From sequence record NZ_CP085281.1: a DNA stretch of 64,000 nt; one strand, written 5' to 3'. The notes beneath the pieces are model-generated. The model was not told the origin of the DNA, did no database searches, and saw only the letters and a program-made list of their open reading frames with translations. Below, in pieces: positions 1 through 64,000 of this stretch. This DNA is from a plasmid. How positions within the stretch are numbered: the first letter of the stretch is position 1; each line of letters starts with the position of its first letter. Both the position numbers and the translations under genes were made by a program.

Positions 1-1
1 C

Positions 2-361
2 AACACCCGCCGCCAGAAGACCCCGCTGGACCTGCACCAAACCACCGTCCAGATCCGCGACGCGATCCTCCAACTACGCGGCTACTTCCACGACGTCGCA
101 CCCAACCAGGCCGCCCTGTTCGTGCAGCGCTACTCGATCCCCGCCAGCCAGCGCGACACCGCCCTTGCCGCCTTACAACTGGCCAACGCCGTCCACACCA
201 AAGCCGCCGGCGCCACACCTACACCGGTCGACAGCACGGTCATCCTGCAGTCCCGATCGACCAACCTCGAACAGGAAACCGCCGAACTGCTACGCCTGGC
301 CCGATGGTGGCCCCACGCCCTCCAAGACGCCCACCCCAGCACCAACGAGATGAGCGAATAA
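2..361 (+). CDS. 3' end of an upstream CDS truncated by the window edge, hypothetical protein
   Basis: Open frame from position 2 to TAA at 359-361, 2 nt before the P450 start. Amino-acid composition is not Arg/Pro-biased. No family recognised. Confidence 0.4.
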   Translation, partial: NTRRQKTPLDLHQTTVQIRDAILQLRGYFHDVAPNQAALFVQRYSIPASQRDTALAALQLANAVHTKAAGATPTPVDSTVILQSRSTNLEQETAELLRLARWWPHALQDAHPSTNEMSE

Positions 362-363
362 CC

Positions 364-1767
364 ATGCCCACCAACACTTCCACCGCACTACCGCACCCCC
401 GCTGGCGCCTGCCTATCGTCGGCGACCTGCTCACCATCGACCTCGCCAAACCCTGCCAAGGGCTAGCCAAGGACAACGTCGCCCGCGGCGGCATCGTCGA
501 ACAACGCATCTTCAACGTCCCGGTCATCGTCTTGTCCGACGCCGGCCTCATCGACGACGTCAACAACGAAGCCGCCTGGGAAAAGCACGTCGGCCACTCC
601 CTGCGCAAACTGCGCCCCGTAGCCGGGGACGGCCTGTTCACCGCCTACAACCACGAACCCAACTGGAGCAAGGCCCACAACATCCTCATGCCCGCCTTCA
701 CCAAGGCGGCCATGGAGTCCTACCACCCCACCATGACCGCCACCGTGCGCGAACTCACCGACACCTGGACCACCCGCGCCGCCGACAACTCCTGGATCGA
801 CATCCCCGCCGAGGCCAATCGACTCACCACCGAGATCGTCGCCCGCGCCGGCATCGGCCACTCCTTCAACAAGCTCGACGACACCAGCGAAGACCCCTTC
901 ATCACCACCGTCCTGCGCGAGCTCAAATACGCCAACCGCCGCACCGACGCGATCCCGTTCTACGAGAAGTTCTTCGGGCAGGCCCAGCGCCGCCAACACC
1001 AGCAGGACAAGGTCTGGCTGCGCGAGCAGGTCGCCTCCATCATCAACGACCGCCGCAACGCCGGCCCTCACACCGGTCCCCGCGACATGCTCGACTACAT
1101 GCTCAACAGCGCCGACCCCGACAGCGGTGAGCACCTCGACGACGCCAACATCACCAACCAGATCCTCACCCTGCTCGTCGCCGGCAGCGAAACCTCAGCC
1201 AACGCCATCGGATTCGCCCTGCACTTCCTCGCCCACCACCCCGACGTCGCCGCGGCCGCCCGCGCCGAGATCGACCAACGTTGGCCCGGCCGCGACTTCC
1301 CCGACATCGCCTTCGACGACGTCGCCCGTCTGCGCTACCTACGCCGCGTCGTTGACGAGACACTGCGCCTGTGGCCCGTGGCGCCCGGCTACTTCCGCCA
1401 AGCCAAGACCGACACCACCATCGGCGACGGCAAGTACCACTTCGCTACCGGCGACTGGGTTTTCGTCCTCCTCCTGGCCGCCCACCGCGACCCCAACACC
1501 TGGGGCCCCGACGCCGACCAGTTCCGCCCCGACCGCTTCCTGCCCGAGAACCTGCGCAGCCTGCCCCGCTACGTCTACAAGCCGTTCGGCACGGGTGCCC
1601 GCGCCTGCATCGGCCGCCAGTTCGCACTCCACGAAATCATGCTCACCCTGGCCGCCGTCCTGCACCAGTTCGACCTGCAACCCGAACCCGGCTACACCCT
1701 GAAGGTCTCTGAAACCCTCACACTCAAACCCGACGCACTGCGCCTACGGCTACAACCGCGCCGATAG
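364..1767 (+). CDS. Cytochrome P450, CYP102 (P450-BM3-like) heme domain only, no fused reductase
   Basis: Heme-binding loop FGTGARACIGRQFALHE. Motifs AGDGLFTAYNHEPNW..KAHNILMPAF, LLVAGSETSA and TLTLKP closely parallel the BM3 heme domain. ATG at 364 (M21 of the listed ORF) follows the upstream stop. Confidence 0.85.
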   Translation: MPTNTSTALPHPRWRLPIVGDLLTIDLAKPCQGLAKDNVARGGIVEQRIFNVPVIVLSDAGLIDDVNNEAAWEKHVGHSLRKLRPVAGDGLFTAYNHEPNWSKAHNILMPAFTKAAMESYHPTMTATVRELTDTWTTRAADNSWIDIPAEANRLTTEIVARAGIGHSFNKLDDTSEDPFITTVLRELKYANRRTDAIPFYEKFFGQAQRRQHQQDKVWLREQVASIINDRRNAGPHTGPRDMLDYMLNSADPDSGEHLDDANITNQILTLLVAGSETSANAIGFALHFLAHHPDVAAAARAEIDQRWPGRDFPDIAFDDVARLRYLRRVVDETLRLWPVAPGYFRQAKTDTTIGDGKYHFATGDWVFVLLLAAHRDPNTWGPDADQFRPDRFLPENLRSLPRYVYKPFGTGARACIGRQFALHEIMLTLAAVLHQFDLQPEPGYTLKVSETLTLKPDALRLRLQPRR

Positions 1768-1790
1768 CCTCAGTACTCGCGCACCAAGTC

Positions 1791-2108
1791 ATGACGACAG
1801 CCCGCTCCTCGCCGTGGCTCGACGCTCGCGCCAATCTGCTCATCACGCTGCTCGCCGAGCGCCACGGCCTGACCGTCAGCCTCGACATCGCGCGCCAGGA
1901 CATCTCCGATGACCTCGACCACGTCGCCCGACTGATGCGCATCGGCCGCCAGGCCGCCAAGGTGTACATCACCGACGACACGATCAGCGCGATGGCCGAC
2001 CGTATCGCCGCGGCCGTAGCCGAGCACCGCGCAACAGCCTCGGCTCCCCAGCCGGAGTCCGGACCTGTCGTCGACCTCGACACGGAACGACGCCGGCGCC
2101 GAAGCTGA
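1791..2108 (+). CDS. hypothetical protein
   Basis: 105-aa ORF directly downstream of the P450 with unbiased composition. No RBS seen. Confidence 0.3.
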   Translation: MTTARSSPWLDARANLLITLLAERHGLTVSLDIARQDISDDLDHVARLMRIGRQAAKVYITDDTISAMADRIAAAVAEHRATASAPQPESGPVVDLDTERRRRRS

Positions 2109-2348
2109 CCCCCACTCATCACGGATGGGTGACGACGGGCATACAAAGATCGACCTCCTGCTGATGCGACTCCCGAAACCATTGCCTCACAGCGATATTC
2201 CGCCGCAGTCATCCCGGGTCGGAGCCACCCTCGGGGACAGCAACCGTGAACACGCCGTCGGTGGGTAGATCGTCGCGATCTAACACGAAGAGGTCGCAGG
2301 AGCAGCCCTCGCCAGCCCACATGGGGCACAGCTCGGCCCGGCACTGAC

Positions 2349-2825
2349 TCATTGCCGTGCACCGGCCGGCACTGGACAGGCCGTGCAGATTCCGGTGTTG
2401 TCGTCGAAGGTGACCGTCCACGCACACGGCCCGCAAAGCGTGTCGCAGGCGGCGTACTCGGTGCACCCACAGCCGCGGCAGATCCGCGGATACCGCCACT
2501 CGATCCGTGTCACGTCGTCGTCCGCAGTAACGCCCTTGTGGGTGCCGCAGAAGAACTTTACGAATTCGGCCACGGTCATCTCGGGGAAGCCTTCGGCCGC
2601 GACGTCGGCGGCCGTGATGGCGTCCAGACGTTCGCGCGTCACCGAGACGACGTCGACTGTGACGATCCGCTCTAACTCCTCGCCTGGGCGTCGGCCACGC
2701 ACCTTCGGGCACAGCGTGAGTTGGTCTCCTGGCCTCAGCATGCGCCAGCCCGCGCGCCGGGTCACCGTCTTGGTCCGATCGCGCACCAGGTGCGCGGTGT
2801 GCGCAACCTCCATCAGCCGAGCCAT
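2349..2825 (-). CDS. ASCH (PUA-like) domain protein with Cys-rich C-terminal tail
   Basis: KTVTRRAGWR..GDQLTL resembles the ASCH core. C-terminus has CRGCGC..C..C..C..C. Start taken at M60 of the listed ORF (ATG 2825..2823) to avoid overlap with tnpB. Confidence 0.5.
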   Translation of the reverse strand: MARLMEVAHTAHLVRDRTKTVTRRAGWRMLRPGDQLTLCPKVRGRRPGEELERIVTVDVVSVTRERLDAITAADVAAEGFPEMTVAEFVKFFCGTHKGVTADDDVTRIEWRYPRICRGCGCTEYAACDTLCGPCAWTVTFDDNTGICTACPVPAGARQ

Positions 2826-2928
2826 CAGTTCGGCCCGTCCTTGTCGGCGGCGGCGCGGATGTCGGCCTTGGTGACACCGGGGAGAGGACCGTTGCCTTTT
2901 GGTGAGTGAACGTGAGTTCTGCTCATCG

Positions 2929-4386
2929 TTAGGCAGCCTCGCCTTGCGGTGAGGCGGTCCCCGTCTGACCCACCGGCTGGTGGTGCGGGGTTGACGTTTC
3001 ATCGCCTGCTGCGTTGCCCGCTAGCGCGGGTTCGGTCTCACGCGTGGCTCCACGTCCTGCCACCGGGCCACTCCCGGCGGGACTCTGTTCACCCAGTGTG
3101 GGTACGCCGAGTCGGGCGAGGTTGATCGCAGCACCCAGATCACGATCGATCCGTGTGCCGCAGCCGTCACAGTCGAAGACTCGATCGGCGAGGGTGAGGT
3201 TTGGCTTTCGCCTCCCACACGCCGTGCACGTCTTCGACGACGGAAAATATCGGTCGGCCTCCACCAAATGGCTGCCATACCAACGTGTCTTGTAGCCGAG
3301 CATCCGCCGGATCTCGGCCAGCGCGGCATCAGCCAACGCCCGGTTGAGTCCTCGTTTGCGTGCTCCACCCTTGGCGCGCATCCCGGCGGCGTTCAACGTT
3401 TCGACCACGATCACCTGGTGTTGCTGGGCCAGGGCGGTAGTGGCCTTGCGCAGCACGTCGCGGCGCACCGCCGCGGCATGGGCATGGGTGCGACCGATCC
3501 GCGCTTGGGTGGCCCGCCACCGCTTCGACGGAATCTGCTTGGTCTTGGTGGCCGGATCGTAGGGTCCGTGCTGACGCGCGGACCGGCGTTGCAGGGCCCG
3601 CAACCGCGATTGCGCGGCGGTCAGCGACTTCGGCGCGCGGATGCGGTCGACCTCGACACCGTCGGGGGCCGCGACGACGAGCAGACTGTCGGCCTTGACG
3701 CCGACGTCGACGCCGACCACCGCATGTGCCGACCGGCGTGCGTGGGCGGGCCGCGCCTTGGCTGCGACGAGGGTCTGCAGGGCGCAGTGCCACCGCCCGG
3801 CGCTGTCCTGGCGCACGGTGGCCGACAGAATCCTCGCGGCGCCCGTCTCGATGCGGCGCGCCAGTTTGCGGGTCGACTCATGGGTACGAATCGTCCCCAG
3901 CCGGGGCAGGGTGACGTGGCGGCGATCGGGCTCGATGCGGATGGTCCCGGTGGTGAACCGCACGGCCTTGGGGGCGCGTGCGGACTTGAACCGGGGGAAC
4001 CCAACCGGCCGGCCGGCGCGCTGGCCGCGCCGCGACGCCGACCACGCATCCAACGCGCGGGCCAACCCGTCCAGGCCGGTGTTGTAGGCCTCTTTGGAGT
4101 TCTCGGCCCACCACGGCGCGCAGTCGACCTTGCGCTGATTCCAGGTCTTGCGCAGCGCCGGTAACGACCACCGCAGCGCCGGGGTCAACTGGTTCTCGGG
4201 GATGCCGTAGCTGCGTTCGGCAGCTCGTTGATCCACCACGGCCTTCACCAACGCCAGCATGTGGTTGTGCGCAAACCGCGCCGCACCCGCATGCGACGCC
4301 AACGCCCGCAGTTGTGCCGGTGTGGGCTCCAGGGCGAAGCGGTACGCCTGCACGGTCCACCCGTCGGGTACCTCGAACCTAGCCAC
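2929..4386 (-). CDS. tnpB: TnpB/OrfB RNA-guided endonuclease-like transposase accessory protein
   Basis: C-terminal zinc finger CTACGRR..FDCDGCG, OrfB-like body. GTG start at 4386..4384 lies just downstream of the tnpA stop. Confidence 0.8.
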   Translation of the reverse strand: MARFEVPDGWTVQAYRFALEPTPAQLRALASHAGAARFAHNHMLALVKAVVDQRAAERSYGIPENQLTPALRWSLPALRKTWNQRKVDCAPWWAENSKEAYNTGLDGLARALDAWSASRRGQRAGRPVGFPRFKSARAPKAVRFTTGTIRIEPDRRHVTLPRLGTIRTHESTRKLARRIETGAARILSATVRQDSAGRWHCALQTLVAAKARPAHARRSAHAVVGVDVGVKADSLLVVAAPDGVEVDRIRAPKSLTAAQSRLRALQRRSARQHGPYDPATKTKQIPSKRWRATQARIGRTHAHAAAVRRDVLRKATTALAQQHQVIVVETLNAAGMRAKGGARKRGLNRALADAALAEIRRMLGYKTRWYGSHLVEADRYFPSSKTCTACGRRKPNLTLADRVFDCDGCGTRIDRDLGAAINLARLGVPTLGEQSPAGSGPVAGRGATRETEPALAGNAAGDETSTPHHQPVGQTGTASPQGEAA

Positions 4387-5002
4387 CGCCGACCACCTCG
4401 GTCTGCTTGGCGGCGGTGATCGCGCGCATCGCCCGGTTGCGCGCCCCACGGCGGCCATACAGGCGCGCGCACATCGAGGTCAGCACCTCGATCATGTCGC
4501 GCACCAGATCATCGGTGGTCTCACCGCGATCGGCAACGATGATCGTCCGGCCATGCGCGGACAATGCGGCTTCAAGGTGCTCGACACCGAAGCGCGCCAA
4601 CCGGTCTCGATGCTCCACGACCACCACCGAAGCAGACGGATCCGACAAAATCCGGCGCAACTTCGGCCGTTTCCCGTTCAGCCCCGACCCGACCTCGGTC
4701 ACCACCTCGCCGATCACGTGGCCGTTGGCGGTAGCCCACTGCGTCAACCGCGCCACTTGCCGGTCCAGATCGCCCCGTTGATCATGCGAGGACACCCGCG
4801 CGTAGACGACCGTGCGACCGGTCGCCGCGCACGCTGCCGAATCGACCCAGATCGTTCCCGACGCCAACCGGCGCGCGGGTACCGGCATCCGGTCCTCGCG
4901 GAACCACCTGTAGGCGGTCTGCGGATGCACACCATTCGCGCGCGCCCACTCAGCCAACTTCACACCACTCACTAAAACACACATTCGATCACAAATGTGC
5001 AC
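4379..5002 (-). CDS. tnpA: IS607-family TnpA serine recombinase with N-terminal MerR-like HTH
   Basis: HTH VKLAEWARANGVHPQTAYRW followed by the serine-recombinase catalytic region VVYARVSSHDQ. Start at 5002 or the M at 4984. Confidence 0.8.
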   Translation of the reverse strand: MHICDRMCVLVSGVKLAEWARANGVHPQTAYRWFREDRMPVPARRLASGTIWVDSAACAATGRTVVYARVSSHDQRGDLDRQVARLTQWATANGHVIGEVVTEVGSGLNGKRPKLRRILSDPSASVVVVEHRDRLARFGVEHLEAALSAHGRTIIVADRGETTDDLVRDMIEVLTSMCARLYGRRGARNRAMRAITAAKQTEVVGGG

Positions 5003-5172
5003 ACACAGCCGAGCAGTTCACGACCCCTTCTCGTTCACCGCTGCCTTCAATTGTCGTGCCCTTTCGGCGGCATACAGGCGGGCGCCGCCGGACCTTGTGG
5101 GGCTATGTCATCGGCCCAGGTGTGGGACGCAGCGCTGAGCCGGCTAGGGAGACACTCAGGTGGCAGCCAATG

Positions 5173-6288
5173 TCAGCCGCTGTCGGCAGTGGGTCGGGGA
5201 AGCCGCACCTTGTCCCGCACGACGAGGGGTGCATCCTCGGGTCCGGCAATGTGGTCGGTGATCCAGATGGGTTTGTGCCGCTGGAGCGTCGGATACCACT
5301 GGCGACGCCAGTGACCGCGCACTATCCAGCGGTGGTTGTACGACCGGGATAGGGGCACCGCTGAGGCAGCTTGGCTGCGGCGGTAATACGACAGGTAGGT
5401 GACGGTCTCCCTGCGGTTGCGCCGATGCCCGTGCTGGTTCGGCGGGCCTGGCACGCGATGTACCTGATCGGTGGCGTCGATGAGGCGCTCCTGCTGAATC
5501 ATGTGCGCAAGGGACAGCAGGTACGTCAGCGCCGTAGCCGGGTCGCGGGGATCAGCGATGGAGGTACTTCGGTACACACCGTCGTCTAATCGTGGCGGGT
5601 TGTCCGTGCCGGGTTCGGACATCTGCGCCCGCGTGAAGGCCAAGCACGGCATTCGATCTGGGCCCCATGCCTTCTTGGGCTTGGGCGCAAGCCATAGCTG
5701 CATATCCGCCGACTCGGTCAGCGAGGCTTCGATACTGCCACTGTCGGTCACGGCCCACAGGAGAATGCGCACATGCCCTGGCTGCCACAGGTATGCGATC
5801 CCGGTCGGTGAGGGCAGTTCGTCCGGAGTTGCCGACATGGTGAGAAGCTCCGGCGCGGCGCCGGCGGCCACCAGCGCCGAAACCTCTTCGGTGCAGAAAT
5901 AGGCGAACCTGTCTTGCGTAGCAGCCTTCGTCAGCTGCATGTAATTCCAGACCGGCACGGTGCGTTGAACCCAGTCCTCGAAGAGGACGCCATCGGCCAA
6001 GTAGCTCGACCTCATGTGCCCGATAAGCTCCGGCAAAGTCAGCCCTGTTTCCTCCATGTAGCGCAGCAGCTGTGGCCCGGGCGGAAACCCCGCAGCCGCT
6101 GCTTCGACTTGCTCCTCCACCAACGCCATCCAGCTGCCGTCAACACGGACGCTGACTGCTCGCTCCTGAAGCGCATCCAGCAGAACAGGCAGCTGTCCCG
6201 GCGACATGCGCGGGATCAACATGGAAGCTCGCCGTAGCAGTGCAGTGTCGATCCCCTTGCGCCCCTTGGAGTTAGTCACCGCACCCAC
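5173..6288 (-). CDS. hypothetical protein, paralog A of 8116..9252
   Basis: 371 aa sharing conserved blocks with the 378-aa protein, including FCTEE..LPSP(T/A)G(I/V)A(Y/F)L and C-terminal TYLSY..HRW(I/V)VRGHWRRQWYP..PIWITD(H/Y)IAGP. No family recognised. Confidence 0.6.
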   Translation of the reverse strand: MGAVTNSKGRKGIDTALLRRASMLIPRMSPGQLPVLLDALQERAVSVRVDGSWMALVEEQVEAAAAGFPPGPQLLRYMEETGLTLPELIGHMRSSYLADGVLFEDWVQRTVPVWNYMQLTKAATQDRFAYFCTEEVSALVAAGAAPELLTMSATPDELPSPTGIAYLWQPGHVRILLWAVTDSGSIEASLTESADMQLWLAPKPKKAWGPDRMPCLAFTRAQMSEPGTDNPPRLDDGVYRSTSIADPRDPATALTYLLSLAHMIQQERLIDATDQVHRVPGPPNQHGHRRNRRETVTYLSYYRRSQAASAVPLSRSYNHRWIVRGHWRRQWYPTLQRHKPIWITDHIAGPEDAPLVVRDKVRLPRPTADSG

Positions 6289-6344
6289 CGAGGCGCTCCG
6301 CAGTCATCCAACTTCCCCAGTGCCGCGAGCTATCGTGTTTTCGG

Positions 6345-7565
6345 TTAGCATCCATCGGGCACCCGCGCCACCCGGCGTCCGACGTCACGCACCAGTTCCG
6401 GCGACACCATGAAACCCTGGAACGCGACCGGTTCAGCCCCCGGTCTCGACACATACAACCCGCTGCCTCGCGCCGACGGCACCCGTACTGCATTGCTGCC
6501 GTCCATGGGATCTGATCCCATCGTGATGCGGTACGTGGTGTGGTTGGAGATTCGCCCAGCCGTGATGGGATCGAGGACCTGGTTGGCAATCAGGACGTGG
6601 ATGCCTAGTGATCGGCCCTTGCGCAACACGGATTCCACCGCGTAACCCAAGCCCGGATCTTGCCGCGTCAACTCTCCGAGTTCACTGAGCACCAACACGG
6701 TGTAGGGCAACGGCGGCAGGGCTCCGTCGACTACCTGGCTCCGGACATAGTGATAGTCCCCGATGGTCCCCGCCTGCGGGGCGGCGCGGACGGCGCGGAC
6801 GCTGCCCGCGCCGAAGTGCTCGTCGAGGTTCTCCACGCTCGGGTTGGTAGTCGGCTCATCCTCGACGGCCGTGTCCGCTTCCTCGATGCCCTCTGAGCCC
6901 GAGTCTGCATCGTCGGCGGGCAAGTCATCGACGCCGTCTGCGATCCAGTCCTCGTCGGACAGTGCATCCACCCGCCGCAGCGTCTCGATGCGGTCAGCAA
7001 TCAGCGCTGACAACAGCTCCGTGTAGTCAGAACCGTCCGGGACGGTGGTCACGTGCGGATAGTCGGCGAAGTTGGTGAAAGCCGTTTCCCCTTTGCCGCT
7101 GATCAACATCACCTGAAGGTTGTCGGGCGAATTCTGGGCACAGAGACCGAACAAGAGTGATTGCAGGACAGTCGTTTTCCCAGTACCGGTTGTACCCGAG
7201 AGAACACCGTGAGGGCCGTCGCCGCCCGAGAAGCCTTCTCGGAGATCCAGCCACACAGGGGACCCATCGACTTTCAGCCCGATCGGCGTGCGTAGGTGTG
7301 CGTTTGTCTCCTCCGGTAGTGGGCGAGCCCATAACGTCGTCACATCGGGAATGTCGCCCTGTCCGAGCCCGAGGAGCGAAAGTAACCGTTGCTGCGACGC
7401 GGTCGGGGACGCACCGTCCTTGTCAGCGTCGTCGAGTTGGCGCCGTGCGCGCATGTAAGACTCACCGGTAGCCGCTTGTTGGCGTCGTACCTTCTTTTTA
7501 CGCGAGGAATCACTAGACATCGAGAAACACACATCCCGTCCAAAGTCCTTGCCGCAGCAGCCCAC
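6345..7565 (-). CDS. soluble FtsK/SpoIIIE-family ATPase-like protein
   Basis: Walker A GPHGVLSGTTGTGKTT. FtsK-like distal motif LRKGRSLGIHVLIANQ. Walker B region reads TVLVLSELGEL, with D replaced by S. No TM segment. True start may be an internal M. Confidence 0.65.
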   Translation of the reverse strand: MGCCGKDFGRDVCFSMSSDSSRKKKVRRQQAATGESYMRARRQLDDADKDGASPTASQQRLLSLLGLGQGDIPDVTTLWARPLPEETNAHLRTPIGLKVDGSPVWLDLREGFSGGDGPHGVLSGTTGTGKTTVLQSLLFGLCAQNSPDNLQVMLISGKGETAFTNFADYPHVTTVPDGSDYTELLSALIADRIETLRRVDALSDEDWIADGVDDLPADDADSGSEGIEEADTAVEDEPTTNPSVENLDEHFGAGSVRAVRAAPQAGTIGDYHYVRSQVVDGALPPLPYTVLVLSELGELTRQDPGLGYAVESVLRKGRSLGIHVLIANQVLDPITAGRISNHTTYRITMGSDPMDGSNAVRVPSARGSGLYVSRPGAEPVAFQGFMVSPELVRDVGRRVARVPDGC

Positions 7566-7742
7566 ATCTGCAATGCGACAGATCTCTGTCAGGGTGTGCG
7601 CGGAGCCCCGTGGACCTTGTCCTGGTCGATTGCGACCGATCGATGTGGGCGATCAATCCACTGCCAGGAGTCGCGCCGCCGCGGCGACGGCGCTGGCCCT
7701 AATATACCGCCCTCTCCGGCGACCGAGGGTCGCGCGCGGGGC

Positions 7743-8081
7743 CTATTTCAGCCCGGTCGCGGCGTCCGCGGTGGGACTCGCCGAACGAGTGGCGGTTGCG
7801 GTCTTGCTGACCTGGATGTCGAACTTCGTCCCGTCCTTGAAGTCGATCACCAGGCCGCCGTCGTAGTGCTTGATGATGTGCTCGGCAACGACCCGGATGG
7901 CCATGTCGGTGCAGTCTTCGTGATGCAGTCGCGACAGCCAGTCGTCCATGCCGGGGGCCAGCTCGCCGTCGTCGGGATCGATGATGTCTTCGCCGGCGAG
8001 AAATTCGGTGTGGGCCGGGTTGAGGAGTCCTACGTTCAGCTTCCCGGAGAATGGCCCTTCTTGAATTCCGAAGTACATCAT
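7743..8081 (-). CDS. hypothetical protein
   Basis: 112-aa ORF with strong RBS GAAGGAGAA 7 nt upstream of the ATG, between paralog B and the FtsK-like gene. Confidence 0.5.
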   Translation of the reverse strand: MMYFGIQEGPFSGKLNVGLLNPAHTEFLAGEDIIDPDDGELAPGMDDWLSRLHHEDCTDMAIRVVAEHIIKHYDGGLVIDFKDGTKFDIQVSKTATATRSASPTADAATGLK

Positions 8082-8115
8082 CGGTGGTTCTCCTTCATAG
8101 CGGGTGGGTGCTTGT

Positions 8116-9252
8116 TTATTCGGCGTCAGTGTCGTCTGTGGCGGCGGGTGGGCGGGCGATCAGAACTTTGTCGCGATGCTCGATCGGGAGGTCTGCCGGG
8201 CCCGCGATGTAGTCGGTGATCCAGATCGGCACGTGCCGATTGAGGCTGGGGTACCACTGGCGTCGCCAGTGCCCGCGAACCACCCACCGGTGCGAGTAGG
8301 ACCGGCTGGAGCCGTCCTCGCGCCGGCGGCCTTGATGTTCGGTGGCGTTGTAGCTCAGGTAGGTGATGGAGTCGGTGCGGGTCCGGCGGCGACCACGGCG
8401 ATCCTTGCCCGGCGATCGCACCGTCTGCACTTCGGCGCTGGCCAGCTTCGCCTGTCGCGCCAGATGACTGAGCGCGAACAAGGTGTTCATCGCATTGTCC
8501 GGTCGGATCTGTGAGTACTGCCCGTCGGCGCCGAACGGCTTGAACACCTCCACCGCGCTCGGCGGCTGATCGGTCATCGGTGGGCTCAGCCTGGCCTGCT
8601 CGAACGGCTGCGGCACATGCATGTCCGGATCGGTGAACCGATCAGACACGATGCGCCGAAGTCCCTCCACCTCAGCGAGATTGGCCGACACCATGCCCTC
8701 CGACGTCGTCACCCACCGCAACAACAGGGGTTCGGCCCTGTCATACAGGAACGCCACACCGGCCGGGCTCGGCAGATCCGCCAACGACAACGCGCTCTCT
8801 GCAACCTGCGCCGTTGCCGCGCTGCGGACGAGCGCCGTCATCTCCTCGGTACAGAAGATCGCGTGCCGAGTCTGGACACTGCCGCTGGCAAGCACCTGAC
8901 CGAAGTAGATCGCCCGAGTCGAGGAATAGTCCAGTCCTTCCTCGACGTTGTGCGTCCGCCACCGCTCCGCCATCTCCGCCGGCGTGGTGCCCAGGCGCTC
9001 CGCAGTCGAGGCGAGCCGCGCCGAGGGCTCGTCGACCTCGCCGCGGGCGTACGCCCGCCAGTCCTCATTGAGCAGATACCGCGGCTCGACGACCTTGATC
9101 GATTGGGCGGCGTGTGCGGTGAGCGCATCAAGCAGAACGGGCATGCTCTTGGGCGTCAGCGCATCCAGGACGAGATCAGCACGCCTCATCAAGGTGAGGT
9201 AGTCCGCATCCAGCACTACGCCCTTACTCAAAGCGTGGTCCCCCGCTTCCAA
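8116..9252 (-). CDS. hypothetical protein, paralog B of 5173..6288
   Basis: 378 aa, TTG start per the ORF track. Conserved C-terminal block HRWVVRGHWRRQWYPSLNRHVPIWITDYIAGP. Confidence 0.6.
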   Translation of the reverse strand: MEAGDHALSKGVVLDADYLTLMRRADLVLDALTPKSMPVLLDALTAHAAQSIKVVEPRYLLNEDWRAYARGEVDEPSARLASTAERLGTTPAEMAERWRTHNVEEGLDYSSTRAIYFGQVLASGSVQTRHAIFCTEEMTALVRSAATAQVAESALSLADLPSPAGVAFLYDRAEPLLLRWVTTSEGMVSANLAEVEGLRRIVSDRFTDPDMHVPQPFEQARLSPPMTDQPPSAVEVFKPFGADGQYSQIRPDNAMNTLFALSHLARQAKLASAEVQTVRSPGKDRRGRRRTRTDSITYLSYNATEHQGRRREDGSSRSYSHRWVVRGHWRRQWYPSLNRHVPIWITDYIAGPADLPIEHRDKVLIARPPAATDDTDAE

Positions 9253-9270
9253 GCTGCTTCTTGGTGGTGG

Positions 9271-9495
9271 TTAGGCAGCGCCGCCGCTGATCAACGTCAG
9301 TATCGGTTTACCGGTCGTGGCAGCCGGCGCTGCCGGCGCCTGGTCGTTGAGCATGTCGTAGGCGGCTGACCGGATGGTGACCACCTCCAGCGGGCCCAGG
9401 TCGTTGACTCGACCCAAGTAGTCGGCGATCTCCTCAGGGCTCATTCCGTCGTCGAGGTATCCTCGAATCACGTTGCGTTGCAATATGTTCAGCAT
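9271..9495 (-). CDS. small hypothetical protein (74 aa)
   Basis: ATG at 9495 (M107 of listed ORF 9271..9813), 18 nt downstream of the vapC stop. Weak AAGAGA RBS. Confidence 0.3.
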   Translation of the reverse strand: MLNILQRNVIRGYLDDGMSPEEIADYLGRVNDLGPLEVVTIRSAAYDMLNDQAPAAPAATTGKPILTLISGGAA

Positions 9496-9512
9496 TTGGG
9501 TCTCGTCTCTCT

Positions 9513-9896
9513 TCAGTTCGCTACGACCATCACTTGGCATTGGATGCCTGCTGCGGCGCTGAGGGAGGCGTCGGCGGTCACGACCGTGCAGTCCAGCGCT
9601 TCGGCCAGCGCGACGTAGCTGGCCGCGCCGGCGTCGAGGACCTCGCGCAGTTCCCACACCCGCGGGAGCAGTCCCAGCTCGCCGACCCGCCGGACTCCCA
9701 GGCCACGCCAGGCGTTCACGGCCGCCTGCGCCGTCTTCTCGTCGAGCTGCCCGAGCGCCAGGCAGCGCCGCAAGCCGTTGACCACCTCGATGTCGATCAC
9801 CTCCGGGGCCCATACCCGGTCACTGGCCAAGACCTTGCGGGCCTGCCCGGCATTGAGCAGCCCAGCCAGCGCGGCGGAGGCGTCCACGACGATCAC
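9513..9896 (-). CDS. vapC: PIN-domain toxin VapC
   Basis: IVVDASAAL N-terminus and acidic residues typical of PIN. GTG start at 9896..9894 overlaps the vapB stop. Confidence 0.8.
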   Translation of the reverse strand: MIVVDASAALAGLLNAGQARKVLASDRVWAPEVIDIEVVNGLRRCLALGQLDEKTAQAAVNAWRGLGVRRVGELGLLPRVWELREVLDAGAASYVALAEALDCTVVTADASLSAAAGIQCQVMVVAN

Positions 9897-10114
9897 TTTC
9901 CTGAACGTCCCTCGTCGACCGCGGCGACGATGTCGGTGGTGTCCACGCTGAGATCGGGTAATGCTGCCAGGAGGTCGGCGTTGTCGGCGCGCCGTGCCGC
10001 TTCGGCCAGCTCCCGCATCGCGTAGGTGTTCACCGAGACACGCTCGCGGGCGGCGAGCCGTTCGAGCCGTTCGATCACGTCGGCTGGCACGTTCCGTAGG
10101 TACACCGTTCCCAT
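9893..10114 (-). CDS. vapB: VapB antitoxin
   Basis: 73-aa protein MGTVYLRNVPADVIERLERLA.. immediately upstream of and overlapping vapC. ATG at 10114..10112. Confidence 0.7.
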   Translation of the reverse strand: MGTVYLRNVPADVIERLERLAARERVSVNTYAMRELAEAARRADNADLLAALPDLSVDTTDIVAAVDEGRSGK

Positions 10115-10142
10115 GTTGCACAATGCTAGCAGAATGCAACAT
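10113..10142. promoter_or_regulatory. inverted repeat ATGTTGCA-N14-TGCAACAT over the vapB start, candidate VapB operator
   Basis: Perfect 8-bp arms at 10113-10120 and 10135-10142, sited between the whiA stop and the vapB ATG. Confidence 0.4.
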
Positions 10143-10148
10143 CCGTCT

Positions 10149-11219
10149 CTATGCGCCTGCCTGGAGCGCCACCACCGACTCCGTATCGGCAAGCCCATGC
10201 GCGTACGCGTAACGATCCGCCTTCTCCAACAACCGCCGGATCCGCCCCGCCATCGCATCCTTCGACAACGGCGGCACCGCCAACCGCCCCAACTCCTCCA
10301 ACGTCACCGACCGATGCTCCAGACGCAGCCGCCCCGCCTCAACCAGGTCCTCCGGGACGCCATCGCCCAGGATCTCCAGCGCACGCTCCACCCGCGCCGC
10401 CGCCGTCGCAGCAGCTGCCGCCGCCCGATGGGTGTTCTGCTCCCGGAAACCTTGGGCCGCACGCCCAGCGGGTGTGACCTGATGGCGGCCACACCGCTCG
10501 ACCCACCGCGCTGCCGACTCCACCGCACCCATCGCCACGAGCAGCGCCGCGACCGCCTCGTCATCGGACACCACCACCAGCACCGCGCCCCGCACCTCGC
10601 GGACTTTCGCCGCGACGCCCAGGCGCCGCGCGGCACCGGCCAAAGCGATGGCAGCCTCCAACGCCGGCGCCTTCACCTGCAATGCCCGTGCCCGTCCCGG
10701 CTTACTGAGTTCCCCGCTGGCCATGAACGCTCCTCGCCATACCGCTCGCATGGCGTCGCGATCGCCGGCGACCACAGACGGCGGAAGACCGCGCACACGC
10801 TGGCCACCTCGATCGACCAGACCGACCCGCCGGGCGAATTCCTCGACGTCGTGGCGGATCTGCACTTCATGGCAGCGAGGGCGGTACTGGCGCACCTTCG
10901 ACGCCGAGACAACGCTGCGGCCCGGCTTCACCCTCAGCAACACCCTGGGCTCGTAAAGGTCCTTGATCATGACGTGCAGCCGGCGCGCGGCCTCGACGCT
11001 GTCCAGCTCGGCGGACACGATCGACTGTCCGTCGACGCAATCCAGGACGCCGGCGAACCGCATCACGGTGGCGACCTCGACGCGCCGCAGGGCCGGTGAC
11101 TGCACCGGCACGCCGGACAACTCGAGCTTCACTTCACTGGCCACCTGCTTGAGCCTTCCCACTCGGCGATCACTCCAGCCTAAGGCGGGTTTCGGGCCCA
11201 AACCGTTGCCGAACGACAT
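10149..11219 (-). CDS. whiA: WhiA-like transcriptional regulator (paralog in accessory context)
   Basis: Near-colinear similarity to mycobacterial WhiA: RFAGVLD, GAFMASGELSKPGRARALQV, LAGAARRLGVAAKVREVRGA, ARVERALEILGDGVPE, C-terminal HTH region LEELGRLAVPPLSKDAMAGRIRRLL. Confidence 0.75.
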   Translation of the reverse strand: MSFGNGLGPKPALGWSDRRVGRLKQVASEVKLELSGVPVQSPALRRVEVATVMRFAGVLDCVDGQSIVSAELDSVEAARRLHVMIKDLYEPRVLLRVKPGRSVVSASKVRQYRPRCHEVQIRHDVEEFARRVGLVDRGGQRVRGLPPSVVAGDRDAMRAVWRGAFMASGELSKPGRARALQVKAPALEAAIALAGAARRLGVAAKVREVRGAVLVVVSDDEAVAALLVAMGAVESAARWVERCGRHQVTPAGRAAQGFREQNTHRAAAAAATAAARVERALEILGDGVPEDLVEAGRLRLEHRSVTLEELGRLAVPPLSKDAMAGRIRRLLEKADRYAYAHGLADTESVVALQAGA

Positions 11220-11259
11220 GATCTGCGGGGCACTTCGGCGGGTCGAGGAGTCGCTGCAG

Positions 11260-11856
11260 CTATTGCGACAGCAGATTTGCCCACCAAGCGATGCCGGGGT
11301 TCAGACGGACTGCCACATCCTGCACGTGCCGCTTGTCGCCTTCATAGAACCCCGGAACACTGGCGCCATTGGGCAGCGCACCCGAGGACATCCATTCGTT
11401 GAAGGTGTCGAACATCGCAGTCATGCTCAAGAACACCGGGGCTGGAATCTCACCCAGGAAATCGTCGATGACTCGACGGTTGCCGGTCTCGTCTGCCTGG
11501 GTCTCAACCAGGTAGGCATTGCCGTCATCTTGCAGCAACGGGAACGCGTCCTGCCACGGCGGTTCCGCGTAGTCGTTCGACCGCCGATAAGCCCACTCTT
11601 GAAGGGCATCCTCGAAGCTCAACAGCCAGTAAATTCCGTAGAACCTCGGCTGATCGGGACCGTATTGGTAGCCCGAGACCAGGTTGAACGCCCCGTAGAA
11701 CTCGCGGATATCCGATGGTGGTTGCGGCAGCCCGGCCTGACCAAGCAGGTCATCCATTCGCTTCACCGAAACGCCCGGAAGCAGGTACCGGGTGAACTCA
11801 TCGCCCGCTGCCGATAGCCGCTCGAACAGCCGGGTCGCCGACTCAACTACTGACAC
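11260..11856 (-). CDS. possible SMI1/KNR4 (SUKH-1) family protein
   Basis: LPQPPSDIREFYGAFNLVSG resembles the LPxDYxxFlxxxNG motif. 198 aa is typical of the family. Confidence 0.4.
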   Translation of the reverse strand: MSVVESATRLFERLSAAGDEFTRYLLPGVSVKRMDDLLGQAGLPQPPSDIREFYGAFNLVSGYQYGPDQPRFYGIYWLLSFEDALQEWAYRRSNDYAEPPWQDAFPLLQDDGNAYLVETQADETGNRRVIDDFLGEIPAPVFLSMTAMFDTFNEWMSSGALPNGASVPGFYEGDKRHVQDVAVRLNPGIAWWANLLSQ

Positions 11857-11952
11857 CGGCTCAGACTAAGGGGGCTCGCGTGAACCGATTCTCCTGCGAC
11901 AGTTGACCGGAGATAACGGCCGGGGCCGTGCCATTTCCCCTGGTCAGGCCAG

Positions 11953-12921
11953 TCAGCGGCGTTCACGGGCAAGGTCTCCGTCGGTGAACCGTGCGATGGC
12001 TTCCCGCACGGCCGCGCCCATGGCGGGGCTGCCGGTATGTCCGGAGTCCTCGATCACCACCAGCTCGGCGGCCGGCCACGCCTGGGCCAGCTCCCACGCT
12101 GAAATCAGCGGACAGGACAGGTCCAGACGACCGTGAATGAGAATCCCAGCGATTCCGGCGAGCCCTCCTGCGTCGCGCAGCAGCTGATCCTCGGTCAGCC
12201 ATCCGTAGTGAGCGTAGAAGTGTGTGCAGATCCGCACGAACGCCAACTTCTCCTCCGCGGGCTTGGCGCTGAACTGGCCTGGCCGCCCGTGTGTTTCGTG
12301 CGCGATCGCCGCGTCCTCCCACAGGCCCCACTCATGGGCGGCGTGGTCACGCACGCTTCGGTGGGGGTGTTCCATGAGCTGCCGGTAGGCCTCGACGAGA
12401 TTGCCACCTCGCAGATGTGTGGGCACCGCGGCCCGGAACCGGTCCCACTGCTCGGGAAGCAGAATCCGCAATCCGCCGTACAGCCAATCGATCTCGCGAC
12501 GACGAGTTGTCGAGATGCTGATCAGGATGATGCCTTCGACCCGCTCTGGATGGCGCTGCGCGTACGCCAGGATGAGCGTCGAAGCCCAGGAGCCGCCGTA
12601 CAGCAACCACCGCTCCACGCCCAGGGCCTGCCGTAGCTTCTCCATGTCGCCCAGCAGGTGTTCCGTGGTGTTGACGCTCATATCCGTGGACGGGTCCGCG
12701 GCGCTCGGCCTGCTGTCCCCGCAGCCACGCTGATCGAACGACACAATGCGAAAGACGCTGTGGTCGAACGCTTTATGGGCGGTGCGGGAGCGGCCACTAC
12801 CGGGCCCGCCGTGAACGAGCAGCACGGTGCGACCCACCGGATTGCCGCGCTCCTCCCAGAACATCTGGTTGCCGTCGCCGACGTCGAGCCAGTCACCCAT
12901 CAGCGACGGCTCCCGGCTCAC
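11953..12921 (-). CDS. pip: proline iminopeptidase (alpha/beta hydrolase)
   Basis: HGGPGSG oxyanion region, nucleophile elbow GGSWAS, overall prolyl aminopeptidase-like order. Confidence 0.8.
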   Translation of the reverse strand: MSREPSLMGDWLDVGDGNQMFWEERGNPVGRTVLLVHGGPGSGRSRTAHKAFDHSVFRIVSFDQRGCGDSRPSAADPSTDMSVNTTEHLLGDMEKLRQALGVERWLLYGGSWASTLILAYAQRHPERVEGIILISISTTRRREIDWLYGGLRILLPEQWDRFRAAVPTHLRGGNLVEAYRQLMEHPHRSVRDHAAHEWGLWEDAAIAHETHGRPGQFSAKPAEEKLAFVRICTHFYAHYGWLTEDQLLRDAGGLAGIAGILIHGRLDLSCPLISAWELAQAWPAAELVVIEDSGHTGSPAMGAAVREAIARFTDGDLARERR

Positions 12922-13895
12922 CGTGAGGCGGGCGGGGCGACGACGGTCGTCGTCGGAGCAACCGGGGCCGGGCCCGCCGGGGCAGCGCTACCAGCCGCGG
13001 GGGTGCCGGAGCTGGCGGCCGGAGCCGCGGCGGTCGGGGCCGGCGTCGGGCTCACTTCAGTACCTGACGGTGTGCTCGCCCCCGTAGACGGGACCGGTGT
13101 TCCCGTGCTGCCTGGCACCGGCGTGCCTGTGCTGCCAGGCACCGGCGTGCCTTGACTTCCTGGGGCGACCGGGGTGCCTGCACTACCTGGTTCGGCTGGG
13201 GTTCCGGCGCTACCTGGGGAAACGGGTGTGCCCTGGCTGCCCGGAACGGGCGCGCCGGCGCTGGCCGGCGCTGCCACAGGAGTGGCGCCCGCCGGCGCGG
13301 CCTCAGCCGCGGCCGTAGGAGCCGCCCCGCCTGTTGCTGAACTCGCCGACGATCCCGAACCGGACGACGCAGTCCGCGGCGGTGCGGGCGGCGGCTGCAC
13401 CCACACCGCGAGATCCGGGCCACCTGCGTTGTAGACCACGCTGTCGGGGACATCACCGGTGACGTCGAAGTACACCTTGCCCGAGGTCTGCTGTCCCTGG
13501 GCCAGCGCAGCCGGGTTGACCCCTTGCGGTGTCGCCACACCGAAGAGCACCCGGTAGGTCTGACCACTGCGGGCCCGGGCATTGAGATTGGACACCACGG
13601 GCTGCACGGTGCCCCGCACTGCTACGTCGGAAGCCGTTGCCTCCCAGAGCGTTCCGGCCACCGCGTACGGGATGGCGTCCGCGCTCGGCTTGAGGCCCGT
13701 GACCGTCCACGCCTGCACCACATCGCCATTGACCAGCTGGGCTGGGCCCCCCAGCGTATGGATCACCGAGTCCTCAGCCGAGGCCACGGGCGCGAACACC
13801 GCCCCAACGCTGACTACCGCGGCGGCGGCGATCACGGCTCTCGAAGCAGCACTCAACGGTTCATCTCCTTGATCGACGAAGCGGCTATCAACCAA
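12918..13895 (-). CDS. MPT63/MPB63-like (DUF1942) secreted protein with C-terminal Pro/Gly/Thr repeats
   Basis: Blocks WEATASDVAVRGTVQPVVSNLNARARSGQTYRVLF and QGQQTSGKVYFDVTG closely match MPT63. N-terminal signal-like segment. C-terminal PGS(T/Q/A)GTPV repeats. Confidence 0.7.
   Translation of the reverse strand: MVDSRFVDQGDEPLSAASRAVIAAAAVVSVGAVFAPVASAEDSVIHTLGGPAQLVNGDVVQAWTVTGLKPSADAIPYAVAGTLWEATASDVAVRGTVQPVVSNLNARARSGQTYRVLFGVATPQGVNPAALAQGQQTSGKVYFDVTGDVPDSVVYNAGGPDLAVWVQPPPAPPRTASSGSGSSASSATGGAAPTAAAEAAPAGATPVAAPASAGAPVPGSQGTPVSPGSAGTPAEPGSAGTPVAPGSQGTPVPGSTGTPVPGSTGTPVPSTGASTPSGTEVSPTPAPTAAAPAASSGTPAAGSAAPAGPAPVAPTTTVVAPPASR
13080..13260. repeat. imperfect 24-bp tandem repeats encoding PGSxGTPV in the MPT63-like gene
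   Basis: Units such as accggtgttcccgtgctgcctggc and accggcgtgcctgtgctgccaggc repeat six to seven times. Confidence 0.6.
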
Positions 13896-14085
13896 AAGCT
13901 AACAGCGCTGGCCACCGAAACCGCCTCCCGCGGGCCAGTGGAATCCCATTGCTGCGACGGGGCCTCGCACGTTATCGATCCTCGGCCATCCCGCAGCCCC
14001 TCTAACCAGGCCACATGCCACGTCCCCATCAATTGCCCAGCCGCCACACGCTCGCCAACGCCTCGAACGGAAATACCCTTGACCG

Positions 14086-14970
14086 ATGGACTGGCCAGAC
14101 GCAGCCGCGGGTCGCGATCGCCGCCAAAGCGGCGACTTCGACGTCGACTGGCCATACCGCGACCACGACGTCGCCGGCTTCCTCGCCCACGCAACCCCAG
14201 TCGGAACCATCGACGAGGACGCGCTCCCACCACAACTCGCCGCCAAGCGCCGACGCCGCGGCCACCAACACACCACCTATCCACCAATCACCTGGCGCCA
14301 ACTCGCCACCCATCCCGCATGGCGCTACACACCATCCGAACGCCGCGCCCTGCGTGCCGCCACCATCTGCTGGCCCACCTCGCGCGAGGACCTCGCCGGC
14401 TACGCCAACGCCGACGTCCTCGAAGCCGAATGGGACGCCCGCTTCGGCCACACCCACTACACCCACGCCGGCGCCGCCGCGCTCGTCTGGCCCGAACCAA
14501 ACGCCATCACTGCGGCCTACAGATCAGCCAAATCCGCGCGCCACAGCCGACTCTGGAAGACCGACCTCCTCGATGTCCACCACGCTCGCATCGATATCGA
14601 CGGCCGCCTCAACCTCATCGTCGCCGCGGCCCACCGGCTGTGGCGGACACACGCCGACACGCACCTGCACTTCGGCTCCACCGACACCGATGACTGGACG
14701 CGACTACTGACAGCCATCGACGCCCTCACCGAATACGCACGCATTCTCAATGGTCGGGCAGACCGACTGATCGCCTACCGCGAGATCCTGTGCCTCGACG
14801 TAGAGGACCGCTGGATCCGACTCGAGTTCGGCCTGCCGCTGGAATCGACCGCGCTGGACCGCCAGGCCCTCGATCGCGTGGTTGAGCAGGAACTATCTGA
14901 CCTCCTCGATGGGCTGGCCAGCACGGTTCGAGATGCCGACGTCCCGCCGTCGTTGGGAGCGCCGGAATGA
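14086..14970 (+). CDS. hypothetical protein
   Basis: 294-aa ORF with unbiased composition. Competing antisense ORFs are Arg-rich. Confidence 0.4.
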   Translation: MDWPDAAAGRDRRQSGDFDVDWPYRDHDVAGFLAHATPVGTIDEDALPPQLAAKRRRRGHQHTTYPPITWRQLATHPAWRYTPSERRALRAATICWPTSREDLAGYANADVLEAEWDARFGHTHYTHAGAAALVWPEPNAITAAYRSAKSARHSRLWKTDLLDVHHARIDIDGRLNLIVAAAHRLWRTHADTHLHFGSTDTDDWTRLLTAIDALTEYARILNGRADRLIAYREILCLDVEDRWIRLEFGLPLESTALDRQALDRVVEQELSDLLDGLASTVRDADVPPSLGAPE

Positions 14971-14987
14971 TTCCTCACGCTGCCGTG

Positions 14988-15015
14988 TTGCAATGTGCTA
15001 GCATGGTGCTATCAA
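14988..15015 (+). promoter_or_regulatory. putative promoter, TTGCAA (-35), 16-bp spacer, TATCAA (-10), upstream of the 15040 gene
   Basis: Hexamers at 14988-14993 and 15010-15015. The spacer contains GCTAGCA, similar to the vapB operator region at 10113-10142. Confidence 0.3.
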
Positions 15016-15039
15016 TCTAGTCTCGGAAGGAGGCCCGCC

Positions 15040-15672
15040 ATGGCACAAAACGCACAGCTGGACGCTCCCTTTACCAGTGACGCACCGAACTGGGAGAGCT
15101 ACGCTTTACCCATGGAGGGAAACCGACCGCCCCTGAGCGCACCACCTGGGCCTCCCGCCCAGTGGCCGCCCTACTATCCGCCCGCCAAGCCGGCGCGGCG
15201 GTGGCTTCCCGTCGCCATCATCGTCGCAGCCATCATCATCGCCACGGCGATCATCGGCGCTGTCGTCCTGACCCGCAGCCCCAACACCGCTGCCCCTGCC
15301 GCCGGCCCGGCCCCGACCGCGATCGGCAGCGCGCCCGCTCAAGCCGGCAACACCGCTAGCAACTCGACCTGCGAGGCATGGCCATCTACAAAGGCCGCGC
15401 TCAACGCGATCCCGCAGCTGCCATCGGGATGGGACTGGAACACCCCCAATATCGACACGTACATCCAGAACCGGACGGCTGCGATCGCCAAAGCCCTTGA
15501 TCTCTTCGAGCCGGAGATCTCCGGCGAGCCAGCCGCTACGACGGCACGGCAGTACGTTGCTGAGCGCCGCAATGAGATCACCATGCTCCGCAATCACACC
15601 TACACGCAGGCGGATGGTGTGGCTGCAACGGCTGCATCTGCACGGCTTGATCAGCTCTGTGGTGTGAGCTAG
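15040..15672 (+). CDS. hypothetical Pro-rich membrane-anchored or secreted protein
   Basis: ATG at 15040 preceded by GGAAGGAGG. Pro-rich N-terminus then hydrophobic segment VAIIVAAIIIATAIIGAVVL. Confidence 0.55.
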   Translation: MAQNAQLDAPFTSDAPNWESYALPMEGNRPPLSAPPGPPAQWPPYYPPAKPARRWLPVAIIVAAIIIATAIIGAVVLTRSPNTAAPAAGPAPTAIGSAPAQAGNTASNSTCEAWPSTKAALNAIPQLPSGWDWNTPNIDTYIQNRTAAIAKALDLFEPEISGEPAATTARQYVAERRNEITMLRNHTYTQADGVAATAASARLDQLCGVS

Positions 15673-15688
15673 GGCGGTAGTCGAGGAC

Positions 15689-18277
15689 GTGCCTCCAAAA
15701 CCGACTACGCCGCACGCTTCTGAGATCCTCCAGAACTACTGGGAGGATTCATTGGATCCGGGCGAGCTGATGCGGCGCTCGGTGGAGATGACGACCCTCT
15801 CGGGCAAGCTCGTAGCTGCCGCTGAGGACGGCCAGGTCGCCGCCATACGACTGCTCAACTACGGGCAGGGCGACCTGGCCGACGTCATCTCCGGCGCCTG
15901 GACCAAGTACTTCGTCAACGTAGGCCTCGTAGGCGCTCAGGTCGGCGAGGCCGGTGCATGCCTCGGCGCTTGGGCCACCACGCTTGGCGCCATGCTGGCA
16001 GAAATGGACGCGGTCGTCGGCTGGGCCGAAGCCGCCATCGAAGCCTTCGAAGCTGCACGTGTCGCAGAAGAGATGGCCGGCATCGACGTCGACCAGCTCA
16101 TCGAGCAAGTCAAGAACGAAGCAAAGACCCAAATTCAAGCTATTTCTGGCGCCGCCATGGGCGCACTCGCCGCCGTACCCAGCTGGGCCGGGAGTGTTCC
16201 CGCCTCGATGCCCATGCCGGGGAGCATGCCGGGGGGCGTTGGGAAGCCCGGCAGCGAAGTTACTGCAGGACCCGGTCAGGCACCCGCAACGCCGGCTACT
16301 ACCGGAAGCTCATCCGGAGTGACCACTGGCCCCGGGCAAAGCGGTTCAAGCGCTCAGCCACTTAGTAATTCGTCAGGTGTGACCCAGGGACCGAGTCAGG
16401 CAGGTGGTACTCCTACCACCCAAGGGGCTGCCAACCCCTCCGGCGTCACTAACGGACCCGGGCAAGCTGCGGTCAGCCCGGCCGGATACAACGCCCAGGG
16501 CGGCATGAGTGGTGGCGCGCCATCCACTTCCGGCCCAGCTAGTGGGGCTGGCGGCTCGGGTTCTATGCCGGGATCTTCGACTCCCAGTGGGGCCGCCGCT
16601 GGTGGGCCTGCTGGCAGCACAACAACACCCGCAGGTGCATCTTCGCCGGCTACGCCTTCTTCCGGTGCAAGCGCCGGCGGACCTGGCGTTGGCGCCAGCT
16701 CCGGAACTGGGTCAGGCAGCTCTGCGCCCGGCACGCCTAATAGTGCGTCAGGCGGTGCTGCTCCTGCTTCTTCCACAAGCCCTGCAGCGGAGCCCGTTTC
16801 GCATTCGTCTGCTACGGCGTCGCCCGCGGCTCAAGGGCCGGCGGCCGCGCCGGCCGCAGTCCATGCTGCGGGTTCTGAAGTCGCGGCTCCGGTTGCGGCT
16901 AATGCCGCTGGTCCTGCTGCGGCTGCGCCTGCTGCGGCGTCTGCGCCGTTGTCTGCGGCGCCATTGAGTGCGGCGGCTTCGCCTTTGGCTTCGGCTGCTG
17001 CTGGAGCCGTGCCGGCGCCGCCGCCGGCGCCTGCGCCGCCGCCGGTGTCTCCGTTGTCGCCGATGGCTCCGGGTGGTGCTGTGCCGCCGCCTCCTCCGTC
17101 GGTTGCGGCTCCGCCGCCTCCTGTGGCTGGTGTGCAGGCAGCTGCTACGCCGGGGCCTGCTCCCGCGCCGGCTCCGGCTCCGGGTCATGCGCCGCCGCCT
17201 GGTCCTCCCGCTCCGTCCGCGCACACTTCGGCGCCGTCGTCGACGCCGGTGTCCAACTCGCAGCAGCAGAATCAGGATTCCTCTGCGCCGCCGGCGGCCG
17301 GTCCGTCCGCGGGTGGCGGGTCGGGTCCGATCATTGCGCCTCTTGGTGGTGGAAACGATGCGTTGATCGTGCCCGCTGTGCTGGTGCCTCCGGTGAGTCC
17401 TGTTGTGTCCTTTGGTGATCAGGATTTGGCGACGGTGCGGTCGGTGGTTGAGGCGGCCGGTGGCGCGGCTCATGTGCATTGGGCTGCTGGCATGGTGGTG
17501 ACGAGTGGTCGGCGCCAGGTTGTGCTGACGTCTGACCGTGGCCGCGGTTGGATTCCGGCCGAGGCGTTCGTCCCTGCTGATGTGATGAGCCCGTGGTCGC
17601 ATGAGGACTCGTGGCGGTGGGAGGGGCTGCTTGACCCGGCCCGGGTGATCGTTGAGTTCGCGGCGGCCGCCGGCGGCCAGTTGACTGCGCTGGCGACGAC
17701 GTTCTCCAGTGCACCTGCCGTGGCGGCGGGTGTGCCGTGGGCTTTGGTGGATGGGACTGATCGAGCGCATCCCGAGCTGCTCAGCGGTCCTGTCGTGACC
17801 CGGTTCGAGCTGCAGGTGTCGACCGAGCGGCGCCGCGCGGTGAAAACCATCACAGATTCGGTGAAGCAGCGGGAGCAGGTGCTGTGGCTGGCGTTCAGCG
17901 CTGATGAGAAGGCGGGATCGTCGCCGACGCGGCTGCGGATGCTGACGACGTTCCGTGACCAGCTGAGCCGGATCGACAATGCGCGGTGGGTGGCTGCGTT
18001 GCCGTGGGAGCCGCTGGAGGAAGAGCACCACCAGCTTTGTGTGCAGGAACGTGCGGCGCGGGTTGATGTGCGCGATGTGCCCGTTGGCCAGGTGGACACT
18101 GAGGGCGGGGCGGGGCGTGCACTGTTGGCGCAGGCGTATGCGACTGAGGCCGTGATGGCGCTGCGCAACCCGGTGGCGTTGCGTGCGTTGGCCGACGCTA
18201 CATACTCATGGTCCATGCTGCTGGACAATCAGGCCTCAGAGCCTGCACCGACGGCTCCTGAATTCGCCGGCCGGTAA
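15689..18277 (+). CDS. large hypothetical protein with helical N-terminal domain, long Gly/Ser/Pro/Ala low-complexity linker and C-terminal globular domain (ESX-substrate-like architecture)
   Basis: 862-aa ORF. The N-domain, roughly 300-aa disordered linker and C-domain layout resembles Esp-type secreted proteins. No specific motif recognised. Confidence 0.6.
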   Translation: MPPKPTTPHASEILQNYWEDSLDPGELMRRSVEMTTLSGKLVAAAEDGQVAAIRLLNYGQGDLADVISGAWTKYFVNVGLVGAQVGEAGACLGAWATTLGAMLAEMDAVVGWAEAAIEAFEAARVAEEMAGIDVDQLIEQVKNEAKTQIQAISGAAMGALAAVPSWAGSVPASMPMPGSMPGGVGKPGSEVTAGPGQAPATPATTGSSSGVTTGPGQSGSSAQPLSNSSGVTQGPSQAGGTPTTQGAANPSGVTNGPGQAAVSPAGYNAQGGMSGGAPSTSGPASGAGGSGSMPGSSTPSGAAAGGPAGSTTTPAGASSPATPSSGASAGGPGVGASSGTGSGSSAPGTPNSASGGAAPASSTSPAAEPVSHSSATASPAAQGPAAAPAAVHAAGSEVAAPVAANAAGPAAAAPAAASAPLSAAPLSAAASPLASAAAGAVPAPPPAPAPPPVSPLSPMAPGGAVPPPPPSVAAPPPPVAGVQAAATPGPAPAPAPAPGHAPPPGPPAPSAHTSAPSSTPVSNSQQQNQDSSAPPAAGPSAGGGSGPIIAPLGGGNDALIVPAVLVPPVSPVVSFGDQDLATVRSVVEAAGGAAHVHWAAGMVVTSGRRQVVLTSDRGRGWIPAEAFVPADVMSPWSHEDSWRWEGLLDPARVIVEFAAAAGGQLTALATTFSSAPAVAAGVPWALVDGTDRAHPELLSGPVVTRFELQVSTERRRAVKTITDSVKQREQVLWLAFSADEKAGSSPTRLRMLTTFRDQLSRIDNARWVAALPWEPLEEEHHQLCVQERAARVDVRDVPVGQVDTEGGAGRALLAQAYATEAVMALRNPVALRALADATYSWSMLLDNQASEPAPTAPEFAGR

Positions 18278-18313
18278 GACCGGGTTCGCACATCGTCGTT
18301 GTGCGGCAGGCCC

Positions 18314-18551
18314 TTACGTTGCTGGGCTACAGGCTTTGATCGCGGCGTTCTTCTCGCTGATGGTGATCGGCAGTTCGTACTTGGCGAGAATGGTCACGTA
18401 CTGGGTAGCGAAGGGGCAACGAGCCGCGGGGTTCGGAGGCATCCACTCATCAAGGCCGTCATCGGATTTCGCGTTGTTGACCGAGGAAGAGATGGCGCGT
18501 AGCTCGATGGGGTCATTGGCGAAGATCTGACGCTTGCGCGAATCCCATTGC
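18314..18551 (-). pseudogene. 3' portion of the same nuclease gene on the other side of IS21
   Basis: Removing the IS and one TSD copy restores an in-frame junction AWQ-WDSRKRQIFANDPIELRAISSSVNNAKSDDG, an HNH-like N..L..N..K tail. Confidence 0.55.
18547..18551. repeat. target-site duplication ATTGC (left copy) of the IS21 insertion
   Basis: Identical pentamer immediately outside both IS21 termini. Confidence 0.55.
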
Positions 18552-18664
18552 TGTCCGTGGCCATGAAAAAGTACCCACTGGTGGCCAAGTGGAGGTATCC
18601 GCTGGTGGCCGGATAAAAGTACCCACCCCGTGTTCGTCGTGTCGATCAGGAACTGCGGGCCCCG

Positions 18665-20224
18665 GTGGTGACGGTGAAGGTGCCAACCACTCATCGTCAC
18701 CACCGGGGAGTTCCATTGAAGTCTGCGAGGGACCGCATGGACATCATTTCTGCTTATCAACAAGTCGGGTCATACCGCGGCGCCGCGCAGCTGTGCGGCA
18801 CCACCCATAGGACCGTCAAGAAAGTCGTCGAGAAATTCGAAGCCGGTGAGAGCGCACCGCCGCGGGTCGAGCGGGCCCACAATTACGATGCGGTGGCCGA
18901 TCTGGTCGCCGAGCGTGTCGAGAAGTCGGCGGGTCGGATGTCGGCGAAGCGGATGTTGCCGATCGCGAAGGCCGCCGGTTACGACGGGTCGGCACGCAAC
19001 TTCCGTCGCCTCGTTGCTGAGGCGAAGGTGTTGTGGCGCAACGAACATCACCGGGGACGTCGCCCGGCGGTGTGGTCACCGGGTGAGTATCTGGTGATCG
19101 ACTGGGCCCAAGCCGCACCCGGGTTGTTCCTGTTCTGCGCAGTGCTGGCGTTCTCCCGGTGGCGCTTCGTCGCGTTCGCCACCGACCAGAAGGCGTCCAC
19201 GACGTTGGCGTTGATCGCCGAAGCGATGGCCGGGATAGGTGGTGTCCCGGCCCGGGTGCTGGCCGACCGGATGGCCTGTCTGAAGGGCGGCGTGGTCGCC
19301 AACGTGGTGATCCCTACCGCCGAATACGTCCGGCTGGCAGGTCATTACGGTTTCGCGCCGGACTTCTGCCATGCATCCGACCCTAAATCGAAGGGCATCG
19401 TGGAGAACTTGTGCGGCTACGCCCAACGCGACCTCGCCGTCCCGCTGCTCACCGACGCCGCCATCGCCGGGGTGCCGGTTGATCTGCGTGCTGCCAACGT
19501 TGCGGCCAGGGCGTGGTGTCTGGAGGTCAATGCCGCGGTGCATTCGGAGATCTGTGCGGTCCCCGATGAGCAACTGCTGATCGAACGGGAACTCCTGCAA
19601 CCGTTGCCGTCGCTGCAACTTCGAATCGGGGCACCGTCGGTGATCCGCAAGGTCGACCGGCTGTCGTGTGTCCGGTATGCCTCGGCCCGCTACTCGGTGC
19701 CCACCCGACTGATCGGGACCAGCGTGGCCGTCGTCGTCGATCACGGCGCGCTGTGCATCGTGGAGCCCGCGACTGGGGTGATCGTGGCTGAGCACGAACT
19801 GGGTGCCCCAGGCAGCGCATCAGTCCTCGACGATCACTACGACGGTCCCCGCCCGGAACCTAGCCGCGGACCACGACCCAAAACTCATGCTGAGCAACAG
19901 TTCTGCACACTCGGCGAGGATGCTCAAGCATTCCTGGTCGGGGCCGCCGCGATCGGCAACACTCGGCTGGGCTCCGAACTGGAAGTCCTACTGGCGTTGG
20001 GCGCCGCCCACGGCACCGACGCCTTGGTCGGCGCGCTTCGCCGGGCGGTCGCGTTCCGGAGGTTCCGCGCGATCGACGTGCGGTCCATCCTGGCCGCCGG
20101 CGCCGGAACGCCGCAGCCCCGCCCCGCCGGGGATGCGTTGATCCTGGACCTCCCAGTCGCCCCGACCCGATCCCTGGCTGCCTACACGGTCAACCCGGCC
20201 GCAGACGGTGGTGCCACGTCATGA
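18665..20224 (+). CDS. istA: IS21-family transposase IstA
   Basis: N-terminal HTH, DDE-type core, 519 aa. Overlaps istB by 4 nt. Confidence 0.85.
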   Translation: MVTVKVPTTHRHHRGVPLKSARDRMDIISAYQQVGSYRGAAQLCGTTHRTVKKVVEKFEAGESAPPRVERAHNYDAVADLVAERVEKSAGRMSAKRMLPIAKAAGYDGSARNFRRLVAEAKVLWRNEHHRGRRPAVWSPGEYLVIDWAQAAPGLFLFCAVLAFSRWRFVAFATDQKASTTLALIAEAMAGIGGVPARVLADRMACLKGGVVANVVIPTAEYVRLAGHYGFAPDFCHASDPKSKGIVENLCGYAQRDLAVPLLTDAAIAGVPVDLRAANVAARAWCLEVNAAVHSEICAVPDEQLLIERELLQPLPSLQLRIGAPSVIRKVDRLSCVRYASARYSVPTRLIGTSVAVVVDHGALCIVEPATGVIVAEHELGAPGSASVLDDHYDGPRPEPSRGPRPKTHAEQQFCTLGEDAQAFLVGAAAIGNTRLGSELEVLLALGAAHGTDALVGALRRAVAFRRFRAIDVRSILAAGAGTPQPRPAGDALILDLPVAPTRSLAAYTVNPAADGGATS

Positions 20225-21030
20225 ACGGCACGCCAGCCAAGGCAACCAAACCCGTTGCACCACTGTCCACTCCGCAATTCGCCGCTGATCTCGACGCCGG
20301 GCTGCGGCGGCTCAAGCTCGCCGCGATCCGGCGCACCGCCCCCGAAGTCCTAATCACCGCCAAGACCCAGCGCTGGACCCCCGAAGAAGTGCTACGGACC
20401 CTCGTCGAGACCGAACTGGCGGCACGGGATGCCTCCAACGTCGTCAACCGGCTCAAGGCTGCCGGGTTCCCGGTCACCAAGACCTTGGAGTCCTTCGACG
20501 TGGCCGCATCGTCGATTCAGCCCAAGGTGTTCGACTACCTGTCGAGCCTGGAATGGGTTCGCACACAACAGAATCTGGCGATCATCGGACCGGCTGGGAC
20601 CGGCAAGTCCCACACCCTGATCGGACTGGGGGTCGCTGCGATTCATGCTGGGCACAAGGTCCGGTACTTCACCGCCGCCGACCTCGTCGAAACCCTCTAC
20701 CGCGGCTTGGCCGACAACACCGTCGGCAAGATCATCGAATCCCTGCTCCGTGTCGATCTGATCATCCTCGACGAACTGGGCTTCGCCCCACTCGACGACA
20801 CCGGCACCCAGCTGCTGTTCCGCCTCGTCGCCGGCGCCTACGAACGCCGCTCCCTGGCCATCGGCTCGCACTGGCCCTTCCAAGAGTGGGGTCGATTCCT
20901 GCCCGAGCAGACCACCGCCGTCAGCATCTTGGACCGGCTCCTGCATCACGCCACCGTCGTCATCACCGACGGCCAGTCCTACCGAATGAAGGACGCCCAA
21001 CACCGGAAGGAGAACCCCCAACCAATCTAA
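20221..21030 (+). CDS. istB: IS21-family ATP-binding helper IstB
   Basis: Walker A GPAGTGKSH, Walker B DLIILDELG, 269 aa. Confidence 0.85.
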   Translation: MNGTPAKATKPVAPLSTPQFAADLDAGLRRLKLAAIRRTAPEVLITAKTQRWTPEEVLRTLVETELAARDASNVVNRLKAAGFPVTKTLESFDVAASSIQPKVFDYLSSLEWVRTQQNLAIIGPAGTGKSHTLIGLGVAAIHAGHKVRYFTAADLVETLYRGLADNTVGKIIESLLRVDLIILDELGFAPLDDTGTQLLFRLVAGAYERRSLAIGSHWPFQEWGRFLPEQTTAVSILDRLLHHATVVITDGQSYRMKDAQHRKENPQPI

Positions 21031-21096
21031 GAATCACTGCACGGGGTGGGTACTTTTATCCGGCCACCAGCGGGTACTTCTACTTGGCCATTGACA

Positions 21097-21101
21097 ATTG
21101 C
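21097..21101. repeat. target-site duplication ATTGC (right copy) of the IS21 insertion
   Basis: Identical pentamer immediately outside both IS21 termini. Confidence 0.55.
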
Positions 21102-21562
21102 CATGCACCGGCATTCCAGACGTGATGGAGGGCAACGGTGTGGTCGATTTGCACGTCGGCCAGGTCGACTCGTTCACCGCTGTAGGGATCGTTGAGCCAG
21201 CCCGCGATGACTTTGCAGTTGTGGGTGCCGTCCTTGTAGGTAACGTCGTTGAGATCCCTGGCCAAAATTCTCGAGCGTGTGTCGCAACCCGATCTGTCGC
21301 TGGGGTCGTTCCACGCGGGCCCGAACACACAGCCCTGACCCTTCTTGCAGCTGCGCTCGTAGCCGGGTACCGAGTCGATGTGGTCGACGACCTTGACTTG
21401 ATCGAGCAGGGAGGTCAAGTCGGCCGAGGTGGCCGCGGGCGCGGCGATCGCCACCGTGTCCCCGCGGTATCCGAAGTCGACGAGTGTGGGATGCAGCCAG
21501 GCAGCGATCGCGACGGCGGCGGCGCCGGCGATCGCGATGGCGCGGACTCGTCTAACGCTCAT
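21097..21562 (-). pseudogene. 5' portion of a secreted HNH/DUF1524-like nuclease gene interrupted by IS21
   Basis: Signal peptide, CKKGQGC, IDHTVALHHVWN. The ORF runs into the IS terminus and stops 5 codons inside it. Confidence 0.55.
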
Positions 21563-21734
21563 GTTCGGTTGCCTCCCCGGGACATTTGTTGTGCTTGCTC
21601 AGCCTATGCGAGCGCAGAGACAAATCCGGCTGCGGCGAGAAGCGAATTCCGCTGTACCGCAGACACTCCCGTCATCTGAGCCCGCGACCAGCGGAGACGG
21701 CATGTCCCCCCGCGTGGCGATCTCTGGCTGGGCG

Positions 21735-22586
21735 CTACGAGGACTCGATCGCCGCTGCGCCGGCCTGCAGGATCTTGCGGATCGTCTCGTGGTGAAGACC
21801 GGTGCTCGACGCGATCGCACGCTGGGATTGCCCACCATCGTGTGTGGCTTCCAGAACGTCGGCGATCTGCTCGACCGGTCGTTCGACGATCGCTTTCTGC
21901 GTCGACTGCTCCTGGATGTCCCGCGCAAGGGTGACCCAGTACCGGCGGCGATCGGCCGCTCGCTGCGCCTGCTGGTTTTCCTGTTGCACCCGTACGGCTT
22001 TCACCGTCATCGGGCGCACACGGGACAAGATCGCGGCGCCATGGGCGGTCGCCAGGAGCGAGACCGGAGGCACGACGCCGATCGCCGCTTTCAACCACGG
22101 GCCCAGCTCGGTGCCGGGTTCGGTGATGGCGTGCAAGGCGTTTGATCCGATACTGGCCAAGGCGGCCAGGGCGAGCACCCACCAGAAGAATCGGCGATTG
22201 GCACGCTGCTGGGCACCGTAGGCGCCCAGGGCCAGGACCGCCATCGTGGCCGAGAGGATGGTTCCGTCGACGATGATCGGCCACAGCGGGGCGAGGTTGT
22301 GTGGGTAGCCGGCACGGATGGCGAGGTCGGTCAGCGAGGCGAAGCTCAGGATGAATGAGGCGACGCCGATGACGGCGGTGATGGACACCGCGGCGAAGCG
22401 GGTGGCCCGCAGCATCTTGGCCGAGCCGGGCGCGGCGAGTACTTCCTCACCGCCGGCCAGCACCAGGTCGTCGTCGTCGACCGCCACGGCGGTCAGTGGG
22501 GTGATCGGTGCGGTCGACGCTGATGTCGGAGAGTTCCCGTTGCGGGTGGGCTGAAGGTCAAGTAGGGCGTCGTCGACGACAGTCAT
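21735..22586 (-). CDS. DUF2637-like membrane protein with C-terminal HTH
   Basis: TM helices with LSFASLTDLAIRAGYPHNLAPLWPIIVDG. C-terminal GQSQRAIASSTGLHHETIRKIL. Confidence 0.55.
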   Translation of the reverse strand: MTVVDDALLDLQPTRNGNSPTSASTAPITPLTAVAVDDDDLVLAGGEEVLAAPGSAKMLRATRFAAVSITAVIGVASFILSFASLTDLAIRAGYPHNLAPLWPIIVDGTILSATMAVLALGAYGAQQRANRRFFWWVLALAALASIGSNALHAITEPGTELGPWLKAAIGVVPPVSLLATAHGAAILSRVRPMTVKAVRVQQENQQAQRAADRRRYWVTLARDIQEQSTQKAIVERPVEQIADVLEATHDGGQSQRAIASSTGLHHETIRKILQAGAAAIESS

Positions 22587-22750
22587 GGCGTCCTCAGGCT
22601 CGGCGGTGGAATCGAGTGTTCACAGACAGTGATGAACCGAATTAGCGTGGCGCACATCGCCACTGGTGCATCTGCTGTCGCAAATCGTAACACCGCTGCA
22701 TCGTTGTTCCGGGTGCCGCGACCTGCGAGATGGCATGGCCCCGGACGGCG

Positions 22751-23767
22751 TCAGTGGCCGGCGGTCTGGGTGCCTGAGGTGCCGAAGGGCGGTTCTTCGG
22801 ATTCGATTTCGGGGATGGCGCCGAAGGTCTGCTCGACACCCACTGGGGCGTCGTAGAGCTTGTCCTCGGGGAAGATGGCCGGGTCCCGCTTGGTGGTCTC
22901 GCCTTCGCCGTCCTTGTGCCCTCGGGCGCCGTGCATCGGCATCATCGGCATCATCGGCATCCGATTGCCTGCGGCGGCCGCCGGCGAGCCGGCGCCGGGG
23001 CCCTGCAGCGGGCTGGCTTGCAGGGCGCTGGAGCCGTTCATCGGCGTCACCGGGGTCTCCAGGCCGGCGGGCATGGTCGTGCCCGGGTCGATGCCTCCCC
23101 CGCCACCGCCGCCGAAGCCTCCGCCACCACCGCCGAGGCCGTCGAGGCCGAGGTCTGGCTTGGCGACCTCGGATGCGGCCTTGGTTGCGGATTCGACCGC
23201 CTTGCTGGCGAGCTGGCCGACCTGCTCGCCGGCCTTGCTGACGGCCTCGCTGAGCTTGCTGCCGATTTGGGACAACTGCTGGGAAAGCTGTTGGGCGATC
23301 TGCGATCCCGTTTGCATGCCCATCTGGAGTAGCTGCTGCATCTCCTGCTGGGTTTTGTCGCCACCCAGCATGTCTTGGGCCTTCTCCTTGGCTTCCTTAT
23401 CGATCGAGTCGGGATCGAGCTGGCCAGCAGTGTCGGATCCAGCCAACCCAGCGCCCGGGGTGGAACCGTCCTTGAAGCCCGCGGCGTTCTGGGCGTCCTG
23501 GTTCTCAATGCTCGACATGCCCTGCTGCACCGCGTTGGTGAGATCGGTGGCGCCGTTGGTGAGCGCGGGGCCCGCGGGCGAGAGACCGGTTTGCAGCTGG
23601 CCCGTGAACATGGAGATCTGATTGCCCACCGGGCTGGACGCTCCGGGCGGGGACAGCGCCGACTGCACGCCGCTGGACAGGTCCGATGCTGCTTGATGGC
23701 CCTGGTCTCCCAGACCGTCCGACCCACCCCGGAACTCCGGGATGTTGAAGGTCATCGGTTGGCTCAT
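22751..23767 (-). CDS. hypothetical secreted-like Gly/Gln/Met-rich protein
   Basis: 338 aa with Q-rich helical segment, poly-Gly run and MPMMPMMPM. Resembles unstructured ESX-substrate-like proteins. Confidence 0.5.
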   Translation of the reverse strand: MSQPMTFNIPEFRGGSDGLGDQGHQAASDLSSGVQSALSPPGASSPVGNQISMFTGQLQTGLSPAGPALTNGATDLTNAVQQGMSSIENQDAQNAAGFKDGSTPGAGLAGSDTAGQLDPDSIDKEAKEKAQDMLGGDKTQQEMQQLLQMGMQTGSQIAQQLSQQLSQIGSKLSEAVSKAGEQVGQLASKAVESATKAASEVAKPDLGLDGLGGGGGGFGGGGGGGIDPGTTMPAGLETPVTPMNGSSALQASPLQGPGAGSPAAAAGNRMPMMPMMPMHGARGHKDGEGETTKRDPAIFPEDKLYDAPVGVEQTFGAIPEIESEEPPFGTSGTQTAGH

Positions 23768-23892
23768 GAAGGCCAGTTTATCTGCGCCGACACGCTCCAG
23801 AGGTGCTGCGGAGTCCCGGATCTATTCGCCCGCCGGCGGATCCTTCTGCGATCGCACAACGGGGACGTGGCATTTGCCCTGGTGGTGGGCGG

Positions 23893-24147
23893 TCAGGCTC
23901 GCACGCCTGAGCCGACCATGGGCCGTCCGAGCAGCGCCAGCAGCGTCCAGCGCGCGTCGACGTCGGTGGGGTCGTCGTGCAGCTCGTCGCAGGCGATTCG
24001 GATCCTGCGGGCGATGTCGCGCTCGTCCGCCGGCGGCGTGGAGCGCAGGAGCACGTCGCGGGCGTTGGCTTGAGCCACCGGATCTAGAGGTGCGCAGTAG
24101 AGGTCGTCGCAGGCCAGCTGAATGTGCTGGGCGAGTGCATCCGCCAT
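23893..24147 (-). CDS. small hypothetical protein
   Basis: 84-aa ORF divergent from the 24290 gene. Confidence 0.35.
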   Translation of the reverse strand: MADALAQHIQLACDDLYCAPLDPVAQANARDVLLRSTPPADERDIARRIRIACDELHDDPTDVDARWTLLALLGRPMVGSGVRA

Positions 24148-24289
24148 CCCGGCTCCTTCAAGTCAATAACAAGTCGCATTGTCAGCGCTTATCAACTTCT
24201 CTTGTCACTATAGCGACGGCGAACTGGTATTCAAGACCCGTTGTGCACGAATACTCAGCCGAGTTGAACTGACGCGTTAATCTGCCTGC

Positions 24290-24691
24290 GTGGCATTCGA
24301 CGACCTCAGCGCCGAGGACCTGGCGGCCGCCAGCAGCCGCGTTGCCGAGGACGCCTTGCACTCAGCCAGACTGCTGGCCGCCGAGTACCTCGTTGCGGGC
24401 CCCGGATCGAGCGTCGGTGACGCAGCCACTGCCGTGCGCGTCCTTCTCACCCAGGACCCCGGCGACACCCGCTACGAACTCCTTCAGGCGTTCGAGAAGC
24501 CCTGGGCGGCGCTGACCATCCGCATCTTGGCACCAGTCGCCGACCCCACCCCGGCTATGCAAGATGCCCGCGATCGAGGTGTCACCGCGGGCAAGATCGC
24601 CGAAGCGCTGGGCGTCAGTCAGCAGGCCCTTTATCAGAATCCGCGGTACGCCGACATCGTGCGCCGGCCGCGAAGAAACTCTGAAACTTAG
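24290..24691 (+). CDS. hypothetical protein with C-terminal HTH-like segment
   Basis: GTG start. VTAGKIAEALGVSQQALYQ near the C-terminus. Confidence 0.4.
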   Translation: MAFDDLSAEDLAAASSRVAEDALHSARLLAAEYLVAGPGSSVGDAATAVRVLLTQDPGDTRYELLQAFEKPWAALTIRILAPVADPTPAMQDARDRGVTAGKIAEALGVSQQALYQNPRYADIVRRPRRNSET

Positions 24692-24821
24692 TTCCCGCGA
24701 CTGGTTCCGCCCCGGCCGGCAGCTCTACTGCCGTGCGCCACCCCGCGTCGACGGGTGCATCGTGCGCGGGGACAGTGATGGTGCGCTCGCCGGCGAGGGT
24801 GCGGGAGATTCGGGTCGCTTC

Positions 24822-24853
24822 GGGGACGCGGTGGTGCGGAACGAGGTCGTGGC
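24822..24853 (+). repeat. partial copy of the dispersed ~30-bp repeat
   Basis: cggggacgcggtggtgcggaacgaggtcgtgg shares GGGGACG and CGAGGTCGTGG with copy 49207..49237. Confidence 0.35.
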
Positions 24854-25035
24854 GGACGATGATCAGTCCGCGTTCTTCCAGGGAGCTGAAGGTGCGGCCC
24901 TGTTGGTTGTATGCGGCGTGTCCGTCGATCGGAAGAAACGTAGCGCGGCGGACCCCGGGTTTTAACCCTGGGGGTGAGCGCGTCGATGGTGTTCCTGTGG
25001 TGACTTGGGTCGGGTCCGGTGCGGCGCGTTGATCA

Positions 25036-25062
25036 CATTAGACAGGTGCAGGAAGTCTAATG
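25036..25062 (+). other. left-end subterminal hairpin CATTAGAC-loop-GTCTAATG of the IS200/IS605 element
   Basis: Perfect 8-bp stem with 11-nt loop, overlapping the tnpA ATG. Confidence 0.5.
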
Positions 25063-25470
25063 TTGTCGGTTGTGGGTGTTACGTTGCGGACGAACGCGAA
25101 CATCGCTTTCCAGTGTGCGTATCACGTGGTGTGGTGCCCGAAGTACCGGCGCAGTGTGATCGGTGGCCGCATGGAGGCGCGGCTCAAAGAGATCATCGCC
25201 GAGGTGATCGCAGAGAAGGGGGCATGGATGATCGAACTCGAAACCATGCCCGACCATGTGCACCTGCTGGTGGAGGTGGATCCGCAGTACGGGGTGCACA
25301 AGCTGGTCAAGGCCATCAAGGGCCGCTCGTCACGTCTGCTGCGTGAGGAATTTCCGTGGTTGAAGTCGCGATTGCCGTCGCTGTGGACGAACTCGTATTT
25401 CGTCGCCACCATCGGGGGAGCCCCGTTGTCGGTGATCAAACGGTACGTCGAGACGCAAAAGGACCGTTGA
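25060..25470 (+). CDS. tnpA: IS200-like Y1 (HUH) transposase TnpA
   Basis: YHVVWCPKYRR, HUH motif HVHLLVEV, catalytic Tyr region TNSYFVATIG. Confidence 0.85.
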   Translation: MLSVVGVTLRTNANIAFQCAYHVVWCPKYRRSVIGGRMEARLKEIIAEVIAEKGAWMIELETMPDHVHLLVEVDPQYGVHKLVKAIKGRSSRLLREEFPWLKSRLPSLWTNSYFVATIGGAPLSVIKRYVETQKDR

Positions 25471-25473
25471 TTC

Positions 25474-26727
25474 ATGTTGACGGGCAGGCGGTTTCGGGTC
25501 GAGTTCACCGGCGAGCAGGCTCAGTTCGCCGAACAGATCGGCGCGGCCTGCCGGGCGGTGTGGAACACCGGCCTGGAGCAGCGCCGGGAGTACCGGCGCC
25601 GCGGCGCGTGGATGAACTACGGGCCCCAGGCCAAAGAACTGGCTGACGCTAAGACCGAGCATCCGTGGCTCAAAGACGTTCCGGGGCACTGCCTGCAGCA
25701 GACGTTGATGGATCTGGACAAGGCCTGCCGCGCGCACGGCACTTGGAAGGTGCATTGGCGCTCAGGCCGACGATGGGCGCCGTCGTTCCGGTTCCCCGAG
25801 GGCAACAAGATGGCGGTAGAGAAGCTCAACCGACGCCATGGCCGGATCAAGTTGCCCAAGCTCGGCTGGGTGAAGTTCCGCCAGACGCGCAGTCTGGTTG
25901 GTGAAACCATCCGGTCGGCCACCTTGACTCGGGAAGGCGGCCGGCATTGGTTCCTGTCGCTGCTGGTCGACGATGGCGCCGGCAGTCCGGCCGCTCACAC
26001 GATGCCGGGGACGGCTGTCGGGGTTGATCGTGGTGTCGCGGTGGCGATCGCGACCAGCGGCGGCGACCTGATCGACCGCGTGTTCCTCAGCGCCGCTGAG
26101 CGGCGTCGCGTCGCGACGTTGCAGCGCAAGCTGTCTCGGTGCGCGAAGGGATCGGCCAACCGCGCCAAGGCGCGGTCCGCGCTGGCACAGGTTCGGGCCC
26201 GGGAACGCCGCCGCCGCCAAGAATTTTGCGCCCAGACCGCTCACCGGCTCGCGGCCGCCCATGCGGTAGTGGTGCTGGAAGATTTGAAGACCCGCAACAT
26301 GACCCGTACGGCGAAAGGAACCTTGGATCAGCCCGGCCTCAACGTGAAAGCCAAGTCCGGGCTCAACCGCGCCATCCTGGCCAAAGGATGGCATCAGTTC
26401 GCGTTGGCACTGTCCTCAGCGGCCCGGTACACCGGGACCGCTGTGGTGACGGTGCCGGCGCCGTACACGTCGCAACGCTGCTCGCAGTGTCAGCAGGTGG
26501 ACCCGAAATCCCGCGAGAGCCAAGCGGTATTCCGGTGCACCCACTGCTCGCACCACGAGCATGCGGACGTCAACGCCGCCAAGAACATTTTGGCCGCAGG
26601 GCTTGCGGTCACCGCCTGCCAAGACCAACCCCGGCCCACGGGCAAGGAACGGTCGCCGAAGCAGGAACCAGCAGGAAACCGCGAGGAATTACTGCTCCAA
26701 CACCCTCACCGCACACCCGCGGCGTGA
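25474..26727 (+). CDS. tnpB: TnpB/OrfB RNA-guided endonuclease-like protein
   Basis: C-terminal zinc finger CSQCQQV..CTHCSHHEHADVNAAKNI. 417 aa. Confidence 0.85.
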   Translation: MLTGRRFRVEFTGEQAQFAEQIGAACRAVWNTGLEQRREYRRRGAWMNYGPQAKELADAKTEHPWLKDVPGHCLQQTLMDLDKACRAHGTWKVHWRSGRRWAPSFRFPEGNKMAVEKLNRRHGRIKLPKLGWVKFRQTRSLVGETIRSATLTREGGRHWFLSLLVDDGAGSPAAHTMPGTAVGVDRGVAVAIATSGGDLIDRVFLSAAERRRVATLQRKLSRCAKGSANRAKARSALAQVRARERRRRQEFCAQTAHRLAAAHAVVVLEDLKTRNMTRTAKGTLDQPGLNVKAKSGLNRAILAKGWHQFALALSSAARYTGTAVVTVPAPYTSQRCSQCQQVDPKSRESQAVFRCTHCSHHEHADVNAAKNILAAGLAVTACQDQPRPTGKERSPKQEPAGNREELLLQHPHRTPAA

Positions 26728-26976
26728 CCACGTTGGAATCCCCCCGGCTTCAGCCGTGGGGAGGAAGTCAAGGCCAGTGCTGGTATCTGCACTGCAGGGG
26801 AGGCGGTGGCCGAGTGGATGTTGACGCCGCCGACTATGGCGGTGGCGTGGAATGCCATGTACGAGCGGGCATATCCCGCTGCGCTGCAGTCGGTTACGGG
26901 TCTGGACGCGTCGACCTTGCTCGACGCGCAGCGGTGGGTCGGGGCACTTCTGGCGTAGCTGTCGGTGCCTGATCGG

Positions 26977-27007
26977 GTGTAGCACCGCCGTCCGTCCGGT
27001 GCTACAC
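26977..27007. promoter_or_regulatory. perfect inverted repeat GTGTAGCACC-N11-GGTGCTACAC, 9 nt upstream of the second vapB, candidate operator
   Basis: 10-bp perfect arms at 26977-26986 and 26998-27007. Confidence 0.45.
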
Positions 27008-27015
27008 TTAGGTCT

Positions 27016-27279
27016 ATGCCAACGACCCGCCCGCGCCACTTCGTAACCGAGACAGACGACCTCGCGTCAGCCCTGGACCGGGCAGCCGAACGCTGGCCAG
27101 GAGTGAGCCGTCCCCAGCTCTTGGTGCGCCTGGCCATGGAAGGCGATCGCGCGGCCACCGCGGCGCGGGAGGACTTGCGGGCGCGGCGGCTGAGAGCAAT
27201 TGAGGAGCTGAGCGGCGCACTGACTGGGATTTATGAGCCCGGGTACTTGGAGGATCTGCGGGCGGATTGGCCGGCGTGA
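27016..27279 (+). CDS. vapB: VapB-type antitoxin
   Basis: 87-aa protein directly upstream of the PIN gene with a GTGA overlap. Confidence 0.7.
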   Translation: MPTTRPRHFVTETDDLASALDRAAERWPGVSRPQLLVRLAMEGDRAATAAREDLRARRLRAIEELSGALTGIYEPGYLEDLRADWPA

Positions 27280-27677
27280 CTGTCGTCGTGGACACCTCGG
27301 TGCTGATTGCATTCTTCAACAGCAAGGATGCCCATCATCAGTCGGCGAAGGACGTGCTGGCGCAGGTGGCCGATGAGGCTCTGGTGGCAAGTTCAATGAC
27401 ATGGGCCGAGGTGCTGGCCGGACCGGCACGCAGCGGTGAAGAGTCTGTTCAGACGGCGTTGTCTGCGTTGGCGCAACTCGAGATTTACGAGGAAGCCTTT
27501 CCTCGTGACGTGGCCGTGCGGCTGGCTTGGCTTCGAGCGGAAACGGGTTTGAAGATGCCCGATTGCTGCGTCCTGCTGGCAGCTGAGACCGCGCAGGCGG
27601 ATTCGGTCGCAACCTTCGACGGTCAGCTCGCATCAGCGTCCATTCAGCGCGGCCTGACGGCGCGGACCGGCAAGTAA
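27276..27677 (+). CDS. vapC: PIN-domain toxin VapC
   Basis: VVVDTSVLIAFF N-terminus. GTG at 27276 overlaps the vapB TGA. Confidence 0.8.
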   Translation: MTVVVDTSVLIAFFNSKDAHHQSAKDVLAQVADEALVASSMTWAEVLAGPARSGEESVQTALSALAQLEIYEEAFPRDVAVRLAWLRAETGLKMPDCCVLLAAETAQADSVATFDGQLASASIQRGLTARTGK

Positions 27678-27765
27678 TCAGGCAGCGGTCTTGGACCGTG
27701 GTCTTCGGTCAGGCCGAAGTACGGACGGAATTGCGATGTTTCGCAAGGCCTGGTGGTCTGACGCG

Positions 27766-29745
27766 TTAAGCAGCGGCGGCGTGCTTGGGTGCGGAGTCGC
27801 TGGCTGCGGCGTGCCGCGGCGAGGTCGCCGAGGCGTGCTTGGGCGTCTTCGCGGTGGCGGCGGAGGTGCCGTCCGACGGTCCGTTGTTGGGTGACGTCGA
27901 GGCGGTCTTACCGGGTGCGCTGCCGCTGGTCTTGTCGCCGTTGGTGTTCTTGGTGCCGGAGGGGCGTGGTTTCTTCGGCGCGGTGACGTTGTCGGTCTTG
28001 TCCGGATTGGAGGCCCCGTTCGCGGCGCCGGCTGAGGTCGTGGTGTCGTCCTTGTCGGCGGTTGAGGTGGTGGTGCGGTCCTTGGTGCTCGCCGATGCGC
28101 CCTTGCTGTCGTCGGCTGCCTCGGTCTTGGCGTCGGTGGCCGTCGACGCTGCGGTGCTCGCGGTCGCATCGGTGGCAGCTGCTGCTTCGGCGGCGGGGGT
28201 GGGGTTCGGGCTCTCCTCGGTCGCCGGGTTCACCGTGGGCTCGGCTGCCTCGCTGGCGGTGTCCTCCGCCGGGTCGGTTGGCTCGGCGGCGTTGGCGGTC
28301 TTCGGTTCTGCCGCTGCTGTTTTCGGGCCGCGTCCGGTGGTGGTGTTCGCCGCGGTGGTGTCGGTGCTCGGCGTGGTGTCGGCGGTGAGGCTGAGGGTGA
28401 CCGTTTTGTGGGTGGCCGCCGGGGCGGCGGTCGCGGTGAGGCTGCCGGTGATGGCCGAGCCGAAGTCCAGGGCCGCGGCGATGGTGCGCAGTCCTGCGGC
28501 GGTGGTGGTGGCGGCCGCTTTGACGAGGAGGTTGACCGTGGTGGCCATCGCGTGCGGGATGCCTGTGACGAGGGATGGCAGCCCGGCGGCTTGGAGGATT
28601 CCGCTGGCGGCGGTGGCCAGGCCGCTGGTGAAGGCGGTGAAGACGTTGGCGGCGGCGACGGTGATGTCGGCGCCGGCGGTGAAGGGTACCGACGCCAGGG
28701 AGCCGACGGTGTGTGCGGCGGTGGTGAGGGTGGAGGTCCCGGCGCCGACGAGGACGGAGATGGCGTGTGCGTAGGTGGCGGGGCTCAGCGGCGCGGTGCC
28801 GATGGTGTTGATGACCTTCTGGATTGCGCCGGGGTCGGTTCCGTTGCCGATCCAGGTGGCGACCGCGTCTGAGGCGCCGTCGGTGACGCGGTCGAGGATC
28901 GTGGTGGCGGCGTTGGTGATCGTGGTGGAGGCTCCGTTGACGGCTGCGACGGCGGCGGCCACGGGTGCGGAGACGATGCCCTGGACGGCGGTGATGAGGC
29001 CGTTGACGAGGTCGATCCCGGTGAGTTTCTTGCTGGCGTCGAGCAGGCCGTTGAAGGTGTCGAGGGCGTTGGAGACCTGGCGGGTGACGCCGGTGACGAC
29101 GGTGTTGGTGACGGTCAGGACGTTGGCGCCGAGGTGGTTGACGGTGCCGATGCCCTGGGTGAGGGCCAGTCCGGCGATGTCGATCGGGGCGTTGATGAGG
29201 CCGGTGTAGCTCGGGAGGGCGAGCGGGTTGTTGATGACGGTGGCCACGGCGTTCAAGGCGGTGCCGAGGGAGCCGGTGAGTGTGGAGGTCAGCAGGTCGG
29301 CGAGCTGTCCGGTGGTCAGGACGATGGAGCCGTTGACGTCGTCGATGGACTTCGAGAGGTCTGAAAGTCCGTTTCCTGCTGACGCTTTGAGCGTTTTGAG
29401 GATGGCGGTGAGGGTCTTGTTGTCGGTGGCGGCGATGAGACCGTTCCACAGGCTGTCGTTGAGGGTGACCGCCGAGGTCAGCGCCTGGGTCAGGGTTTGG
29501 CCTGGGGCGCCGACCAATCCGGTGACGGTCGTCGAGGCCGATGCCATCGCCGATTCGAGATTGTCGACGAGCTTGGCGATGTCGGCCGGGTTGATGACGG
29601 CGGTCAGCTGCAGTCGGGGGGTGGAGATGTGCGGGACGGTGAGGTCGCGGGCTGCCATCGGCAGCGGTGTCATGAAGGGGGTGAAGGCGAGGGCGGCGGC
29701 GGTGGTCAGCGCCAGGGCGGGGGTGGCGGTACGGGCGGCGGGCAT
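27766..29745 (-). CDS. secreted Ala/Thr/Leu/Gly-rich repetitive protein of unknown function
   Basis: Signal-peptide-like N-terminus, 659 aa, Thr/Asp/Lys-rich tail. The overlapping 623-aa frame is Arg-rich and is rejected. Confidence 0.55.
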   Translation of the reverse strand: MPAARTATPALALTTAAALAFTPFMTPLPMAARDLTVPHISTPRLQLTAVINPADIAKLVDNLESAMASASTTVTGLVGAPGQTLTQALTSAVTLNDSLWNGLIAATDNKTLTAILKTLKASAGNGLSDLSKSIDDVNGSIVLTTGQLADLLTSTLTGSLGTALNAVATVINNPLALPSYTGLINAPIDIAGLALTQGIGTVNHLGANVLTVTNTVVTGVTRQVSNALDTFNGLLDASKKLTGIDLVNGLITAVQGIVSAPVAAAVAAVNGASTTITNAATTILDRVTDGASDAVATWIGNGTDPGAIQKVINTIGTAPLSPATYAHAISVLVGAGTSTLTTAAHTVGSLASVPFTAGADITVAAANVFTAFTSGLATAASGILQAAGLPSLVTGIPHAMATTVNLLVKAAATTTAAGLRTIAAALDFGSAITGSLTATAAPAATHKTVTLSLTADTTPSTDTTAANTTTGRGPKTAAAEPKTANAAEPTDPAEDTASEAAEPTVNPATEESPNPTPAAEAAAATDATASTAASTATDAKTEAADDSKGASASTKDRTTTSTADKDDTTTSAGAANGASNPDKTDNVTAPKKPRPSGTKNTNGDKTSGSAPGKTASTSPNNGPSDGTSAATAKTPKHASATSPRHAAASDSAPKHAAAA

Positions 29746-29978
29746 GGAGGCTCCTGCGATCAGGTCGTCCGGCCCTCACGGGCGGGAGTCACAAGCGGTG
29801 TTTACCTGTGAGGGGAAATTACCAGCTACGGCGATGTTTCCGTGAGTGGTAATCCGCTTGTGGTCTGAGGAGCTGGACGTGGGAGATCGGCCGCATGGCC
29901 GGGGGCCATGCCGTCGTCGCAGCTCAGGCCCGGTGTCGTGGGTTGCCGGCGCCGGCCTCGGGTCACGACTCTTCGTGT

Positions 29979-30008
29979 GGGGGACGTGCTATCGGCGCTG
30001 GTCGGTGG
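29979..30008 (+). repeat. dispersed ~30-bp repeat, copy a
   Basis: gggggacgtgctatcggcgctggtcggtgg. Confidence 0.6.
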
Positions 30009-30153
30009 CGCTACGAGGGATCAGGATCGGTTGAGCGCCACCAGAGCCACTGATCCTGCGGCTGAGGCTGCTGGGTGACCATCTGCTGCAGCTGGTGTGG
30101 CAGCTGGTCGCATAGCTGCTCCGCCGGCTGAGCCTTCGGCCTGCCTTCGCCGC

Positions 30154-30609
30154 TCACGACGGCCACGGCAGATTCTCGTGCTGGTGCTTCCGCGTGGTCC
30201 GGACGGCGCGAAGTTCGCGTCGCTGGTCTTGGGCGTAGCGGCGGGCCAGCACCAGGTCTTGCCACCAGGGGGTGCGCTCGACGTGGCCGGCCAAGGTGTC
30301 GATCTGCAGATCGGTCAGGCCGGCCAGGGCGCCGGCGGCATCGTGTGCGGCCAGGACGACGATACCGCGCATCAGGGGCACGTTGCTGGGCGTGAAACCT
30401 GTTGTGGCGAGGTAGATCTCGGTGGCGTTGCGGTTGACGCGGCGGTGCGAAGATCGGGTCGACGGCGTGAACCAGAAGTCGATGGTCCCGTCGCTGCTGG
30501 TGAGCGTCTCCAGGTCGCATTCGCGGATGAGGTCGGCGATGTCGTCGACGCAGCGGACACGACGCTTGTACAGCTGGCCGTTGTGGCTGGCGACAAGTAC
30601 TTGGAACAT
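30154..30609 (-). CDS. hypothetical protein
   Basis: ATG at 30609 (M29 of the listed ORF) with GGAGGA RBS. Confidence 0.5.
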   Translation of the reverse strand: MFQVLVASHNGQLYKRRVRCVDDIADLIRECDLETLTSSDGTIDFWFTPSTRSSHRRVNRNATEIYLATTGFTPSNVPLMRGIVVLAAHDAAGALAGLTDLQIDTLAGHVERTPWWQDLVLARRYAQDQRRELRAVRTTRKHQHENLPWPS

Positions 30610-30770
30610 GTGGTCCTCCTCGGCGCGTCGTTGCTGTGAAAGGTAGCCCGTCGGCGCCCCCACGGCGGCCCGCCGCGTCGGGGGACCTGCCATTTGCCGT
30701 GGTCAAGCGGCGTGCCTAGCGGTTCCGATAAGGAGGCTTATCAGTTCGAGATTGGCGGTAGTGCTTGCGA

Positions 30771-31085
30771 ATGAGGTGTGCTGGGACGGTGGATGACGAC
30801 GTGTTGGAGCGGGTTCGCCAAGCGGTAGCCGGGCTGGATGGCCGGTGGTTCGCCGACTTCGAGGAGGTCTGCTCCTTGGCGGAGGTTCTCGTCGAGATGG
30901 ACGTCCTGACCGCGCGGCGCGACGTCGTCGACTTCTTCCGCCGGCCGTGGCGCTTCACCGCCGAGCACGACGTGTGGGTGCGGTGCGGGCGGCCGGTGGA
31001 CGTGCGCGGGTCCGCCGGCGCGGCGCTGGAGAACTTGGTGGACGCTGCCGGCCGCGGCGATACGCCGCTGACACTGACCCGATAG
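30771..31085 (+). CDS. hypothetical protein
   Basis: AAGGAGG at 30731. ATG at 30771, or the TTG at 30765. Confidence 0.4.
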   Translation: MRCAGTVDDDVLERVRQAVAGLDGRWFADFEEVCSLAEVLVEMDVLTARRDVVDFFRRPWRFTAEHDVWVRCGRPVDVRGSAGAALENLVDAAGRGDTPLTLTR

Positions 31086-31116
31086 CGCGTGTGACCTCGG
31101 GCGATAGCACGTCCCC
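31081..31116 (-). repeat. dispersed ~30-bp repeat, copy b (reverse orientation)
   Basis: Reverse complement reads ggggacgtgctatcgcccgaggtcacacgcgctatc. Confidence 0.55.
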
Positions 31117-31845
31117 GACTGGGGGTCAGCCGCTGGCTGCTCCTTGAGCGCCGTCTTGCGCGGTGCCCTCCTGGGGCCAGGATCCTGGAGTCGGGTTATC
31201 GCCGGGGACATGTCATCGCCGCTGGTCAGCACGCTGCCGCGCCTGTGGCAGCGGCGGCATCGACGATCTTCGGACCCGGGCGCGAGTCAACGTTCTGCCA
31301 GAAACGCTGACGGTCCTCGGGTGCTGAGCCGGCCGTAGGTCTCCTGAGTGGCCAGCTGCAACGCAGTGTCGCCGCGGCCGCGGTACGCCGGGCTGCGGAG
31401 ATCGTCGATGCCGCCGGGAGGGTGGTCGCCTCCTCCATCTGGTTTTTGGTCGTCTACTCAAGAAGTACCTGCGCCGACCGGTGTTTCCGTCAATTCGATG
31501 TGGGCGAATTTCACCGGTGGCGAGTCGGCAGGGGTGTCGTTGCGCGCTGCTAGCGTGGATTTCGACGTCCTCCTCCCCCCGAGGACGTTCCCCGCGCCCC
31601 GGTCGCCCTCCCCCCTGGCGGCCGGGGCGCATCACGTTTCAGCCCGGTCGGCGAGGCCTTCAGACGGTTCCGCGTGCTTACACTGGGCCCATCGCCACGC
31701 ACGGCGGCGTGAATCCCGGCATCGACTGCAGCCGCCCACATCGGCCAGTCACGTCAGACCGGGACAAGACCCACCGGGTTCCGTGTCACTACCCAGCAAA
31801 GAGACTTCCGCGCAGATGTGGGGCGACGCGGAGGATTTACTTTGG

Positions 31846-32664
31846 ATGGGAGCAATCATCATGTCTCGCAACGAATCGCGCGAACGCGCCGCCCGTGAGT
31901 TCCAGGCGGCCAATCCGGGGACGTCCTACACCCGCGCTCTTCGGCAGGTCAGCCGCGGCGGTCAGCGGCGCCCGCTGTTGGCGGTCCTCGGCACCGGTTC
32001 TGACGGTGCCAGCGTGTCGGTGAATCTGGAGTGGGAGAGCGAGGGCGGGTCCGGGCCCCACTGCTTGATCGCCGGCGCCGAAGTGCCGGCCCTGCTGGCC
32101 GTCCTTGCCGCCGGGCTCGCGTCAGGGCAGCGGGCAGGGGATCTCGAGTTGGTGCTCTGCGCGGGTGAGGCCACGCAGTTGACGGTGGAGCACCGGCGGG
32201 TCGGTGCCGACGAGCTGGTCGGGCATGTCGACGATGTCTTGAGGTCCCGTCATGAGTTCCTGCGCTCGGTGGAGGCGCGCGATGTTGTGCAGGCCCGTGA
32301 GCGCGGGCACCAGGTGCCCACCACAGTGGTGCTCATCGAGGACCTGGACGGGCAGTGGGGCGCGTCTGCGGCCGTGGGTCGCTGGCTGCGGATTGGACGA
32401 TCGTCCGGGGTGAACGTGGTCCTGGGCGCCCCTGCCGCGTCGCCGTCGATCTGGGCTGACGACATGTCCCCGGCGCACGTGGTCGATCGCTTGGCGCGGG
32501 CCGCGTTGGCTGGTGATGCCGCGTTCATGAATGCGACGACCGCCGCGATTTTCGGCCTCGGAGATGGCCGTGCGACGCTGCGTACGCTCGGGCGATGGAA
32601 CCCCGTCCGCCGGGTTCGAGAAGCTGACACGCTGTCCGATTTCACCTTCGCTGCACCTCAGTAG
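31846..32664 (+). CDS. degenerate FtsK/SpoIIIE-like pseudo-ATPase
   Basis: GPHCLIAGAEVPAL sits where FtsK-family proteins have PHxLIAGxTGSGKS, so the Walker A Lys/Ser are lost. Walker-B-like VVLIEDLDGQ. GGAGGA RBS before the ATG at 31846. Confidence 0.45.
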   Translation: MGAIIMSRNESRERAAREFQAANPGTSYTRALRQVSRGGQRRPLLAVLGTGSDGASVSVNLEWESEGGSGPHCLIAGAEVPALLAVLAAGLASGQRAGDLELVLCAGEATQLTVEHRRVGADELVGHVDDVLRSRHEFLRSVEARDVVQARERGHQVPTTVVLIEDLDGQWGASAAVGRWLRIGRSSGVNVVLGAPAASPSIWADDMSPAHVVDRLARAALAGDAAFMNATTAAIFGLGDGRATLRTLGRWNPVRRVREADTLSDFTFAAPQ

Positions 32665-32682
32665 GCTGGCACTGAAACAGCA

Positions 32683-32940
32683 TCAGTAGTGGTAGCGAGC
32701 CTTGAGGATCTTCACCTCGTCGTTGTCGGCGCGGTAGACCAGCCGATGCTCATCGTCTATCCGCCGCGACCAGTAGCCCGACAGGTCACCCTTCAACGGC
32801 TCCGGCTTCCCGATGCCATCGAACGGATCCCGCTGAATCTCGTTGATCAGGCGCACGATTCGGCGTGCCATCTTGCGATCTGCGGCCAGCCAGTACTGGA
32901 AATCCTCCCAACCGTCCGGGTCGAAGTGAATGCTTCTCAC
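32683..32940 (-). CDS. yoeB: YoeB/Txe-family toxin
   Basis: [31 protein letters not shown] and the C-terminal ARYHY closely match YoeB. Confidence 0.85.
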
Positions 32941-33221
32941 TCCTGGCCGCCGGCCAGCTTCCGAATCTCTTCGATCGTCGTGGCATGCACACCGGAGTCT
33001 GAACCTCGCGCCCTATCTCGCGCGACAGCATCCATCAAGCGGCGTGCGTTCTCGGGGGACCGGAGCAGGTAGACCGTCTCTTGCCAGGAGTCGTAGTCGT
33101 CGGCGGACATGAGCACCGCGTCACCAGCCTTGGAGGTGATGCGGACCGGTTCGTGATCCGTGTTGACCTGCTCCAACAGTGGAAACAGGCGCTGACGTGC
33201 TTCACTGGCGCTGATCGACAC
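32937..33221 (-). CDS. yefM: YefM/Phd-family antitoxin
   Basis: [41 protein letters not shown] at 33221 with GGAG 8 nt upstream. 4-nt overlap with yoeB. Confidence 0.7.
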
Positions 33222-33296
33222 CTTCCTCACCTCACTCCGTCTCGTACGGCTTTCCTGTACCAGTACAGTACGGCATTCTGGCCTGAGAGGCTGGCT

Positions 33297-34352
33297 ATGT
33301 TCTCGTCGGTTTCGCGCCTGGCGCGCATGGTCTGTTCGAAGGATCCGCGGGCGATGCCGTGGTCCTGCGGGAATGGGTACCGTCGATCGGTGGCGGCTGC
33401 GCGTTCGGTGGTGCGCCGGCGGTCGACGCCGGGGCCGATGTTGGCGACCTTGGGTCCGCCGCCGTTGGGTGACCGGTGGTCGGTGGAGTGGAAGTTTGAT
33501 GGCCAGCGGGCCTCGGTGATCGTCACGGGTGACGAGGTGATTGTGTTCTCCCGCAACGGTTCTGACGTGTCTGGCACGTTCCCGGAGCTTTCTGCAGTCG
33601 GGGCGGCGGTCGGCGGGCGGTCCGTGGTGTTGGACGGTGAAATCGTGGCGCTCGACGGGGACGGTCGGCCGTCGTTCACGCGGTTGCAGCGACGCTGGCC
33701 TCAGCAGCGTCGGCCGCGCGCGGAGCTGTTGCGGGCGGTTCCGGTGCGGTTGATGGCGTTCGACGTGTTGAGCGTCGATGGGCGTGACCTGACCGATGAG
33801 CCTCTTGAGCGGCGCCGTGAGGTGCTGGAGTCGTTGGTGGTCGAGGGGTCGTCGGTGTTGACGGTGCCGAAGGCGTTCGTCGGGGTGCCGGCGCCGGACA
33901 TGCTGGCGGTAGCGGAAGAACACCTGATGGAGGGCATCGTCGCAAAGGCCCTGGACTCGCCGTACCGGGAAGGGCGCTCACCGTGGTGGGTGAAGAGCCC
34001 GGTCCGCCAGACCGCCGAGCTGGTGGTCGTCGCCTACGCCGGCCCACCCGGACAGGTCCGCGCATTGCTGTTAGCCGGGCACAACGAGGCCGGGTTCCTG
34101 GAGGTGGCCGGCCAAGTGGGCACCGGGTTCAGTGCAGCGATGCGCCGGCACCTGGGTGGGCTGTTGGCGCCAATTGAGCGTGACTCCCCCAGTGTGGCCA
34201 ATGATGTTGGCGCGCAGGGATGGCGGTGGGTGGAGCCGCTGTACGTTGGGGAGGTCGCGTTTCGCGAATACGCTCCCGGGAGAGGTCTGCGGCACGCTTC
34301 GTGGAAGGGCTTGCGGGATGCGGATCCGATGACCGCGGCGCTCCCGACGTAG
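33297..34352 (+). CDS. ATP-dependent DNA ligase (LigC/LigD ligase-domain type)
   Basis: PMLATLG..WSVEWKFDGQR (motif I KxDGxR), EGIVAKALDSPYREGRSPWWVKSP. Start uncertain: ATGs at 33297 (best RBS), 33327, 33354 and 33438. Confidence 0.75.
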   Translation: MFSSVSRLARMVCSKDPRAMPWSCGNGYRRSVAAARSVVRRRSTPGPMLATLGPPPLGDRWSVEWKFDGQRASVIVTGDEVIVFSRNGSDVSGTFPELSAVGAAVGGRSVVLDGEIVALDGDGRPSFTRLQRRWPQQRRPRAELLRAVPVRLMAFDVLSVDGRDLTDEPLERRREVLESLVVEGSSVLTVPKAFVGVPAPDMLAVAEEHLMEGIVAKALDSPYREGRSPWWVKSPVRQTAELVVVAYAGPPGQVRALLLAGHNEAGFLEVAGQVGTGFSAAMRRHLGGLLAPIERDSPSVANDVGAQGWRWVEPLYVGEVAFREYAPGRGLRHASWKGLRDADPMTAALPT

Positions 34353-34402
34353 GTTGTGCGACGTGTCGTTAGATCGTAATTCCGTTGTCCTCGAACGTGT
34401 CT

Positions 34403-35089
34403 CTACGCTCGGCGTGAGTGGCCGAACTCTTCGATGAGGTGGTCGACGAACAGTGGCACTTCTTGGGTGGCTGGGGCCTGCCAGACTTGGTCGAAGGGTC
34501 CGTTACCGGGTTCGATGTTGATTTCGATGGTGACCGCGCCCGCGGATTTGGCGATCGCCGCGAATTGGTTCGCTGGGTACACCGTTCCGGAAGTGCCGAC
34601 GGCGACGAAAATGTCGGCTGCGCTGAGCTTCTCGGTGACGTGATCGAGGCCGATCGTGCGTTCCCCGAACCACACGACGTGGGGGCGCCAGTGCCGGTCT
34701 GTCTCGGCGACGTCATGGCGCCAGTCAAGTATTTCACCTGTGTCGACATGGCGGATCTTTGACAGTTCACCGTGCATTGCAGTGATGCGAAGGCTCCCGG
34801 CGCGCTGATGCAAGTCGTCGATGTTCTGCGTGACGAGATGGATCTGGTCTCCCAGCGCGCGTTCGAGCCGTGCCAGTGCGTGATGAGCTGCGTTGGGTTG
34901 GGCCTGGGCCATCTGTCGGCGCAGGCGGTTGTAGAAACGCTGCACCAGCTCCGGGTTGGCGGCGAACCCCTCGGGAGTGGCTACATCTTGGACTCGGTGG
35001 CCCTCCCACATGCCGGTCGGGCCGCGGAACGTCGGCAGTCCTGATTCGGCGCTGATGCCCGCGCCGGTCAGCACCACAATGCGGGGCAC
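34403..35089 (-). CDS. Sir2-family NAD-dependent deacylase-like protein lacking the zinc-ribbon Cys motif
   Basis: GAGISAESGLPTFRG, TQNIDDLHQRAG, catalytic HG, VAVGTSGTVYPA. No Cys at all between HG and VWFGE. GTG start. Confidence 0.8.
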   Translation of the reverse strand: MPRIVVLTGAGISAESGLPTFRGPTGMWEGHRVQDVATPEGFAANPELVQRFYNRLRRQMAQAQPNAAHHALARLERALGDQIHLVTQNIDDLHQRAGSLRITAMHGELSKIRHVDTGEILDWRHDVAETDRHWRPHVVWFGERTIGLDHVTEKLSAADIFVAVGTSGTVYPANQFAAIAKSAGAVTIEINIEPGNGPFDQVWQAPATQEVPLFVDHLIEEFGHSRRA

Positions 35090-35101
35090 GTGCGGATCGG
35101 T

Positions 35102-35479
35102 TCAGTTCTCGGTGGCCGTTGGGCGCAGTGGGCCGCGGACCGGCATCGCCATCATTAAGAGTCGCGTGACCGTGACCGCGAATAAGGTTTGGAGGGCCGC
35201 GCCGGCGATGACGATGATTACTTGGGCGCCGTAGGGGAAGTCGTTCAGTGATCCGGTGTTGGTACTGGTCGCTCCACCATTTGTCAGCTCGGTGACCGTG
35301 GTTGAAAGGTACGGGACTGCGATGGTGACGAAGCCGAAGGCCAAGAGGCCGGCGACCGCACCGATTACAGCTGCTAGGGGCACGGTACCCAGGTCGAGAA
35401 GCGCGGCGAGGAACTTCTCCCTAGGTGTGGCCCAGCGGTAGCCCGGCCCGGGATCGGGCAGATCCTGCTGTTTTCTCAT
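35102..35479 (-). CDS. small membrane protein (two predicted TM helices)
   Basis: Hydrophobic stretches LAAVIGAVAGLLAFGFVTIAV and VIIVIAGAALQTLFAVTV. Its stop is 12 nt from the Sir2 start. Confidence 0.5.
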   Translation of the reverse strand: MRKQQDLPDPGPGYRWATPREKFLAALLDLGTVPLAAVIGAVAGLLAFGFVTIAVPYLSTTVTELTNGGATSTNTGSLNDFPYGAQVIIVIAGAALQTLFAVTVTRLLMMAMPVRGPLRPTATEN

Positions 35480-35772
35480 TGGTTCACCGTATCGCCGGCT
35501 GCCGCCGTTTCGCGGTCCGCGGGCACTGCATTTTCCCCGGTGCCTGGGGCTCTGCCATCGGCCTGGATATCGCGGTCGCGCGGGGCGTTGAGTTCGCGGA
35601 CTTTGTCGCGGGCCGCTTGGTAGCCGTAGCGGATGATCCGCCCGTTCGGGGCGTAATTCGTGGGCGCTGACCGGTGGTACTCGGTGATACCGCCGTCAAT
35701 TCGCCAGACCACGAACGGGCGTGAGCTGGTTGGGTTGACGCACTGGGTGCGCCATCGGCCGTCACCGTTCAC
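35476..35772 (-). CDS. hypothetical protein
   Basis: 98-aa ORF overlapping its neighbours by 4 nt, operon context. Confidence 0.4.
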   Translation of the reverse strand: MNGDGRWRTQCVNPTSSRPFVVWRIDGGITEYHRSAPTNYAPNGRIIRYGYQAARDKVRELNAPRDRDIQADGRAPGTGENAVPADRETAAAGDTVNQ

Positions 35773-35789
35773 TGTGCTCCTCCTTGGCT

Positions 35790-36668
35790 TCAGGCGGGGA
35801 TTCCGTTGTCGCGGATCCAGGTTTGCAGGCCGGGCAGCAGGTAGTCGACGTTGATTTCGCCTCGCTGCTTGAGTTCACGCAGGGTCTTGCGGGCGGTGGC
35901 GGCGAACTTCTTGTCGGCCCGGGCGCGGTAGTCGACCAGGGCGGCGTCCTTGTCGATGCCCTGCTTGGCGGCCAGGGCGGTGACCGCGGCGTCGACGGTG
36001 TGCTGCCATTCGGCGGCGGCGGGGTGATCCTCGCCGTACCAGTGCAGGTTTCCCAGGGCGGTGGCGATCGCGTTGGATGCGGCGCGTTCGGTCTTGTAGA
36101 GCGTCTTGCCGGTGTGGGGGTCGAGGACGGCGGCCGCGGCGCGTTGCGCGTTCTTGGCGGCCTTGTCGGCCGCGCGCTGTTGGCGTTCGATGTCGCTCGG
36201 CCGGCGGATCTCTCCGACTCGGCTGAGCACCTCAACTGGCGCACTCGGATAGCAAGTGGTGCAGGCGATTTCACCGGCTGCGTAGACGATGTGTTCTTCG
36301 TCTTTGCCGCTGTAGTCGGTCAGCCATGCGTAGCGAGTGGTGGGATAGCAGGTGGAGCAGTTCGTGCTGCTGTGGACGTGGCCGCCCGCGTTTTGGACGA
36401 GGAAGGCCCGGGTCCAGCCGCCGCGGCGGTTGAACTCGTCGTTGTAGGGCTTGATCTGGTCGGCGATCGCAGCGATCTGTGGGGTGTATTCGTCGGCTCG
36501 GGCTTCGAAGCTGGCAGCGCGGGCCTCGTCGGGGAATCGGCCGGTGCGGGCGTGATGCGCTGCGGTGCGCAGGCTTTCGGCGCGGGTGATGAGTGTGGCG
36601 CGCTGGATGCTGAGGTCGTTGAGGATGGCGTCGATTTCGGGTGGGGTCATGGTGGTGAGGTCGGTCAT
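35790..36668 (-). CDS. hypothetical protein with CxxC..CxxC zinc-ribbon-like motif
   Basis: ATG at 36668 with GGAGAAACC RBS. NCSTCYP and ACTTCYP about 30 residues apart. 5' extension of the listed 561-aa ORF is Arg-rich and is rejected. Confidence 0.55.
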   Translation of the reverse strand: MTDLTTMTPPEIDAILNDLSIQRATLITRAESLRTAAHHARTGRFPDEARAASFEARADEYTPQIAAIADQIKPYNDEFNRRGGWTRAFLVQNAGGHVHSSTNCSTCYPTTRYAWLTDYSGKDEEHIVYAAGEIACTTCYPSAPVEVLSRVGEIRRPSDIERQQRAADKAAKNAQRAAAAVLDPHTGKTLYKTERAASNAIATALGNLHWYGEDHPAAAEWQHTVDAAVTALAAKQGIDKDAALVDYRARADKKFAATARKTLRELKQRGEINVDYLLPGLQTWIRDNGIPA

Positions 36669-36907
36669 CAGAAGGTTTCTCCGTAGGTGTTGCCTTGGAG
36701 GGCGTTGGCGATGGCGCTGGAGATGACGGCGACTTGGTGGCAGGTGATGGTGCCGGCTTGCAGGTCGATGAGTTCGATGATGGCGTTGCGGGCGACGATC
36801 TTGGCGGTGTCGTCGAAGGCGTCGAGGCGGCTGGTGGCGTCCTCGATTGCTTCGCCGGCGTAGAGGTAGTCCCCGGCTTTGAAGGGGACGGAAGGCGTTC
36901 TGGGCAT
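36668..36907 (-). CDS. small hypothetical protein
   Basis: AAGGAGAAAG RBS. Stop overlaps the next start. Confidence 0.45.
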   Translation of the reverse strand: MPRTPSVPFKAGDYLYAGEAIEDATSRLDAFDDTAKIVARNAIIELIDLQAGTITCHQVAVISSAIANALQGNTYGETF

Positions 36908-36925
36908 GGGGGCTTTCTCCTTGGG

Positions 36926-37321
36926 TTAGGCGGCGTCGGGTTCGGCGTCGGCGGGTGGGTAGTCGCCGTAGATGCCGCGTTCGTCTCCTTCGGCGGCGAG
37001 GGCGTTTTCTCGGTCGGCGTTGGCGGCGAGGCGGGCGTTGCGGCGGTGGATCCAGCGGATGCCCCAGGCGGTTGCGGCGGCCAGGGCCAGGGTGGGGGCC
37101 AGCCATTCCCACTGCCAGATCATGCAGGCGATCCAGAACACGATGAGGGTGGTCCAGGCGGGGTGGCGCTGTGCCCAGTCCTTGGCGGGTGGGGCGGCTA
37201 CGGGGACTGCGATGACGGTGGGTGCGGCCAGCGCGTCGGTCCATTCGTGGCCGTCCCAATAGCGTTGCTGCGCTGCGCCGGTGGGGTCGGGGTACCAGCC
37301 TGCGGGTGGGTGGGTGGTCAT
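36926..37321 (-). CDS. DUF2510-domain membrane protein
   Basis: GWYPDPTG..QRYWDGHEWT then TM helices. GGGAGGAGAA RBS. Confidence 0.65.
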   Translation of the reverse strand: MTTHPPAGWYPDPTGAAQQRYWDGHEWTDALAAPTVIAVPVAAPPAKDWAQRHPAWTTLIVFWIACMIWQWEWLAPTLALAAATAWGIRWIHRRNARLAANADRENALAAEGDERGIYGDYPPADAEPDAA

Positions 37322-37365
37322 GGTGTTCTCCTCCCGTTGGGTCGTGCGACCGTCTCTGCGTCTGA

Positions 37366-37400
37366 GTGTATACGAGTATGCCGTTTTTTGGTATAGTCAT
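37366..37400 (+). promoter_or_regulatory. conserved promoter/operator-like element, copy 1: GTGTATAC..TATGCC..TTTTT..G(T)GTATAGT
   Basis: 27 of 35 positions identical to 44646..44680, including the palindrome GTATAC and -10-like TATAGT at 37392-37397. Lies in the divergent region between the DUF2510 operon and the 37507 gene. Confidence 0.4.
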
Positions 37401-37506
37401 ATCTACACGGAGGTTGTCGCGGCAGCGCATGACACTGTGATGCAGCGTGCAGACCCGTGCGCAGCTCGCGCGCATCCGCGTGCGGAACGGATGAAGGAGA
37501 CAAGGC

Positions 37507-37890
37507 GTGAGGGTGATTCTTCGGACGCCGGCCGAACTGGTCGCCGAGTACGACCTTCCCGACGTGGACAGCGGGGCGAGCGACGAGGAGATCCTGGCGG
37601 CCGCGGCCGCGGCCGAGCCGATTCGGCGATCCGAGCCCGAGGTCGTCGGTGAGACCTATGTCTACGCCCGCGGGTTGGATGACTTGGCGCAGCAGGGACG
37701 GCGCCTGATTCAGGCTGACTCGCGGCTCGACAGCGAGAAGAAGGCCGCCCAGCAGCTGGCGCGGCGGTACCTGGCGCAGGGCCGCAGCAAGCGCGACATC
37801 GCCCAGACACTGCACATCACGCGCAAGACGTTGGACGCCTGGTTGGGCGACACTGAACCGCGCGAGCCCGCGCGAAGTGATGAATCATGA
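37507..37890 (+). CDS. hypothetical HTH regulator
   Basis: GTG start after GAAGGAGA. C-terminal RSKRDIAQTLHITRKTLDAWL. Confidence 0.5.
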   Translation: MRVILRTPAELVAEYDLPDVDSGASDEEILAAAAAAEPIRRSEPEVVGETYVYARGLDDLAQQGRRLIQADSRLDSEKKAAQQLARRYLAQGRSKRDIAQTLHITRKTLDAWLGDTEPREPARSDES

Positions 37891-37964
37891 CCGGGCCGTG
37901 GCAGCACCGATACCACCGGTTGAGCTGGACCAATCGCACGTCCCCGCGTTGCTACTATCGCTGC

Positions 37965-38630
37965 ATGGCCGACGGGCAGGTGTGGGGCCGGCTGCGTGAG
38001 GTGGCTGCCGGCCAATTCGGCCTGTTCACCGCAGCCCAGGCCCGCCAGCATGGAGTGGCCCGCTACGAGCTGACCCGCCGGATCGACTCCGGGGAGCTGT
38101 TTCGGGCCCACCACGGTGTGTACGGGTTCACCGCGGACTCCGCGACGATGTTCGCGTTCGAGGACTGGGCTGCGCAGTGGCTGGCCTTGCGTCCGGAGGC
38201 GGACATCGAGCAGCGGCGAGCCGATCCGGATTGCGTCATCAGTCACGACAGCGCGGCGGTGATCCAGGAGTTGGGCACGATCGTGGCCCGGGGCTTGTTC
38301 TTGACCGGGCCGCGGCGCATCAACGCCCGCTCGGCGCGGGTGCACGCCTATCGCCGCGATATCGGTGAGCGTGGTGTCGACTGGGACGTAGTGAAGGGTC
38401 TTCCGGTGTCCACTCCGGGGCGGATCATCGCCGACCTGGCCCGTGATGATCTCGATGGTGCCCATCAGGGTGCGGTGATCGCCGACGTTCTCGACGAGGG
38501 CCTGCTGACCCTGGACGAGGTGGGTGCTCGCCTGGATCCGTTCGCGCACCGGTGGGGTGAGTCCGGCGGGGCGGAGTTGGCGCGGCGTTTCCTGGCTGAC
38601 GCTGGGCGTGCGCTGCCGCTGTCGGTATAG
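37965..38630 (+). CDS. abiEi: AbiEi-type antitoxin/transcriptional regulator
   Basis: N-terminal GRLREVAAGQFGLFTAAQARQHGVARYELTRRIDSGELFRAHHGVYGF, typical AbiEi. ATG at 37965. Confidence 0.7.
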   Translation: MADGQVWGRLREVAAGQFGLFTAAQARQHGVARYELTRRIDSGELFRAHHGVYGFTADSATMFAFEDWAAQWLALRPEADIEQRRADPDCVISHDSAAVIQELGTIVARGLFLTGPRRINARSARVHAYRRDIGERGVDWDVVKGLPVSTPGRIIADLARDDLDGAHQGAVIADVLDEGLLTLDEVGARLDPFAHRWGESGGAELARRFLADAGRALPLSV

Positions 38631-38639
38631 CGCAGGAGC

Positions 38640-39668
38640 ATGTGCAAGGCCAGCAATGAGCCCGGTGGGCCGAAGCGATGCTCGGCCGACATGCGGGCGC
38701 GGGCGCAGGAGTCCCACGACCGGGTCGCGGCGTTGGAGCAGCGGCAGCGTGAGATCGAGGAGATGCTCGATGCGCGCCGCACCTACGGTTCGGAGGGGGC
38801 GTTTCGGGCGGCGCTCAATGCGCGGATCCGCGATATCGCGCGGCGCAGCGGCAGTGATTCTGCTGAGATTGCGCGGCGGTTTGCGTTGCAGCAGTTCGTG
38901 TCCCGGCTTTTCGATCGTGATCCGGAGTCGTGGTTGGTGACCGGCGGGACGGCATTGCAGTTTCGGACGACGGAGGCGCGGGCGACCGCGGACCTGGATC
39001 TGGCGGTGACCCGCGGGGTGGAGGACTTGACGGAGGCACTGACTGCGGCGGCGAGCCGGCGGGCTGGGGAGCACGGTGAGTTCGTGGTGGCGGTGAGTCC
39101 CGGTAGTGGTCCTGGTGCGTTCACCGGGAAGATCACCTACATGCTGGGGGGCTCGCGGTTCGCGGTGGCCAAGTTGGATGTTGCTGCGGGGCGGGCGTTT
39201 CCGTTCGAGCCGGACACGTTGGTTCCTGATCCGGTTGTGCCGATCGATGATGTGCGGCCGATGTCGAGAGTCCGTACGTATGCGGTGGCCTCGCACCTGG
39301 CCGACAAGGTCGCCGCGATGTATGAGGTGCATGGCAGCAGCGGTGCGTCCCCGTCGACGCGTTCGCATGACCTGGCCGACATCGTGATCCTGTCGCGGTG
39401 TGCGCGGGTCGACGCCGAGGAGTTGCGGGGTGCGGTGCGCCAGCAGGAGCAGCGCCGTGGGGTCATGGTGCCCACTCCCCTGACGCTGCCTTCTGAGCAG
39501 TGGCGGCGCAGCTATCCGTCTCGGGTGGCTGATGCGGGGTTGCCGGCCGAGCTGCGCGACGCTGATGCGGCGCTGGCTGAGGCCGACCGGTTCGTCGGCG
39601 CGGTCCTCGATGGCCGGATTTCATCGGGCACGTGGGATCCCGATCGCCGATCCTGGACACCGAAATAG
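38640..39668 (+). CDS. abiEii: AbiEii/DUF1814-family nucleotidyltransferase toxin
   Basis: GGTALQFR..RATADLDLAV nucleotidyltransferase-like, RSHDLADIVIL. Immediately downstream of abiEi. Confidence 0.65.
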   Translation: MCKASNEPGGPKRCSADMRARAQESHDRVAALEQRQREIEEMLDARRTYGSEGAFRAALNARIRDIARRSGSDSAEIARRFALQQFVSRLFDRDPESWLVTGGTALQFRTTEARATADLDLAVTRGVEDLTEALTAAASRRAGEHGEFVVAVSPGSGPGAFTGKITYMLGGSRFAVAKLDVAAGRAFPFEPDTLVPDPVVPIDDVRPMSRVRTYAVASHLADKVAAMYEVHGSSGASPSTRSHDLADIVILSRCARVDAEELRGAVRQQEQRRGVMVPTPLTLPSEQWRRSYPSRVADAGLPAELRDADAALAEADRFVGAVLDGRISSGTWDPDRRSWTPK

Positions 39669-39670
39669 CC

Positions 39671-39697
39671 GCTCACCTCGGCCAATGACACGTCCCC
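39671..39697 (-). repeat. dispersed ~30-bp repeat, copy c (reverse orientation, intergenic)
   Basis: Reverse complement reads ggggacgtgtcattggccgaggtgagc. Confidence 0.6.
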
Positions 39698-39782
39698 GCA
39701 GGCGCCGTCCGTCCGTCCGCCGCGCCGGCCCGGGGGCGGGGTCGGCAATATTGCAGCGGTTTTCCTACACCGGCGGTGTGGG

Positions 39783-40529
39783 TCAGAGGAAGTCGCCGCC
39801 GTCGCGGATCCGCTGGCGCAGCGGGTCCAGCGCCACCTCGATGACGTAGTCGTCGTCGCCGAAGAAGCGCTGGCGATAGTTCTGCAGCGCCGTTTCCAGG
39901 GCGTGGCGGTTGGCGTGCTGGCCGAGGAACTGCGGACGCGCCGTGAGCGGCACCAGCCCGGTGGTCAGCCAGTACTTGTTGAGGCGTTCGACGGACTCCA
40001 GCTGCTCGACCGACGGGGCGAGATCGGCTTCGGCGTCCCAGTGCGGATGCATGAGGATCAGCCCGTTGGTGGTCGGGATCATGGTGTCGATGCACTGACA
40101 TAGTGCCCACGCGCCGATTCGGTGGCCTTGGAGTGCGGGGTCGACGTCGAGCCACAGCGGCAGCATGACGACTTCTACGCAGTCGGAGAACTGTTGTGCC
40201 AGTTCAGGTCCGATGCGGTGATCGTCGAAGAGTGGGGCGAAACGGTCGGTGCGCAGGTTGTGGTACTGCTCGCGGTTGAGCAGCTCCTGGGCCAGGCCGT
40301 CGACGCCGGTGCGGACCATCACGAAGTGCAGGCGGCCGACGAGGACGTTGGGGTCGCCGAGCCGGGATTCGAGATGGGTCATCAGGATGTCGGCGCGCCA
40401 GAGCACTGTTGCGTGGCTGTCGTACACGGTGTCGGCGGTTTCCAGGTGCAGTGACGGCGCGAACATGCCGATGGTGGGCAGGTCGGGGGCGAGGGACTTC
40501 ACGAACTCGTCGAGGGCGATTATCGCCAT
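39783..40529 (-). CDS. hypothetical protein
   Basis: 248-aa ORF, last gene of the ArdC-led minus-strand run. Confidence 0.5.
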   Translation of the reverse strand: MAIIALDEFVKSLAPDLPTIGMFAPSLHLETADTVYDSHATVLWRADILMTHLESRLGDPNVLVGRLHFVMVRTGVDGLAQELLNREQYHNLRTDRFAPLFDDHRIGPELAQQFSDCVEVVMLPLWLDVDPALQGHRIGAWALCQCIDTMIPTTNGLILMHPHWDAEADLAPSVEQLESVERLNKYWLTTGLVPLTARPQFLGQHANRHALETALQNYRQRFFGDDDYVIEVALDPLRQRIRDGGDFL

Positions 40530-40606
40530 GGGTGTCTCCCTCTACGTGACTGTGGCGCCGGCACGGTCTCGCGTGGGGACCTAAGTGTGCTTGTCCATGA
40601 CATTGG

Positions 40607-41605
40607 TTATGCAAGGTCGGTGCGCGCGCCTTGCCGGCGTTGCACCTGTTGCACTTTGGCGGCGGGGTACCCGCTGATGCGGGTGATGCCGCGGTCGGCC
40701 ATGATGGCGCGGGCTCGGGATTGGCTGCAGCCAAGGAACTCGGCGACTTTCTCGATGGGCCACACCTCATCCATGCGGATGGCCATGTCGCTGTTGCCGT
40801 TATGTGCAGCCTGGCGCCAGGTACGGCGCAGTGTTCGCATACGACCTCGATTCGATCTGACTTCGTCGACGTCGGAGTAGGCCGTCGGGAGAAATGGTGT
40901 GTCGCCGAGGGACCATGCGTGCAAGCGTCGGCCGCGGCCGTGTAGACCTTGCACGGAGCTATGCCCGGGCAGCAGCCGCGTGGTGCGTTCGTCGGTGTCC
41001 TGAAGGAATTCTGCGGACGTCGACGGTGGCAGGAACAGCGCGAGCTGCGATGAGCCGAAGAGTGGCGGAAGTTCGTCTCGGCGGAATGGAATGGTCGCGA
41101 GCCAGCAGCGGTAGTGCAACGGATAAAGCGCCGCTGTGCGGTCGTATTCACCGAATTCGCTTTCCCCGAACGAGCGCTCCGATACGTAAGCTGAGCGGCC
41201 CGCGTCCCGTTCCCAACGGTCCAGCCAGAGCGTGTAGAAGTCCACGGGTACCCGAACTGCTCCGATCGAGGCGAGGAACACGGCCCGAAGTGTGTTGAGC
41301 CTGTTCATCAGTTCAAAGTCCCGATCGCGGTTGGGGCCAGGCGCACGGCGTAGTTGCTCGATCGTGGCGGAGTCTTCGATGATGCGGAGACGCTCGGTGC
41401 GTAGCTGAGCAGGATCGGCGGCGCTCACAACCTGGGCGATCTGTTCTGGGCTGTTCTGGCGGGGATCGAGGCTGCCGCAGGAGGTGCAGGTTCCCTCAGG
41501 CAGGTCCGTCTGAACCGGCACGTGGTCTGCGGGTAACACAGTTCCGCAGACCACGCACAACCGCCTCACTGCGTCGAGCGTGAGCATGGTCAACGCGCTT
41601 GTCAT
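40607..41605 (-). CDS. hypothetical protein with N-terminal zinc ribbon and C-terminal HTH
   Basis: CVVCG..CTSCG near the N-terminus. C-terminal IEKVAEFLGCSQSRARAIM. Confidence 0.5.
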   Translation of the reverse strand: MTSALTMLTLDAVRRLCVVCGTVLPADHVPVQTDLPEGTCTSCGSLDPRQNSPEQIAQVVSAADPAQLRTERLRIIEDSATIEQLRRAPGPNRDRDFELMNRLNTLRAVFLASIGAVRVPVDFYTLWLDRWERDAGRSAYVSERSFGESEFGEYDRTAALYPLHYRCWLATIPFRRDELPPLFGSSQLALFLPPSTSAEFLQDTDERTTRLLPGHSSVQGLHGRGRRLHAWSLGDTPFLPTAYSDVDEVRSNRGRMRTLRRTWRQAAHNGNSDMAIRMDEVWPIEKVAEFLGCSQSRARAIMADRGITRISGYPAAKVQQVQRRQGARTDLA

Positions 41606-41658
41606 GCTCCCGACACTAGCCGACTTACGAGCGTTTTGCTCGTATGTTGTGGGTTGGA

Positions 41659-42597
41659 TCAGCTGAGGCTACGCAGGAGCTGGCCCAGGCGTACGAGTCG
41701 TTGGCCGGTCGCCAGGCATTTGGGGGCCAGGTGGGCGCCGCGGCCGTCGGAGAGTTGCTCGGCGAGCGTCGTGGGTTCGCCGGCGGCCAGGACTGCGGTG
41801 ATCGCCGCCTCCAGATCCAGGAGTACCTGCGCCGCGGCGCCGGAGCTTGGGGACGTGTCCTCGTCGCTGGTCCGGGTGTTTTTGACGGGATCGCCGGCGG
41901 GCGTGGCCGGTGCGGCCGCCGCTGTGGCGCCGACCGCTGGGGATGTGTCATCAGGGCTGGTAGGGGTGTTTTCGTCGTCGCCCCATGGCGGGGCGCTGGA
42001 TGTGGATTCCTGGCCGCCGCCGGTGGTGATGTCGAACGGTGGCGCGTCGACGTCGACGTCGTCGGGGATCTCCGCGGGGACCAGGGCGCCCAGTGGGGAT
42101 GCCGGCGGGGTCGATGATTCGTGCAGGGGGCCGAAGCCTGGGGCGGTGGAGCGCTGGGTGACGGTGTCGATGAGGTCGCGCAGGGCGTCGGTTTGGGCGT
42201 CGGGGTCGGTGAGTCCCTCCAGCACCGCGGGGGCTTGTTCGATGACGACGCGGGCGCCGGTGACCCCGAGGCGGGCGACGTCGGAGGAGGTGACCGGGAT
42301 GCGGGTTCCGGGGGCGGTTAGTTCCTGCAGGGGCAGGATCAGGCCGACGATGCCCTGCTGGTAGCGGCGGGCGTTGGAGGCTGCGCATCCGAGTTGGTCT
42401 TGGACGAAGGCGGTGAAGCCGGTGTAGGGGCGGCCGGCGCCGTCGTTGATGTAGCGCCAGTCCTCGTCGCGGTAGATCTCGGCGAGGACCTCGAACGCCG
42501 TCTGGAAGGCGTTGTGTAGCAGCTGGGCTCGGCGCAGGGCGCGTTCTTGGCGGGTTTCGATGACGCCGGCTTCTTGGAAGGCGAGGTCGGTGCTCAT
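41659..42597 (-). CDS. hypothetical protein with Pro/Thr-rich tail carrying two DTSP repeat insertions
   Basis: ATG at 42597 (M32) overlaps the upstream stop (ATGA). Contains repeat copies d and e. Confidence 0.5.
   Translation of the reverse strand: MSTDLAFQEAGVIETRQERALRRAQLLHNAFQTAFEVLAEIYRDEDWRYINDGAGRPYTGFTAFVQDQLGCAASNARRYQQGIVGLILPLQELTAPGTRIPVTSSDVARLGVTGARVVIEQAPAVLEGLTDPDAQTDALRDLIDTVTQRSTAPGFGPLHESSTPPASPLGALVPAEIPDDVDVDAPPFDITTGGGQESTSSAPPWGDDENTPTSPDDTSPAVGATAAAAPATPAGDPVKNTRTSDEDTSPSSGAAAQVLLDLEAAITAVLAAGEPTTLAEQLSDGRGAHLAPKCLATGQRLVRLGQLLRSLS
41849..41878 (+). repeat. dispersed ~30-bp repeat, copy d
   Basis: ggggacgtgtcctcgtcgctggtccgggtg. Confidence 0.55.
41939..41968 (+). 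repeat. dispersed ~30-bp repeat, copy e
   Basis: ggggatgtgtcatcagggctggtaggggtg. Confidence 0.5.
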
Positions 42598-43205
42598 CGT
42601 GGGGTCCGCTGCTGGATCGCGGCGTCGATGGGTTCGGCGGCGTCGTCGAGGAAGCTGCGCAGACGCTTCTGGGTGGCCGGGTCGGCCCATGCGGTGGCGA
42701 TGACGTCGGCCAGGTCGTCGGCTAGGACGCCGAGTTCGGCGGTGACGTCCAGGCGGAGCCGCTTGCGCGTTTGCAGGTCGGGCATGAGCCGCAGCAGCGT
42801 GATGGTGACGGTGTTGGTGTCGGTCGAGGCCGGGCTGTTGCGGAAGGTGGCCATGATGCGCTGTTCGACGAGCGTTTTGGCCAGGGGGTCGCGGAAGGAG
42901 CCGACGGGGATGACGGCCAGGGGGCCGTCGGTGTCGCCGGCGTTGCCGCGGGAGAGTCGCTCTTCGTACTCCTCGACGGCCATGGCCAGCCCGGACAGGT
43001 AGATGGTCTTGAGGGCTTTGCGTTCGTGCTCGTCGCGGGTGAGTTCGAAGCGGCGGAACGTTTCGGCGGCGCCGTCGGGAGTGGAGGCGTAGGCGATCGC
43101 GTCGGCGTCGCGGCGGCGGCGGGCTTTGTCCAGTTTGGCCTGCACCTTGTCGAGTTCGCGCAGGAGTTCTTCGCGGGTCGGTTCCTGGGTCATGGTGTCA
43201 GTCAT
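42594..43205 (-). CDS. hypothetical protein
   Basis: ATG at 43205 with GGAGCGAG RBS. The listed ORF extends to a GTG at 43298, but that extension is low-complexity. Confidence 0.5.
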   Translation of the reverse strand: MTDTMTQEPTREELLRELDKVQAKLDKARRRRDADAIAYASTPDGAAETFRRFELTRDEHERKALKTIYLSGLAMAVEEYEERLSRGNAGDTDGPLAVIPVGSFRDPLAKTLVEQRIMATFRNSPASTDTNTVTITLLRLMPDLQTRKRLRLDVTAELGVLADDLADVIATAWADPATQKRLRSFLDDAAEPIDAAIQQRTPR

Positions 43206-43356
43206 TGTCTCGCTCCTGGGCTTCGTCGACGCCGAAGAACTGCTCGGCGGCTGCGGTGGCGGCTGCTTCGGTGTCGCCGGTGAAGGTGTGTCGTTCACCG
43301 GTGTCGGGGTCTTCGATCTCGATCTCGACGGCGGCTGGTTGACCGGGGGTGTTCAT
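43198..43356 (-). CDS. small acidic ORF (52 aa) not in the ORF track
   Basis: ATG at 43356 preceded by AGAAGGG. Protein MNTPGQPAAVEIEIEDPDTGERHTFTGDTEAAATAAAEQFFGVDEAQERDND. Its TGA at 43200..43198 lies 2 nt downstream of the next gene's ATG (43205..43203), read in a different frame. Confidence 0.35.
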   Translation of the reverse strand: MNTPGQPAAVEIEIEDPDTGERHTFTGDTEAAATAAAEQFFGVDEAQERDND

Positions 43357-43368
43357 TGGTGTGCCCTT

Positions 43369-44472
43369 CTATGGCATGACGGCCGGGGCGGCCTGTGGGA
43401 GTGCGCCGATGATGGACTTGCAGGCCTTGTTGACCCGGTCGGCGGTCTGCTGCACCTTCTTGGGGTCCCCCTTGGCCCAGCCGTCGATGTAGGCGAATGC
43501 GCTGCCTCCGGGGGTGAGGCCGTAGTGGCGGCCGATGACGTAGGCGACGCTTTCGGCCTCGACCTCCATCGTGGGGCGCTGGCCGCCGGGGCCGTTGTGG
43601 TAGTCGTGGTGGCGTTCCATGTGGCCCATCTCGATGTGCGCCAATTCGTGGGCGAGCACCATGGCTTGGTGGGCGTCGGAGTAGCGGGTGCTGACGACGA
43701 CCTTCTTGGTGGGCTTGTCCTGGGTGTAGCCCTCGGGTCCGTTCTCGGGTAGCTCGACCCGTTCGACGGTGTAGCCGTGGGCGGTGATCTGGTTCTCGAG
43801 TTCGGTGTGCATCTCAGGTGGTGCGACGCCGGTTTCGCGGGTGTAGGTGACCTCGGGGCGCTGCGGCAGCGGCGGGCCGGTGGTGTCGGATACGTCGTAG
43901 ACCGGGACGCTGAGCCAGCCGGTCATGACGTCTTCCTCGGTGCCGTCGTCCTTCTTGCGCTTCTTGATCTGGGGTGCGCGGATCCAGATCGCCTTCGAGC
44001 CGGCGATCAGGTCGCGGTTGAACTTCTTGTTCCACACCTTCTTCAGGCCGCCGACGAAGGTCGCATCGGGGCGCTGCATGCGCACCAGCAGCTGGTTCTG
44101 CAGCGAGTAGTGGTGGAACTGGCTGGCGTAGTGCAGCCAGTCCTGCCACTGCTCGGCGGTGTTGAGGTTGGCGATCGCGTCGTCGATCTCGCGGCGGATG
44201 TCCTCGATGCGGGTCGTCTTGTCGGCGAAGCTGACCTTCTTGGACCGCGGCGCGGGCGCCGGCGCTTCTGCTGGTGTCGCGTCGGCGACTGCCGGTGCTG
44301 GCGCGGGATGGCCCGCATCGGCCAGAGCTGCCATCAGAACGGACTCGGCTTCTTCGAGGACCTCGACGGCGTGGGCTGAGTGACTGTAGGCGATGCGGGT
44401 GTCCCCGGAGCAGCGGCGTGGCCCTCCTGGGTCGGTCGTGGCGCGACACACGATGAAGTACCTCCTCGGCAT
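43369..44472 (-). CDS. ardC: ArdC-like antirestriction protein (N-terminal ssDNA-binding domain plus C-terminal HExxH metallopeptidase-like domain)
   Basis: FHHYSLQNQLLVRMQRPDATFVGGLKKVW..GSKAIWIRAP resembles the ArdC N-domain. HELAHIEMGH zincin motif. Start may be an internal M. Confidence 0.7.
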   Translation of the reverse strand: MPRRYFIVCRATTDPGGPRRCSGDTRIAYSHSAHAVEVLEEAESVLMAALADAGHPAPAPAVADATPAEAPAPAPRSKKVSFADKTTRIEDIRREIDDAIANLNTAEQWQDWLHYASQFHHYSLQNQLLVRMQRPDATFVGGLKKVWNKKFNRDLIAGSKAIWIRAPQIKKRKKDDGTEEDVMTGWLSVPVYDVSDTTGPPLPQRPEVTYTRETGVAPPEMHTELENQITAHGYTVERVELPENGPEGYTQDKPTKKVVVSTRYSDAHQAMVLAHELAHIEMGHMERHHDYHNGPGGQRPTMEVEAESVAYVIGRHYGLTPGGSAFAYIDGWAKGDPKKVQQTADRVNKACKSIIGALPQAAPAVMP

Positions 44473-44645
44473 GGGACGCGGGGACCGCTACCGAAATAGC
44501 GCCAGCCCGGCAAAGGAGAGCTGGTGTGCGTTCCTACTTCTTGAAGTACCGGCGGGGACCCCGTTTTCCGTCGCTCCTGGACCGAACTTTTTCCGCCTCG
44601 ACGCGCCCTCCCCCATCACCGCTGCATCGGCCGCGCTTCAACGCT

Positions 44646-44680
44646 GTGTATACCGATATGCCATTTTTGTGTATAGTGGT
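44646..44680 (+). promoter_or_regulatory. conserved promoter/operator-like element, copy 2
   Basis: gtgtataccgatatgccatttttgtgtatagtggt with -10-like TATAGT at 44672-44677, 28 nt upstream of the ARH start. Divergent from ardC. Confidence 0.4.
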
Positions 44681-44704
44681 GCCCATAAGAAAGGTTGGTG
44701 CATC

Positions 44705-45781
44705 ATGACGAGACGAACTGCTACCCAGGCTCGCTACCGCAACGCCCTCATCGGGTTGGCCGCCGGCGACGCGTGGGGCTACCAGGTCGAATTCCGTAAG
44801 TACGCCTGCATGCCCGCCTACCCGGTGCCCGCACCCAAGAAGATCTGGCGGATCTCCGACGACACCCAGATGACGCTTGCCCTGCACGACGCCCTCGTCG
44901 ACGTCGCCGGCCAGCTCGACGACATCGACGCGGTAACCAAGGCCATCACCGAGCGCTTCCTCGAATGGCAGGTCGACCGCGACAACAACCGTGCGCCGGG
45001 GGCCACGTGCATGGGGTCCCTTACACGTCTGCGGCGCGGCATTCAGTGGCACGAAGAGGCTGGCGCGCTGGCCCGGCCTGGCTGCGGGGCCGTGATGCGG
45101 CTCGCGCCGGCGGCCCTGTGCCCGGAGCCGGTGTGGCGGGGCATCACTGCGTTGCAGGCGGTGCTGACCCACAAGCATCCGCGGGCGATCGCGTCCGCCC
45201 TGGTGCTCAGTGACGCCATCCGGTCTGCGACCACGGTGCGTGGGCATTTTCTCGAACATGCCATCAGCGCGGCGATGTCGGTCGTTTCGGGTGAAAGCCC
45301 GTGGCTGCGTGACGATTACCTGCTGCGGGTACTTTCACCGATGACCTCGGACATTTCCGGCCTGCTGGCCGCGGGCGTCAAGGACGTCCTGCTCGATGCG
45401 CTCCTGGACGCCTACGCCGTCAAGCAGGAGCTGACCACGCTGACCCCAGCGGAGTACGGCGACCCCTGCGTGGGAATCGGTGAGGGCTGGGAGTCGGGCA
45501 CGGCGACCGCCCTCGGGCTGCTGGTGGCCGACATGGCCACCGCGCCCGGGCGGCGTCGGGCTCCCCTCAACGGGCGCGAGGCGCTGGCGTGGGCGGCAAC
45601 GAGCAATGGCGACTCCGACTCGATCGCCAGCATCGCCGGCGCGGTCATCGGCGCCGCGCACACCGGGTCGAGCTATTGGGCCGGGGTGAAGATGGCCCCC
45701 CGGTTCGAGCCGCGGTACGCCAAGGCGCTGAGGGCGGCTCCTGCTGCAGCTGTTGGCTTTCTCGCGGCGAGCGCGGGGTGA
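44705..45781 (+). CDS. ADP-ribosylglycohydrolase (ARH/DraG family)
   Basis: GLAAGDAWGY, SDDTQMTLA, GCGAVMRLAP, NGDSDSIASIAGAVIGA. ATG at 44705 after GAAAGG. Confidence 0.8.
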   Translation: MTRRTATQARYRNALIGLAAGDAWGYQVEFRKYACMPAYPVPAPKKIWRISDDTQMTLALHDALVDVAGQLDDIDAVTKAITERFLEWQVDRDNNRAPGATCMGSLTRLRRGIQWHEEAGALARPGCGAVMRLAPAALCPEPVWRGITALQAVLTHKHPRAIASALVLSDAIRSATTVRGHFLEHAISAAMSVVSGESPWLRDDYLLRVLSPMTSDISGLLAAGVKDVLLDALLDAYAVKQELTTLTPAEYGDPCVGIGEGWESGTATALGLLVADMATAPGRRRAPLNGREALAWAATSNGDSDSIASIAGAVIGAAHTGSSYWAGVKMAPRFEPRYAKALRAAPAAAVGFLAASAG

Positions 45782-46395
45782 GTCTGGTGCGACCAGGTGC
45801 ATCGGTGGGCAAGTCCGCGAAGATCCGGGACGCTGCGCTTGCGGAGTTCGCGGCGCGTGGTGTTGAAGCCACCTCGTTGCGGCAGGTGGCGGCTAGGGGT
45901 GGTGTCTCAATCGGGTTGGTCCAGCATCACTTTGGTAGCAAAGCCGGTCTCGTCGAGGCTGTCGATGCGCACGTGGCCGACGTGGTTGGCGAGGTGCTGG
46001 TCTCTGCTCCTGAAGCGGTGACGGTCGAAGCGTTTGGTGATCAGTTGATGGCGCTGCTGACGCAACACAGCGTGGTCGCGGAGTACCTCGCTCGGGCGAT
46101 GGCGGACAAGACGCCCTTCGGGTCAATGATTTTCGATCGGTTGATCGCGATGGGCGTTGCGCGGTGGAAGTGCCGCAGCGGCGCCGGCCGAACCTGTGCC
46201 GATGTGGACACCGTGTGGGCGGTGATGAATGTGGTGGTGCTCTTCATTGGCACCATCTTGTTGCGACCTCACGTTGAGCGCCAGCTGTCCGCACCGTTGT
46301 TATCGCCTGACCAGGTGGTCCGGTGGAGGTCCGCCGTCGCCGCATTGACAGCCAAAGGGGTATCTCTGACACGCATGCCGCGCGGCGCGGAATAG
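45778..46395 (+). CDS. TetR-family transcriptional regulator
   Basis: HTH AALAEFAARGVEATSLRQVAARGGVSIGLVQHHFGSKAGL. GTG overlaps the ARH TGA (GTGA). Confidence 0.75.
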   Translation: MSLVRPGASVGKSAKIRDAALAEFAARGVEATSLRQVAARGGVSIGLVQHHFGSKAGLVEAVDAHVADVVGEVLVSAPEAVTVEAFGDQLMALLTQHSVVAEYLARAMADKTPFGSMIFDRLIAMGVARWKCRSGAGRTCADVDTVWAVMNVVVLFIGTILLRPHVERQLSAPLLSPDQVVRWRSAVAALTAKGVSLTRMPRGAE

Positions 46396-46459
46396 TTTCC
46401 CTTACGTCCCTGAGCCGTGCCTTCATCGGGCGCTCAGTCATTGCGGGCAAGGCCGCGGC

Positions 46460-55043: not shown

Positions 55044-56168
55044 TCATAGCGAGTACGTCTCCCCTCCGGTGGGATATCCGCCGCCGTCGGTAGCGATGTG
55101 GACGTGATCCATGTGGTTGGCAGTCGGGCCGCCTCGGTCTTCCATGACGCGGGGGGCGGCATCTTGGGTGTACATCGTTTGGCGCCAAATCGCGTGATTG
55201 AGACCGTATTTGGAGGCGTGCTGCATCGCGAAGGCCAAGACCCGGTCCCCGAGCGCCTTACCTTCGGCACTGGTGGGATTCGGGATCATGACGTCGATCG
55301 CCAGACCGTTGGGATGCCACTTCAGCGAGTCCGCGCGCACTCCCCCGATGTCCTTGATCTCGGGGAACGCGGCGCTGATCGCGCGGGCGATCAGGATGGT
55401 GTTGCGTTGCAACCCCTTCTCGGAGCCGATTTCCGGGGGCAGCGCCCCCTCCGGGCTGGCTCGGGCAGCCAGGACGGTCCCCGGTTCGCCTTTTCCGCCC
55501 TTGCCGGAGGTGAGACCGGACAGCATGCTCGCCGGCGCGGAAGACAACCCCGATAGAGCGCTCAGGGGGTTGCCGCCGCCGGACCCACCCCCGCCCGGTC
55601 CGCCGCCGGCGCCTGAACCACCACCCATGCCGCCGCCACTCATCCCGCCGCCACCCATGCCGGCTGCCGCGGCCTTGGCCTGCTGGTAGTACTTCTGGGC
55701 CAAGGCGTCGACCAGGACGCGGCGCATGTCGGCCGGTGGGAGTTGGGCGCGCACGGCGCTGCTGCCGTTGGCGAGGGCGTCGGCCTTGTTCTGCAGGGAG
55801 GCCATCGCACCCATCGGGGTGTTCTCCACCGGGGCCAAGGCGTCGTCGCGGCTCACGTATTGGTCGGTGGTGGCGTCGATGTCGGCGCGCCCGGCCGTCA
55901 CGTTGGCGGCTGACTCGTCGACCACGGGAACAAGGGAGGGGTCCACCTCGGCCAGTGCCGCGCTGATCTGGGCTTGGCTCTTACGGGACAGGACGAGGTG
56001 TTCGATGAAGTCGCCCAGGCCGTTGGGCAGCGCCTCCAGCCGCTGGCTGATGGTGTCGGGGATGGTCGACGGAAGCGGCGCAGTCACGGGTGTGCCCTCT
56101 CCGAGGAGCCCTCGGAGTTGGTTGAGGATCGCAGTGATCTCGTCACGTGTAGCGCCGCCTGTCGTCAT
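55044..56168 (-). CDS. protein with Gly/Met-rich linker and C-terminal LAS/M15-like metallopeptidase motifs (putative peptidoglycan hydrolase)
   Basis: KWHPNGLAIDV fits SxHxxGxAxD. Downstream HMDHVHI provides HxH. Confidence 0.45.
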   Translation of the reverse strand: MTTGGATRDEITAILNQLRGLLGEGTPVTAPLPSTIPDTISQRLEALPNGLGDFIEHLVLSRKSQAQISAALAEVDPSLVPVVDESAANVTAGRADIDATTDQYVSRDDALAPVENTPMGAMASLQNKADALANGSSAVRAQLPPADMRRVLVDALAQKYYQQAKAAAAGMGGGGMSGGGMGGGSGAGGGPGGGGSGGGNPLSALSGLSSAPASMLSGLTSGKGGKGEPGTVLAARASPEGALPPEIGSEKGLQRNTILIARAISAAFPEIKDIGGVRADSLKWHPNGLAIDVMIPNPTSAEGKALGDRVLAFAMQHASKYGLNHAIWRQTMYTQDAAPRVMEDRGGPTANHMDHVHIATDGGGYPTGGETYSL

Positions 56169-56519
56169 CTATGGCGTGGGTTCCGGTGCGGGGCCGCCCT
56201 GGTTGCCGCCGTCCTGGGCGCCCTCGGAGTTGGTGCTGGCGCTGTTGTCGCCGCCGGGGTTGCGGGGTTCCAAGGTTGCCGAGCGCTGTTGCCGGCGGGG
56301 CAGTGCGGTCTTGGGGACTCCGAGTTCGGTGAGTTCGGCGGGCTTCCAGCCTGCTTCGATGCACTCCAGGACGGCTTTCTCGATATTGGCGTCGCAGTCC
56401 TTGAGTTCGGCCTCCTTCTCGGCTTTGGCGTCGAGCAGCTCCCCGAGGCGCTGGACGGGGCCCAGACGCGACGAGAGGAAGTCGTTGGCGCGTTTGGTGA
56501 AGTCGTTCTTCTTAGCCAC
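56169..56519 (-). CDS. hypothetical protein
   Basis: 116-aa ORF adjacent to the upstream hydrolase gene. Confidence 0.45.
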   Translation of the reverse strand: MAKKNDFTKRANDFLSSRLGPVQRLGELLDAKAEKEAELKDCDANIEKAVLECIEAGWKPAELTELGVPKTALPRRQQRSATLEPRNPGGDNSASTNSEGAQDGGNQGGPAPEPTP

Positions 56520-56635
56520 CGGTGAAGGGTCCTTTCGTTGGACTTGATGTTTCCATTATTGGCGATCGCCGGCAATTATCCGCACGTCAAAGCGTGTTTG
56601 TTTGATGGTTGGATTCGCCGAGGGCATCTGTGGGT

Positions 56636-58990
56636 TCATGCCGAGGCCAGGTGGGTTTCTGCGAGGTCGCGGACGTCGAGGAAGGCGTCGCTGGCCACCT
56701 CGGTTTCTTCGCGTTCTCCGGAGTAGATGTCGCGCAGGATGAGCACGGTTGTGTCTGGGCTGTCCCCGGCGGTCGGTTCGTCGTCGAGGATCATCCAGCC
56801 GCCGGTCTCTGGGTGGCAGAGGTAGTCGCCGATCTCCAGTTCGGCGACGGACACGCGGCGGCTGTCGAGGTCGGTGGGGGCATAGCTGGAGACGAGGTCT
56901 TCTGTGGAGCTGGCGGTGCGCGGGCCGCCGGGGGCGGATCCGAAGATGGAGTCGACGCCGTCGTCGACGAGCGCGAGCCATCGTGGTGGGTCGTAGTCGG
57001 GCGAGGCCGGATCGAAGTGCGGGTAGTCGGCGGCCTTGAGCAGCGGCAGCGCCTCGTAGGTGACGTAGTCCTCGGGGTCGGTGATCGGGTCGGTTTCCGG
57101 GGGCATGATGACGCCGCGTTCATACAGCGAGACCGGTGGGCGCAGTTCGTCGACGATCCGCTGCTCTTCTTCGCTGCCGGGGTCGTCGAGGTCGGGGACG
57201 TAGAAGGTCTGGACTTCGGTGGGGATGCCGGCGCTGTTGAGTGCGGTGCCGCGGCCGCGGATTCCGATGGGAATGGTTCGCCCGGCGTTGGCGTCGCTGT
57301 GGATCATTTGTGCGGCAACGGAACTGAGCTTGCCCAGGGAGACTCGCATCGTGAAGTTGTCCTTGGCTTCGCCTTCGAGGAACTTCTGGTCGGCGCGCTG
57401 CAGGGCGGCCACGCAGTGCAGGCGTGCGGTGCGGGCGAGGCGCAGGATGGACGAGAACTTCTGAATCGTCGGGCAGGCTCCCTTGCCGCCGGTGCTGGCG
57501 TAGAGGGACTTCATGGCCTCTTGGAACTCGGCGTATTCGTCGAAGATGATCATGAAGGGCACTTCGTTGGCCAGTGATCGCTTGTTGCGTTTGTAGAGGT
57601 TGTAGCGGCGGCGCATCTCCTTGTGCAGGGTTGCCACCAGTGCGGCGGCTTCGTGCGGTTCGGTGATGACCGCTACGACATTCGGGTAGTCGCGGAACGC
57701 GGTGAACTCACCGCCCTTGAAGTCGATGATGAAGATCTGGCAGCCCAACCGTGCTCCGTTGACGAGCGCGTTGTGGATGAGAGCGGTCTTGCCGGTGCCG
57801 GTCGGTCCCATGAGCAGCATGTGCGGGTTGACCTTGAGGTTCCACTCGATGAGGGTTCCCTCTTCGTCGACGGCGAGCGGAATGGTTGCCCGTTCGTAGC
57901 GTTGGCAGGCTTCCTCGACGCTGGTGACGGCTGGGCGGATCGGTGGGTATACGCGCGTGGGTAGCTCGGTGCGCATTTCGAATGTTGCTGTGCCGCTGAG
58001 GTTGTCGTTTCGGATGCAGCGCCAGCGGCCGGGTAGTCCGAGGTCGCTGATCTTGCGGGCGATCACGCGGAGCCGATCGGTGCCGGCGAGGGCGCTTCCG
58101 ATCTTGTGGCGCACGGTGAACCTGATCAGGTCGCCGTTGCCGCTGTAGTCGTGCTCGGGGTCGATGATGACGGTGGCCCCTGAGTCGAAGAGCGCCTTGG
58201 AAGCGATGTGTTCCCGTAGTCCCCGGACGAGGTCGGACTCGCTGCTGGGGCTGGCCAGTGTGGCGGTGATGAGTTGGTCGGTCGTGGCGAAGGACAGCGA
58301 GAAGTGCCCTCCCACAGCGTCATCGAGGCGCTTGTTGAGTTGTGGCTTGAGCTCTTCGCGGCGGCCGCGGTAGGCCAGCAGGACGGTCTTGGGCTTGTCG
58401 GGCTGGCCCTCGACCTCCTCGTCCCATTCGGTGATGGCCACGACCCGGCGCCGGGGCAGCTCGTCGTAGCCCAGGTAGGGGTAGAGGGCCCATTCGATCT
58501 CGTTGAGGTAGCGGGCGCGTTCGCTTCGTTCGCGCAGTTTCTCGGTGAGCACGTCGGCCAGGCCGTAGGCCGCGATGATGCCGATGGCCGCGGCGATGAG
58601 GTCGGGGACGAACGGGATGAGCGCCAGGATGAGTAGGCCGCCGGTCAGGGCGGTGGCCGCCAGCACCGGCGCGGCGACCGGGGGCACGGGGCGGCGGTCG
58701 TCGGGGTCGTGTTGTACCGGTGCGGCCATCCGGATCCCGATCATCACCGCGGCCGCGATTCCCAGCGCGATCGCCACCAGGGCGCCGACGGTGAGCAGGG
58801 TGGGTCCGGCGGTGTTGGGGTTGGCGCCGGGGAGGGCGAACAGGGGTCCGGACGTCGTGAAGTAGCCGTGCTGTACAGCCCAGGAGGTGGCGGTCGTGGC
58901 GAAGTTCAGCCACAGTGCGCCCAGGACCACGGGGACGGCGACGATGGCGGCCAGCGCCGGATTGCGTTGTTGGCTATCGGTTTTTGCCAT
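56636..58990 (-). CDS. membrane-anchored FtsK/SpoIIIE-family ATPase (conjugative DNA-translocase or coupling-protein-like)
   Basis: N-terminal TM helices, Walker A LMGPTGTGKTALIHNAL, FIIDFKGGEF, Walker-B-like FMIIFDEYAEF. Single ATPase domain, 784 aa. Confidence 0.7.
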   Translation of the reverse strand: MAKTDSQQRNPALAAIVAVPVVLGALWLNFATTATSWAVQHGYFTTSGPLFALPGANPNTAGPTLLTVGALVAIALGIAAAVMIGIRMAAPVQHDPDDRRPVPPVAAPVLAATALTGGLLILALIPFVPDLIAAAIGIIAAYGLADVLTEKLRERSERARYLNEIEWALYPYLGYDELPRRRVVAITEWDEEVEGQPDKPKTVLLAYRGRREELKPQLNKRLDDAVGGHFSLSFATTDQLITATLASPSSESDLVRGLREHIASKALFDSGATVIIDPEHDYSGNGDLIRFTVRHKIGSALAGTDRLRVIARKISDLGLPGRWRCIRNDNLSGTATFEMRTELPTRVYPPIRPAVTSVEEACQRYERATIPLAVDEEGTLIEWNLKVNPHMLLMGPTGTGKTALIHNALVNGARLGCQIFIIDFKGGEFTAFRDYPNVVAVITEPHEAAALVATLHKEMRRRYNLYKRNKRSLANEVPFMIIFDEYAEFQEAMKSLYASTGGKGACPTIQKFSSILRLARTARLHCVAALQRADQKFLEGEAKDNFTMRVSLGKLSSVAAQMIHSDANAGRTIPIGIRGRGTALNSAGIPTEVQTFYVPDLDDPGSEEEQRIVDELRPPVSLYERGVIMPPETDPITDPEDYVTYEALPLLKAADYPHFDPASPDYDPPRWLALVDDGVDSIFGSAPGGPRTASSTEDLVSSYAPTDLDSRRVSVAELEIGDYLCHPETGGWMILDDEPTAGDSPDTTVLILRDIYSGEREETEVASDAFLDVRDLAETHLASA

Positions 58991-58991
58991 A

Positions 58992-60383
58992 TCAGTACCC
59001 CTTCGGCGGTGCGTAGGGATTCGCTTGCTGCACTTTGTGCATGAGGTCAGAGCCGTCGGCAGATACCTGGTAGCGGGTCATGACGTAGTGGATGGCGGCC
59101 GCGGCGTTGGCGACGGGGTCGTAGATGTTGCGTGAGGTTCCGGGTCGCCAGTGGGCCGCGAACGTGGAATCGATGGTCTGCATCCAGCCCTTTGACGGTG
59201 TTCCCTTGGCGGCGTTGGAGTCTGACCCGTTGATGGCCCTCGGGTTGTTGCCCGATTCGCGCTGTCCCATGGTCATCAGGCCTGGTAGCCAGTTCGCGAC
59301 GGCGCGGGGGTCGGTGATTCCGTTGGCGGCGAGCGCTTTGATGGCCCAGGCCTTGGGGCCGCCGGCGGCCAGGAGCTGCTTCTGTTCGTCGCTGTCGGGT
59401 CCGCCGGCGTTGAGGTCTTTGAGGTAGTCGGCGGACATCGCCTTGATGGTGCCGGCGTTGAGTGAGTCCTTGCCGACGGCGTCGCTCAGCACGGCGCCGG
59501 CCTGTTGCAGGCCTTGGGCGATGGTGGTCAGGACCCCGAGCTGGCCCATGGGGGTGTTGGCGATGGGCCCCATGGCTTGCAGGGCGGTCTTGACCTGGTT
59601 GATGATCTGTTCGATCTTGTCGCGGCCCATGGTGGAGTTGGCCGCTGAATCTTGAAGTGACGTGCGGAGTTTGCGCTCCAGGTTGTCCATGGCGCGGGCT
59701 TGGTTGGCCTGCTTGTCGACATCGGATTGGTAGGCGTCCCCCGCCTCGCCGGTCATGCCGGTGCTGGCGTCGGTGTTGCCGAGTCGGTCGAGCACTCCTT
59801 CGGGGAAGCCGCTGGACGACGGCATCGCCGGGTTGCCTTGGCCGAACTGGTTGAGGATTTGACCGAACGGTGCCAGCAGCCCGGAGCCGATACCCATCAG
59901 GGCCGACGGCAGGCTGGCCAGCGGCTGGGTCAGGCCCGAGAGCATGCCGATCGCGTCTTGGGGGTTGATGGCGGACTTGGCCGCGGCGTCGGCGGCGTCT
60001 TTCGGCGCGGACTGGTCGGCGCCGTCTGTATCTGCGCCGCTCTGGCCGGATGGGGCGCCGGCGGGGGCTGCGGGGCTCGTCGGCGGGGTCGCAGAACCCG
60101 CGGCGGGCGCGGCCGCGGCGGGTGACGGGGTGGCTGGGGGCGTCGTTGGTGCCGGGGCGGCGGATGTGGGATTGGCCGCCGGTGCGGCGGCGGGCTGCTG
60201 TGTCGGCGCCGCGGGAGCGGACGGCGCAGCTTGTTGCTGTGGGGCGGGGCTGCCAGGGACCCGGGGGAAGATCGGCAGGACCGGGCGGCGCTGGTTGTCG
60301 CGGTGGCTGGTGTCGGGGGTCGACGTTCCGAGCCCGGGCGGCAGCGGAGGTGCTGCGGTGTCGGCGAGCTGGTCTTCGCTCAT
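58992..60383 (-). CDS. Pro/Ala-rich protein with C-terminal lytic transglycosylase (SLT) domain (VirB1-like)
   Basis: C-terminal QRESGNNPRAINGSDSNAAKGTPSKGWMQTIDSTF fits the SLT E-S..GLMQ signature. Long Pro/Ala-rich N-terminal region. Confidence 0.6.
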   Translation of the reverse strand: MSEDQLADTAAPPLPPGLGTSTPDTSHRDNQRRPVLPIFPRVPGSPAPQQQAAPSAPAAPTQQPAAAPAANPTSAAPAPTTPPATPSPAAAAPAAGSATPPTSPAAPAGAPSGQSGADTDGADQSAPKDAADAAAKSAINPQDAIGMLSGLTQPLASLPSALMGIGSGLLAPFGQILNQFGQGNPAMPSSSGFPEGVLDRLGNTDASTGMTGEAGDAYQSDVDKQANQARAMDNLERKLRTSLQDSAANSTMGRDKIEQIINQVKTALQAMGPIANTPMGQLGVLTTIAQGLQQAGAVLSDAVGKDSLNAGTIKAMSADYLKDLNAGGPDSDEQKQLLAAGGPKAWAIKALAANGITDPRAVANWLPGLMTMGQRESGNNPRAINGSDSNAAKGTPSKGWMQTIDSTFAAHWRPGTSRNIYDPVANAAAAIHYVMTRYQVSADGSDLMHKVQQANPYAPPKGY

Positions 60384-61366
60384 GGGGTCGGCACCTCCTG
60401 GTTGGTGTGCAGGCGTGGCCTTTTGACGATGACGTTGCCGGTCGGCAGGACGCCGACTGCGATGGGTTGGTTCAACGTGGTGGCGTCGATGCCGAGGGTG
60501 GGGGTGATGGCGATCATGACGGCGGTGGGCCCGTGGTCGGGGGTGAAGTTGAAGAAGACCAGGTCTCCTGGGCTGATCGCGGTGGGGTCGACCCGGTCGC
60601 CGGTGTCGATCTGGGCTGCGACGTCCTTCGGCAAGGTGATCTCTCCCCCGGTGGCCTGGTAGTAGGCGTATCTGACCAAGTTAGCTGCCGAAAAGGCGTT
60701 GTTCGAAGGTCCAGCGGTGCTTCCATCTGAGTCGGTTGCCAGCAATCCGACCTGCTGATTGGCCAGGTCCGCGGCGCGCCGGCCGGTCTCGTCGCCGGGT
60801 GTTTTGAGGGGCGCGCCCACGATGTCGCCGGTACGGACGGCGTTGGCGCATGCCGCGGTCTTGGCGTCAGCGGTGGGCGGGGCGGTCAGCGAGGCGTATG
60901 GGTTTGCGGGGGACGTGCTATTTGCGCTGGTCGTCGTCGTGGTGGTGGCAGTCACGGTGGTGGTGGGTGTGGTCGTGGGGGGTGTCGTGGTGGCGGGTTG
61001 CAGCAGGGTCGTCTCCCAGGTCGTCGCCGGCGGTGTGTCATCCAGCGCGACGGAGGTGGCCAGGCGGGGGACGACCGCCATGGATGCGGTGTTGCCGATG
61101 GAGTATCCGAGTCGGGATTCGCACTGGTAGCTGAAGTTGGTGCGCTGATCGGACATGCGGCTCAACGCGACGATGGCGGTGATGAGAAGGACGAGGGCCA
61201 ACACGATGATGACGGCGGCGATCGCCAGGATCACCGGCCAGCCCAGTGCGCCGACGGCGGCGGATCCGGCGGAGGCCGCGGCTTTGCGGGCGCCTTGCGC
61301 CGCGGCCGCGCCGAGCAGCGATTTCAGCGCTGACTGCCGGGGCGGCTCTGGGGGCGGCTGAGTCAT
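60380..61366 (-). CDS. membrane-anchored protein with Thr-rich linker and C-terminal NlpC/P60-like domain lacking the catalytic Cys
   Basis: NNAFSAANLVRYAYY aligns to the NlpC/P60 FDCSGLVQYVY block with Cys replaced by Ala. SPGDLVFF and DHG retained. Contains repeat copy i. Confidence 0.4.
   Translation of the reverse strand: MTQPPPEPPRQSALKSLLGAAAAQGARKAAASAGSAAVGALGWPVILAIAAVIIVLALVLLITAIVALSRMSDQRTNFSYQCESRLGYSIGNTASMAVVPRLATSVALDDTPPATTWETTLLQPATTTPPTTTPTTTVTATTTTTTSANSTSPANPYASLTAPPTADAKTAACANAVRTGDIVGAPLKTPGDETGRRAADLANQQVGLLATDSDGSTAGPSNNAFSAANLVRYAYYQATGGEITLPKDVAAQIDTGDRVDPTAISPGDLVFFNFTPDHGPTAVMIAITPTLGIDATTLNQPIAVGVLPTGNVIVKRPRLHTNQEVPTP
60908..60936 (+). repeat. dispersed ~30-bp repeat, copy i
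   Basis: gggggacgtgctatttgcgctggtcgtcg. Confidence 0.55.
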
Positions 61367-63561
61367 GATCGGTCCTGGTCATCGCGGGGCTGGGGGGCCG
61401 GCGGGGGTGGCAGTGGCCGTGCAGCGCCGGTGGATGGGGGTTTCGGTGGGTTCGGCGGTGGCACTGGCCGGCGCGGGTCGGGTGCGTGTTCGAACGGTGA
61501 GGGTGGCGCGGCGTCGGCTGGCCCGACGAGTGGCGCGCCCCCAGCAGCCGTGGGGGACGTGTCGTTGGTGCTGGTCACAGGATTTTCTATGTCGGGAAGC
61601 GCAGCTCCCGACCCCGTCTTGGGTGCCGGCGGCGGCCCTGGTGGCAGGTTGGGGGCGGCCGAGCGTCCGGAATCCTCGAAGGCCTTCGGCGGCGTGGTCT
61701 GCAGGTCGGTCGCCGAAAAGGACTGGCTGCCAGCAGGGGCCGTGTTGTCGGGTGCAGCGCCGAACTGCGTCGTGGGTGGCGCTGAGCGCGACGGCGGGGT
61801 CCCCGTGGCGCCGCTGGTGGCCGGCGGGGGCGACGGCGTGGGAGGCGACGTCGTCGACGCGGGTGCCTCGGGCATGTTCACCGTGGGTGGTGTGCTGGCG
61901 GGCTGCTGGCCATTGCCCTGCGCCTTGTTCTGCTTGGCCTGGTCCTTTTCGGCTTGCTTAGCGGCCTTGTCGGCGGCGCGTTGGGCTTGCTCCTGGTTGC
62001 GTTCGTAGATGTCGGCGCCGCGGTCGAGGTGCCGGACGATGGAGCTGCGTCCTCCCCGGACGAACGGGGCGACGACGTGTAAGGCGTGGGTGGCTGACGG
62101 TGACCGCGCAGCCAGTGCGCCGCCGGCCATGGTCGAGCCGAGGCCCAAGGCGACGACGCTGGTGTCGCGCAGGAAGCCGCCGGCCTTTTCGTGCAGGATG
62201 TTCGTCGTCGGCGGCGGTGGGGTGGCCCCGACGCTGTTGAGGACTCCGGCTGCGACGTTGGTGCTGGATTCCTTGAGGCTCTTGGACACCGTGAAGATCA
62301 GCCGGATGGCCACCACCATCAGGATCAGGGCCGAGAGCATGGCCACCACGCCGTTGCCTTGTTGGCGGAAGACCACGGTGACGATCTCGCCGATGAAGAT
62401 GGTCAAGGTGATGTAGGCGAACATCGCCACACCGGAGAACAGCATCGCGACGAAGGTGTTGACCAGGGATGCCTGGGGTCCCCCGGGGATGACGCCGACG
62501 GCGAAGCCCCAGAGCAGCTTGAAGGCGTTGCCTACCGCGCGGAAGAACTCGAGCACGATGTGGAATCCGAGGACAGCGCAGAAGAGGGCGAAGATGCCGG
62601 CGAACATCAGCATCAGGACGCCGGTGCCCAGCTGGCCTGGGCTGGGGTTGTCGGCAGTGGCTTTCATGGCAGCCGAGTCGGGGGCGCCGCAGCTGCGGAT
62701 GCCGTCCTTGATGTTGTCGGGGTCCCCGGAGTTGACGCCGTTGCTCCATGCGGTGGCGCAGCTCGGGGTGTTGTCAGGTTGGCCGGCAAAGTTCCACGTC
62801 TGCAGCGGCCTGCGGACGAAGGAGGTGGCCAGGGTCCCCTCAAGTCGGCTGAGGGTCTCTTTGGTGTTGGTGGCGCCGGCGATGGAGTTAGAGCCGAGGC
62901 TAACGGCGACGTCGCGACCCTGGGCCAGGGGGCCGGAGTCGGAAATGACCCAGCTGATGGGCGAATAGACCAATGCGCCGCCGACGATCGCGATGAGGAC
63001 CGCCGCGGCGGCCTGCGATGCTGCGCGCGGCAGATTCTCGCGCAGGATGTTGACCGCGATGAAGGTGGCGGCGATGACCGCGGCGATCGCGGCGACGCCG
63101 GGCACGATCTGGGCGGCGTAGCTCTGGGCGACCGCGGCGACGGGCTGGACCAGGTCGGGCAGGAATCCGAAGCTGATGACGTACATCAGGAACCAGATGG
63201 CGACGCCGCCGATCACGACGAACAGACCGGCTTCGGCTTCGAGCAGGGTCGCCAGGACGGCCTGGGATCCGCCGTCGAGGACGGATCCGTAGTCGGTGGA
63301 GATGGCGTAACGCGATAGCGGGACGCCGTAGGAGTCGGTGACGCCGAGCACGTACAGCAGCGGGCTTTGAGGCCCGATCGCGGCGTGCGCTTCAGCGGGA
63401 AAGGTCAACGCGATCAGGCATAGGCACAGCTGCAGGTAGATCGGCAGCATGGTGAAGCGGCGCAGCCGGGTGGCCGTGGACAGCGCCCAGCCGCGGGCGA
63501 AGAGTTGGTTCAGCGTGGGCAGGGCGGGATCCCAGCCGGGGAAGTACGCGGCGGTCAACAT
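61363..63561 (-). CDS. polytopic membrane protein (VirB6/TrbL-like) with Pro-rich C-terminal tail
   Basis: Multiple TM helices, ATG at 63561 (M75) overlapping the upstream stop by 1 nt. Pro-rich tail contains repeat copy j. Confidence 0.5.
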   Translation of the reverse strand: MLTAAYFPGWDPALPTLNQLFARGWALSTATRLRRFTMLPIYLQLCLCLIALTFPAEAHAAIGPQSPLLYVLGVTDSYGVPLSRYAISTDYGSVLDGGSQAVLATLLEAEAGLFVVIGGVAIWFLMYVISFGFLPDLVQPVAAVAQSYAAQIVPGVAAIAAVIAATFIAVNILRENLPRAASQAAAAVLIAIVGGALVYSPISWVISDSGPLAQGRDVAVSLGSNSIAGATNTKETLSRLEGTLATSFVRRPLQTWNFAGQPDNTPSCATAWSNGVNSGDPDNIKDGIRSCGAPDSAAMKATADNPSPGQLGTGVLMLMFAGIFALFCAVLGFHIVLEFFRAVGNAFKLLWGFAVGVIPGGPQASLVNTFVAMLFSGVAMFAYITLTIFIGEIVTVVFRQQGNGVVAMLSALILMVVAIRLIFTVSKSLKESSTNVAAGVLNSVGATPPPPTTNILHEKAGGFLRDTSVVALGLGSTMAGGALAARSPSATHALHVVAPFVRGGRSSIVRHLDRGADIYERNQEQAQRAADKAAKQAEKDQAKQNKAQGNGQQPASTPPTVNMPEAPASTTSPPTPSPPPATSGATGTPPSRSAPPTTQFGAAPDNTAPAGSQSFSATDLQTTPPKAFEDSGRSAAPNLPPGPPPAPKTGSGAALPDIENPVTSTNDTSPTAAGGAPLVGPADAAPPSPFEHAPDPRRPVPPPNPPKPPSTGAARPLPPPPAPQPRDDQDRS
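61552..61581 (+). repeat. dispersed ~30-bp repeat, copy j
   Basis: gggggacgtgtcgttggtgctggtcacagg. Confidence 0.65.
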
Positions 63562-64000
63562 CAGATGCTCACCTGCTGCGGGGTGGTGGACACCGCGCGG
63601 GCCCGGTCTTCGCGGGCGGGCCCGAGGATCTTGCCGCGGCCGATGCGGCCGCGACCGTCGGCGATGAAGCATTCGCCGCGACGGTTGGGCGCGACGGTCT
63701 CCTTGCGCCCGATGGGCGGAGAGGTGTTCTCGCGCAGCGTCTTGATCAGATAGGCGTCGCGTTCGATGTCGACACCGAGCCATTCCAGGGTGTTGGCGGC
63801 AGTGACCGCGTTGCGTTGACGGAAGGCGAACCGGTTCGGGATGAGATTGTGCGCTGCGGTCGCGTAGTCGGCCTTGGGGTCGTGAGAGGCGAGGATGATG
63901 CCGGCTGAGTGCTTTCTGCCGTCGCGCACGAACTCTTCGACGATCTGCTTGCCGACGGTGGTGGCGGTGAAGTGGTAGGCCTCGTCGACCACCAGCGCGC
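63561..64000 (-). CDS. C-terminal part of a conjugative-transfer ATPase (VirB4/TraE-like), truncated by the window edge
   Basis: Frame is open to the window end. Walker-B-like ALVVDEAYHF, then GIILASHDP and RGECFIADGRGRIGRGKI. Confidence 0.4.
   Translation of the reverse strand, partial: ALVVDEAYHFTATTVGKQIVEEFVRDGRKHSAGIILASHDPKADYATAAHNLIPNRFAFRQRNAVTAANTLEWLGVDIERDAYLIKTLRENTSPPIGRKETVAPNRRGECFIADGRGRIGRGKILGPAREDRARAVSTTPQQVSI

Follow-up and report, generated by a model that had tools for sequence, protein, structure and literature searches.

Among the closest described systems are the stoperators of cluster A mycobacteriophages, dispersed short asymmetric sites for repressors of the L5 gp71 type (PMC9283540, PMC6550527). 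The motif that we describe here, in a 64 000-nt stretch of the Mycobacterium avium plasmid NZ_CP085281.1 (the window), is similar in several respects: both comprise at least 20 dispersed short asymmetric sites on one actinobacterial mobile replicon, at about one per 2–3 kb of backbone, placed in short intergenic gaps by gene ends with some promoter overlap, and both have lineage-specific variants. Yet the orientation of stoperators follows transcription, as is needed for their function, whereas the non-coding copies of our motif are unbiased. Moreover the motif has two parts and spans 24 bp, against 13 bp for the stoperator, many copies lie inside coding linkers, and the replicons are plasmids, the motif being essentially absent from phage contigs (merely 7 matches, all single). 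Nor is there a phage-repressor-like protein, with an HTH plus a stoperator domain, among the ten small window proteins examined. A second comparison is with the sites of ParB-type global plasmid regulators, such as the OB operators of KorB, the plasmid-encoded global regulator of the IncP plasmid RK2, where a 13-bp perfect palindrome is present in 12 copies. Here too one site is repeated round a plasmid backbone, at promoters, in intergenic DNA and also at a distance from any promoter, but our motif is asymmetric overall with a quasi-palindromic core, its copies are far more numerous, and a ParB-type reader is only hypothetical. The DNA uptake sequences of Neisseria (DUS) and Haemophilus (USS) and the sequences that guide translocases (FtsK KOPS, SpoIIIE SRS, Streptomyces TraB TRS) are words of 8–12 bp, of which KOPS and SRS are strongly strand-polarised while TRS are clustered in clt. 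Like these the motif is an over-represented 'self' word selected as DNA, tolerated in certain coding frames and often directly downstream of genes; unlike them it is 24 bp, unpolarised and restricted to plasmids. REP/BIME and MITE-type repeats are likewise short multi-copy elements found past genes, but a REP element or MITE is either a palindrome or bounded by inverted repeats at its ends, and the motif has neither, nor a hairpin. We found no published description of the 24-bp motif.

The motif is GACCWGS-N4-ATGACAYGTCCCC, the reverse complement of the GGGGACGTG... repeat recognised in the initial annotation. Two blocks are conserved, ACCWG and ATGACAYGTCCCC, in contrast to the 4-nt spacer and the flanks, which drift. 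The second (block B) contains a quasi-palindromic core, GAC-AY-GTC, which the ACATG variant makes perfectly palindromic, although the 24 bp as a whole remain asymmetric. Allowing up to 3 mismatches, the 24-mer pattern has 19 matches in the window where 1.23 are expected, a number equalled in none of 100 shuffles; one of the 19 (53081–53104) is doubtful and was excluded. For the 13-mer GGGGACGTGYYAT, with one mismatch at most, there are 16 matches (0.34 expected). All ten full copies of the initial annotation were found, 1–14 nt from where it had placed them, so the repeat family is real, but its count was too low by nine. Eight of the further copies come from the same 24-mer pattern (11922, 14004, 21686, 23861, 30681, 31204, 32448 and 37922) and the ninth, a weak one at 5099, was recovered with a slightly different pattern. 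The range given earlier, 29979–61581, does hold copies and is too narrow, the first lying some 5.1 kb into the window. The supposed partial copy at 24822 (GGGGACGCGGTGGTGCGGAACGAGGTC) is dropped: it shares only GGGGACG and GAGGTC, wrongly spaced, which is chance level.

Table 1. Copies of the 24-bp motif in the window, with encoded peptides for in-frame copies.
Position	Strand	Sequence	Type	Context	Peptide
5099..5122	-	CACCTGGGCCGATGACATAGCCCC	weak, 2 mismatches	non-coding	
11922..11945	-	GACCAGGGGAAATGGCACGGCCCC		non-coding	
14004..14027	+	AACCAGGCCACATGCCACGTCCCC		non-coding	
21686..21709	+	GACCAGCGGAGACGGCATGTCCCC		non-coding	
23861..23884	-	CACCAGGGCAAATGCCACGTCCCC		non-coding	
29980..30003	-	GACCAGCGCCGATAGCACGTCCCC	perfect	non-coding, between 30154..30609(-) and 27766..29745(-)	
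30681..30704	-	GACCACGGCAAATGGCAGGTCCCC		non-coding	
31093..31116	+	GACCTCGGGCGATAGCACGTCCCC	perfect	non-coding, 7 nt past stop of 30765..31085(+)	
31204..31227	-	GACCAGCGGCGATGACATGTCCCC	ACATG variant	non-coding, opposed to flanking plus-strand genes	
32448..32471	+	GATCTGGGCTGACGACATGTCCCC	in-frame	in ORF 31348..32664(+)	IWADDMSP
37922..37945	+	GAGCTGGACCAATCGCACGTCCCC		near AbiEi start	
39674..39697	+	CACCTCGGCCAATGACACGTCCCC		non-coding, 5 nt past AbiEii stop (39668)	
41849..41872	-		in-frame	linker of gene 41659..42597(-)	TSDEDTSP
41939..41962	-		in-frame	linker of gene 41659..42597(-)	TSPDDTSP
48971..48994	-		in-frame	linker of 661-aa protein 48103..50088(-)	SSANDTSP
49130..49153	-	GACCAGCGGCAATGACACGTCCCC	perfect, in-frame	linker of 48103..50088(-)	TSGNDTSP
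49208..49231	-	GACCTCGGGTAATGACACGTCCCC	perfect, in-frame	linker of 48103..50088(-)	TSGNDTSP
60909..60932	-		perfect, in-frame	Thr/Pro linker of NlpC/P60-like gene 60380..61366(-)	TSANSTSP
61553..61576	-		in-frame	near C-terminus of gene 61363..63783(-)	TSTNDTSP

The initial annotation placed copies near 29990, 31100 and 39685 between genes, and these (at 29980, 31093 and 39674) are indeed non-coding. Two more follow stop codons closely: the hydrolase gene 11953..12921(-) ends 7 nt before the copy at 11922, which has gene 11260..11856(-) and a WhiA paralogue downstream, and 23893..24147(-) ends 8 nt before the copy at 23861 (orthologue at 126832 in plasmid p1-JPH1), with ~94 nt between that copy and the start of 22751..23767(-). 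The weak copy is 80 nt beyond the end of IS607 (block 2888–5019). Gene 14086..14970(+) starts ~59 nt downstream of the copy at 14004, for which the orthologous p1-JPH1 site (109164–109187) keeps the core within unrelated flanks. The likely true start of a DUF3846-like gene (ATG 30609, preceded by GAGGAGG) comes ~72 nt after the copy at 30681, and within the examined loci each of the four genes of this family has a copy upstream. A TACTAT hexamer begins 7 nt past the copy at 37922, and an ATG another 6 nt on (37965) is 8 nt short of phase with the AbiEi ORF (37887..38630); in p1-JPH1 the annotated AbiEi start follows the motif by 20 nt. The copy at 21686 opposes local transcription, since both neighbouring genes are on the minus strand. 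Inside minus-strand genes the motif encodes (T/S)(S)x(N/D/E)(D/S)TSP in the Pro/Thr-rich linkers first noted, and the copies at 41939 and 41849 are 90 nt apart in one linker. The p1-JPH1 orthologue of the plus-strand copy at 32448 (at 136313) codes ISADDTSP.

How widespread is the motif? At least two copies are present in 69 of 89 Mycobacteriales loci, at 3–4 copies per 10 kb, bearing in mind that these loci were retrieved with the motif as search pattern, so that the seed copy of each is pre-selected, and that many are mutually related. A related M. avium locus has 12 matches (0.74 expected) and R. opacus PD630 plasmid 5 has 4 (0.21 expected), with none in the catabolic parts of the latter. 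In other taxa there are 21 matches, every one single. Several of the large Mycobacteriales plasmids that bear the motif are established or reported linear replicons. The motif is specific neither to the transfer region nor to conjugation genes. In L003 and L126 the whole lineage has shifted to the ACATG variant, non-coding copies included, as expected if the sites co-evolve with a reader.

Within the Mycobacteriales loci, where gene calls are our own and based on codon usage, 216 of 290 non-redundant copies (about three quarters) fall outside called genes. These have no orientation bias (61 co/co against 54 anti/anti), and convergent gaps also contain copies, half of the non-coding copies facing the stop of a convergent gene. 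The median distance is ~135–160 nt from starts compared with 54–86 nt from stops. Smaller samples are mostly co-directional with transcription (17/19 in the window, 18/23 in p1-JPH1), and the p1-JPH1 copies form an orientation patchwork that lacks strand polarity. Within genes 58 copies are co-directional and 16 antisense. All but one of the 58 use a single frame, which translates to T-S-x-N-D-T-S-P, and the sites are confined to disordered linkers; in such flexible linkers this peptide is harmless to the host proteins.

Selection acts on the nucleotides, and on neither peptide nor transcript. In 53 peptide matches picked without reference to nucleotides, Ser is encoded by TCC in every case (background share 0.28), Thr by ACG in 42/44 (0.22), Asp by GAT in 28/29 (0.21) and Asn by AAT in 15/24 (0.15), while the third base of the adjacent Pro is free (CCC 20, CCG 16, CCA 12). 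Radical residue variants in homologues are single-base changes (T to M; P to L or R; S to W, R or C), and the peptide is a conserved island inside divergent linkers. At positions 5–7 non-coding copies have TGC, AGC, AGG or TGG, and coding copies AGC (Ser) in 48/58; one Ser codon is TCG at 49208 and AGC in the neighbouring copy because of the W-G/C-S freedom of the DNA motif. In orthologous non-coding alignments identity is 0.907 in the core, 0.776 in the flanks and 0.763 in the spacer. The initial annotation saw here a DNA-level element within linker-coding DNA. This view stands: orthologues have the same peptide in the same codons, even disfavoured ones, out to Rhodococcus at 60% amino-acid identity, and the motif is abundant in non-coding DNA elsewhere.

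What does the motif do? A protein-binding site is the best fit among the mechanisms raised in the initial annotation. We favour tentatively, at somewhat less than an even chance, a dispersed ~24-bp double-stranded-DNA recognition site for a putative sequence-specific DNA-binding protein of the plasmid lineage. Such a protein would bind plasmid-wide, probably dimerised on the core and touching the DNA once more a helical turn upstream, and the many sites would have a global effect instead of each controlling one promoter. Linker codons may be the only room for such sites in the transfer operon, which is tightly packed. Considered as readers, the plasmid WhiA paralogue, the sigma-like protein and the six-RHH protein of pRHL3 are none of them common to all motif-bearing plasmids. 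The avoidance of promoter-proximal positions is unusual for a regulator of initiation, and counts against a binding site.

BLAST homology ends between different loci lie within 5 nt of the motif at 10.9% of intergenic ends compared with 3.7% of random intergenic positions, an enrichment that is only about threefold and comes from redundant locus pairs. At 74 of 80 motif-associated ends a collinear continuation is absent within 600 nt, and these are therefore true junctions. A homology breakpoint falls exactly at 21686..21709, where 4.9 kb of extra DNA in p1-JPH1 abuts the orthologous copy (119847–119870), and a window-specific segment (27.6–31.2 kb) stops 18 nt from the copy at 31204–31227, homology to p1-JPH1 restarting at 31245. 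Together with the copies at gene boundaries directly past stops, this lends some support to the recombination role proposed earlier, and could make recombination the function and not a side effect. The motif would then be a crossover point where plasmids exchange gene modules: a site-specific recombinase or nuclease might target it, or it might be a shared 24-bp microhomology selected to promote mosaicism. Even taken jointly we think these unlikely. Synteny between the window and p1-JPH1 is unbroken over ~25 kb of transfer operon with many copies, whereas a recombinase acting on at least 20 sites in both orientations should scramble it. Moreover the orientation to the adjacent gene is variable, unlike integron attC, the majority of copies are away from breakpoints, and an adjacent recombinase is not consistently present. 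If the motif is a binding site, the enrichment at mosaic junctions would be a by-product of unrelated modules sharing an identical 24-mer.

Marginally less probable again is a plasmid-specific loading or recognition word, read by a partition protein or by a translocase of the FtsK/SpoIIIE type and comparable to Streptomyces TraB TRS/clt, FtsK KOPS, parS or uptake sequences. Relaxases are reportedly absent from M. avium giant linear plasmids with hybrid type VII/IV loci (PMC12803027), which favours such a word. Two FtsK/SpoIIIE-family ATPases are encoded in the window (6345..7565 and 56636..58990) and one in related loci, and the copies are scattered regardless of gene orientation and avoid promoters. 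Uptake sequences have similar frame-restricted coding copies, and like KOPS and SRS the core is G-rich on one strand (GGGGACGTG). Against this the motif is 24 bp and not 8 bp, the p1-JPH1 patchwork has no strand polarity, copies are not clustered as in the clt locus, and the motif-bearing Rhodococcus plasmids pRHL1-3 have no homologue (E ≤ 1e-5) of the 661-aa transfer-locus protein.

A selfish mini-repeat, a self-spreading REP- or MITE-like element kept where harmless, is very improbable. Copies do occupy neutral spots (past stops, in convergent gaps and in linkers) and these plasmids carry IS200/IS605 Y1 transposases, but the copies are just 24 bp with neither terminal inverted repeats, hairpin nor duplicated flanks, leaving the MITE-like micro-insertion of the initial annotation unsupported. 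The p1-JPH1 orthologue of the copy at 39674 (at 141809) has decayed by point substitution (3 mismatches), not excision, and a free spacer with two blocks conserved across genera is the pattern of a binding site, not of recent copies. We give as little credence to a signal in transcript or peptide, whether an RNA element (a processing or antitermination site, or an sRNA target) or a short linear peptide motif of secreted or transfer proteins. The co-directional majorities in the window and p1-JPH1, the single frame of sense in-gene copies and the peptide island would fit, but this is largely refuted by the unbiased orientation of the large non-coding sample, the antisense in-gene copies, the codons fixed against usage, T to M and P to L changes that would destroy a phospho- or recognition peptide, and the three quarters of copies that are untranslated. 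A search of Rfam with the motif gave zero matches and structure is absent; folding z-scores are mostly around zero with no shared hairpin, and the ssDNA-structure signal suggested earlier is likewise unsupported. Least probable of all is the promoter of a plasmid-encoded ECF-like sigma factor (GACC as -35, CGTC as -10), for although the motif is two-block and p1-JPH1 and pRHL3 encode sigma-70-family proteins, promoter geometry was not found in the motif, the blocks being ~13–14 nt apart where ECF promoters usually have 16–17 nt, conservation is highest in the ATGACA between the blocks, half of the non-coding copies aim at a convergent gene's stop, and the p1-JPH1 sigma-like protein has no relatives on other plasmids.

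The motif marks the backbone of large plasmids in Mycobacteriaceae, Rhodococcus and Nocardia. As a binding site its likeliest output would be the silencing or insulation of transcription units, like phage stoperators or RK2 KorB operators, the main alternative being DNA handling in segregation or transfer. Were it instead a word of self-recognition, the motif would tag the plasmid's DNA as something to be transferred or segregated.

Our analysis shows that the repeat family is a conserved bipartite word of double-stranded DNA under purifying selection, some 24 bp in length and comprising two blocks around a 4-nt spacer. With up to one mismatch tolerated, the window has 16 occurrences of the string GGGGACGTGYYAT where 0.34 are expected. 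When the string is extended to GGGGACGTGYYAT-N7-GGTC and up to three mismatches are allowed, the 64 kb yields 19 matches against 1.23 expected, a number reached by none of 100 shuffles. All ten full copies of the initial annotation are present, 1–14 nt from the starts it gave, and nine are added to them. Eight were found in the scan with the extended pattern (at 11922, 14004, 21686, 23861, 30681, 31204, 32448 and 37922), and a weak copy at 5099, which lies 80 nt off the end of an IS607 element, came from a slightly different search pattern. The partial copy formerly placed at 24822 shares just the two ends with the motif, at the wrong spacing, and is dropped. One of the 19 matches of the extended pattern, at 53081-53104 (GGGGACGTGCTGAAGTGGCAGGAC, three mismatches) and antisense within the gene 52571..54982, is doubtful; it fits only the GGGGACGTGCT part and was not counted as a copy. 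It is kept at the orthologous position in the related M. avium plasmid p1-JPH1 and in Rhodococcus, and is probably ordinary coding conservation together with chance.

Written in the sense orientation of the transfer genes, the consensus of 290 non-redundant copies is G-ACCWGS-RNNR-ATGACAYGTCCCC. Positions 2, 4, 12, 16, 17, 19 and 21–23 are almost invariant and the 4-nt spacer is unconstrained. In alignments of orthologous non-coding DNA the identity is 0.907 in the core, 0.776 in the 40-nt flanks and 0.763 in the spacer. The 8-bp core GAC-AY-GTC is (quasi-)palindromic, but the site as a whole is asymmetric on account of block A and the CCCC tail. An ACATG variant, present in 45 of 274 copies in the whole sample, turns the core into the perfect palindrome GACATGTC. 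It is found in all three copies of one comparison locus (L126) and in four of the five of another (L003, the fifth being ACAGG), non-coding copies included; both loci are unbiased as to the motif because they were retrieved by protein. The variable dinucleotide was considered as an in-frame stop (TGA/TAG/TAA) or an ATG start, an idea that was dropped as the position is purine-purine and GG is also found.

The constraint acts on the nucleotides. In four transfer genes the motif lies in frame within Pro/Thr-rich linkers and encodes (T/S)S-x-(N/D/E)(D/S)TSP, much as had been recognized at the outset. Among 77 proteins homologous to the one of 661 aa encoded at 48103..50088(-), most have this peptide as well, as far as Rhodococcus, and it forms an island amid otherwise unalignable linkers; the Rhodococcus orthologue, at 60% amino-acid identity, has AATGACACGTCCCC unchanged. 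The variants among the homologues (DDMSP, NDTSL, DDMSR, TW.., TR.. and TC..) are chemically radical, yet each is a single-base change. In 53 matches gathered with the peptide pattern alone, the codons at motif positions are fixed contrary to codon usage, and the next Pro codon, whose third base falls just beyond the motif, varies (CCC 20, CCG 16, CCA 12).

Codon choice at motif positions among the 53 peptide matches
Residue and position	Codon	Occurrence	Background share
Ser 7	TCC	53/53	0.28
Thr 6	ACG	42/44	0.22
Asp 4	GAT	28/29	0.21
Asn 4	AAT	15/24	0.15

At the W-G/C-S site the non-coding copies have TGC, AGC, AGG or TGG, and the coding copies have AGC in 48 of 58, the one of these triplets that encodes Ser, where the others would encode Cys, Arg or Trp. 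Switching between AGC and TCG Ser codons was considered as a mark of peptide selection and rejected, since it is the W-G/C-S freedom of the DNA motif. A short linear peptide motif is likewise rejected, as synonymous codons do not vary and the nucleotide word is common in non-coding DNA. With the codons fixed and 216 of the 290 copies outside genes, the proposal of the initial annotation that this is a DNA-level element and not a protein motif is upheld.

The motif is located where it does least harm, and it occupies linker codons where intergenic space is missing. Genes in the fetched loci were called with our own codon-usage caller, which comes close to the RefSeq annotation on pRHL3. The copies within genes are co-directional in 58 cases, 57 of them in a single frame (xxG-ACC-...), and antisense in 16; one of the two other sense frames of the motif contains TGA or TAG. 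The non-coding copies are without orientation bias. Gaps between tandem genes hold 61 co-directional and 54 opposed copies, a further 31 lie in convergent and 23 in divergent gaps, and among the non-coding copies 92 point towards the stop of a convergent gene and 88 towards a start. In the window 17 of 19 copies are co-oriented with transcription, which is largely a coding effect. Stop codons are nearer to the motif (median 54 nt on the 5′ side and 86 nt on the 3′ side) than are start codons (135–160 nt), and several window copies start 5–8 nt past a stop codon. Checked by hand, 5 of 11 after-stop copies are in frame with the upstream ORF, no different from one third.

Some individual settings may be recorded. 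The copy at 37922 ends 7 nt ahead of a TACTAT hexamer, and a further 6 nt on there is an ATG at 37965. The hexamer resembles the −10 box of a leaderless transcript, yet the ATG is out of the AbiEi frame (37887..38630). In p1-JPH1, 20 nt separate the motif from the annotated AbiEi start downstream of it. A recurrent gene pair, ADP-ribosyltransferase-like followed by a protein of ~60–70 aa, occurs in L033, L058, L087 and L027 and at p1-JPH1 82171-84514, with the motif filling the short gap between the first stop and the ribosome-binding site of the second gene. Few neighbours of the motif are as widespread as ADP-ribosylglycohydrolase, which accompanies it in 14 loci.

How general is the motif? 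We find it to be specific to large plasmids of Mycobacteriales, where it belongs to the backbone. Extending the scan to related plasmids, as suggested at initial annotation, revealed many multi-copy Mycobacteriales loci. With one genome taken per species we obtained 110 loci, the seed copy of each being picked by the search pattern itself and the loci being partly kin to one another. Plasmid-like contigs account for 89 of these, from Mycobacteriaceae, Rhodococcus, Nocardia/Prescottella and actinomycete MAGs, and include R. opacus pHG201; at least two copies are present in 69 of the 89, at a density of 3–4 per 10 kb and a maximum of nine in 8 kb. The other 21 loci belong to unrelated taxa and have the seed copy alone, as chance would predict. 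A phage origin was rejected, as IMG/VR phage contigs gave just seven single matches, again at chance level. The same regions are common to R. jostii RHA1 pRHL1-3 and the plasmids of R. opacus B4 and PD630. In pRHL3 and PD630 plasmid 5 the copies are grouped in an island where small hypothetical genes lie with Lsr2 and regulator genes; the catabolic DNA has none. The 191-kb p1-JPH1 has about 24 good copies (at most two mismatches) over its entire length, alternating irregularly in orientation without strand polarity. We found no account of the motif in the literature, whether we searched by sequence string or by topic.

The plasmid from which the window comes is 215.7 kb long and belongs to M. 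avium subsp. hominissuis; across syntenic blocks the window is about 80–85% identical to p1-JPH1. The minus-strand genes at 41.6–63.8 kb form a type IV-like/ESX-associated transfer region encoding an FtsK/SpoIIIE ATPase, DUF4226, NlpC/P60 and VirB4-like ATPase proteins as well as the 661-aa protein, which is 100% identical to LIX17_25990. FtsK/SpoIIIE ATPase domains are encoded at 56636..58990 and at 6345..7565, the latter (minus strand) being a second, small ATPase of 406 aa beyond the main transfer operon. It matches the Streptomyces/AICE Tra-type dsDNA translocases in size, a point of interest given that the related giant plasmids of M. avium are reported to be linear and without relaxases (PMC12803027). 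The window also has an IS607 element with TnpB (2888-5019), IS21 (istA/istB, 18550-21100) and an IS200/IS605 element with Y1 transposase and TnpB (25060-26727). Between the AbiE locus and the transfer operon, Sir2-family, ADP-ribosylglycohydrolase and TetR genes (34403-35089(-), 44756-45781(+) and 45805-46395(+)) suggest a defence or counter-defence island.

We tentatively favour, at a little short of an even chance, the reading of the motif as a dispersed putative binding site for a globally acting DNA-binding protein of the plasmid lineage. Its output might be silencing or insulation, by analogy with stoperators (PMC9283540) or KorB operators; another putative output is recognition for segregation or transfer. 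Like the stoperators of cluster A phages, this is a short asymmetric site in many dispersed copies (19 in 64 kb). Stoperator orientation correlates with the direction of transcription (PMC9283540), unlike the unbiased non-coding copies here. Stoperators are read by a repressor that the element itself encodes; it acts as a monomer, carries an N-terminal HTH as well as a stoperator domain, and when bound stops the elongation of transcripts. A PHROGs scan of ten small or HTH-like proteins of the window (64 kb of the 216-kb plasmid) found no repressor family, and among these ten a phage-type repressor was set aside as the protein that would read the motif.

Other candidate readers were also considered. 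The plasmid WhiA paralogue at 10149..11219(-) has all three WhiA Pfam domains. It shares ~52% identity with chromosomal WhiA and 44% with a second paralogue, which p1-JPH1 carries, and its close relatives share contigs with the transfer-locus protein in three related plasmids. WhiA binds GACAC (PMC10243135), and the paralogue is attractive because GACAC sits inside ATGACAC. It was rejected, being found in just nine plasmid records, none from Rhodococcus, and many copies of the motif having AGCAC or GGCAC. The ‘CopG family regulator’ of pRHL3 (L125 23570-24937; RHA1 pRHL3 81880-83181) is a single chain with six ribbon-helix-helix modules in tandem, for which three intramolecular dimers and a long asymmetric DNA site are predicted. 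Such an architecture would suit a 24-bp site of three subsites. This protein too was rejected, as it is confined to Rhodococcus loci and missing from the complete p1-JPH1. There is a perfect copy of the motif 128 nt past its stop codon, and this copy is 81 nt ahead of a plasmid Lsr2 gene. A sigma-like protein of p1-JPH1 was set aside as it is without relatives on other plasmids, and clustering of the genes near copies found no common DNA-binding family. Beside parA in p1-JPH1 (59939-60694; L005 9939-10694) there is an HTH protein of two near-identical tandem modules, which share 76% identity over 112 aa.

Could the motif be a recombination site? We consider this unlikely. Where BLAST homology between loci ends in intergenic DNA, 10.9% of the ends are within 5 nt of a motif against 3.7% of random intergenic positions, and 74 of 80 such motif-adjacent ends have no collinear continuation within 600 nt. 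The copy 21686-21709 is abutted by 4.9 kb of extra DNA in p1-JPH1, and the window-specific block at 27.6–31.2 kb, with four copies, stops 18 nt from the copy 31204-31227. However, synteny is intact in the copy-rich transfer operon, and the orientation of the motif relative to neighbouring genes is not fixed; we therefore read the enrichment of breakpoints as a consequence of shared 24-mers and not as the primary function. In the window-specific segment (27620-31244, missing from p1-JPH1) all four copies fall in a 1.3-kb stretch around a pair of small divergent genes, of which one is DUF3846-like; the segment also contains a 659-aa ORF (27766..29745) whose codon-position GC is unusual (0.59/0.61/0.89).

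Slightly less likely again is a recognition word for a translocase or for partition. KOPS, SRS and TRS words have strand polarity or tight clustering at clt, and the motif has neither along p1-JPH1. The translocase that reads such words is of the FtsK/SpoIIIE type and has a sequence-reading domain; the two ATPases of this family in the window would be candidates. The ParB/KorB operators are palindromic sites for a dimer of the ParB family, whereas the motif is palindromic only in its core. We give very little credence to a selfish repeat. The MITE-like micro-insertion of the initial annotation is not supported, there being no terminal inverted repeats or target-site duplication. The 24-mer is not self-complementary over its full length, and when the flanks of 53 copies are aligned they have no duplicated or conserved bases. 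Single-strand folding of nine copies with their flanks gave z-scores of −2.3 to +1.25 without a shared hairpin, and a MITE or hairpin element was rejected for want of inverted repeats and duplicated flanks. An RNA or peptide signal is similarly improbable. The sole hit in the window to Rfam 15 covariance models at gathering score is the Transposase-2 RNA (RF03015) at 2932-3000, within the IS607 element and unrelated to the motif, and an RNA element was rejected in the absence of an Rfam match, a common fold or orientation bias in the non-coding copies. A promoter is the remotest of these explanations: ECF-type promoters have −35 and −10 blocks 16–17 nt apart, and the blocks here are too near at ~13–14 nt, the ‘spacer’ is the best-conserved part and a downstream gene is not preferred.

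The binding-site reading can be taken further, to a proposal that we regard as rather doubtful: an undescribed ‘signature sequence’ system of large, often linear, relaxase-less Mycobacteriales plasmids, in which a dedicated protein would read the 24-bp word and treat the plasmid as a unit, the word also serving as a seam for the exchange of modules across genera. There would be dozens of copies per replicon, placed in protein linkers where intergenic space is missing, and the protein might load a dsDNA transfer or segregation machinery or silence the backbone.

The motif is a clear natural case of dual coding, in which a DNA site is kept within coding sequence by means of disordered linkers and a single frame. 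The 24-mer also provides a compact marker of plasmid backbone in assemblies and metagenomes, and a bait for pull-down of the reader. The replicons that bear it hold virulence, catabolic and defence genes, and the mechanism of their regulation and transfer is poorly understood. If a protein does read the motif, it would offer a way to learn how the megaplasmids of mycobacteria, rhodococci and nocardiae, including the M. avium plasmids with type VII/IV transfer loci, are controlled or recognized as units.

Follow-up and report, generated by a model that had tools for sequence, protein, structure and literature searches.

Plasmid global repressors, such as KorA of the IncP plasmid RK2 and ArdK of the IncW plasmid R388, have operators at several promoters, and the phage-repressor operators of the lambda OR/OL type are composed of tandem dyad-symmetric sites. 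A different arrangement was described for the antitoxins S. agalactiae AbiEi and M. tuberculosis Rv2827c, which are negatively autoregulated through 23-bp repeats that overlap the promoter (PMC7319586). The AbiEi operators are inverted repeats of approximately 23 bp that are separated by 3 or 13 bp and sit immediately 5' of abiEi, the first gene of the operon; each inverted repeat is bound by an AbiEi monomer, and binding of SigA is thought to be blocked (PMC7319586).

We analysed a 64,000-nt stretch (the window) of an ESX/T4SS-type plasmid of M. avium subsp. hominissuis (NZ_CP085281.1), which carries two promoter- and operator-like sites. Both sites are AT-rich within a window of 67% GC, and direct reading agreed with an earlier note on this DNA that they are identical at 27 of 35 positions and that each lies 5' of a plus-strand gene and back-to-back with a minus-strand gene. 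Site 1 precedes the gene of a 127-aa protein, referred to here as p127, and is flanked on the other side by a DUF2510 gene; site 2 lies between an ADP-ribosylglycohydrolase (ARH) gene and the gene of an ArdC-like M78 peptidase (Table 1). The shared pattern GTGTATACNNNTATGCCNTTTTTNNGTATAGT occurred exactly twice in the window with up to three mismatches allowed and was not matched in any of 100 dinucleotide-preserving shuffles, which confirmed that it is real and non-random. GTATAGT was also found only at the two sites in the window, as was TGTATAC. The element extends a few bases to the right of the 35-mers, to the right-hand ends of the O2 units in Table 1.

Table 1. Positions in the window of the two sites, their component units and the neighbouring genes.
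Feature	Position	Strand	Sequence	Remarks
Site 1, 35-mer	37366-37400		gtgtatacgagtatgccgttttttggtatagtcat	Read directly
Site 2, 35-mer	44646-44680		gtgtataccgatatgccatttttgtgtatagtggt	Read directly
Candidate -10 of divergent DUF2510 promoter	37365..37370	-	TACACT	TACAGT in relatives; overlaps left edge of O1
Site 1 O1	37367..37382	+	TGTATACGAGTATGCC	Imperfect dyad; covers -35 region of predicted plus-strand promoter
Site 1 T-rich spacer, O1 to O2	37383..37389	+		
Site 1 O2	37390..37405	+	GGTATAGTCATATCTA	TATAGT at 37392-37397; left half near-invariant across 17 loci
Site 2 O1	44647..44662	+	TGTATACCGATATGCC	
Site 2 O2	44670..44685	+	TGTATAGTGGTGCCCA	TATAGT at 44672-44677
p127 gene	37507..37890	+		127-aa protein, proposed repressor; directly downstream of site 1
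abiEi	37887..38630	+		Antitoxin (type IV TA); conserved start probably in-frame ATG at 37965
abiEii	38640..39668	+		Nucleotidyltransferase toxin
ARH gene	44705..45781	+		ADP-ribosylglycohydrolase; second transcription unit predicted under the element
DUF2510 gene	36926..37321	-		First gene of divergent minus-strand unit at site 1
ArdC-like / M78 peptidase gene	43369..44472	-		Divergent from site 2, 174 bp away; context gene

Each site was found to consist of two tandem 16-bp units, O1 and O2, which are direct repeats of one another and are each an imperfect palindrome. The half-sites form an inverted repeat with approximately 10 bp from centre to centre, as in a dyad operator, and the unit consensus is TGTAWA-N4-TWTACA, with the form TGTAWA-N4-TWTRCW in the window. 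In this plasmid, O1 and O2 are 23 bp apart from start to start, and a T-run was present 5' of O2 in nearly all loci compared. The palindrome GTATAC, to which the earlier note had drawn attention, proved to be only part of one half-site of the 16-bp dyad that occurs twice in tandem. Because the window palindromes match at only 10 of 12 positions (both O1 units) or 9 of 12 (both O2 units), the dyad reading is based on the related plasmids.

The element was found at the same two intergenic positions in the M. avium plasmid p1-JPH1 and in approximately 20 further Mycobacterium and Mycolicibacterium loci, the flanks of which diverge; a metagenome scan added four short contigs. Alignments and information profiles (17 loci for site 1 and 14 for site 2) revealed that both sites are conserved above their flanks in the orthologous regions. 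The most invariant block was the -10 region, and the right half of O2, which lies downstream of the -10 in presumed transcribed DNA, was also conserved. In the Mycolicibacterium loci, site-1 O1 (TGTAAACCGCTTTACA) and site-2 O2 are perfect 16-bp palindromes of the form TGTAAA-N4-TTTACA. The site-2 O2 orthologue is a 12/12 palindrome in the loci designated classes B and C, and the M. avium class B loci showed dyad matches of 11-12/12. When 565 kb of related DNA was scanned for the dyad, no place other than site 1, site 2 and one third site matched at 11/12 or better; in shuffled window sequence, even the laxer threshold of 10/12 was reached approximately 0.45 times per 64 kb.

From one clade to the next, the spacing and the half-site variants shift together at site 1 and site 2. 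In particular, the O1-O2 distance at site 1 and site 2 is 23/23 bp in class A, to which the window and one other locus (L011) belong, 22/22 bp in class B and 21/21 bp in class C; class D has a spacing of 26-27 bp, which is out of helical phase with 21-23 bp. Position 5 of the half-site is T or A and varies by clade together at both sites, and the O1 right half TATGCC is present at both sites in class A only. Gene conversion could also have caused such concerted change of two sites that are 7 kb apart. In p1-JPH1, the left half of site 2 had at first seemed to have been lost to an IS200/IS605 insertion; this was wrong, as relatives without the IS share the same TGTGCGC left half.

Used as BLAST queries on their own, the 46-51-bp elements returned only chance matches in AT-rich Firmicutes among plasmid records. 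Viral contigs scanned with the pattern yielded a single chance match, in a phage of 33% GC, and the region showed no DNA-level resemblance to phage records. The ARH homologues on Rhodococcus, Prescottella and Dietzia plasmids had neither the element upstream nor p127.

Within the two sites, the left half of O2 supplies a hexamer of the form TANNNT (TATAGT or TAAAGT) and thereby overlaps the core promoter. The earlier note had recognised TATAGT as -10-like at both sites; TATAGT or TAAAGT is kept in most relatives, and at both sites the hexamer lies at a distance upstream of the gene that suits a SigA promoter. A consensus scan of positions 36800-46500 revealed no canonical -35 (TTGACA-like, 16-18 bp upstream), and the -35 position is occupied by GTATAC or TATACG; TTTACT was rejected as a -35, being only 8 bp from the -10. 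The absence of a -35 is common in mycobacterial promoters (PMC7319586). Because a canonical -35 was not present, the promoter assignment is based on the -10 hexamer by itself; from it, both sites are predicted to be active promoters. Transcription would start at approximately 37404 at site 1, given the usual distance to the -10, and at approximately 44684 at site 2, 21 nt 5' of the ATG. Some class C copies of site 2 carry a hexamer that ends in C or G (TAAAGC or TAAAGG), and the true -10 of these copies may be TACATT in the right half. At the left edge of O1, a cACTGTA / gAGTGTA flank is conserved in relatives, and the TACACT found there in the window is a possible -10 of the divergent DUF2510 promoter; the DUF2510 gene is possibly co-controlled through O1. 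An Rfam search of 36500-46500 found nothing relevant. The comparative evidence strongly supports a double operator, with predicted protein binding, that is built into a predicted promoter at each site.

The earlier note had advised a search for further copies. The 64-kb window contained only the two, and a third copy was found in p1-JPH1, where the perfect palindrome TGTAAAGTGGTATACA lies 54 bp upstream of a gene that encodes a 434-aa protein. An M. simiae-type contig carries the same palindrome without change, although its flanks are different. The operator is located at two predicted promoters in the window and at three in p1-JPH1, one of which precedes the p127 gene, as in a multi-promoter regulon. 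By synteny with p1-JPH1, the corresponding region of the window's own plasmid lies approximately 20 kb past the window end.

The p127 protein begins with a beta-rich domain, continues with a 35-residue helix and ends in a C-terminal helix-turn-helix (HTH). The HTH was recognised from sub-threshold Pfam HTH matches and from local matches to GerE, DeoR and recombinase HTH domains, and the AlphaFold model had a pLDDT above 90 over residues 70-110. Comparison with characterised regulator families in Pfam, NCBIfam and PDB gave no significant match, the generic HTH matches being sub-threshold, and solved structures, searched by fold and by sequence, yielded nothing beyond local HTH matches without significance. 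A tblastn search of phage records found no match to p127; a weak full-length match was obtained to the uncharacterised phage family phrog_33446. Among the plasmids compared, the element was found only in those that carry p127. The recognition helix reads TRPTLDSW in classes B, C and D and TR(K/M/V)TLD(A/V)W in class A, which is also the only class with divergent right half-sites; this link between helix and operator class amounts essentially to one event and is confounded by shared ancestry. On these grounds of sequence, p127 is the best candidate for the protein that binds the element.

The same double operator could instead be bound by the AbiEi antitoxin, which would repress its own operon and cross-regulate the ARH gene. 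As in the AbiEi systems, repeats of approximately 23 bp overlap the promoter of the abiE operon here: the unit length of 21-23 bp is near that of the known 23-bp repeats, through which AbiEi antitoxins repress their own promoters (PMC7319586), and abiEi is in the operon downstream of site 1. Unlike the inverted 23-bp pairs of the known operators, however, the repeats here are direct and contain internal dyads, and a search of the region 5' of abiEi revealed no inverted pair. A separate HTH gene, that of p127, lies between site 1 and abiEi, and the element also lies upstream of two genes that have no relation to abiE (the ARH and 434-aa genes). It persists intact upstream of p127 in two loci from which abiE has been lost (L015 and L019), such that element and abiE do not always occur together, and the AbiEi winged helix is near-invariant across the classes, whereas the operator differs between clades. 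We therefore regard AbiEi as an unlikely binder. It is also quite unlikely, in our view, that no plasmid-specific repressor exists and that the sites are either a duplicated strong promoter module (-10, T-rich spacer and upstream element) or are bound by a factor from the host chromosome, for example a CRP-like factor or a nucleoid protein with a preference for AT-rich DNA. TATAGT makes a good SigA -10, and no block varies less than the -10 region, but a bare promoter leaves unexplained the perfect 16-bp palindromes, the conserved right half of O2 past the -10, the lone perfect palindrome of the third copy and the clade-specific concerted changes. An AT-rich element within GC-rich DNA is what Lsr2-type proteins bind, and TGT...TAC loosely resembles the CRP-type site TGTGA-N6-TCACA; nevertheless, the element was found only in plasmids with p127. 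The CRP-type site was rejected, as the window copies match approximately 4 of its 10 consensus positions. We also rejected the LacI/cre-type palindrome TGTAAG-CG-CTTACA, which has a 2-bp centre in comparison with the 4-bp centre here, and p127 is not LacI-like.

The proposal of the earlier note that the two sites are a shared operator for one regulator is strongly supported by the conservation in approximately 20 plasmids, the dyads, the overlap with the -10 and the concerted change; of the two regulators that it named, the HTH protein encoded at 37507 is the better supported, and the TetR-family protein encoded at 45778-46395 fell away. The latter is a repressor-type DNA-binding protein by its Pfam TetR_N domain, and its gene is co-directional with and just downstream of the ARH gene. 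A tblastn search of all related loci, including the complete 191-kb p1-JPH1 and the class A locus L011, nevertheless found no homologue, and all of these loci keep the element, which makes TetR a highly improbable shared regulator. The note had also allowed for chance similarity, given only two copies in the window. With no match in the 100 shuffles and both copies at orthologous positions in approximately 20 loci, the probability of chance is practically negligible.

We favour, with moderate confidence, the reading in which the double operators at both promoters are bound by a p127 repressor that controls p127-abiEi-abiEii and the ARH gene. A dimeric HTH repressor would bind each palindrome and block RNA polymerase. 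O2 overlaps the TATAGT hexamer and the predicted start, and the -35 region lies under O1, which at site 1 probably also covers the -10 of the divergent DUF2510 promoter. p127 would repress its own operon and, in trans, the ARH gene, and in related plasmids the gene of the 434-aa protein as well. Such a circuit would keep the genes tightly repressed at steady state and release their expression in a burst once the plasmid has reached a repressor-free cell. What the sequences show directly is how the sites are built, that they are conserved and dyad-symmetric, that both evolve in concert and that they occur together with the p127 gene; that the promoters are active, where transcription starts, that the bound protein represses and does not activate, and which protein it is are what we infer.

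The arrangement is similar to that of KorA and ArdK in that a small plasmid-encoded HTH protein would act at short palindromic operators, each of which overlaps a -10, at several promoters; one of these belongs to the candidate regulator's own gene, which implies negative autoregulation. In both cases, genes of the establishment or maintenance type that neighbour an ArdC-like gene are the targets. In contrast to KorA/TrfB and ArdK, p127 has no homology to their families, and the analogy is functional only; the host is a Mycobacterium, the 16-bp dyads are in tandem pairs, and the regulon would join an AbiE TA system to an ADP-ribosylglycohydrolase. As in lambda OR/OL, adjacent dyads of 16-17 bp and graded quality span the -35 and -10 regions, their spacing of approximately two helical turns would permit cooperative dimer-dimer binding, and the clade-specific variants of operator and repressor resemble phage immunity groups. 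Unlike lambda, the plasmid locus contains no divergent repressor/anti-repressor switch.

A bolder version, which we offer tentatively and consider doubtful, is that p127 together with the double operator is an immunity-like control module of these related mycobacterial conjugative plasmids, the specificities of which have split into classes A-D, with the AbiE abortive-infection/TA system, ARH and the 434-aa protein, a widely conserved plasmid/phage protein, in one entry-induced regulon and p127 in place of AbiEi as regulator of a three-gene AbiE variant. ARH would then be a candidate anti-defence enzyme or an antidote to the plasmid's own ADP-ribosyltransferase.

The regulation of large ESX/T4SS-type conjugative plasmids in mycobacteria is essentially unstudied, and a full-text literature search on this subject found no relevant paper. 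The circuit proposed here is of an ordinary kind for plasmids but was itself previously undescribed; the general concept is unchanged, since plasmid repressors that regulate themselves and act at several promoters are well known. The locus offers a defined operator, TGTAWA-N4-TWTACA, a candidate repressor from an unannotated family, and a small putative regulon that joins a TA/abortive-infection system to an ADP-ribosylglycohydrolase beside an ArdC-like gene. If the favoured reading is true, p127 and its operator would be a compact repressor/operator pair that could serve as a tool for mycobacterial genetics and would offer a way to study which plasmid genes become active when a new host is entered.

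The two 35-nucleotide elements described in an earlier note were confirmed at 27 of 35 identical positions. Both are AT-rich, and the surrounding window has a GC content of 63-72%. The pattern common to both occurred twice in the window even with up to 3 mismatches and never in 100 shuffles, and the sub-motifs TGTATAC and GTATAGT were each confined to these two sites within the window. When a weight matrix was built on the element's left part, it hit the right part as well; the element is therefore one unit repeated in tandem (O1 and O2). The Mycolicibacterium relatives read TGTAAACCGCTTTACA-tttgt-TGTAAAGTGCCTTTCA at site 1 and TGTAAGTGTCTTGCTT-tttga-TGTAAAGCCATTTACA at site 2, and thus the unit is a 16-bp palindrome, TGTAAA-N4-TTTACA, which is perfect at site-1 O1 and site-2 O2 and degenerate at site-1 O2 and site-2 O1. 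Among the plasmid clades, which fall into classes A-D, class B (the M. avium p1-JPH1 clade) has TGTATAC-N3-TTTACT, with TGTATAGTGCTTTACA as site-2 O2, and class A (the window and two relatives) has TGTATAC-N3-TATGCC at O1 of both sites. The four window units match the consensus dyad TGTAWA-N4-TWTACA at just 10, 9, 10 and 9 of 12 positions, so the dyad reading is borrowed from the relatives. In 565 kb of related DNA, matches of at least 11/12 were confined to sites 1 and 2 and a single additional location; with the threshold relaxed to 10/12, the shuffled window gave approximately 0.45 hits per 64 kb.

Features of the two loci and of related DNA (window coordinates unless another sequence is named)
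Feature	Position	Strand
IS607-like region	2888-5019	
TTGAAT-N16-TATAGT	~24180-24245	minus
D8 repeats (30 nt)	29979, 31203, 41848, 49129, 49207, 60908, 61552	plus
DUF2510 gene		minus
Site 1	37366-37400 (to 37405)	
Upstream reading frame in p127 leader	37430-37500	
p127 gene	37507-37890	plus
abiEi, abiEii		plus
Four genes, the last encoding an ArdC-like M78 peptidase	ArdC-like start 44472	minus
Hairpin block	44480-44560	
Site 2	44646-44680 (to 44685)	
ARH gene	44705-45781	plus
TetR gene	45778-46395	
Direct repeat (300 nt)	51053-51352, 51781-52080	
Window counterpart in p1-JPH1	98-165 kb	
ADP-ribosyltransferase homologue, p1-JPH1	L007 32448-34514	
434-aa gene	L009 34421-35725	
Widened O1-O2, metagenomic relative	L039 ~895-945	
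O1-O2, class D	L015, L022, L036 ~855-905	
Triple repeat, L030-L034	60-10 nt upstream of 426/431-aa gene at 10001 (365 in L034)	
GGGGACGTGTC	L002 ~1575, L003 ~1560	

Related loci were collected through homologues of p127, the 127-aa protein encoded downstream of site 1 (20 protein clusters and their contigs), and through one scan each of species-representative genomes and metagenome contigs. All 20 clusters belonged to Mycobacterium or Mycolicibacterium. The gene order was conserved, and both intergenic elements were at the same positions in every related locus covering them. Outside the element, the sequence diverged freely between clades; inside, the left half of O2 (TGTAWAG) was almost invariant. 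Class A has an O1-O2 spacing of 23/23 at site 1/site 2, against 22/22 for class B and 21/21 for class C; position 5 of the half-site changed at both sites together (T in classes A and B, A in class C), and the O1 right half TATGCC was present at both sites in class A only. This joint change, as read from the alignments, argues for one trans-acting factor. A metagenomic relative carries exactly 10 bp inserted between O1 and O2 (21 to 31 bp), which keeps the helical phase; the spacing of 26-27 bp in class D does not.

The left half of O2 includes a -10 hexamer that fits TANNNT well (TATAGT, or TAAAGT in class C), and O1 covers the -35 region, in which we looked for a TTGACA-like hexamer and found none; a missing -35 hexamer is common in mycobacteria. 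The predicted transcription start at site 1 (~37404) would leave a 103-nt leader before the p127 GTG, and that at site 2 (~44684) one of 21 nt, with a Shine-Dalgarno sequence, before the ATG of the ARH (ADP-ribosylglycohydrolase) gene. The -10-like hexamer terminates in C or G in four site-2 copies from class C, where TACATT in the O2 right half may be the -10; whichever hexamer is used, the core promoter is covered by the operator. Additionally, site 1 has a conserved flank, cACTGTA (in the window gAGTGTA), whose minus strand reads TACAGT (TACACT); this hexamer precedes the DUF2510 start codon by 35-45 nt, so site-1 O1 may also cover the -10 of a putative divergent promoter. Because the operator overlaps the -10 and the start site, we infer repression rather than activation. 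Elsewhere in the window, TATAGT occurs just once, in a promoter-like arrangement without a dyad operator. The p127 leader contains a conserved short reading frame encoding ...REKLARIRALN..., which is interrupted by TGA in the window and which some gene callers join to p127 (proteins of 153-159 aa). In p1-JPH1 this frame finishes at, or overlaps, the p127 GTG, which points to translational coupling or to a leader peptide.

The earlier note had proposed a single regulator, naming the TetR and the helix-turn-helix protein p127 as examples. No curated family was found for p127. Its AlphaFold model (mean pLDDT 80; >90 at residues 70-110) predicts a small β-rich part at the N-terminus, then a 35-residue helix and, at the C-terminus, a helix-turn-helix, and its last ~35 residues superpose locally on the GerE/LuxR, DeoR and recombinase domains of this type, with no significant match. 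The element is always accompanied by p127, two loci without abiE retain p127 and its upstream element, and neither was found with the ARH genes of Rhodococcus, Prescottella and Dietzia plasmids. In classes B, C and D, whose shared half-site is TTTACA, the putative recognition helix reads (V/I)(T/S)RPTLDSW, and in class A, the sole class with divergent half-sites, it reads ITR(K/M/V)TLD(A/V)W; this correlation is a single phylogenetic event, not proof. The winged-helix region of AbiEi is nearly invariant across classes. The AbiEi operators described so far consist of paired 23-bp repeats, inverted and immediately upstream of abiEi (PMC7319586), an arrangement that differs from the one here; the element does not fit the AbiEi operator type, and AbiEi is a less likely binder. 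Among the loci compared, the TetR encoded downstream of ARH occurs on this plasmid only; the element does not fit a TetR operator either, and the TetR was discarded as the regulator. Given its own features and the evidence against AbiEi and TetR, p127 is the best candidate binder, a reading that we hold with moderate confidence. Over its full length, p127 (37507-37887) also weakly matches phrog_33446, an uncharacterised phage family (E = 3e-8).

p1-JPH1 has a third site, TGTAAAGTGGTATACA (12/12), 54 bp upstream of a gene for a 434-aa protein; an M. simiae-type contig contains the identical site between different flanks. In another plasmid lineage, homologues of this gene are preceded by the triple repeat TTGGCCAA / TTGGCATATGCCAA / TTGGCATAC and not by the TGTAWA dyad, and the operator appears from these sequences to have been replaced between lineages. 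The quite different repeats ahead of the same gene point to an exchange of the operator together with the regulator. The 434-aa protein strongly matches phrog_2319 (E = 3e-51), a family of unknown function.

p127 is 100% identical to the LIX17_25920 product of a Mycobacterium avium subsp. hominissuis plasmid (215,734-bp contig), and the region shows 85% identity to p1-JPH1 (NZ_AP020327.1), a plasmid with many toxin-antitoxin pairs, an ESX/type VII locus and conjugation genes resembling FtsK and VirB4. Two copies of an IS607-family tnpA/tnpB element in p1-JPH1 are 82% identical to a window region, and a direct repeat (97% identical, copies 728 bp apart) lies within the minus-strand gene block. 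In Prescottella equi pVAPN1572, Rhodococcus sp. NS1 pNSL1 and a Dietzia plasmid, a ~700-aa ADP-ribosyltransferase gene, a small gene and ARH form one operon, an arrangement absent from an R. fascians plasmid (L004); the p1-JPH1 homologue of the transferase is ~63 kb away from ARH. ARH may be an antidote or partner of the transferase. Between the ArdC-like start and site 2, a ~75-nt block, almost invariant in 10 related loci, forms two adjacent hairpins (CCAGC...GCTGG and CGCTA...TAGCG) with constant stems and variable loops. It had no match in Rfam. One possibility is a structured leader at the 5' end of the ArdC-like mRNA; another is a single-strand DNA structure of the entry promoter/transfer-origin type. 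The D8 repeat GGGGGACGTGTCATTGCCGCTGGTCA is the reverse complement of codons for T-S-x-(N/D)-(D/S)-T-S-P, a motif of several proteins encoded on the minus strand in the secretion/transfer region; its variable third codon positions mark it as a peptide motif rather than a DNA site. The similar GGGGACGTGTC lies just upstream of ADP-ribosyltransferase genes in Rhodococcus plasmids.

In the proposed mechanism, p127 dimers on O1 and O2, perhaps bound cooperatively, would occlude the promoter of p127's own operon (p127-abiEi-abiEii), that of the ARH gene and, in relatives, that of the 434-aa gene. Such a circuit would functionally resemble the plasmid global repressors KorA and ArdK and phage-type tandem operators, with no homology to either. 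A full-text search found no regulatory circuit described on mycobacterial plasmids. The outcome would be negative autoregulation with co-repression and, if other conjugative plasmids are a guide, expression would surge briefly upon entry into a repressor-free recipient; the circuit's interest for general biology is moderate to low, and greater for those who work on mycobacterial plasmids.

What the first reader, a model, noticed from the sequence alone, without database searches (positions are those of the whole stretch)
43369..46395. ADP-ribosylglycohydrolase and TetR pair divergent from an ArdC-led operon, a possible anti-defence or leading-region island
ArdC-like antirestriction genes mark plasmid leading regions that carry anti-defence genes. 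Directly divergent from ardC is an ARH/DraG-family ADP-ribosylglycohydrolase translationally coupled (GTGA) to a TetR regulator. An ARH here could reverse ADP-ribosylation imposed by host defence or toxin systems, or be the antidote half of an ADP-ribosyltransferase pair whose toxin lies elsewhere.
Basis: inference. Interest (0 to 1): 0.55.

Follow-up and report, generated by a model that had tools for sequence, protein, structure and literature searches.

The report
Plasmid ADP-ribose eraser split from its transferase
The ADP-ribosylglycohydrolase gene beside the ArdC-like gene on this mycobacterial conjugative plasmid is most likely the "eraser" for a large ADP-ribosyltransferase that the same plasmid family carries elsewhere, while the attached TetR gene is a one-off passenger.

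Summary
An ArdC-like gene (43369-44451, -) lies divergent from an ARH-family hydrolase (44705-45781, +). The ARH stop overlaps the GTG start of a TetR gene (45778-46395) as GTGA.

- **ARH partner.** In Rhodococcus, Prescottella, Aldersonia and Dietzia the orthologous ARH is the third gene of a cassette: R-S-ExE ADP-ribosyltransferase (ART, 650-820 aa), small protein, ARH. Of 40 plasmids with this ARH, 36 also carry the ART.
- **Split pair in mycobacteria.** In all 12 Mycobacterium-type loci examined, the ARH sits next to a conserved ArdC-like block. In the closest relative, M. avium p1-JPH1, the ART and the small gene sit beside the ESX-P locus, 63 kb from the ARH.
- **This window.** It holds no intact ART, only a 189-bp remnant of a second ART paralog. 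By synteny the main ART should lie 3-14 kb left of the window.
- **TetR.** It is absent from every related ARH locus and occupies a variable slot.
- **Leading region.** No relaxase, oriT or ssDNA-promoter-like structure supports this label.

Side finding: the ArdC-like protein, the ARTs and the AbiEii toxin share an undescribed N-terminal "MC..GGPRRC" module. The ARH lacks it.

The parts
44705..45781 (+). ADP-ribosylglycohydrolase (ARH/DraG family), 358 aa, with intact predicted metal-site residues
   Evidence: PF03747 at E 4e-38. Best solved relatives are DraG 2woe (7e-7), ARH1 and Tri1 6dre. Residues D22, E29, S51-D52-D53-T54 and D303-S-D305-S306 are invariant in 18 orthologs. It is 92-93% identical to P0001.
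45778..46395 (+). TetR-family regulator, 205 aa; start GTG overlaps the ARH stop (GTGA), or alternatively GTG at 45787
   Evidence: TetR_N at E 5e-14. Sequence read. No homolog in any related ARH locus. The nearest homolog (63% aa) is in pMYCSM02, in an unrelated context.
45785..46456 (.). Variable cargo slot downstream of the ARH; different genes occupy it in each related plasmid
   Evidence: Synteny breaks appear at about 45750-45784 and 46457-46467 against L001, L003, L032-L034. Relatives carry a 225-aa, an 86-aa or three small unrelated genes here.
44452..44704 (.). Divergent intergenic region holding a conserved -10-like TATAGT (44672-44677) about 27 nt before the ARH ATG and an imperfect palindrome ATACCGATAT (44650-44659)
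   Evidence: ATGTATAGT is conserved in 4 of 4 relatives. The palindrome is perfect (ATATCGATAT) in L003, which has no TetR. No long inverted repeat. ssDNA fold z-scores are +1.2 and +2.0.
43369..44451 (-). ArdC-like protein: N-terminal leader module, ArdC-N-like domain and HExxH metallopeptidase domain
   Evidence: H274-E275-x-x-H278 is invariant in 30 homologs.
44317..44451 (-). About 45-aa N-terminal module MCRATTDPGGPRRCSGDTR followed by a helix; shared with the ARTs and AbiEii, absent from the ARH
39783..43298 (-). Rest of the ArdC-led block: 42594-43298, 41659-42690, 40607-41605 (specific to this window) and 39783-40529; no known domains
   Evidence: No Pfam or NCBIfam hits. The 234-aa and 343-aa proteins are conserved beside the ArdC-like gene and the ARH in 11 of 11 Mycobacterium-type loci long enough to show them; L036 is a 1.7-kb fragment. 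40520-41664 is absent from p1-JPH1.
31245..31428 (-). 189-bp remnant of a second ART paralog, which is intact and 569 aa long in p1-JPH1
   Evidence: blastn: 85% identity to L001 5483-5668. tblastn: 66% over 41 aa. The 569-aa protein is 41% identical to the main ART over 525 aa, E 7e-110.

Best explanation
**What it is.** The ARH is the reversing enzyme ("eraser" or antidote) for arginine-type ADP-ribosylation written by the plasmid family's own large R-S-ExE ADP-ribosyltransferases.

**Ancestral form.** The unit is a three-gene cassette, ART then small protein then ARH. The small gene and the ARH are translationally coupled, and in some homologs they are fused.

**This lineage.** In the Mycobacterium plasmid lineage of this window (ESX-P plus T4SS-like, pRAW-related) the unit has been split.
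- ART plus small gene lie at the head of the ESX-P locus.
- The ARH has moved next to the ArdC-like block at the end of the T4SS-like operon. There it has its own conserved promoter.

**How it works (inferred).** The ARH hydrolyses ADP-ribose from the ART's protein targets. That protects or resets the cell that carries the plasmid.

**TetR.** It is lineage-specific cargo in a variable slot. It is co-translated with the ARH, but nothing shows that it regulates the ARH.

**Shown versus inferred.**
- Shown: the homology, the gene linkage, the co-occurrence and the split arrangement.
- Inferred: arginine specificity, ART toxicity, the protective role, and the presence of the main ART just left of this window.
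For: **Cassette in orthologs.** ART-small-ARH is found in R. ruber, R. pseudokoreensis, R. erythropolis and Dietzia. It is found in 15 of 20 non-mycobacterial species-level loci, one of them with only an ART remnant.

**Co-occurrence.** Of 40 plasmids with the ARH, 36 also have the ART, out of 72,556 plasmids searched.

**Split pair in relatives.**
- p1-JPH1 is syntenic with the window at 84-86% nucleotide identity. Its ART is at 82448-84514, followed by the small gene and the ESX-P locus. Its ARH is at 147531-148607.
- M. rhodesiae JS60 appears to carry ART and ARH on one 275,506-bp contig. This is inferred from matching contig length and organism.
- In M. marinum the ART lies about 3 kb from the DUF6545-P450 pair with which this window begins.

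**ART chemistry.** R599, S632 and E670-x-E672 are invariant. The hits are PF03496 and PF01129. The ART fold matches C3, ExoS and CDTa, and also the ART chains of the two solved ART-ARH toxin/immunity pairs, 8za7 and 6dre/6drh.

**ARH chemistry.** Its closest solved relatives are the arginine-specific DraG, ARH1 and Tri1. The catalytic residues are invariant.

**Small protein.** Small and ARH overlap by 4 nt in L002, L010 and L024. The small protein is fused to the ARH in P0101, P0118 and P0120.
Against: - No intact ART lies in the 64-kb window. Its presence on this replicon is extrapolated from relatives, and the one local ART paralog is a deletion remnant.
- In 12 of 12 mycobacterial loci the ARH is linked to the ArdC-like block, not to the ART. 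A function tied to that block cannot be excluded.
- Some ARH homologs (Tsukamurella, Tomitella, R. rhodnii) have no ART within 10 kb.
- Five plasmids carry a divergent ART without this ARH, and a sixth has only an ART fragment.
- The ARH lacks the N-terminal extension that Tri1 uses to occlude its toxin.
- No activity, target or toxicity data exist, and no paper on this pair was found.
Confidence: 0.68

Rival explanations
1. Stand-alone counter-defence. The ARH is expressed with the ArdC-like establishment genes. It strips ADP-ribose that host or competitor ADP-ribosyltransferases (defence systems or toxins) place on plasmid or cell components. It would act independently of the plasmid's own ART.
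For: The ARH is always adjacent to the ArdC-like block in Mycobacterium-type plasmids, in two different orientations (12 of 12 loci; L026). It is physically unlinked from the ART there. It has its own conserved promoter-like element.
Against: The sister clade shows tight ART-small-ARH linkage and ARH/ART co-occurrence. Plasmids with this arrangement still carry the ART. ARH, ArdC-like and ART match no PADLOC model. From general knowledge, the known defence ARTs that act on DNA or RNA are reversed by macrodomain or NADAR enzymes rather than by DraG-like ARHs.
Confidence: 0.13
2. DraT/DraG-like regulatory switch. ART and ARH reversibly modify a plasmid or host protein, for example a component of the ESX-P/T4SS transfer machinery or of transcription, to time conjugation. 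It would not be a toxin-antidote pair.
For: The ART lies directly upstream of eccA-eccB-eccC, and the ARH lies at the end of the T4SS-like operon. DraG is the best solved match to the ARH. The ARH lacks a toxin-occluding extension.
Against: The ARH scores 38 bits against the DraG equivalog cut-off of 337. Rhodococcus plasmids and a chromosome carry the cassette in different contexts. One variant has a TM/Pro-Thr-rich N-terminus on the ART, next to an MspA porin gene, which looks like a polymorphic toxin. The ART fold is closest to exotoxins and to toxin/immunity pairs.
Confidence: 0.15
3. TetR-controlled small-molecule or metabolic hydrolase. The ARH-TetR pair would be a self-contained regulated operon acting on an ADP-ribosylated metabolite or drug, such as ADP-ribosyl-rifamycin.
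For: The two genes are translationally coupled. TetR regulators usually sense small molecules (general knowledge).
Against: TetR is absent from all related ARH loci and sits in a variable slot. There is no window-specific operator; the only palindrome is also present, and perfect, in a relative without TetR. The TetR's nearest homolog lies in an unrelated context.
Confidence: 0.03

Closest known systems
Tre1-Tri1 (Serratia proteamaculans T6SS ART toxin and ARH immunity; PDB 6dre/6drh) and the Listeria monocytogenes ART-ARH effector-immunity pair (PDB 8za7)
   Same: An R-S-E-type ART is paired with a DraG-like ARH that can undo the modification. The ART model matches the ART chains 8za7_B, 6dre_B and 6drh_B/F. 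The ARH matches Tri1 in sequence (6dre_A at 2.7e-4; NF041672 at 1.7e-7). In orthologous loci the ARH gene follows the ART gene.
   Different: - The pair is carried on conjugative plasmids rather than in T6SS or T7SSb toxin loci.
- The ART is 650-820 aa, with a long helical N-terminal region and a Cys-containing leader.
- A separate small protein lies between ART and ARH, and is sometimes fused to the ARH.
- The ARH has no Tri1-type N-terminal extension.
- In this lineage the genes lie tens of kb apart.
- The ARH scores far below the Tri1 equivalog cut-off (30 against 490 bits).
DraT-DraG (reversible ADP-ribosylation of dinitrogenase reductase)
   Same: DraG is the best solved sequence match to the ARH (2woe, 7e-7). 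The binuclear metal-site residues are conserved. Both follow a writer/eraser logic.
   Different: The ARH scores 38 bits against a cut-off of 337 for the DraG equivalog. No nitrogenase context is present. The partner ART is of the C3/VIP2 exotoxin type, not DraT.
ArdC of IncW plasmid R388 (antirestriction, ssDNA-binding plus metalloprotease; PDB 6i89/6sna)
   Same: Same two-domain architecture and fold. Profile hit at E 8e-8 over ArdC residues 75-287. Foldseek top hit at E 4e-8. The HExxH motif is conserved.
   Different: - About 17% identity; the window protein itself is below the ArdcN gathering score.
- The C-terminal domain scores as Peptidase_M78/IrrE-like.
- An extra 85-residue N-terminal leader, helix and linker are present.
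- It heads a conserved block with unknown genes beside a T4SS-like/ESX-P system in plasmids that often lack a relaxase.
Phage T4 Alt and ART domains of polyvalent proteins of conjugative elements (Iyer et al. 2017, PMC5512222)
   Same: Both are ART enzymes encoded by a mobile element. They occur alongside ArdC-type, nuclease, kinase and NTase "effector" domains that are predicted to act on the new host.
   Different: Here the domains are separate proteins that share a common N-terminal module, not one polyvalent polypeptide. A dedicated eraser (the ARH) accompanies the ART. Delivery into the recipient is untested.

Membership tests
ADP-ribosylglycohydrolase (ARH/DraG, PF03747) | Significant match to the family model over the full domain | tested here: met
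   E 4.2e-38, 132 bits against a cut-off of 26.2; residues 14-319 match model positions 2-279 of 287
ADP-ribosylglycohydrolase (ARH/DraG, PF03747) | Acidic and hydroxyl residues of the binuclear metal site (DraG E28, D60-D61-T62, D243-x-D245-T246 equivalents) | tested here: met
   E29, S51-D52-D53-T54 and D303-S-D305-S306 align with DraG and are invariant in 18 orthologs
ADP-ribosylglycohydrolase (ARH/DraG, PF03747) | Hydrolysis of ADP-ribosyl-arginine (or another defined linkage) | not testable with these tools
   Only indirect evidence: the closest solved relatives are all arginine-specific and the partner ART has an ExE motif
ART-ARH toxin/immunity pair (Tre1-Tri1 type) | Cognate ART gene adjacent to the ARH | tested here: not met
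   No ART within the window or within 10 kb in 12 of 12 Mycobacterium-type loci. The feature is met in 15 of 20 loci from other Mycobacteriales genera.
ART-ARH toxin/immunity pair (Tre1-Tri1 type) | ART and ARH carried on the same replicon | tested here: inconclusive
   Met in p1-JPH1, probably in the JS60 contig, and in 36 of 40 plasmids. This replicon cannot be seen beyond the window, and its ARH is not in the indexed collection.
ART-ARH toxin/immunity pair (Tre1-Tri1 type) | Immunity protein binds and occludes the toxin through an N-terminal extension | tested here: not met
   The ARH core starts at residue 10, whereas Tri1 model positions 1-65 have no counterpart. A separate small protein is fused to the ARH N-terminus in P0101, P0118 and P0120 and might supply this role. 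That role is an inference.
ART-ARH toxin/immunity pair (Tre1-Tri1 type) | ART is toxic and is neutralised by the ARH | not testable with these tools
   Needs expression experiments
ArdC antirestriction family | N-terminal ArdC-N (ssDNA-binding) domain | tested here: met
   The single sequence is below threshold (E 0.041). Homologs carry PF08401. The profile and the fold both hit R388 ArdC first.
ArdC antirestriction family | C-terminal HExxH metalloprotease domain | tested here: met
   Peptidase_M78 at 1.6e-6. H274, E275 and H278 are invariant. It aligns with the ArdC protease domain.
ArdC antirestriction family | Protects incoming DNA from restriction; binds ssDNA | not testable with these tools
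   Needs experiments
Plasmid leading region / anti-defence island | Lies next to oriT or the relaxase, on the side that enters first | tested here: not met
   No MobF homolog in the window or in the fetched parts of p1-JPH1. MOB-suite types p1-JPH1 as non-mobilizable. Related linear mycobacterial plasmids are reported to lack relaxases (PMC12803027). In P. equi pVAPN1572 only, the ART-small-ARH cassette lies 650 bp upstream of mobF.
Plasmid leading region / anti-defence island | ssDNA-promoter-like stable hairpin upstream of early genes | tested here: not met
   Folding 44452-44704 as ssDNA gives z +1.24 and +1.97, which is less stable than shuffled sequences
TetR-regulated operon | TetR N-terminal HTH domain | tested here: met
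   PF00440 at E 5.3e-14, residues 16-62
TetR-regulated operon | Conserved association of the regulator with its target gene, and a palindromic operator | tested here: not met
   TetR is absent from all related ARH loci. No inverted repeat of 10 nt or more was found. The short palindrome at 44650-44659 is also present in L003, which lacks TetR.
DraG (TIGR02662 equivalog) | Score above the equivalog cut-off | tested here: not met
   38 bits against 337

The most novel reading that the evidence does not exclude
The roughly 45-aa N-terminal module (MC-x5-7-GGP-R/K-RC followed by a helix) may be a shared targeting signal. It is found on the ARTs, the ArdC-like protein, the AbiEii nucleotidyltransferase and more than 150 other protein clusters from Actinomycetota. 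These include nucleases, kinases, a pentapeptide-repeat protein and a poly(A)-polymerase-like NTase.

Under this reading the signal marks a plasmid effector set that the T4SS-like/ESX-P conjugation machinery delivers into the recipient.
- The ART would give a short pulse of ADP-ribosylation in the new host.
- The ARH has no such module and is encoded next to ardC under its own promoter. It would erase that pulse once the plasmid is expressed.

The result would be a self-limiting writer/eraser establishment system, without known precedent in conjugation.
Probability: 0.12. Interest if true: 0.85.

Novelty: new variant of a known kind. Interest (0 to 1): 0.55.

Why it matters
ART-ARH pairs are known as interbacterial toxin/immunity modules and as the DraT/DraG switch. 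This work finds such a pair as a conserved component of conjugative and linear plasmids across Mycobacteriales, including M. avium, M. marinum and M. simiae plasmids and the Prescottella equi pVAPN virulence plasmid.

In mycobacteria the writer is physically separated from the eraser. The eraser is embedded in an ArdC-like block next to the transfer genes.

If the ART acts on host or recipient proteins, that would be a new layer of plasmid-host control in a clinically relevant group. It would also give a tractable handle (ART, small protein, ARH) for experiments.

The shared N-terminal module offers a testable way to define a whole effector repertoire of actinobacterial plasmids.

Tried and rejected
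- **ART in the window.** tblastn with four ART sequences and with the p1-JPH1 ARTs found no intact gene. The only hit was a 41-aa remnant at about 31.3 kb, plus N-terminal-module hits on ArdC-like and AbiEii.
- **Exact look-up of the window's ARH.** I hoped to reach flanking DNA of the source replicon, but the protein is not in the collection.
- **PDB phmmer with the single ArdC-like sequence.** No hit. It needed a profile.
- **TetR operator search.** No inverted repeats in 44400-44760 and no sigma-70 consensus promoter.
- **ssDNA-promoter idea.** The intergenic region folds less stably than shuffled sequences.
- **The 225-aa gene after the ARH in L003 as a cryptic TetR.** No similarity and no Pfam hit.
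- **PADLOC.** Only AbiEi and AbiEii are recognised. ARH, ArdC-like, ART, TetR and the block genes match nothing.
- **MobF relaxase homolog.** None in the window, the p1-JPH1 pieces or the Rhodococcus loci, and none within 10 kb of 32 ARH loci.
- **Literature.** No paper was found on this ART-ARH plasmid cassette, on pVAPN ADP-ribosylation, or on the GGPRRC motif. The 2026 mycobacterial T7SS toxin paper concerns an unrelated glycoside hydrolase.
- **SIR2 (34403-35101) as a possible ARH partner.** Rejected, because the gene is a window-specific insertion absent from relatives that keep the ARH.
- **An error I made and discarded.** That alignment was discarded. The profile search used A6, which was built only from true sequences.


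Full report
**1. What is in the sequence**

The window has about 66% G+C. Much of it is syntenic, at 84-86% nucleotide identity, with plasmid p1-JPH1 of Mycobacterium avium subsp. hominissuis (191 kb; NZ_AP020327.1).

Three genes match the finding.
- **ArdC-like gene.** The ORF is 43369-44472 (-). Its start is probably the GTG at 44451, because homologs begin MCRATTDPGG.
- **ARH.** The ORF 44705-45781 (+) hits the ADP_ribosyl_GH family at E 4e-38.
- **TetR.** The ORF 45778-46395 (+) hits TetR_N at E 5e-14.

The ARH stop and the TetR GTG form GTGA at 45778-45781. An in-frame GTG at 45787 is an alternative start.

**2. Is the neighbour really ArdC?**

Alone, the protein scores only for Peptidase_M78 (1.6e-6). 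Its ArdcN hit is sub-threshold (E 0.041), and it has no PDB sequence hit. Three further results settle the question.
- Homologs at 40-60% identity carry ArdcN plus Peptidase_M78.
- A 30-sequence profile hits R388 ArdC (6i89/6sna) at E 8e-8, ahead of IrrE.
- An AlphaFold model (pLDDT 88) finds 6i89 as its top fold match (E 4e-8, probability 1.0).

The HExxH motif is invariant. It is therefore a distant ArdC homolog.

It heads a block of genes without known domains. Two of these, the 234-aa and 343-aa proteins, are conserved with it.

**3. The ARH**

Its closest solved relatives are DraG (7e-7), human and mouse ARH1, and Tri1 (2.7e-4). All are ADP-ribosyl-arginine hydrolases. It falls far below the DraG and Tri1 equivalog cut-offs, so it belongs to the superfamily but not to either of those families.

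The metal-site residues are invariant in 18 orthologs: E29, S51-D52-D53-T54 and D303-x-D305-S306. The enzyme looks active.

Homologs occur almost only in Mycobacteriales and mostly on plasmids. The "chromosomal housekeeping" refutation therefore fails.

**4. The decisive comparative result**

*Cassette in other genera.* In R. ruber, R. pseudokoreensis, R. erythropolis and Dietzia the orthologous ARH (50-61% identity) is the third gene of a cassette.
- The first gene is a large ADP-ribosyltransferase (PF03496/PF01129, 650-820 aa).
- The second encodes a small protein of 56-85 aa.
- The third is the ARH.

*Plasmid census.* tblastn against 72,556 plasmids found the ARH in 40 records and the ART in 42. 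Thirty-six records carry both.

*Species-level census.* I examined 32 ARH loci, one genome per species.
- Fifteen Rhodococcus, Prescottella, Aldersonia and Dietzia loci have ART-small-ARH. One of these is divergent and one has only an ART remnant.
- Twelve Mycobacterium or Mycolicibacterium-type loci have the ARH next to the ArdC-like block instead. Nine are divergent, as here. Three are co-directional, so that the ARH looks like the last gene of the block; L026 shows the same arrangement.
- None of those twelve has an ART within 10 kb.
- Five loci from Tsukamurella, Tomitella and R. rhodnii have neither neighbour and look chromosomal.

*The mycobacterial plasmids still carry the ART.*
- In p1-JPH1 it lies at 82448-84514. 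The small gene and then eccA-eccE of an ESX-P locus follow it. The ARH is 63 kb away.
- p1-JPH1 also has a 569-aa ART paralog, 41% identical over 525 aa, 12 kb from the ARH.
- M. rhodesiae JS60 appears to carry ART and ARH on one 275,506-bp contig. I infer this from matching contig length and organism.
- M. marinum and M. simiae have both genes.

*This window.* It has no intact ART. It retains only a 189-bp remnant of the 569-aa paralog at 31245-31428.

In M. marinum the ART lies about 3 kb from the DUF6545-P450 genes. In p1-JPH1 that distance is about 14 kb. The window begins inside that gene pair. The main ART is therefore predicted just beyond the left edge. This is an inference and could not be tested, because the window's ARH is not in the indexed collection.

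**5. Nature of the ART and of the small protein**

The ART catalytic residues are invariant in 27 homologs: R599, S632 and E670-x-E672. From established knowledge of R-S-E ARTs, an ExE motif goes with arginine-directed enzymes. That agrees with the ARH's affinities.

The AlphaFold model (pLDDT 86) matches ExoS, C3, CDTa and VIP2. It also matches the ART chains of the two solved ART-ARH toxin/immunity pairs, Listeria 8za7 and Serratia Tre1-Tri1 6dre/6drh.

In the R. erythropolis chromosome, a homologous ART domain sits behind a membrane-anchored, Pro/Thr-rich N-terminus beside an MspA porin gene. The small gene and the ARH still follow it. This is the pattern expected of polymorphic toxins with a cognate immunity gene.

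The small gene overlaps the ARH start by 4 nt in three loci. It is fused to the ARH N-terminus in P0101, P0118 and P0120. The stand-alone ARH lacks the N-terminal extension that Tri1 uses to occlude Tre1. I therefore infer a division of labour.
- The small protein is the ART-binding partner. It stays with the ART in mycobacterial plasmids.
- The ARH is a freely relocatable enzymatic eraser.

**6. TetR**

tblastn finds no TetR homolog in any of the ARH loci I fetched. Its only match among them is pMYCSM02, the locus fetched as its closest homolog, where it lies in a different context.

Synteny breaks place the TetR gene in a 0.5-1.3 kb slot that holds different genes in every relative.

The ARH has a conserved TATAGT element about 27 nt upstream of its start in all relatives. 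The one short palindrome nearby is also present, and perfect, in a relative without TetR. No longer inverted repeat exists.

The coupling is real but recent. Nothing links TetR to ARH function.

**7. Leading region?**

The pair lies between the ArdC-like block and a long minus-strand operon. That operon encodes a serine protease, EspC-like proteins, an FtsK/SpoIIIE-TrwB-like ATPase and a DUF4226-SLT protein. In p1-JPH1 the operon continues into an ATP-binding protein and a "conjugal transfer protein". I take this to be the T4SS-like locus of pRAW-type plasmids (PMC4173767).

Four results argue against a leading region here.
- No relaxase homolog was found in the window or in the p1-JPH1 pieces.
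- MOB-suite types p1-JPH1 as non-mobilizable.
- Related linear M. avium plasmids are reported to lack relaxases (PMC12803027).
- The intergenic region does not fold like an ssDNA promoter.

One relative does fit. In P. equi pVAPN1572 the ART-small-ARH cassette sits 650 bp upstream of mobF and points toward it. That position would suit a leading region if oriT lies in the gap. This is an inference, and the adjacency is not general.

**8. Side discovery**

The ArdC-like protein, the AbiEii toxin at 38640-39668, both p1-JPH1 ARTs and the Dietzia ART all begin with the same module: MC-x5-7-GG(P)-R/K-RC, followed by a helix.

I searched a profile of this 45-residue module against 1.84 billion representative proteins.
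- It found 152 proteins at E ≤ 1e-3, of which 31 are at E ≤ 1e-10.
- Nearly all matches start at residue 1 of the protein.
- The proteins range from 57 to 736 aa.

No Pfam family covers the module. The attached domains include ArdC-N/M78, ART, PD-(D/E)XK nuclease, AbiEii, protein kinase, a poly(A)-polymerase-like NTase and pentapeptide repeats.

Hits come from Mycolicibacterium and from a Frondihabitans plasmid. The ARH (0 of 18 orthologs) and TetR lack the module.

This repertoire resembles the "polyvalent protein" effector domains of conjugative elements (PMC5512222). It suggests a common targeting or metal-binding leader. Its function is unknown.

**9. Verdict**

The ARH is best read as the eraser or antidote of a plasmid-borne ART-small-ARH system. 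That system has been split in mycobacterial ESX-P/T4SS-like plasmids. TetR is incidental cargo.

This is a new variant of the known ART-ARH pair theme. It is not an ARH-TetR module, and it is not a demonstrable leading-region island.

Noticed in passing
window 44317-44451 (-), 38640-38774 (+); L001 6040-6189 (-); L016 about 24480-24608 (-); L015 7577 onward: An undescribed N-terminal module of about 45 aa, MC-x5-7-GG(P)-R/K-RC followed by a helix. It is shared by the ArdC-like protein, the AbiEii toxin and two ART paralogs. It also occurs in 152 representative Actinomycetota proteins with diverse cargo domains, almost always at residue 1. No Pfam family covers it.
   Followed up: partly
window 31245-31428 (-): A 189-bp remnant (85% nt identity) of a 569-aa second ART paralog that is intact in p1-JPH1 (L001 4480-6189). 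The rest of the gene is deleted in the window.
   Followed up: yes
window 34403-35101 (-): A stand-alone Sir2-family gene (PF02146, E 1e-39) lies in a 1.25-kb insertion after the ligD-like gene. The insertion is absent from p1-JPH1 and L003. It is another NAD-using enzyme on this plasmid.
   Followed up: partly
window 37887-38630 and 38640-39668 (+): An AbiEi/AbiEii type IV toxin-antitoxin pair (PADLOC AbiEii 4e-111, AbiEi 1.5e-72). The toxin carries the same N-terminal Cys module as the ArdC-like protein.
   Followed up: partly
window 9358-9480 (-), with 8116-9252 (-), 5173-6288 (-), 6345-7565 (-), 10149-11219 (-): A homolog of the ART-associated small protein (56% identity, E 8e-12) sits upstream of a 378-aa protein. 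That protein has a 371-aa paralog, and both carry the motif HRWxVRGHWRRQWYPS. The two paralogs flank a short FtsK/SpoIIIE-like gene, and a plasmid WhiA homolog lies nearby. The function of this module is unknown.
   Followed up: no
window 50426-52677 (-): Three consecutive EspC-like genes. The second and third share a nearly identical C-terminal domain of about 105 aa behind different N-terminal regions, which points to a recent duplication.
   Followed up: no
window 40607-41605 (-) and 46647-47003 (-): Two ORFs (332 aa and 118 aa) lie in insertions absent from p1-JPH1 and L003. One is inside the ArdC-like block and the other is between the TetR slot and the serine-protease gene. Neither has a known domain.
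   Followed up: no
window 2929-5017, 18617-21096, 25042-26727: IS607 (transposase plus TnpB), IS21 (istA/istB) and IS200/IS605 (tnpA plus TnpB) copies. In p1-JPH1 a different IS200/IS605 copy is inserted exactly between the ArdC-like gene and the ARH.
   Followed up: partly
L024 (pVAPN1572) 17614-23825: In the Prescottella equi bovine virulence plasmid the ART-small-ARH cassette lies 650 bp upstream of the MobF relaxase gene, in the same orientation. This is the only relative where a leading-region position is plausible.
   Followed up: partly
L055 (Tsukamurella) 9403-9978 (-): A chromosomal ARH homolog (44% identity) lies divergent from an ORF whose sequence I read by eye as macrodomain-like (VNAAN...GGG). 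This suggests a different ADP-ribose-processing context in that clade.
   Followed up: no
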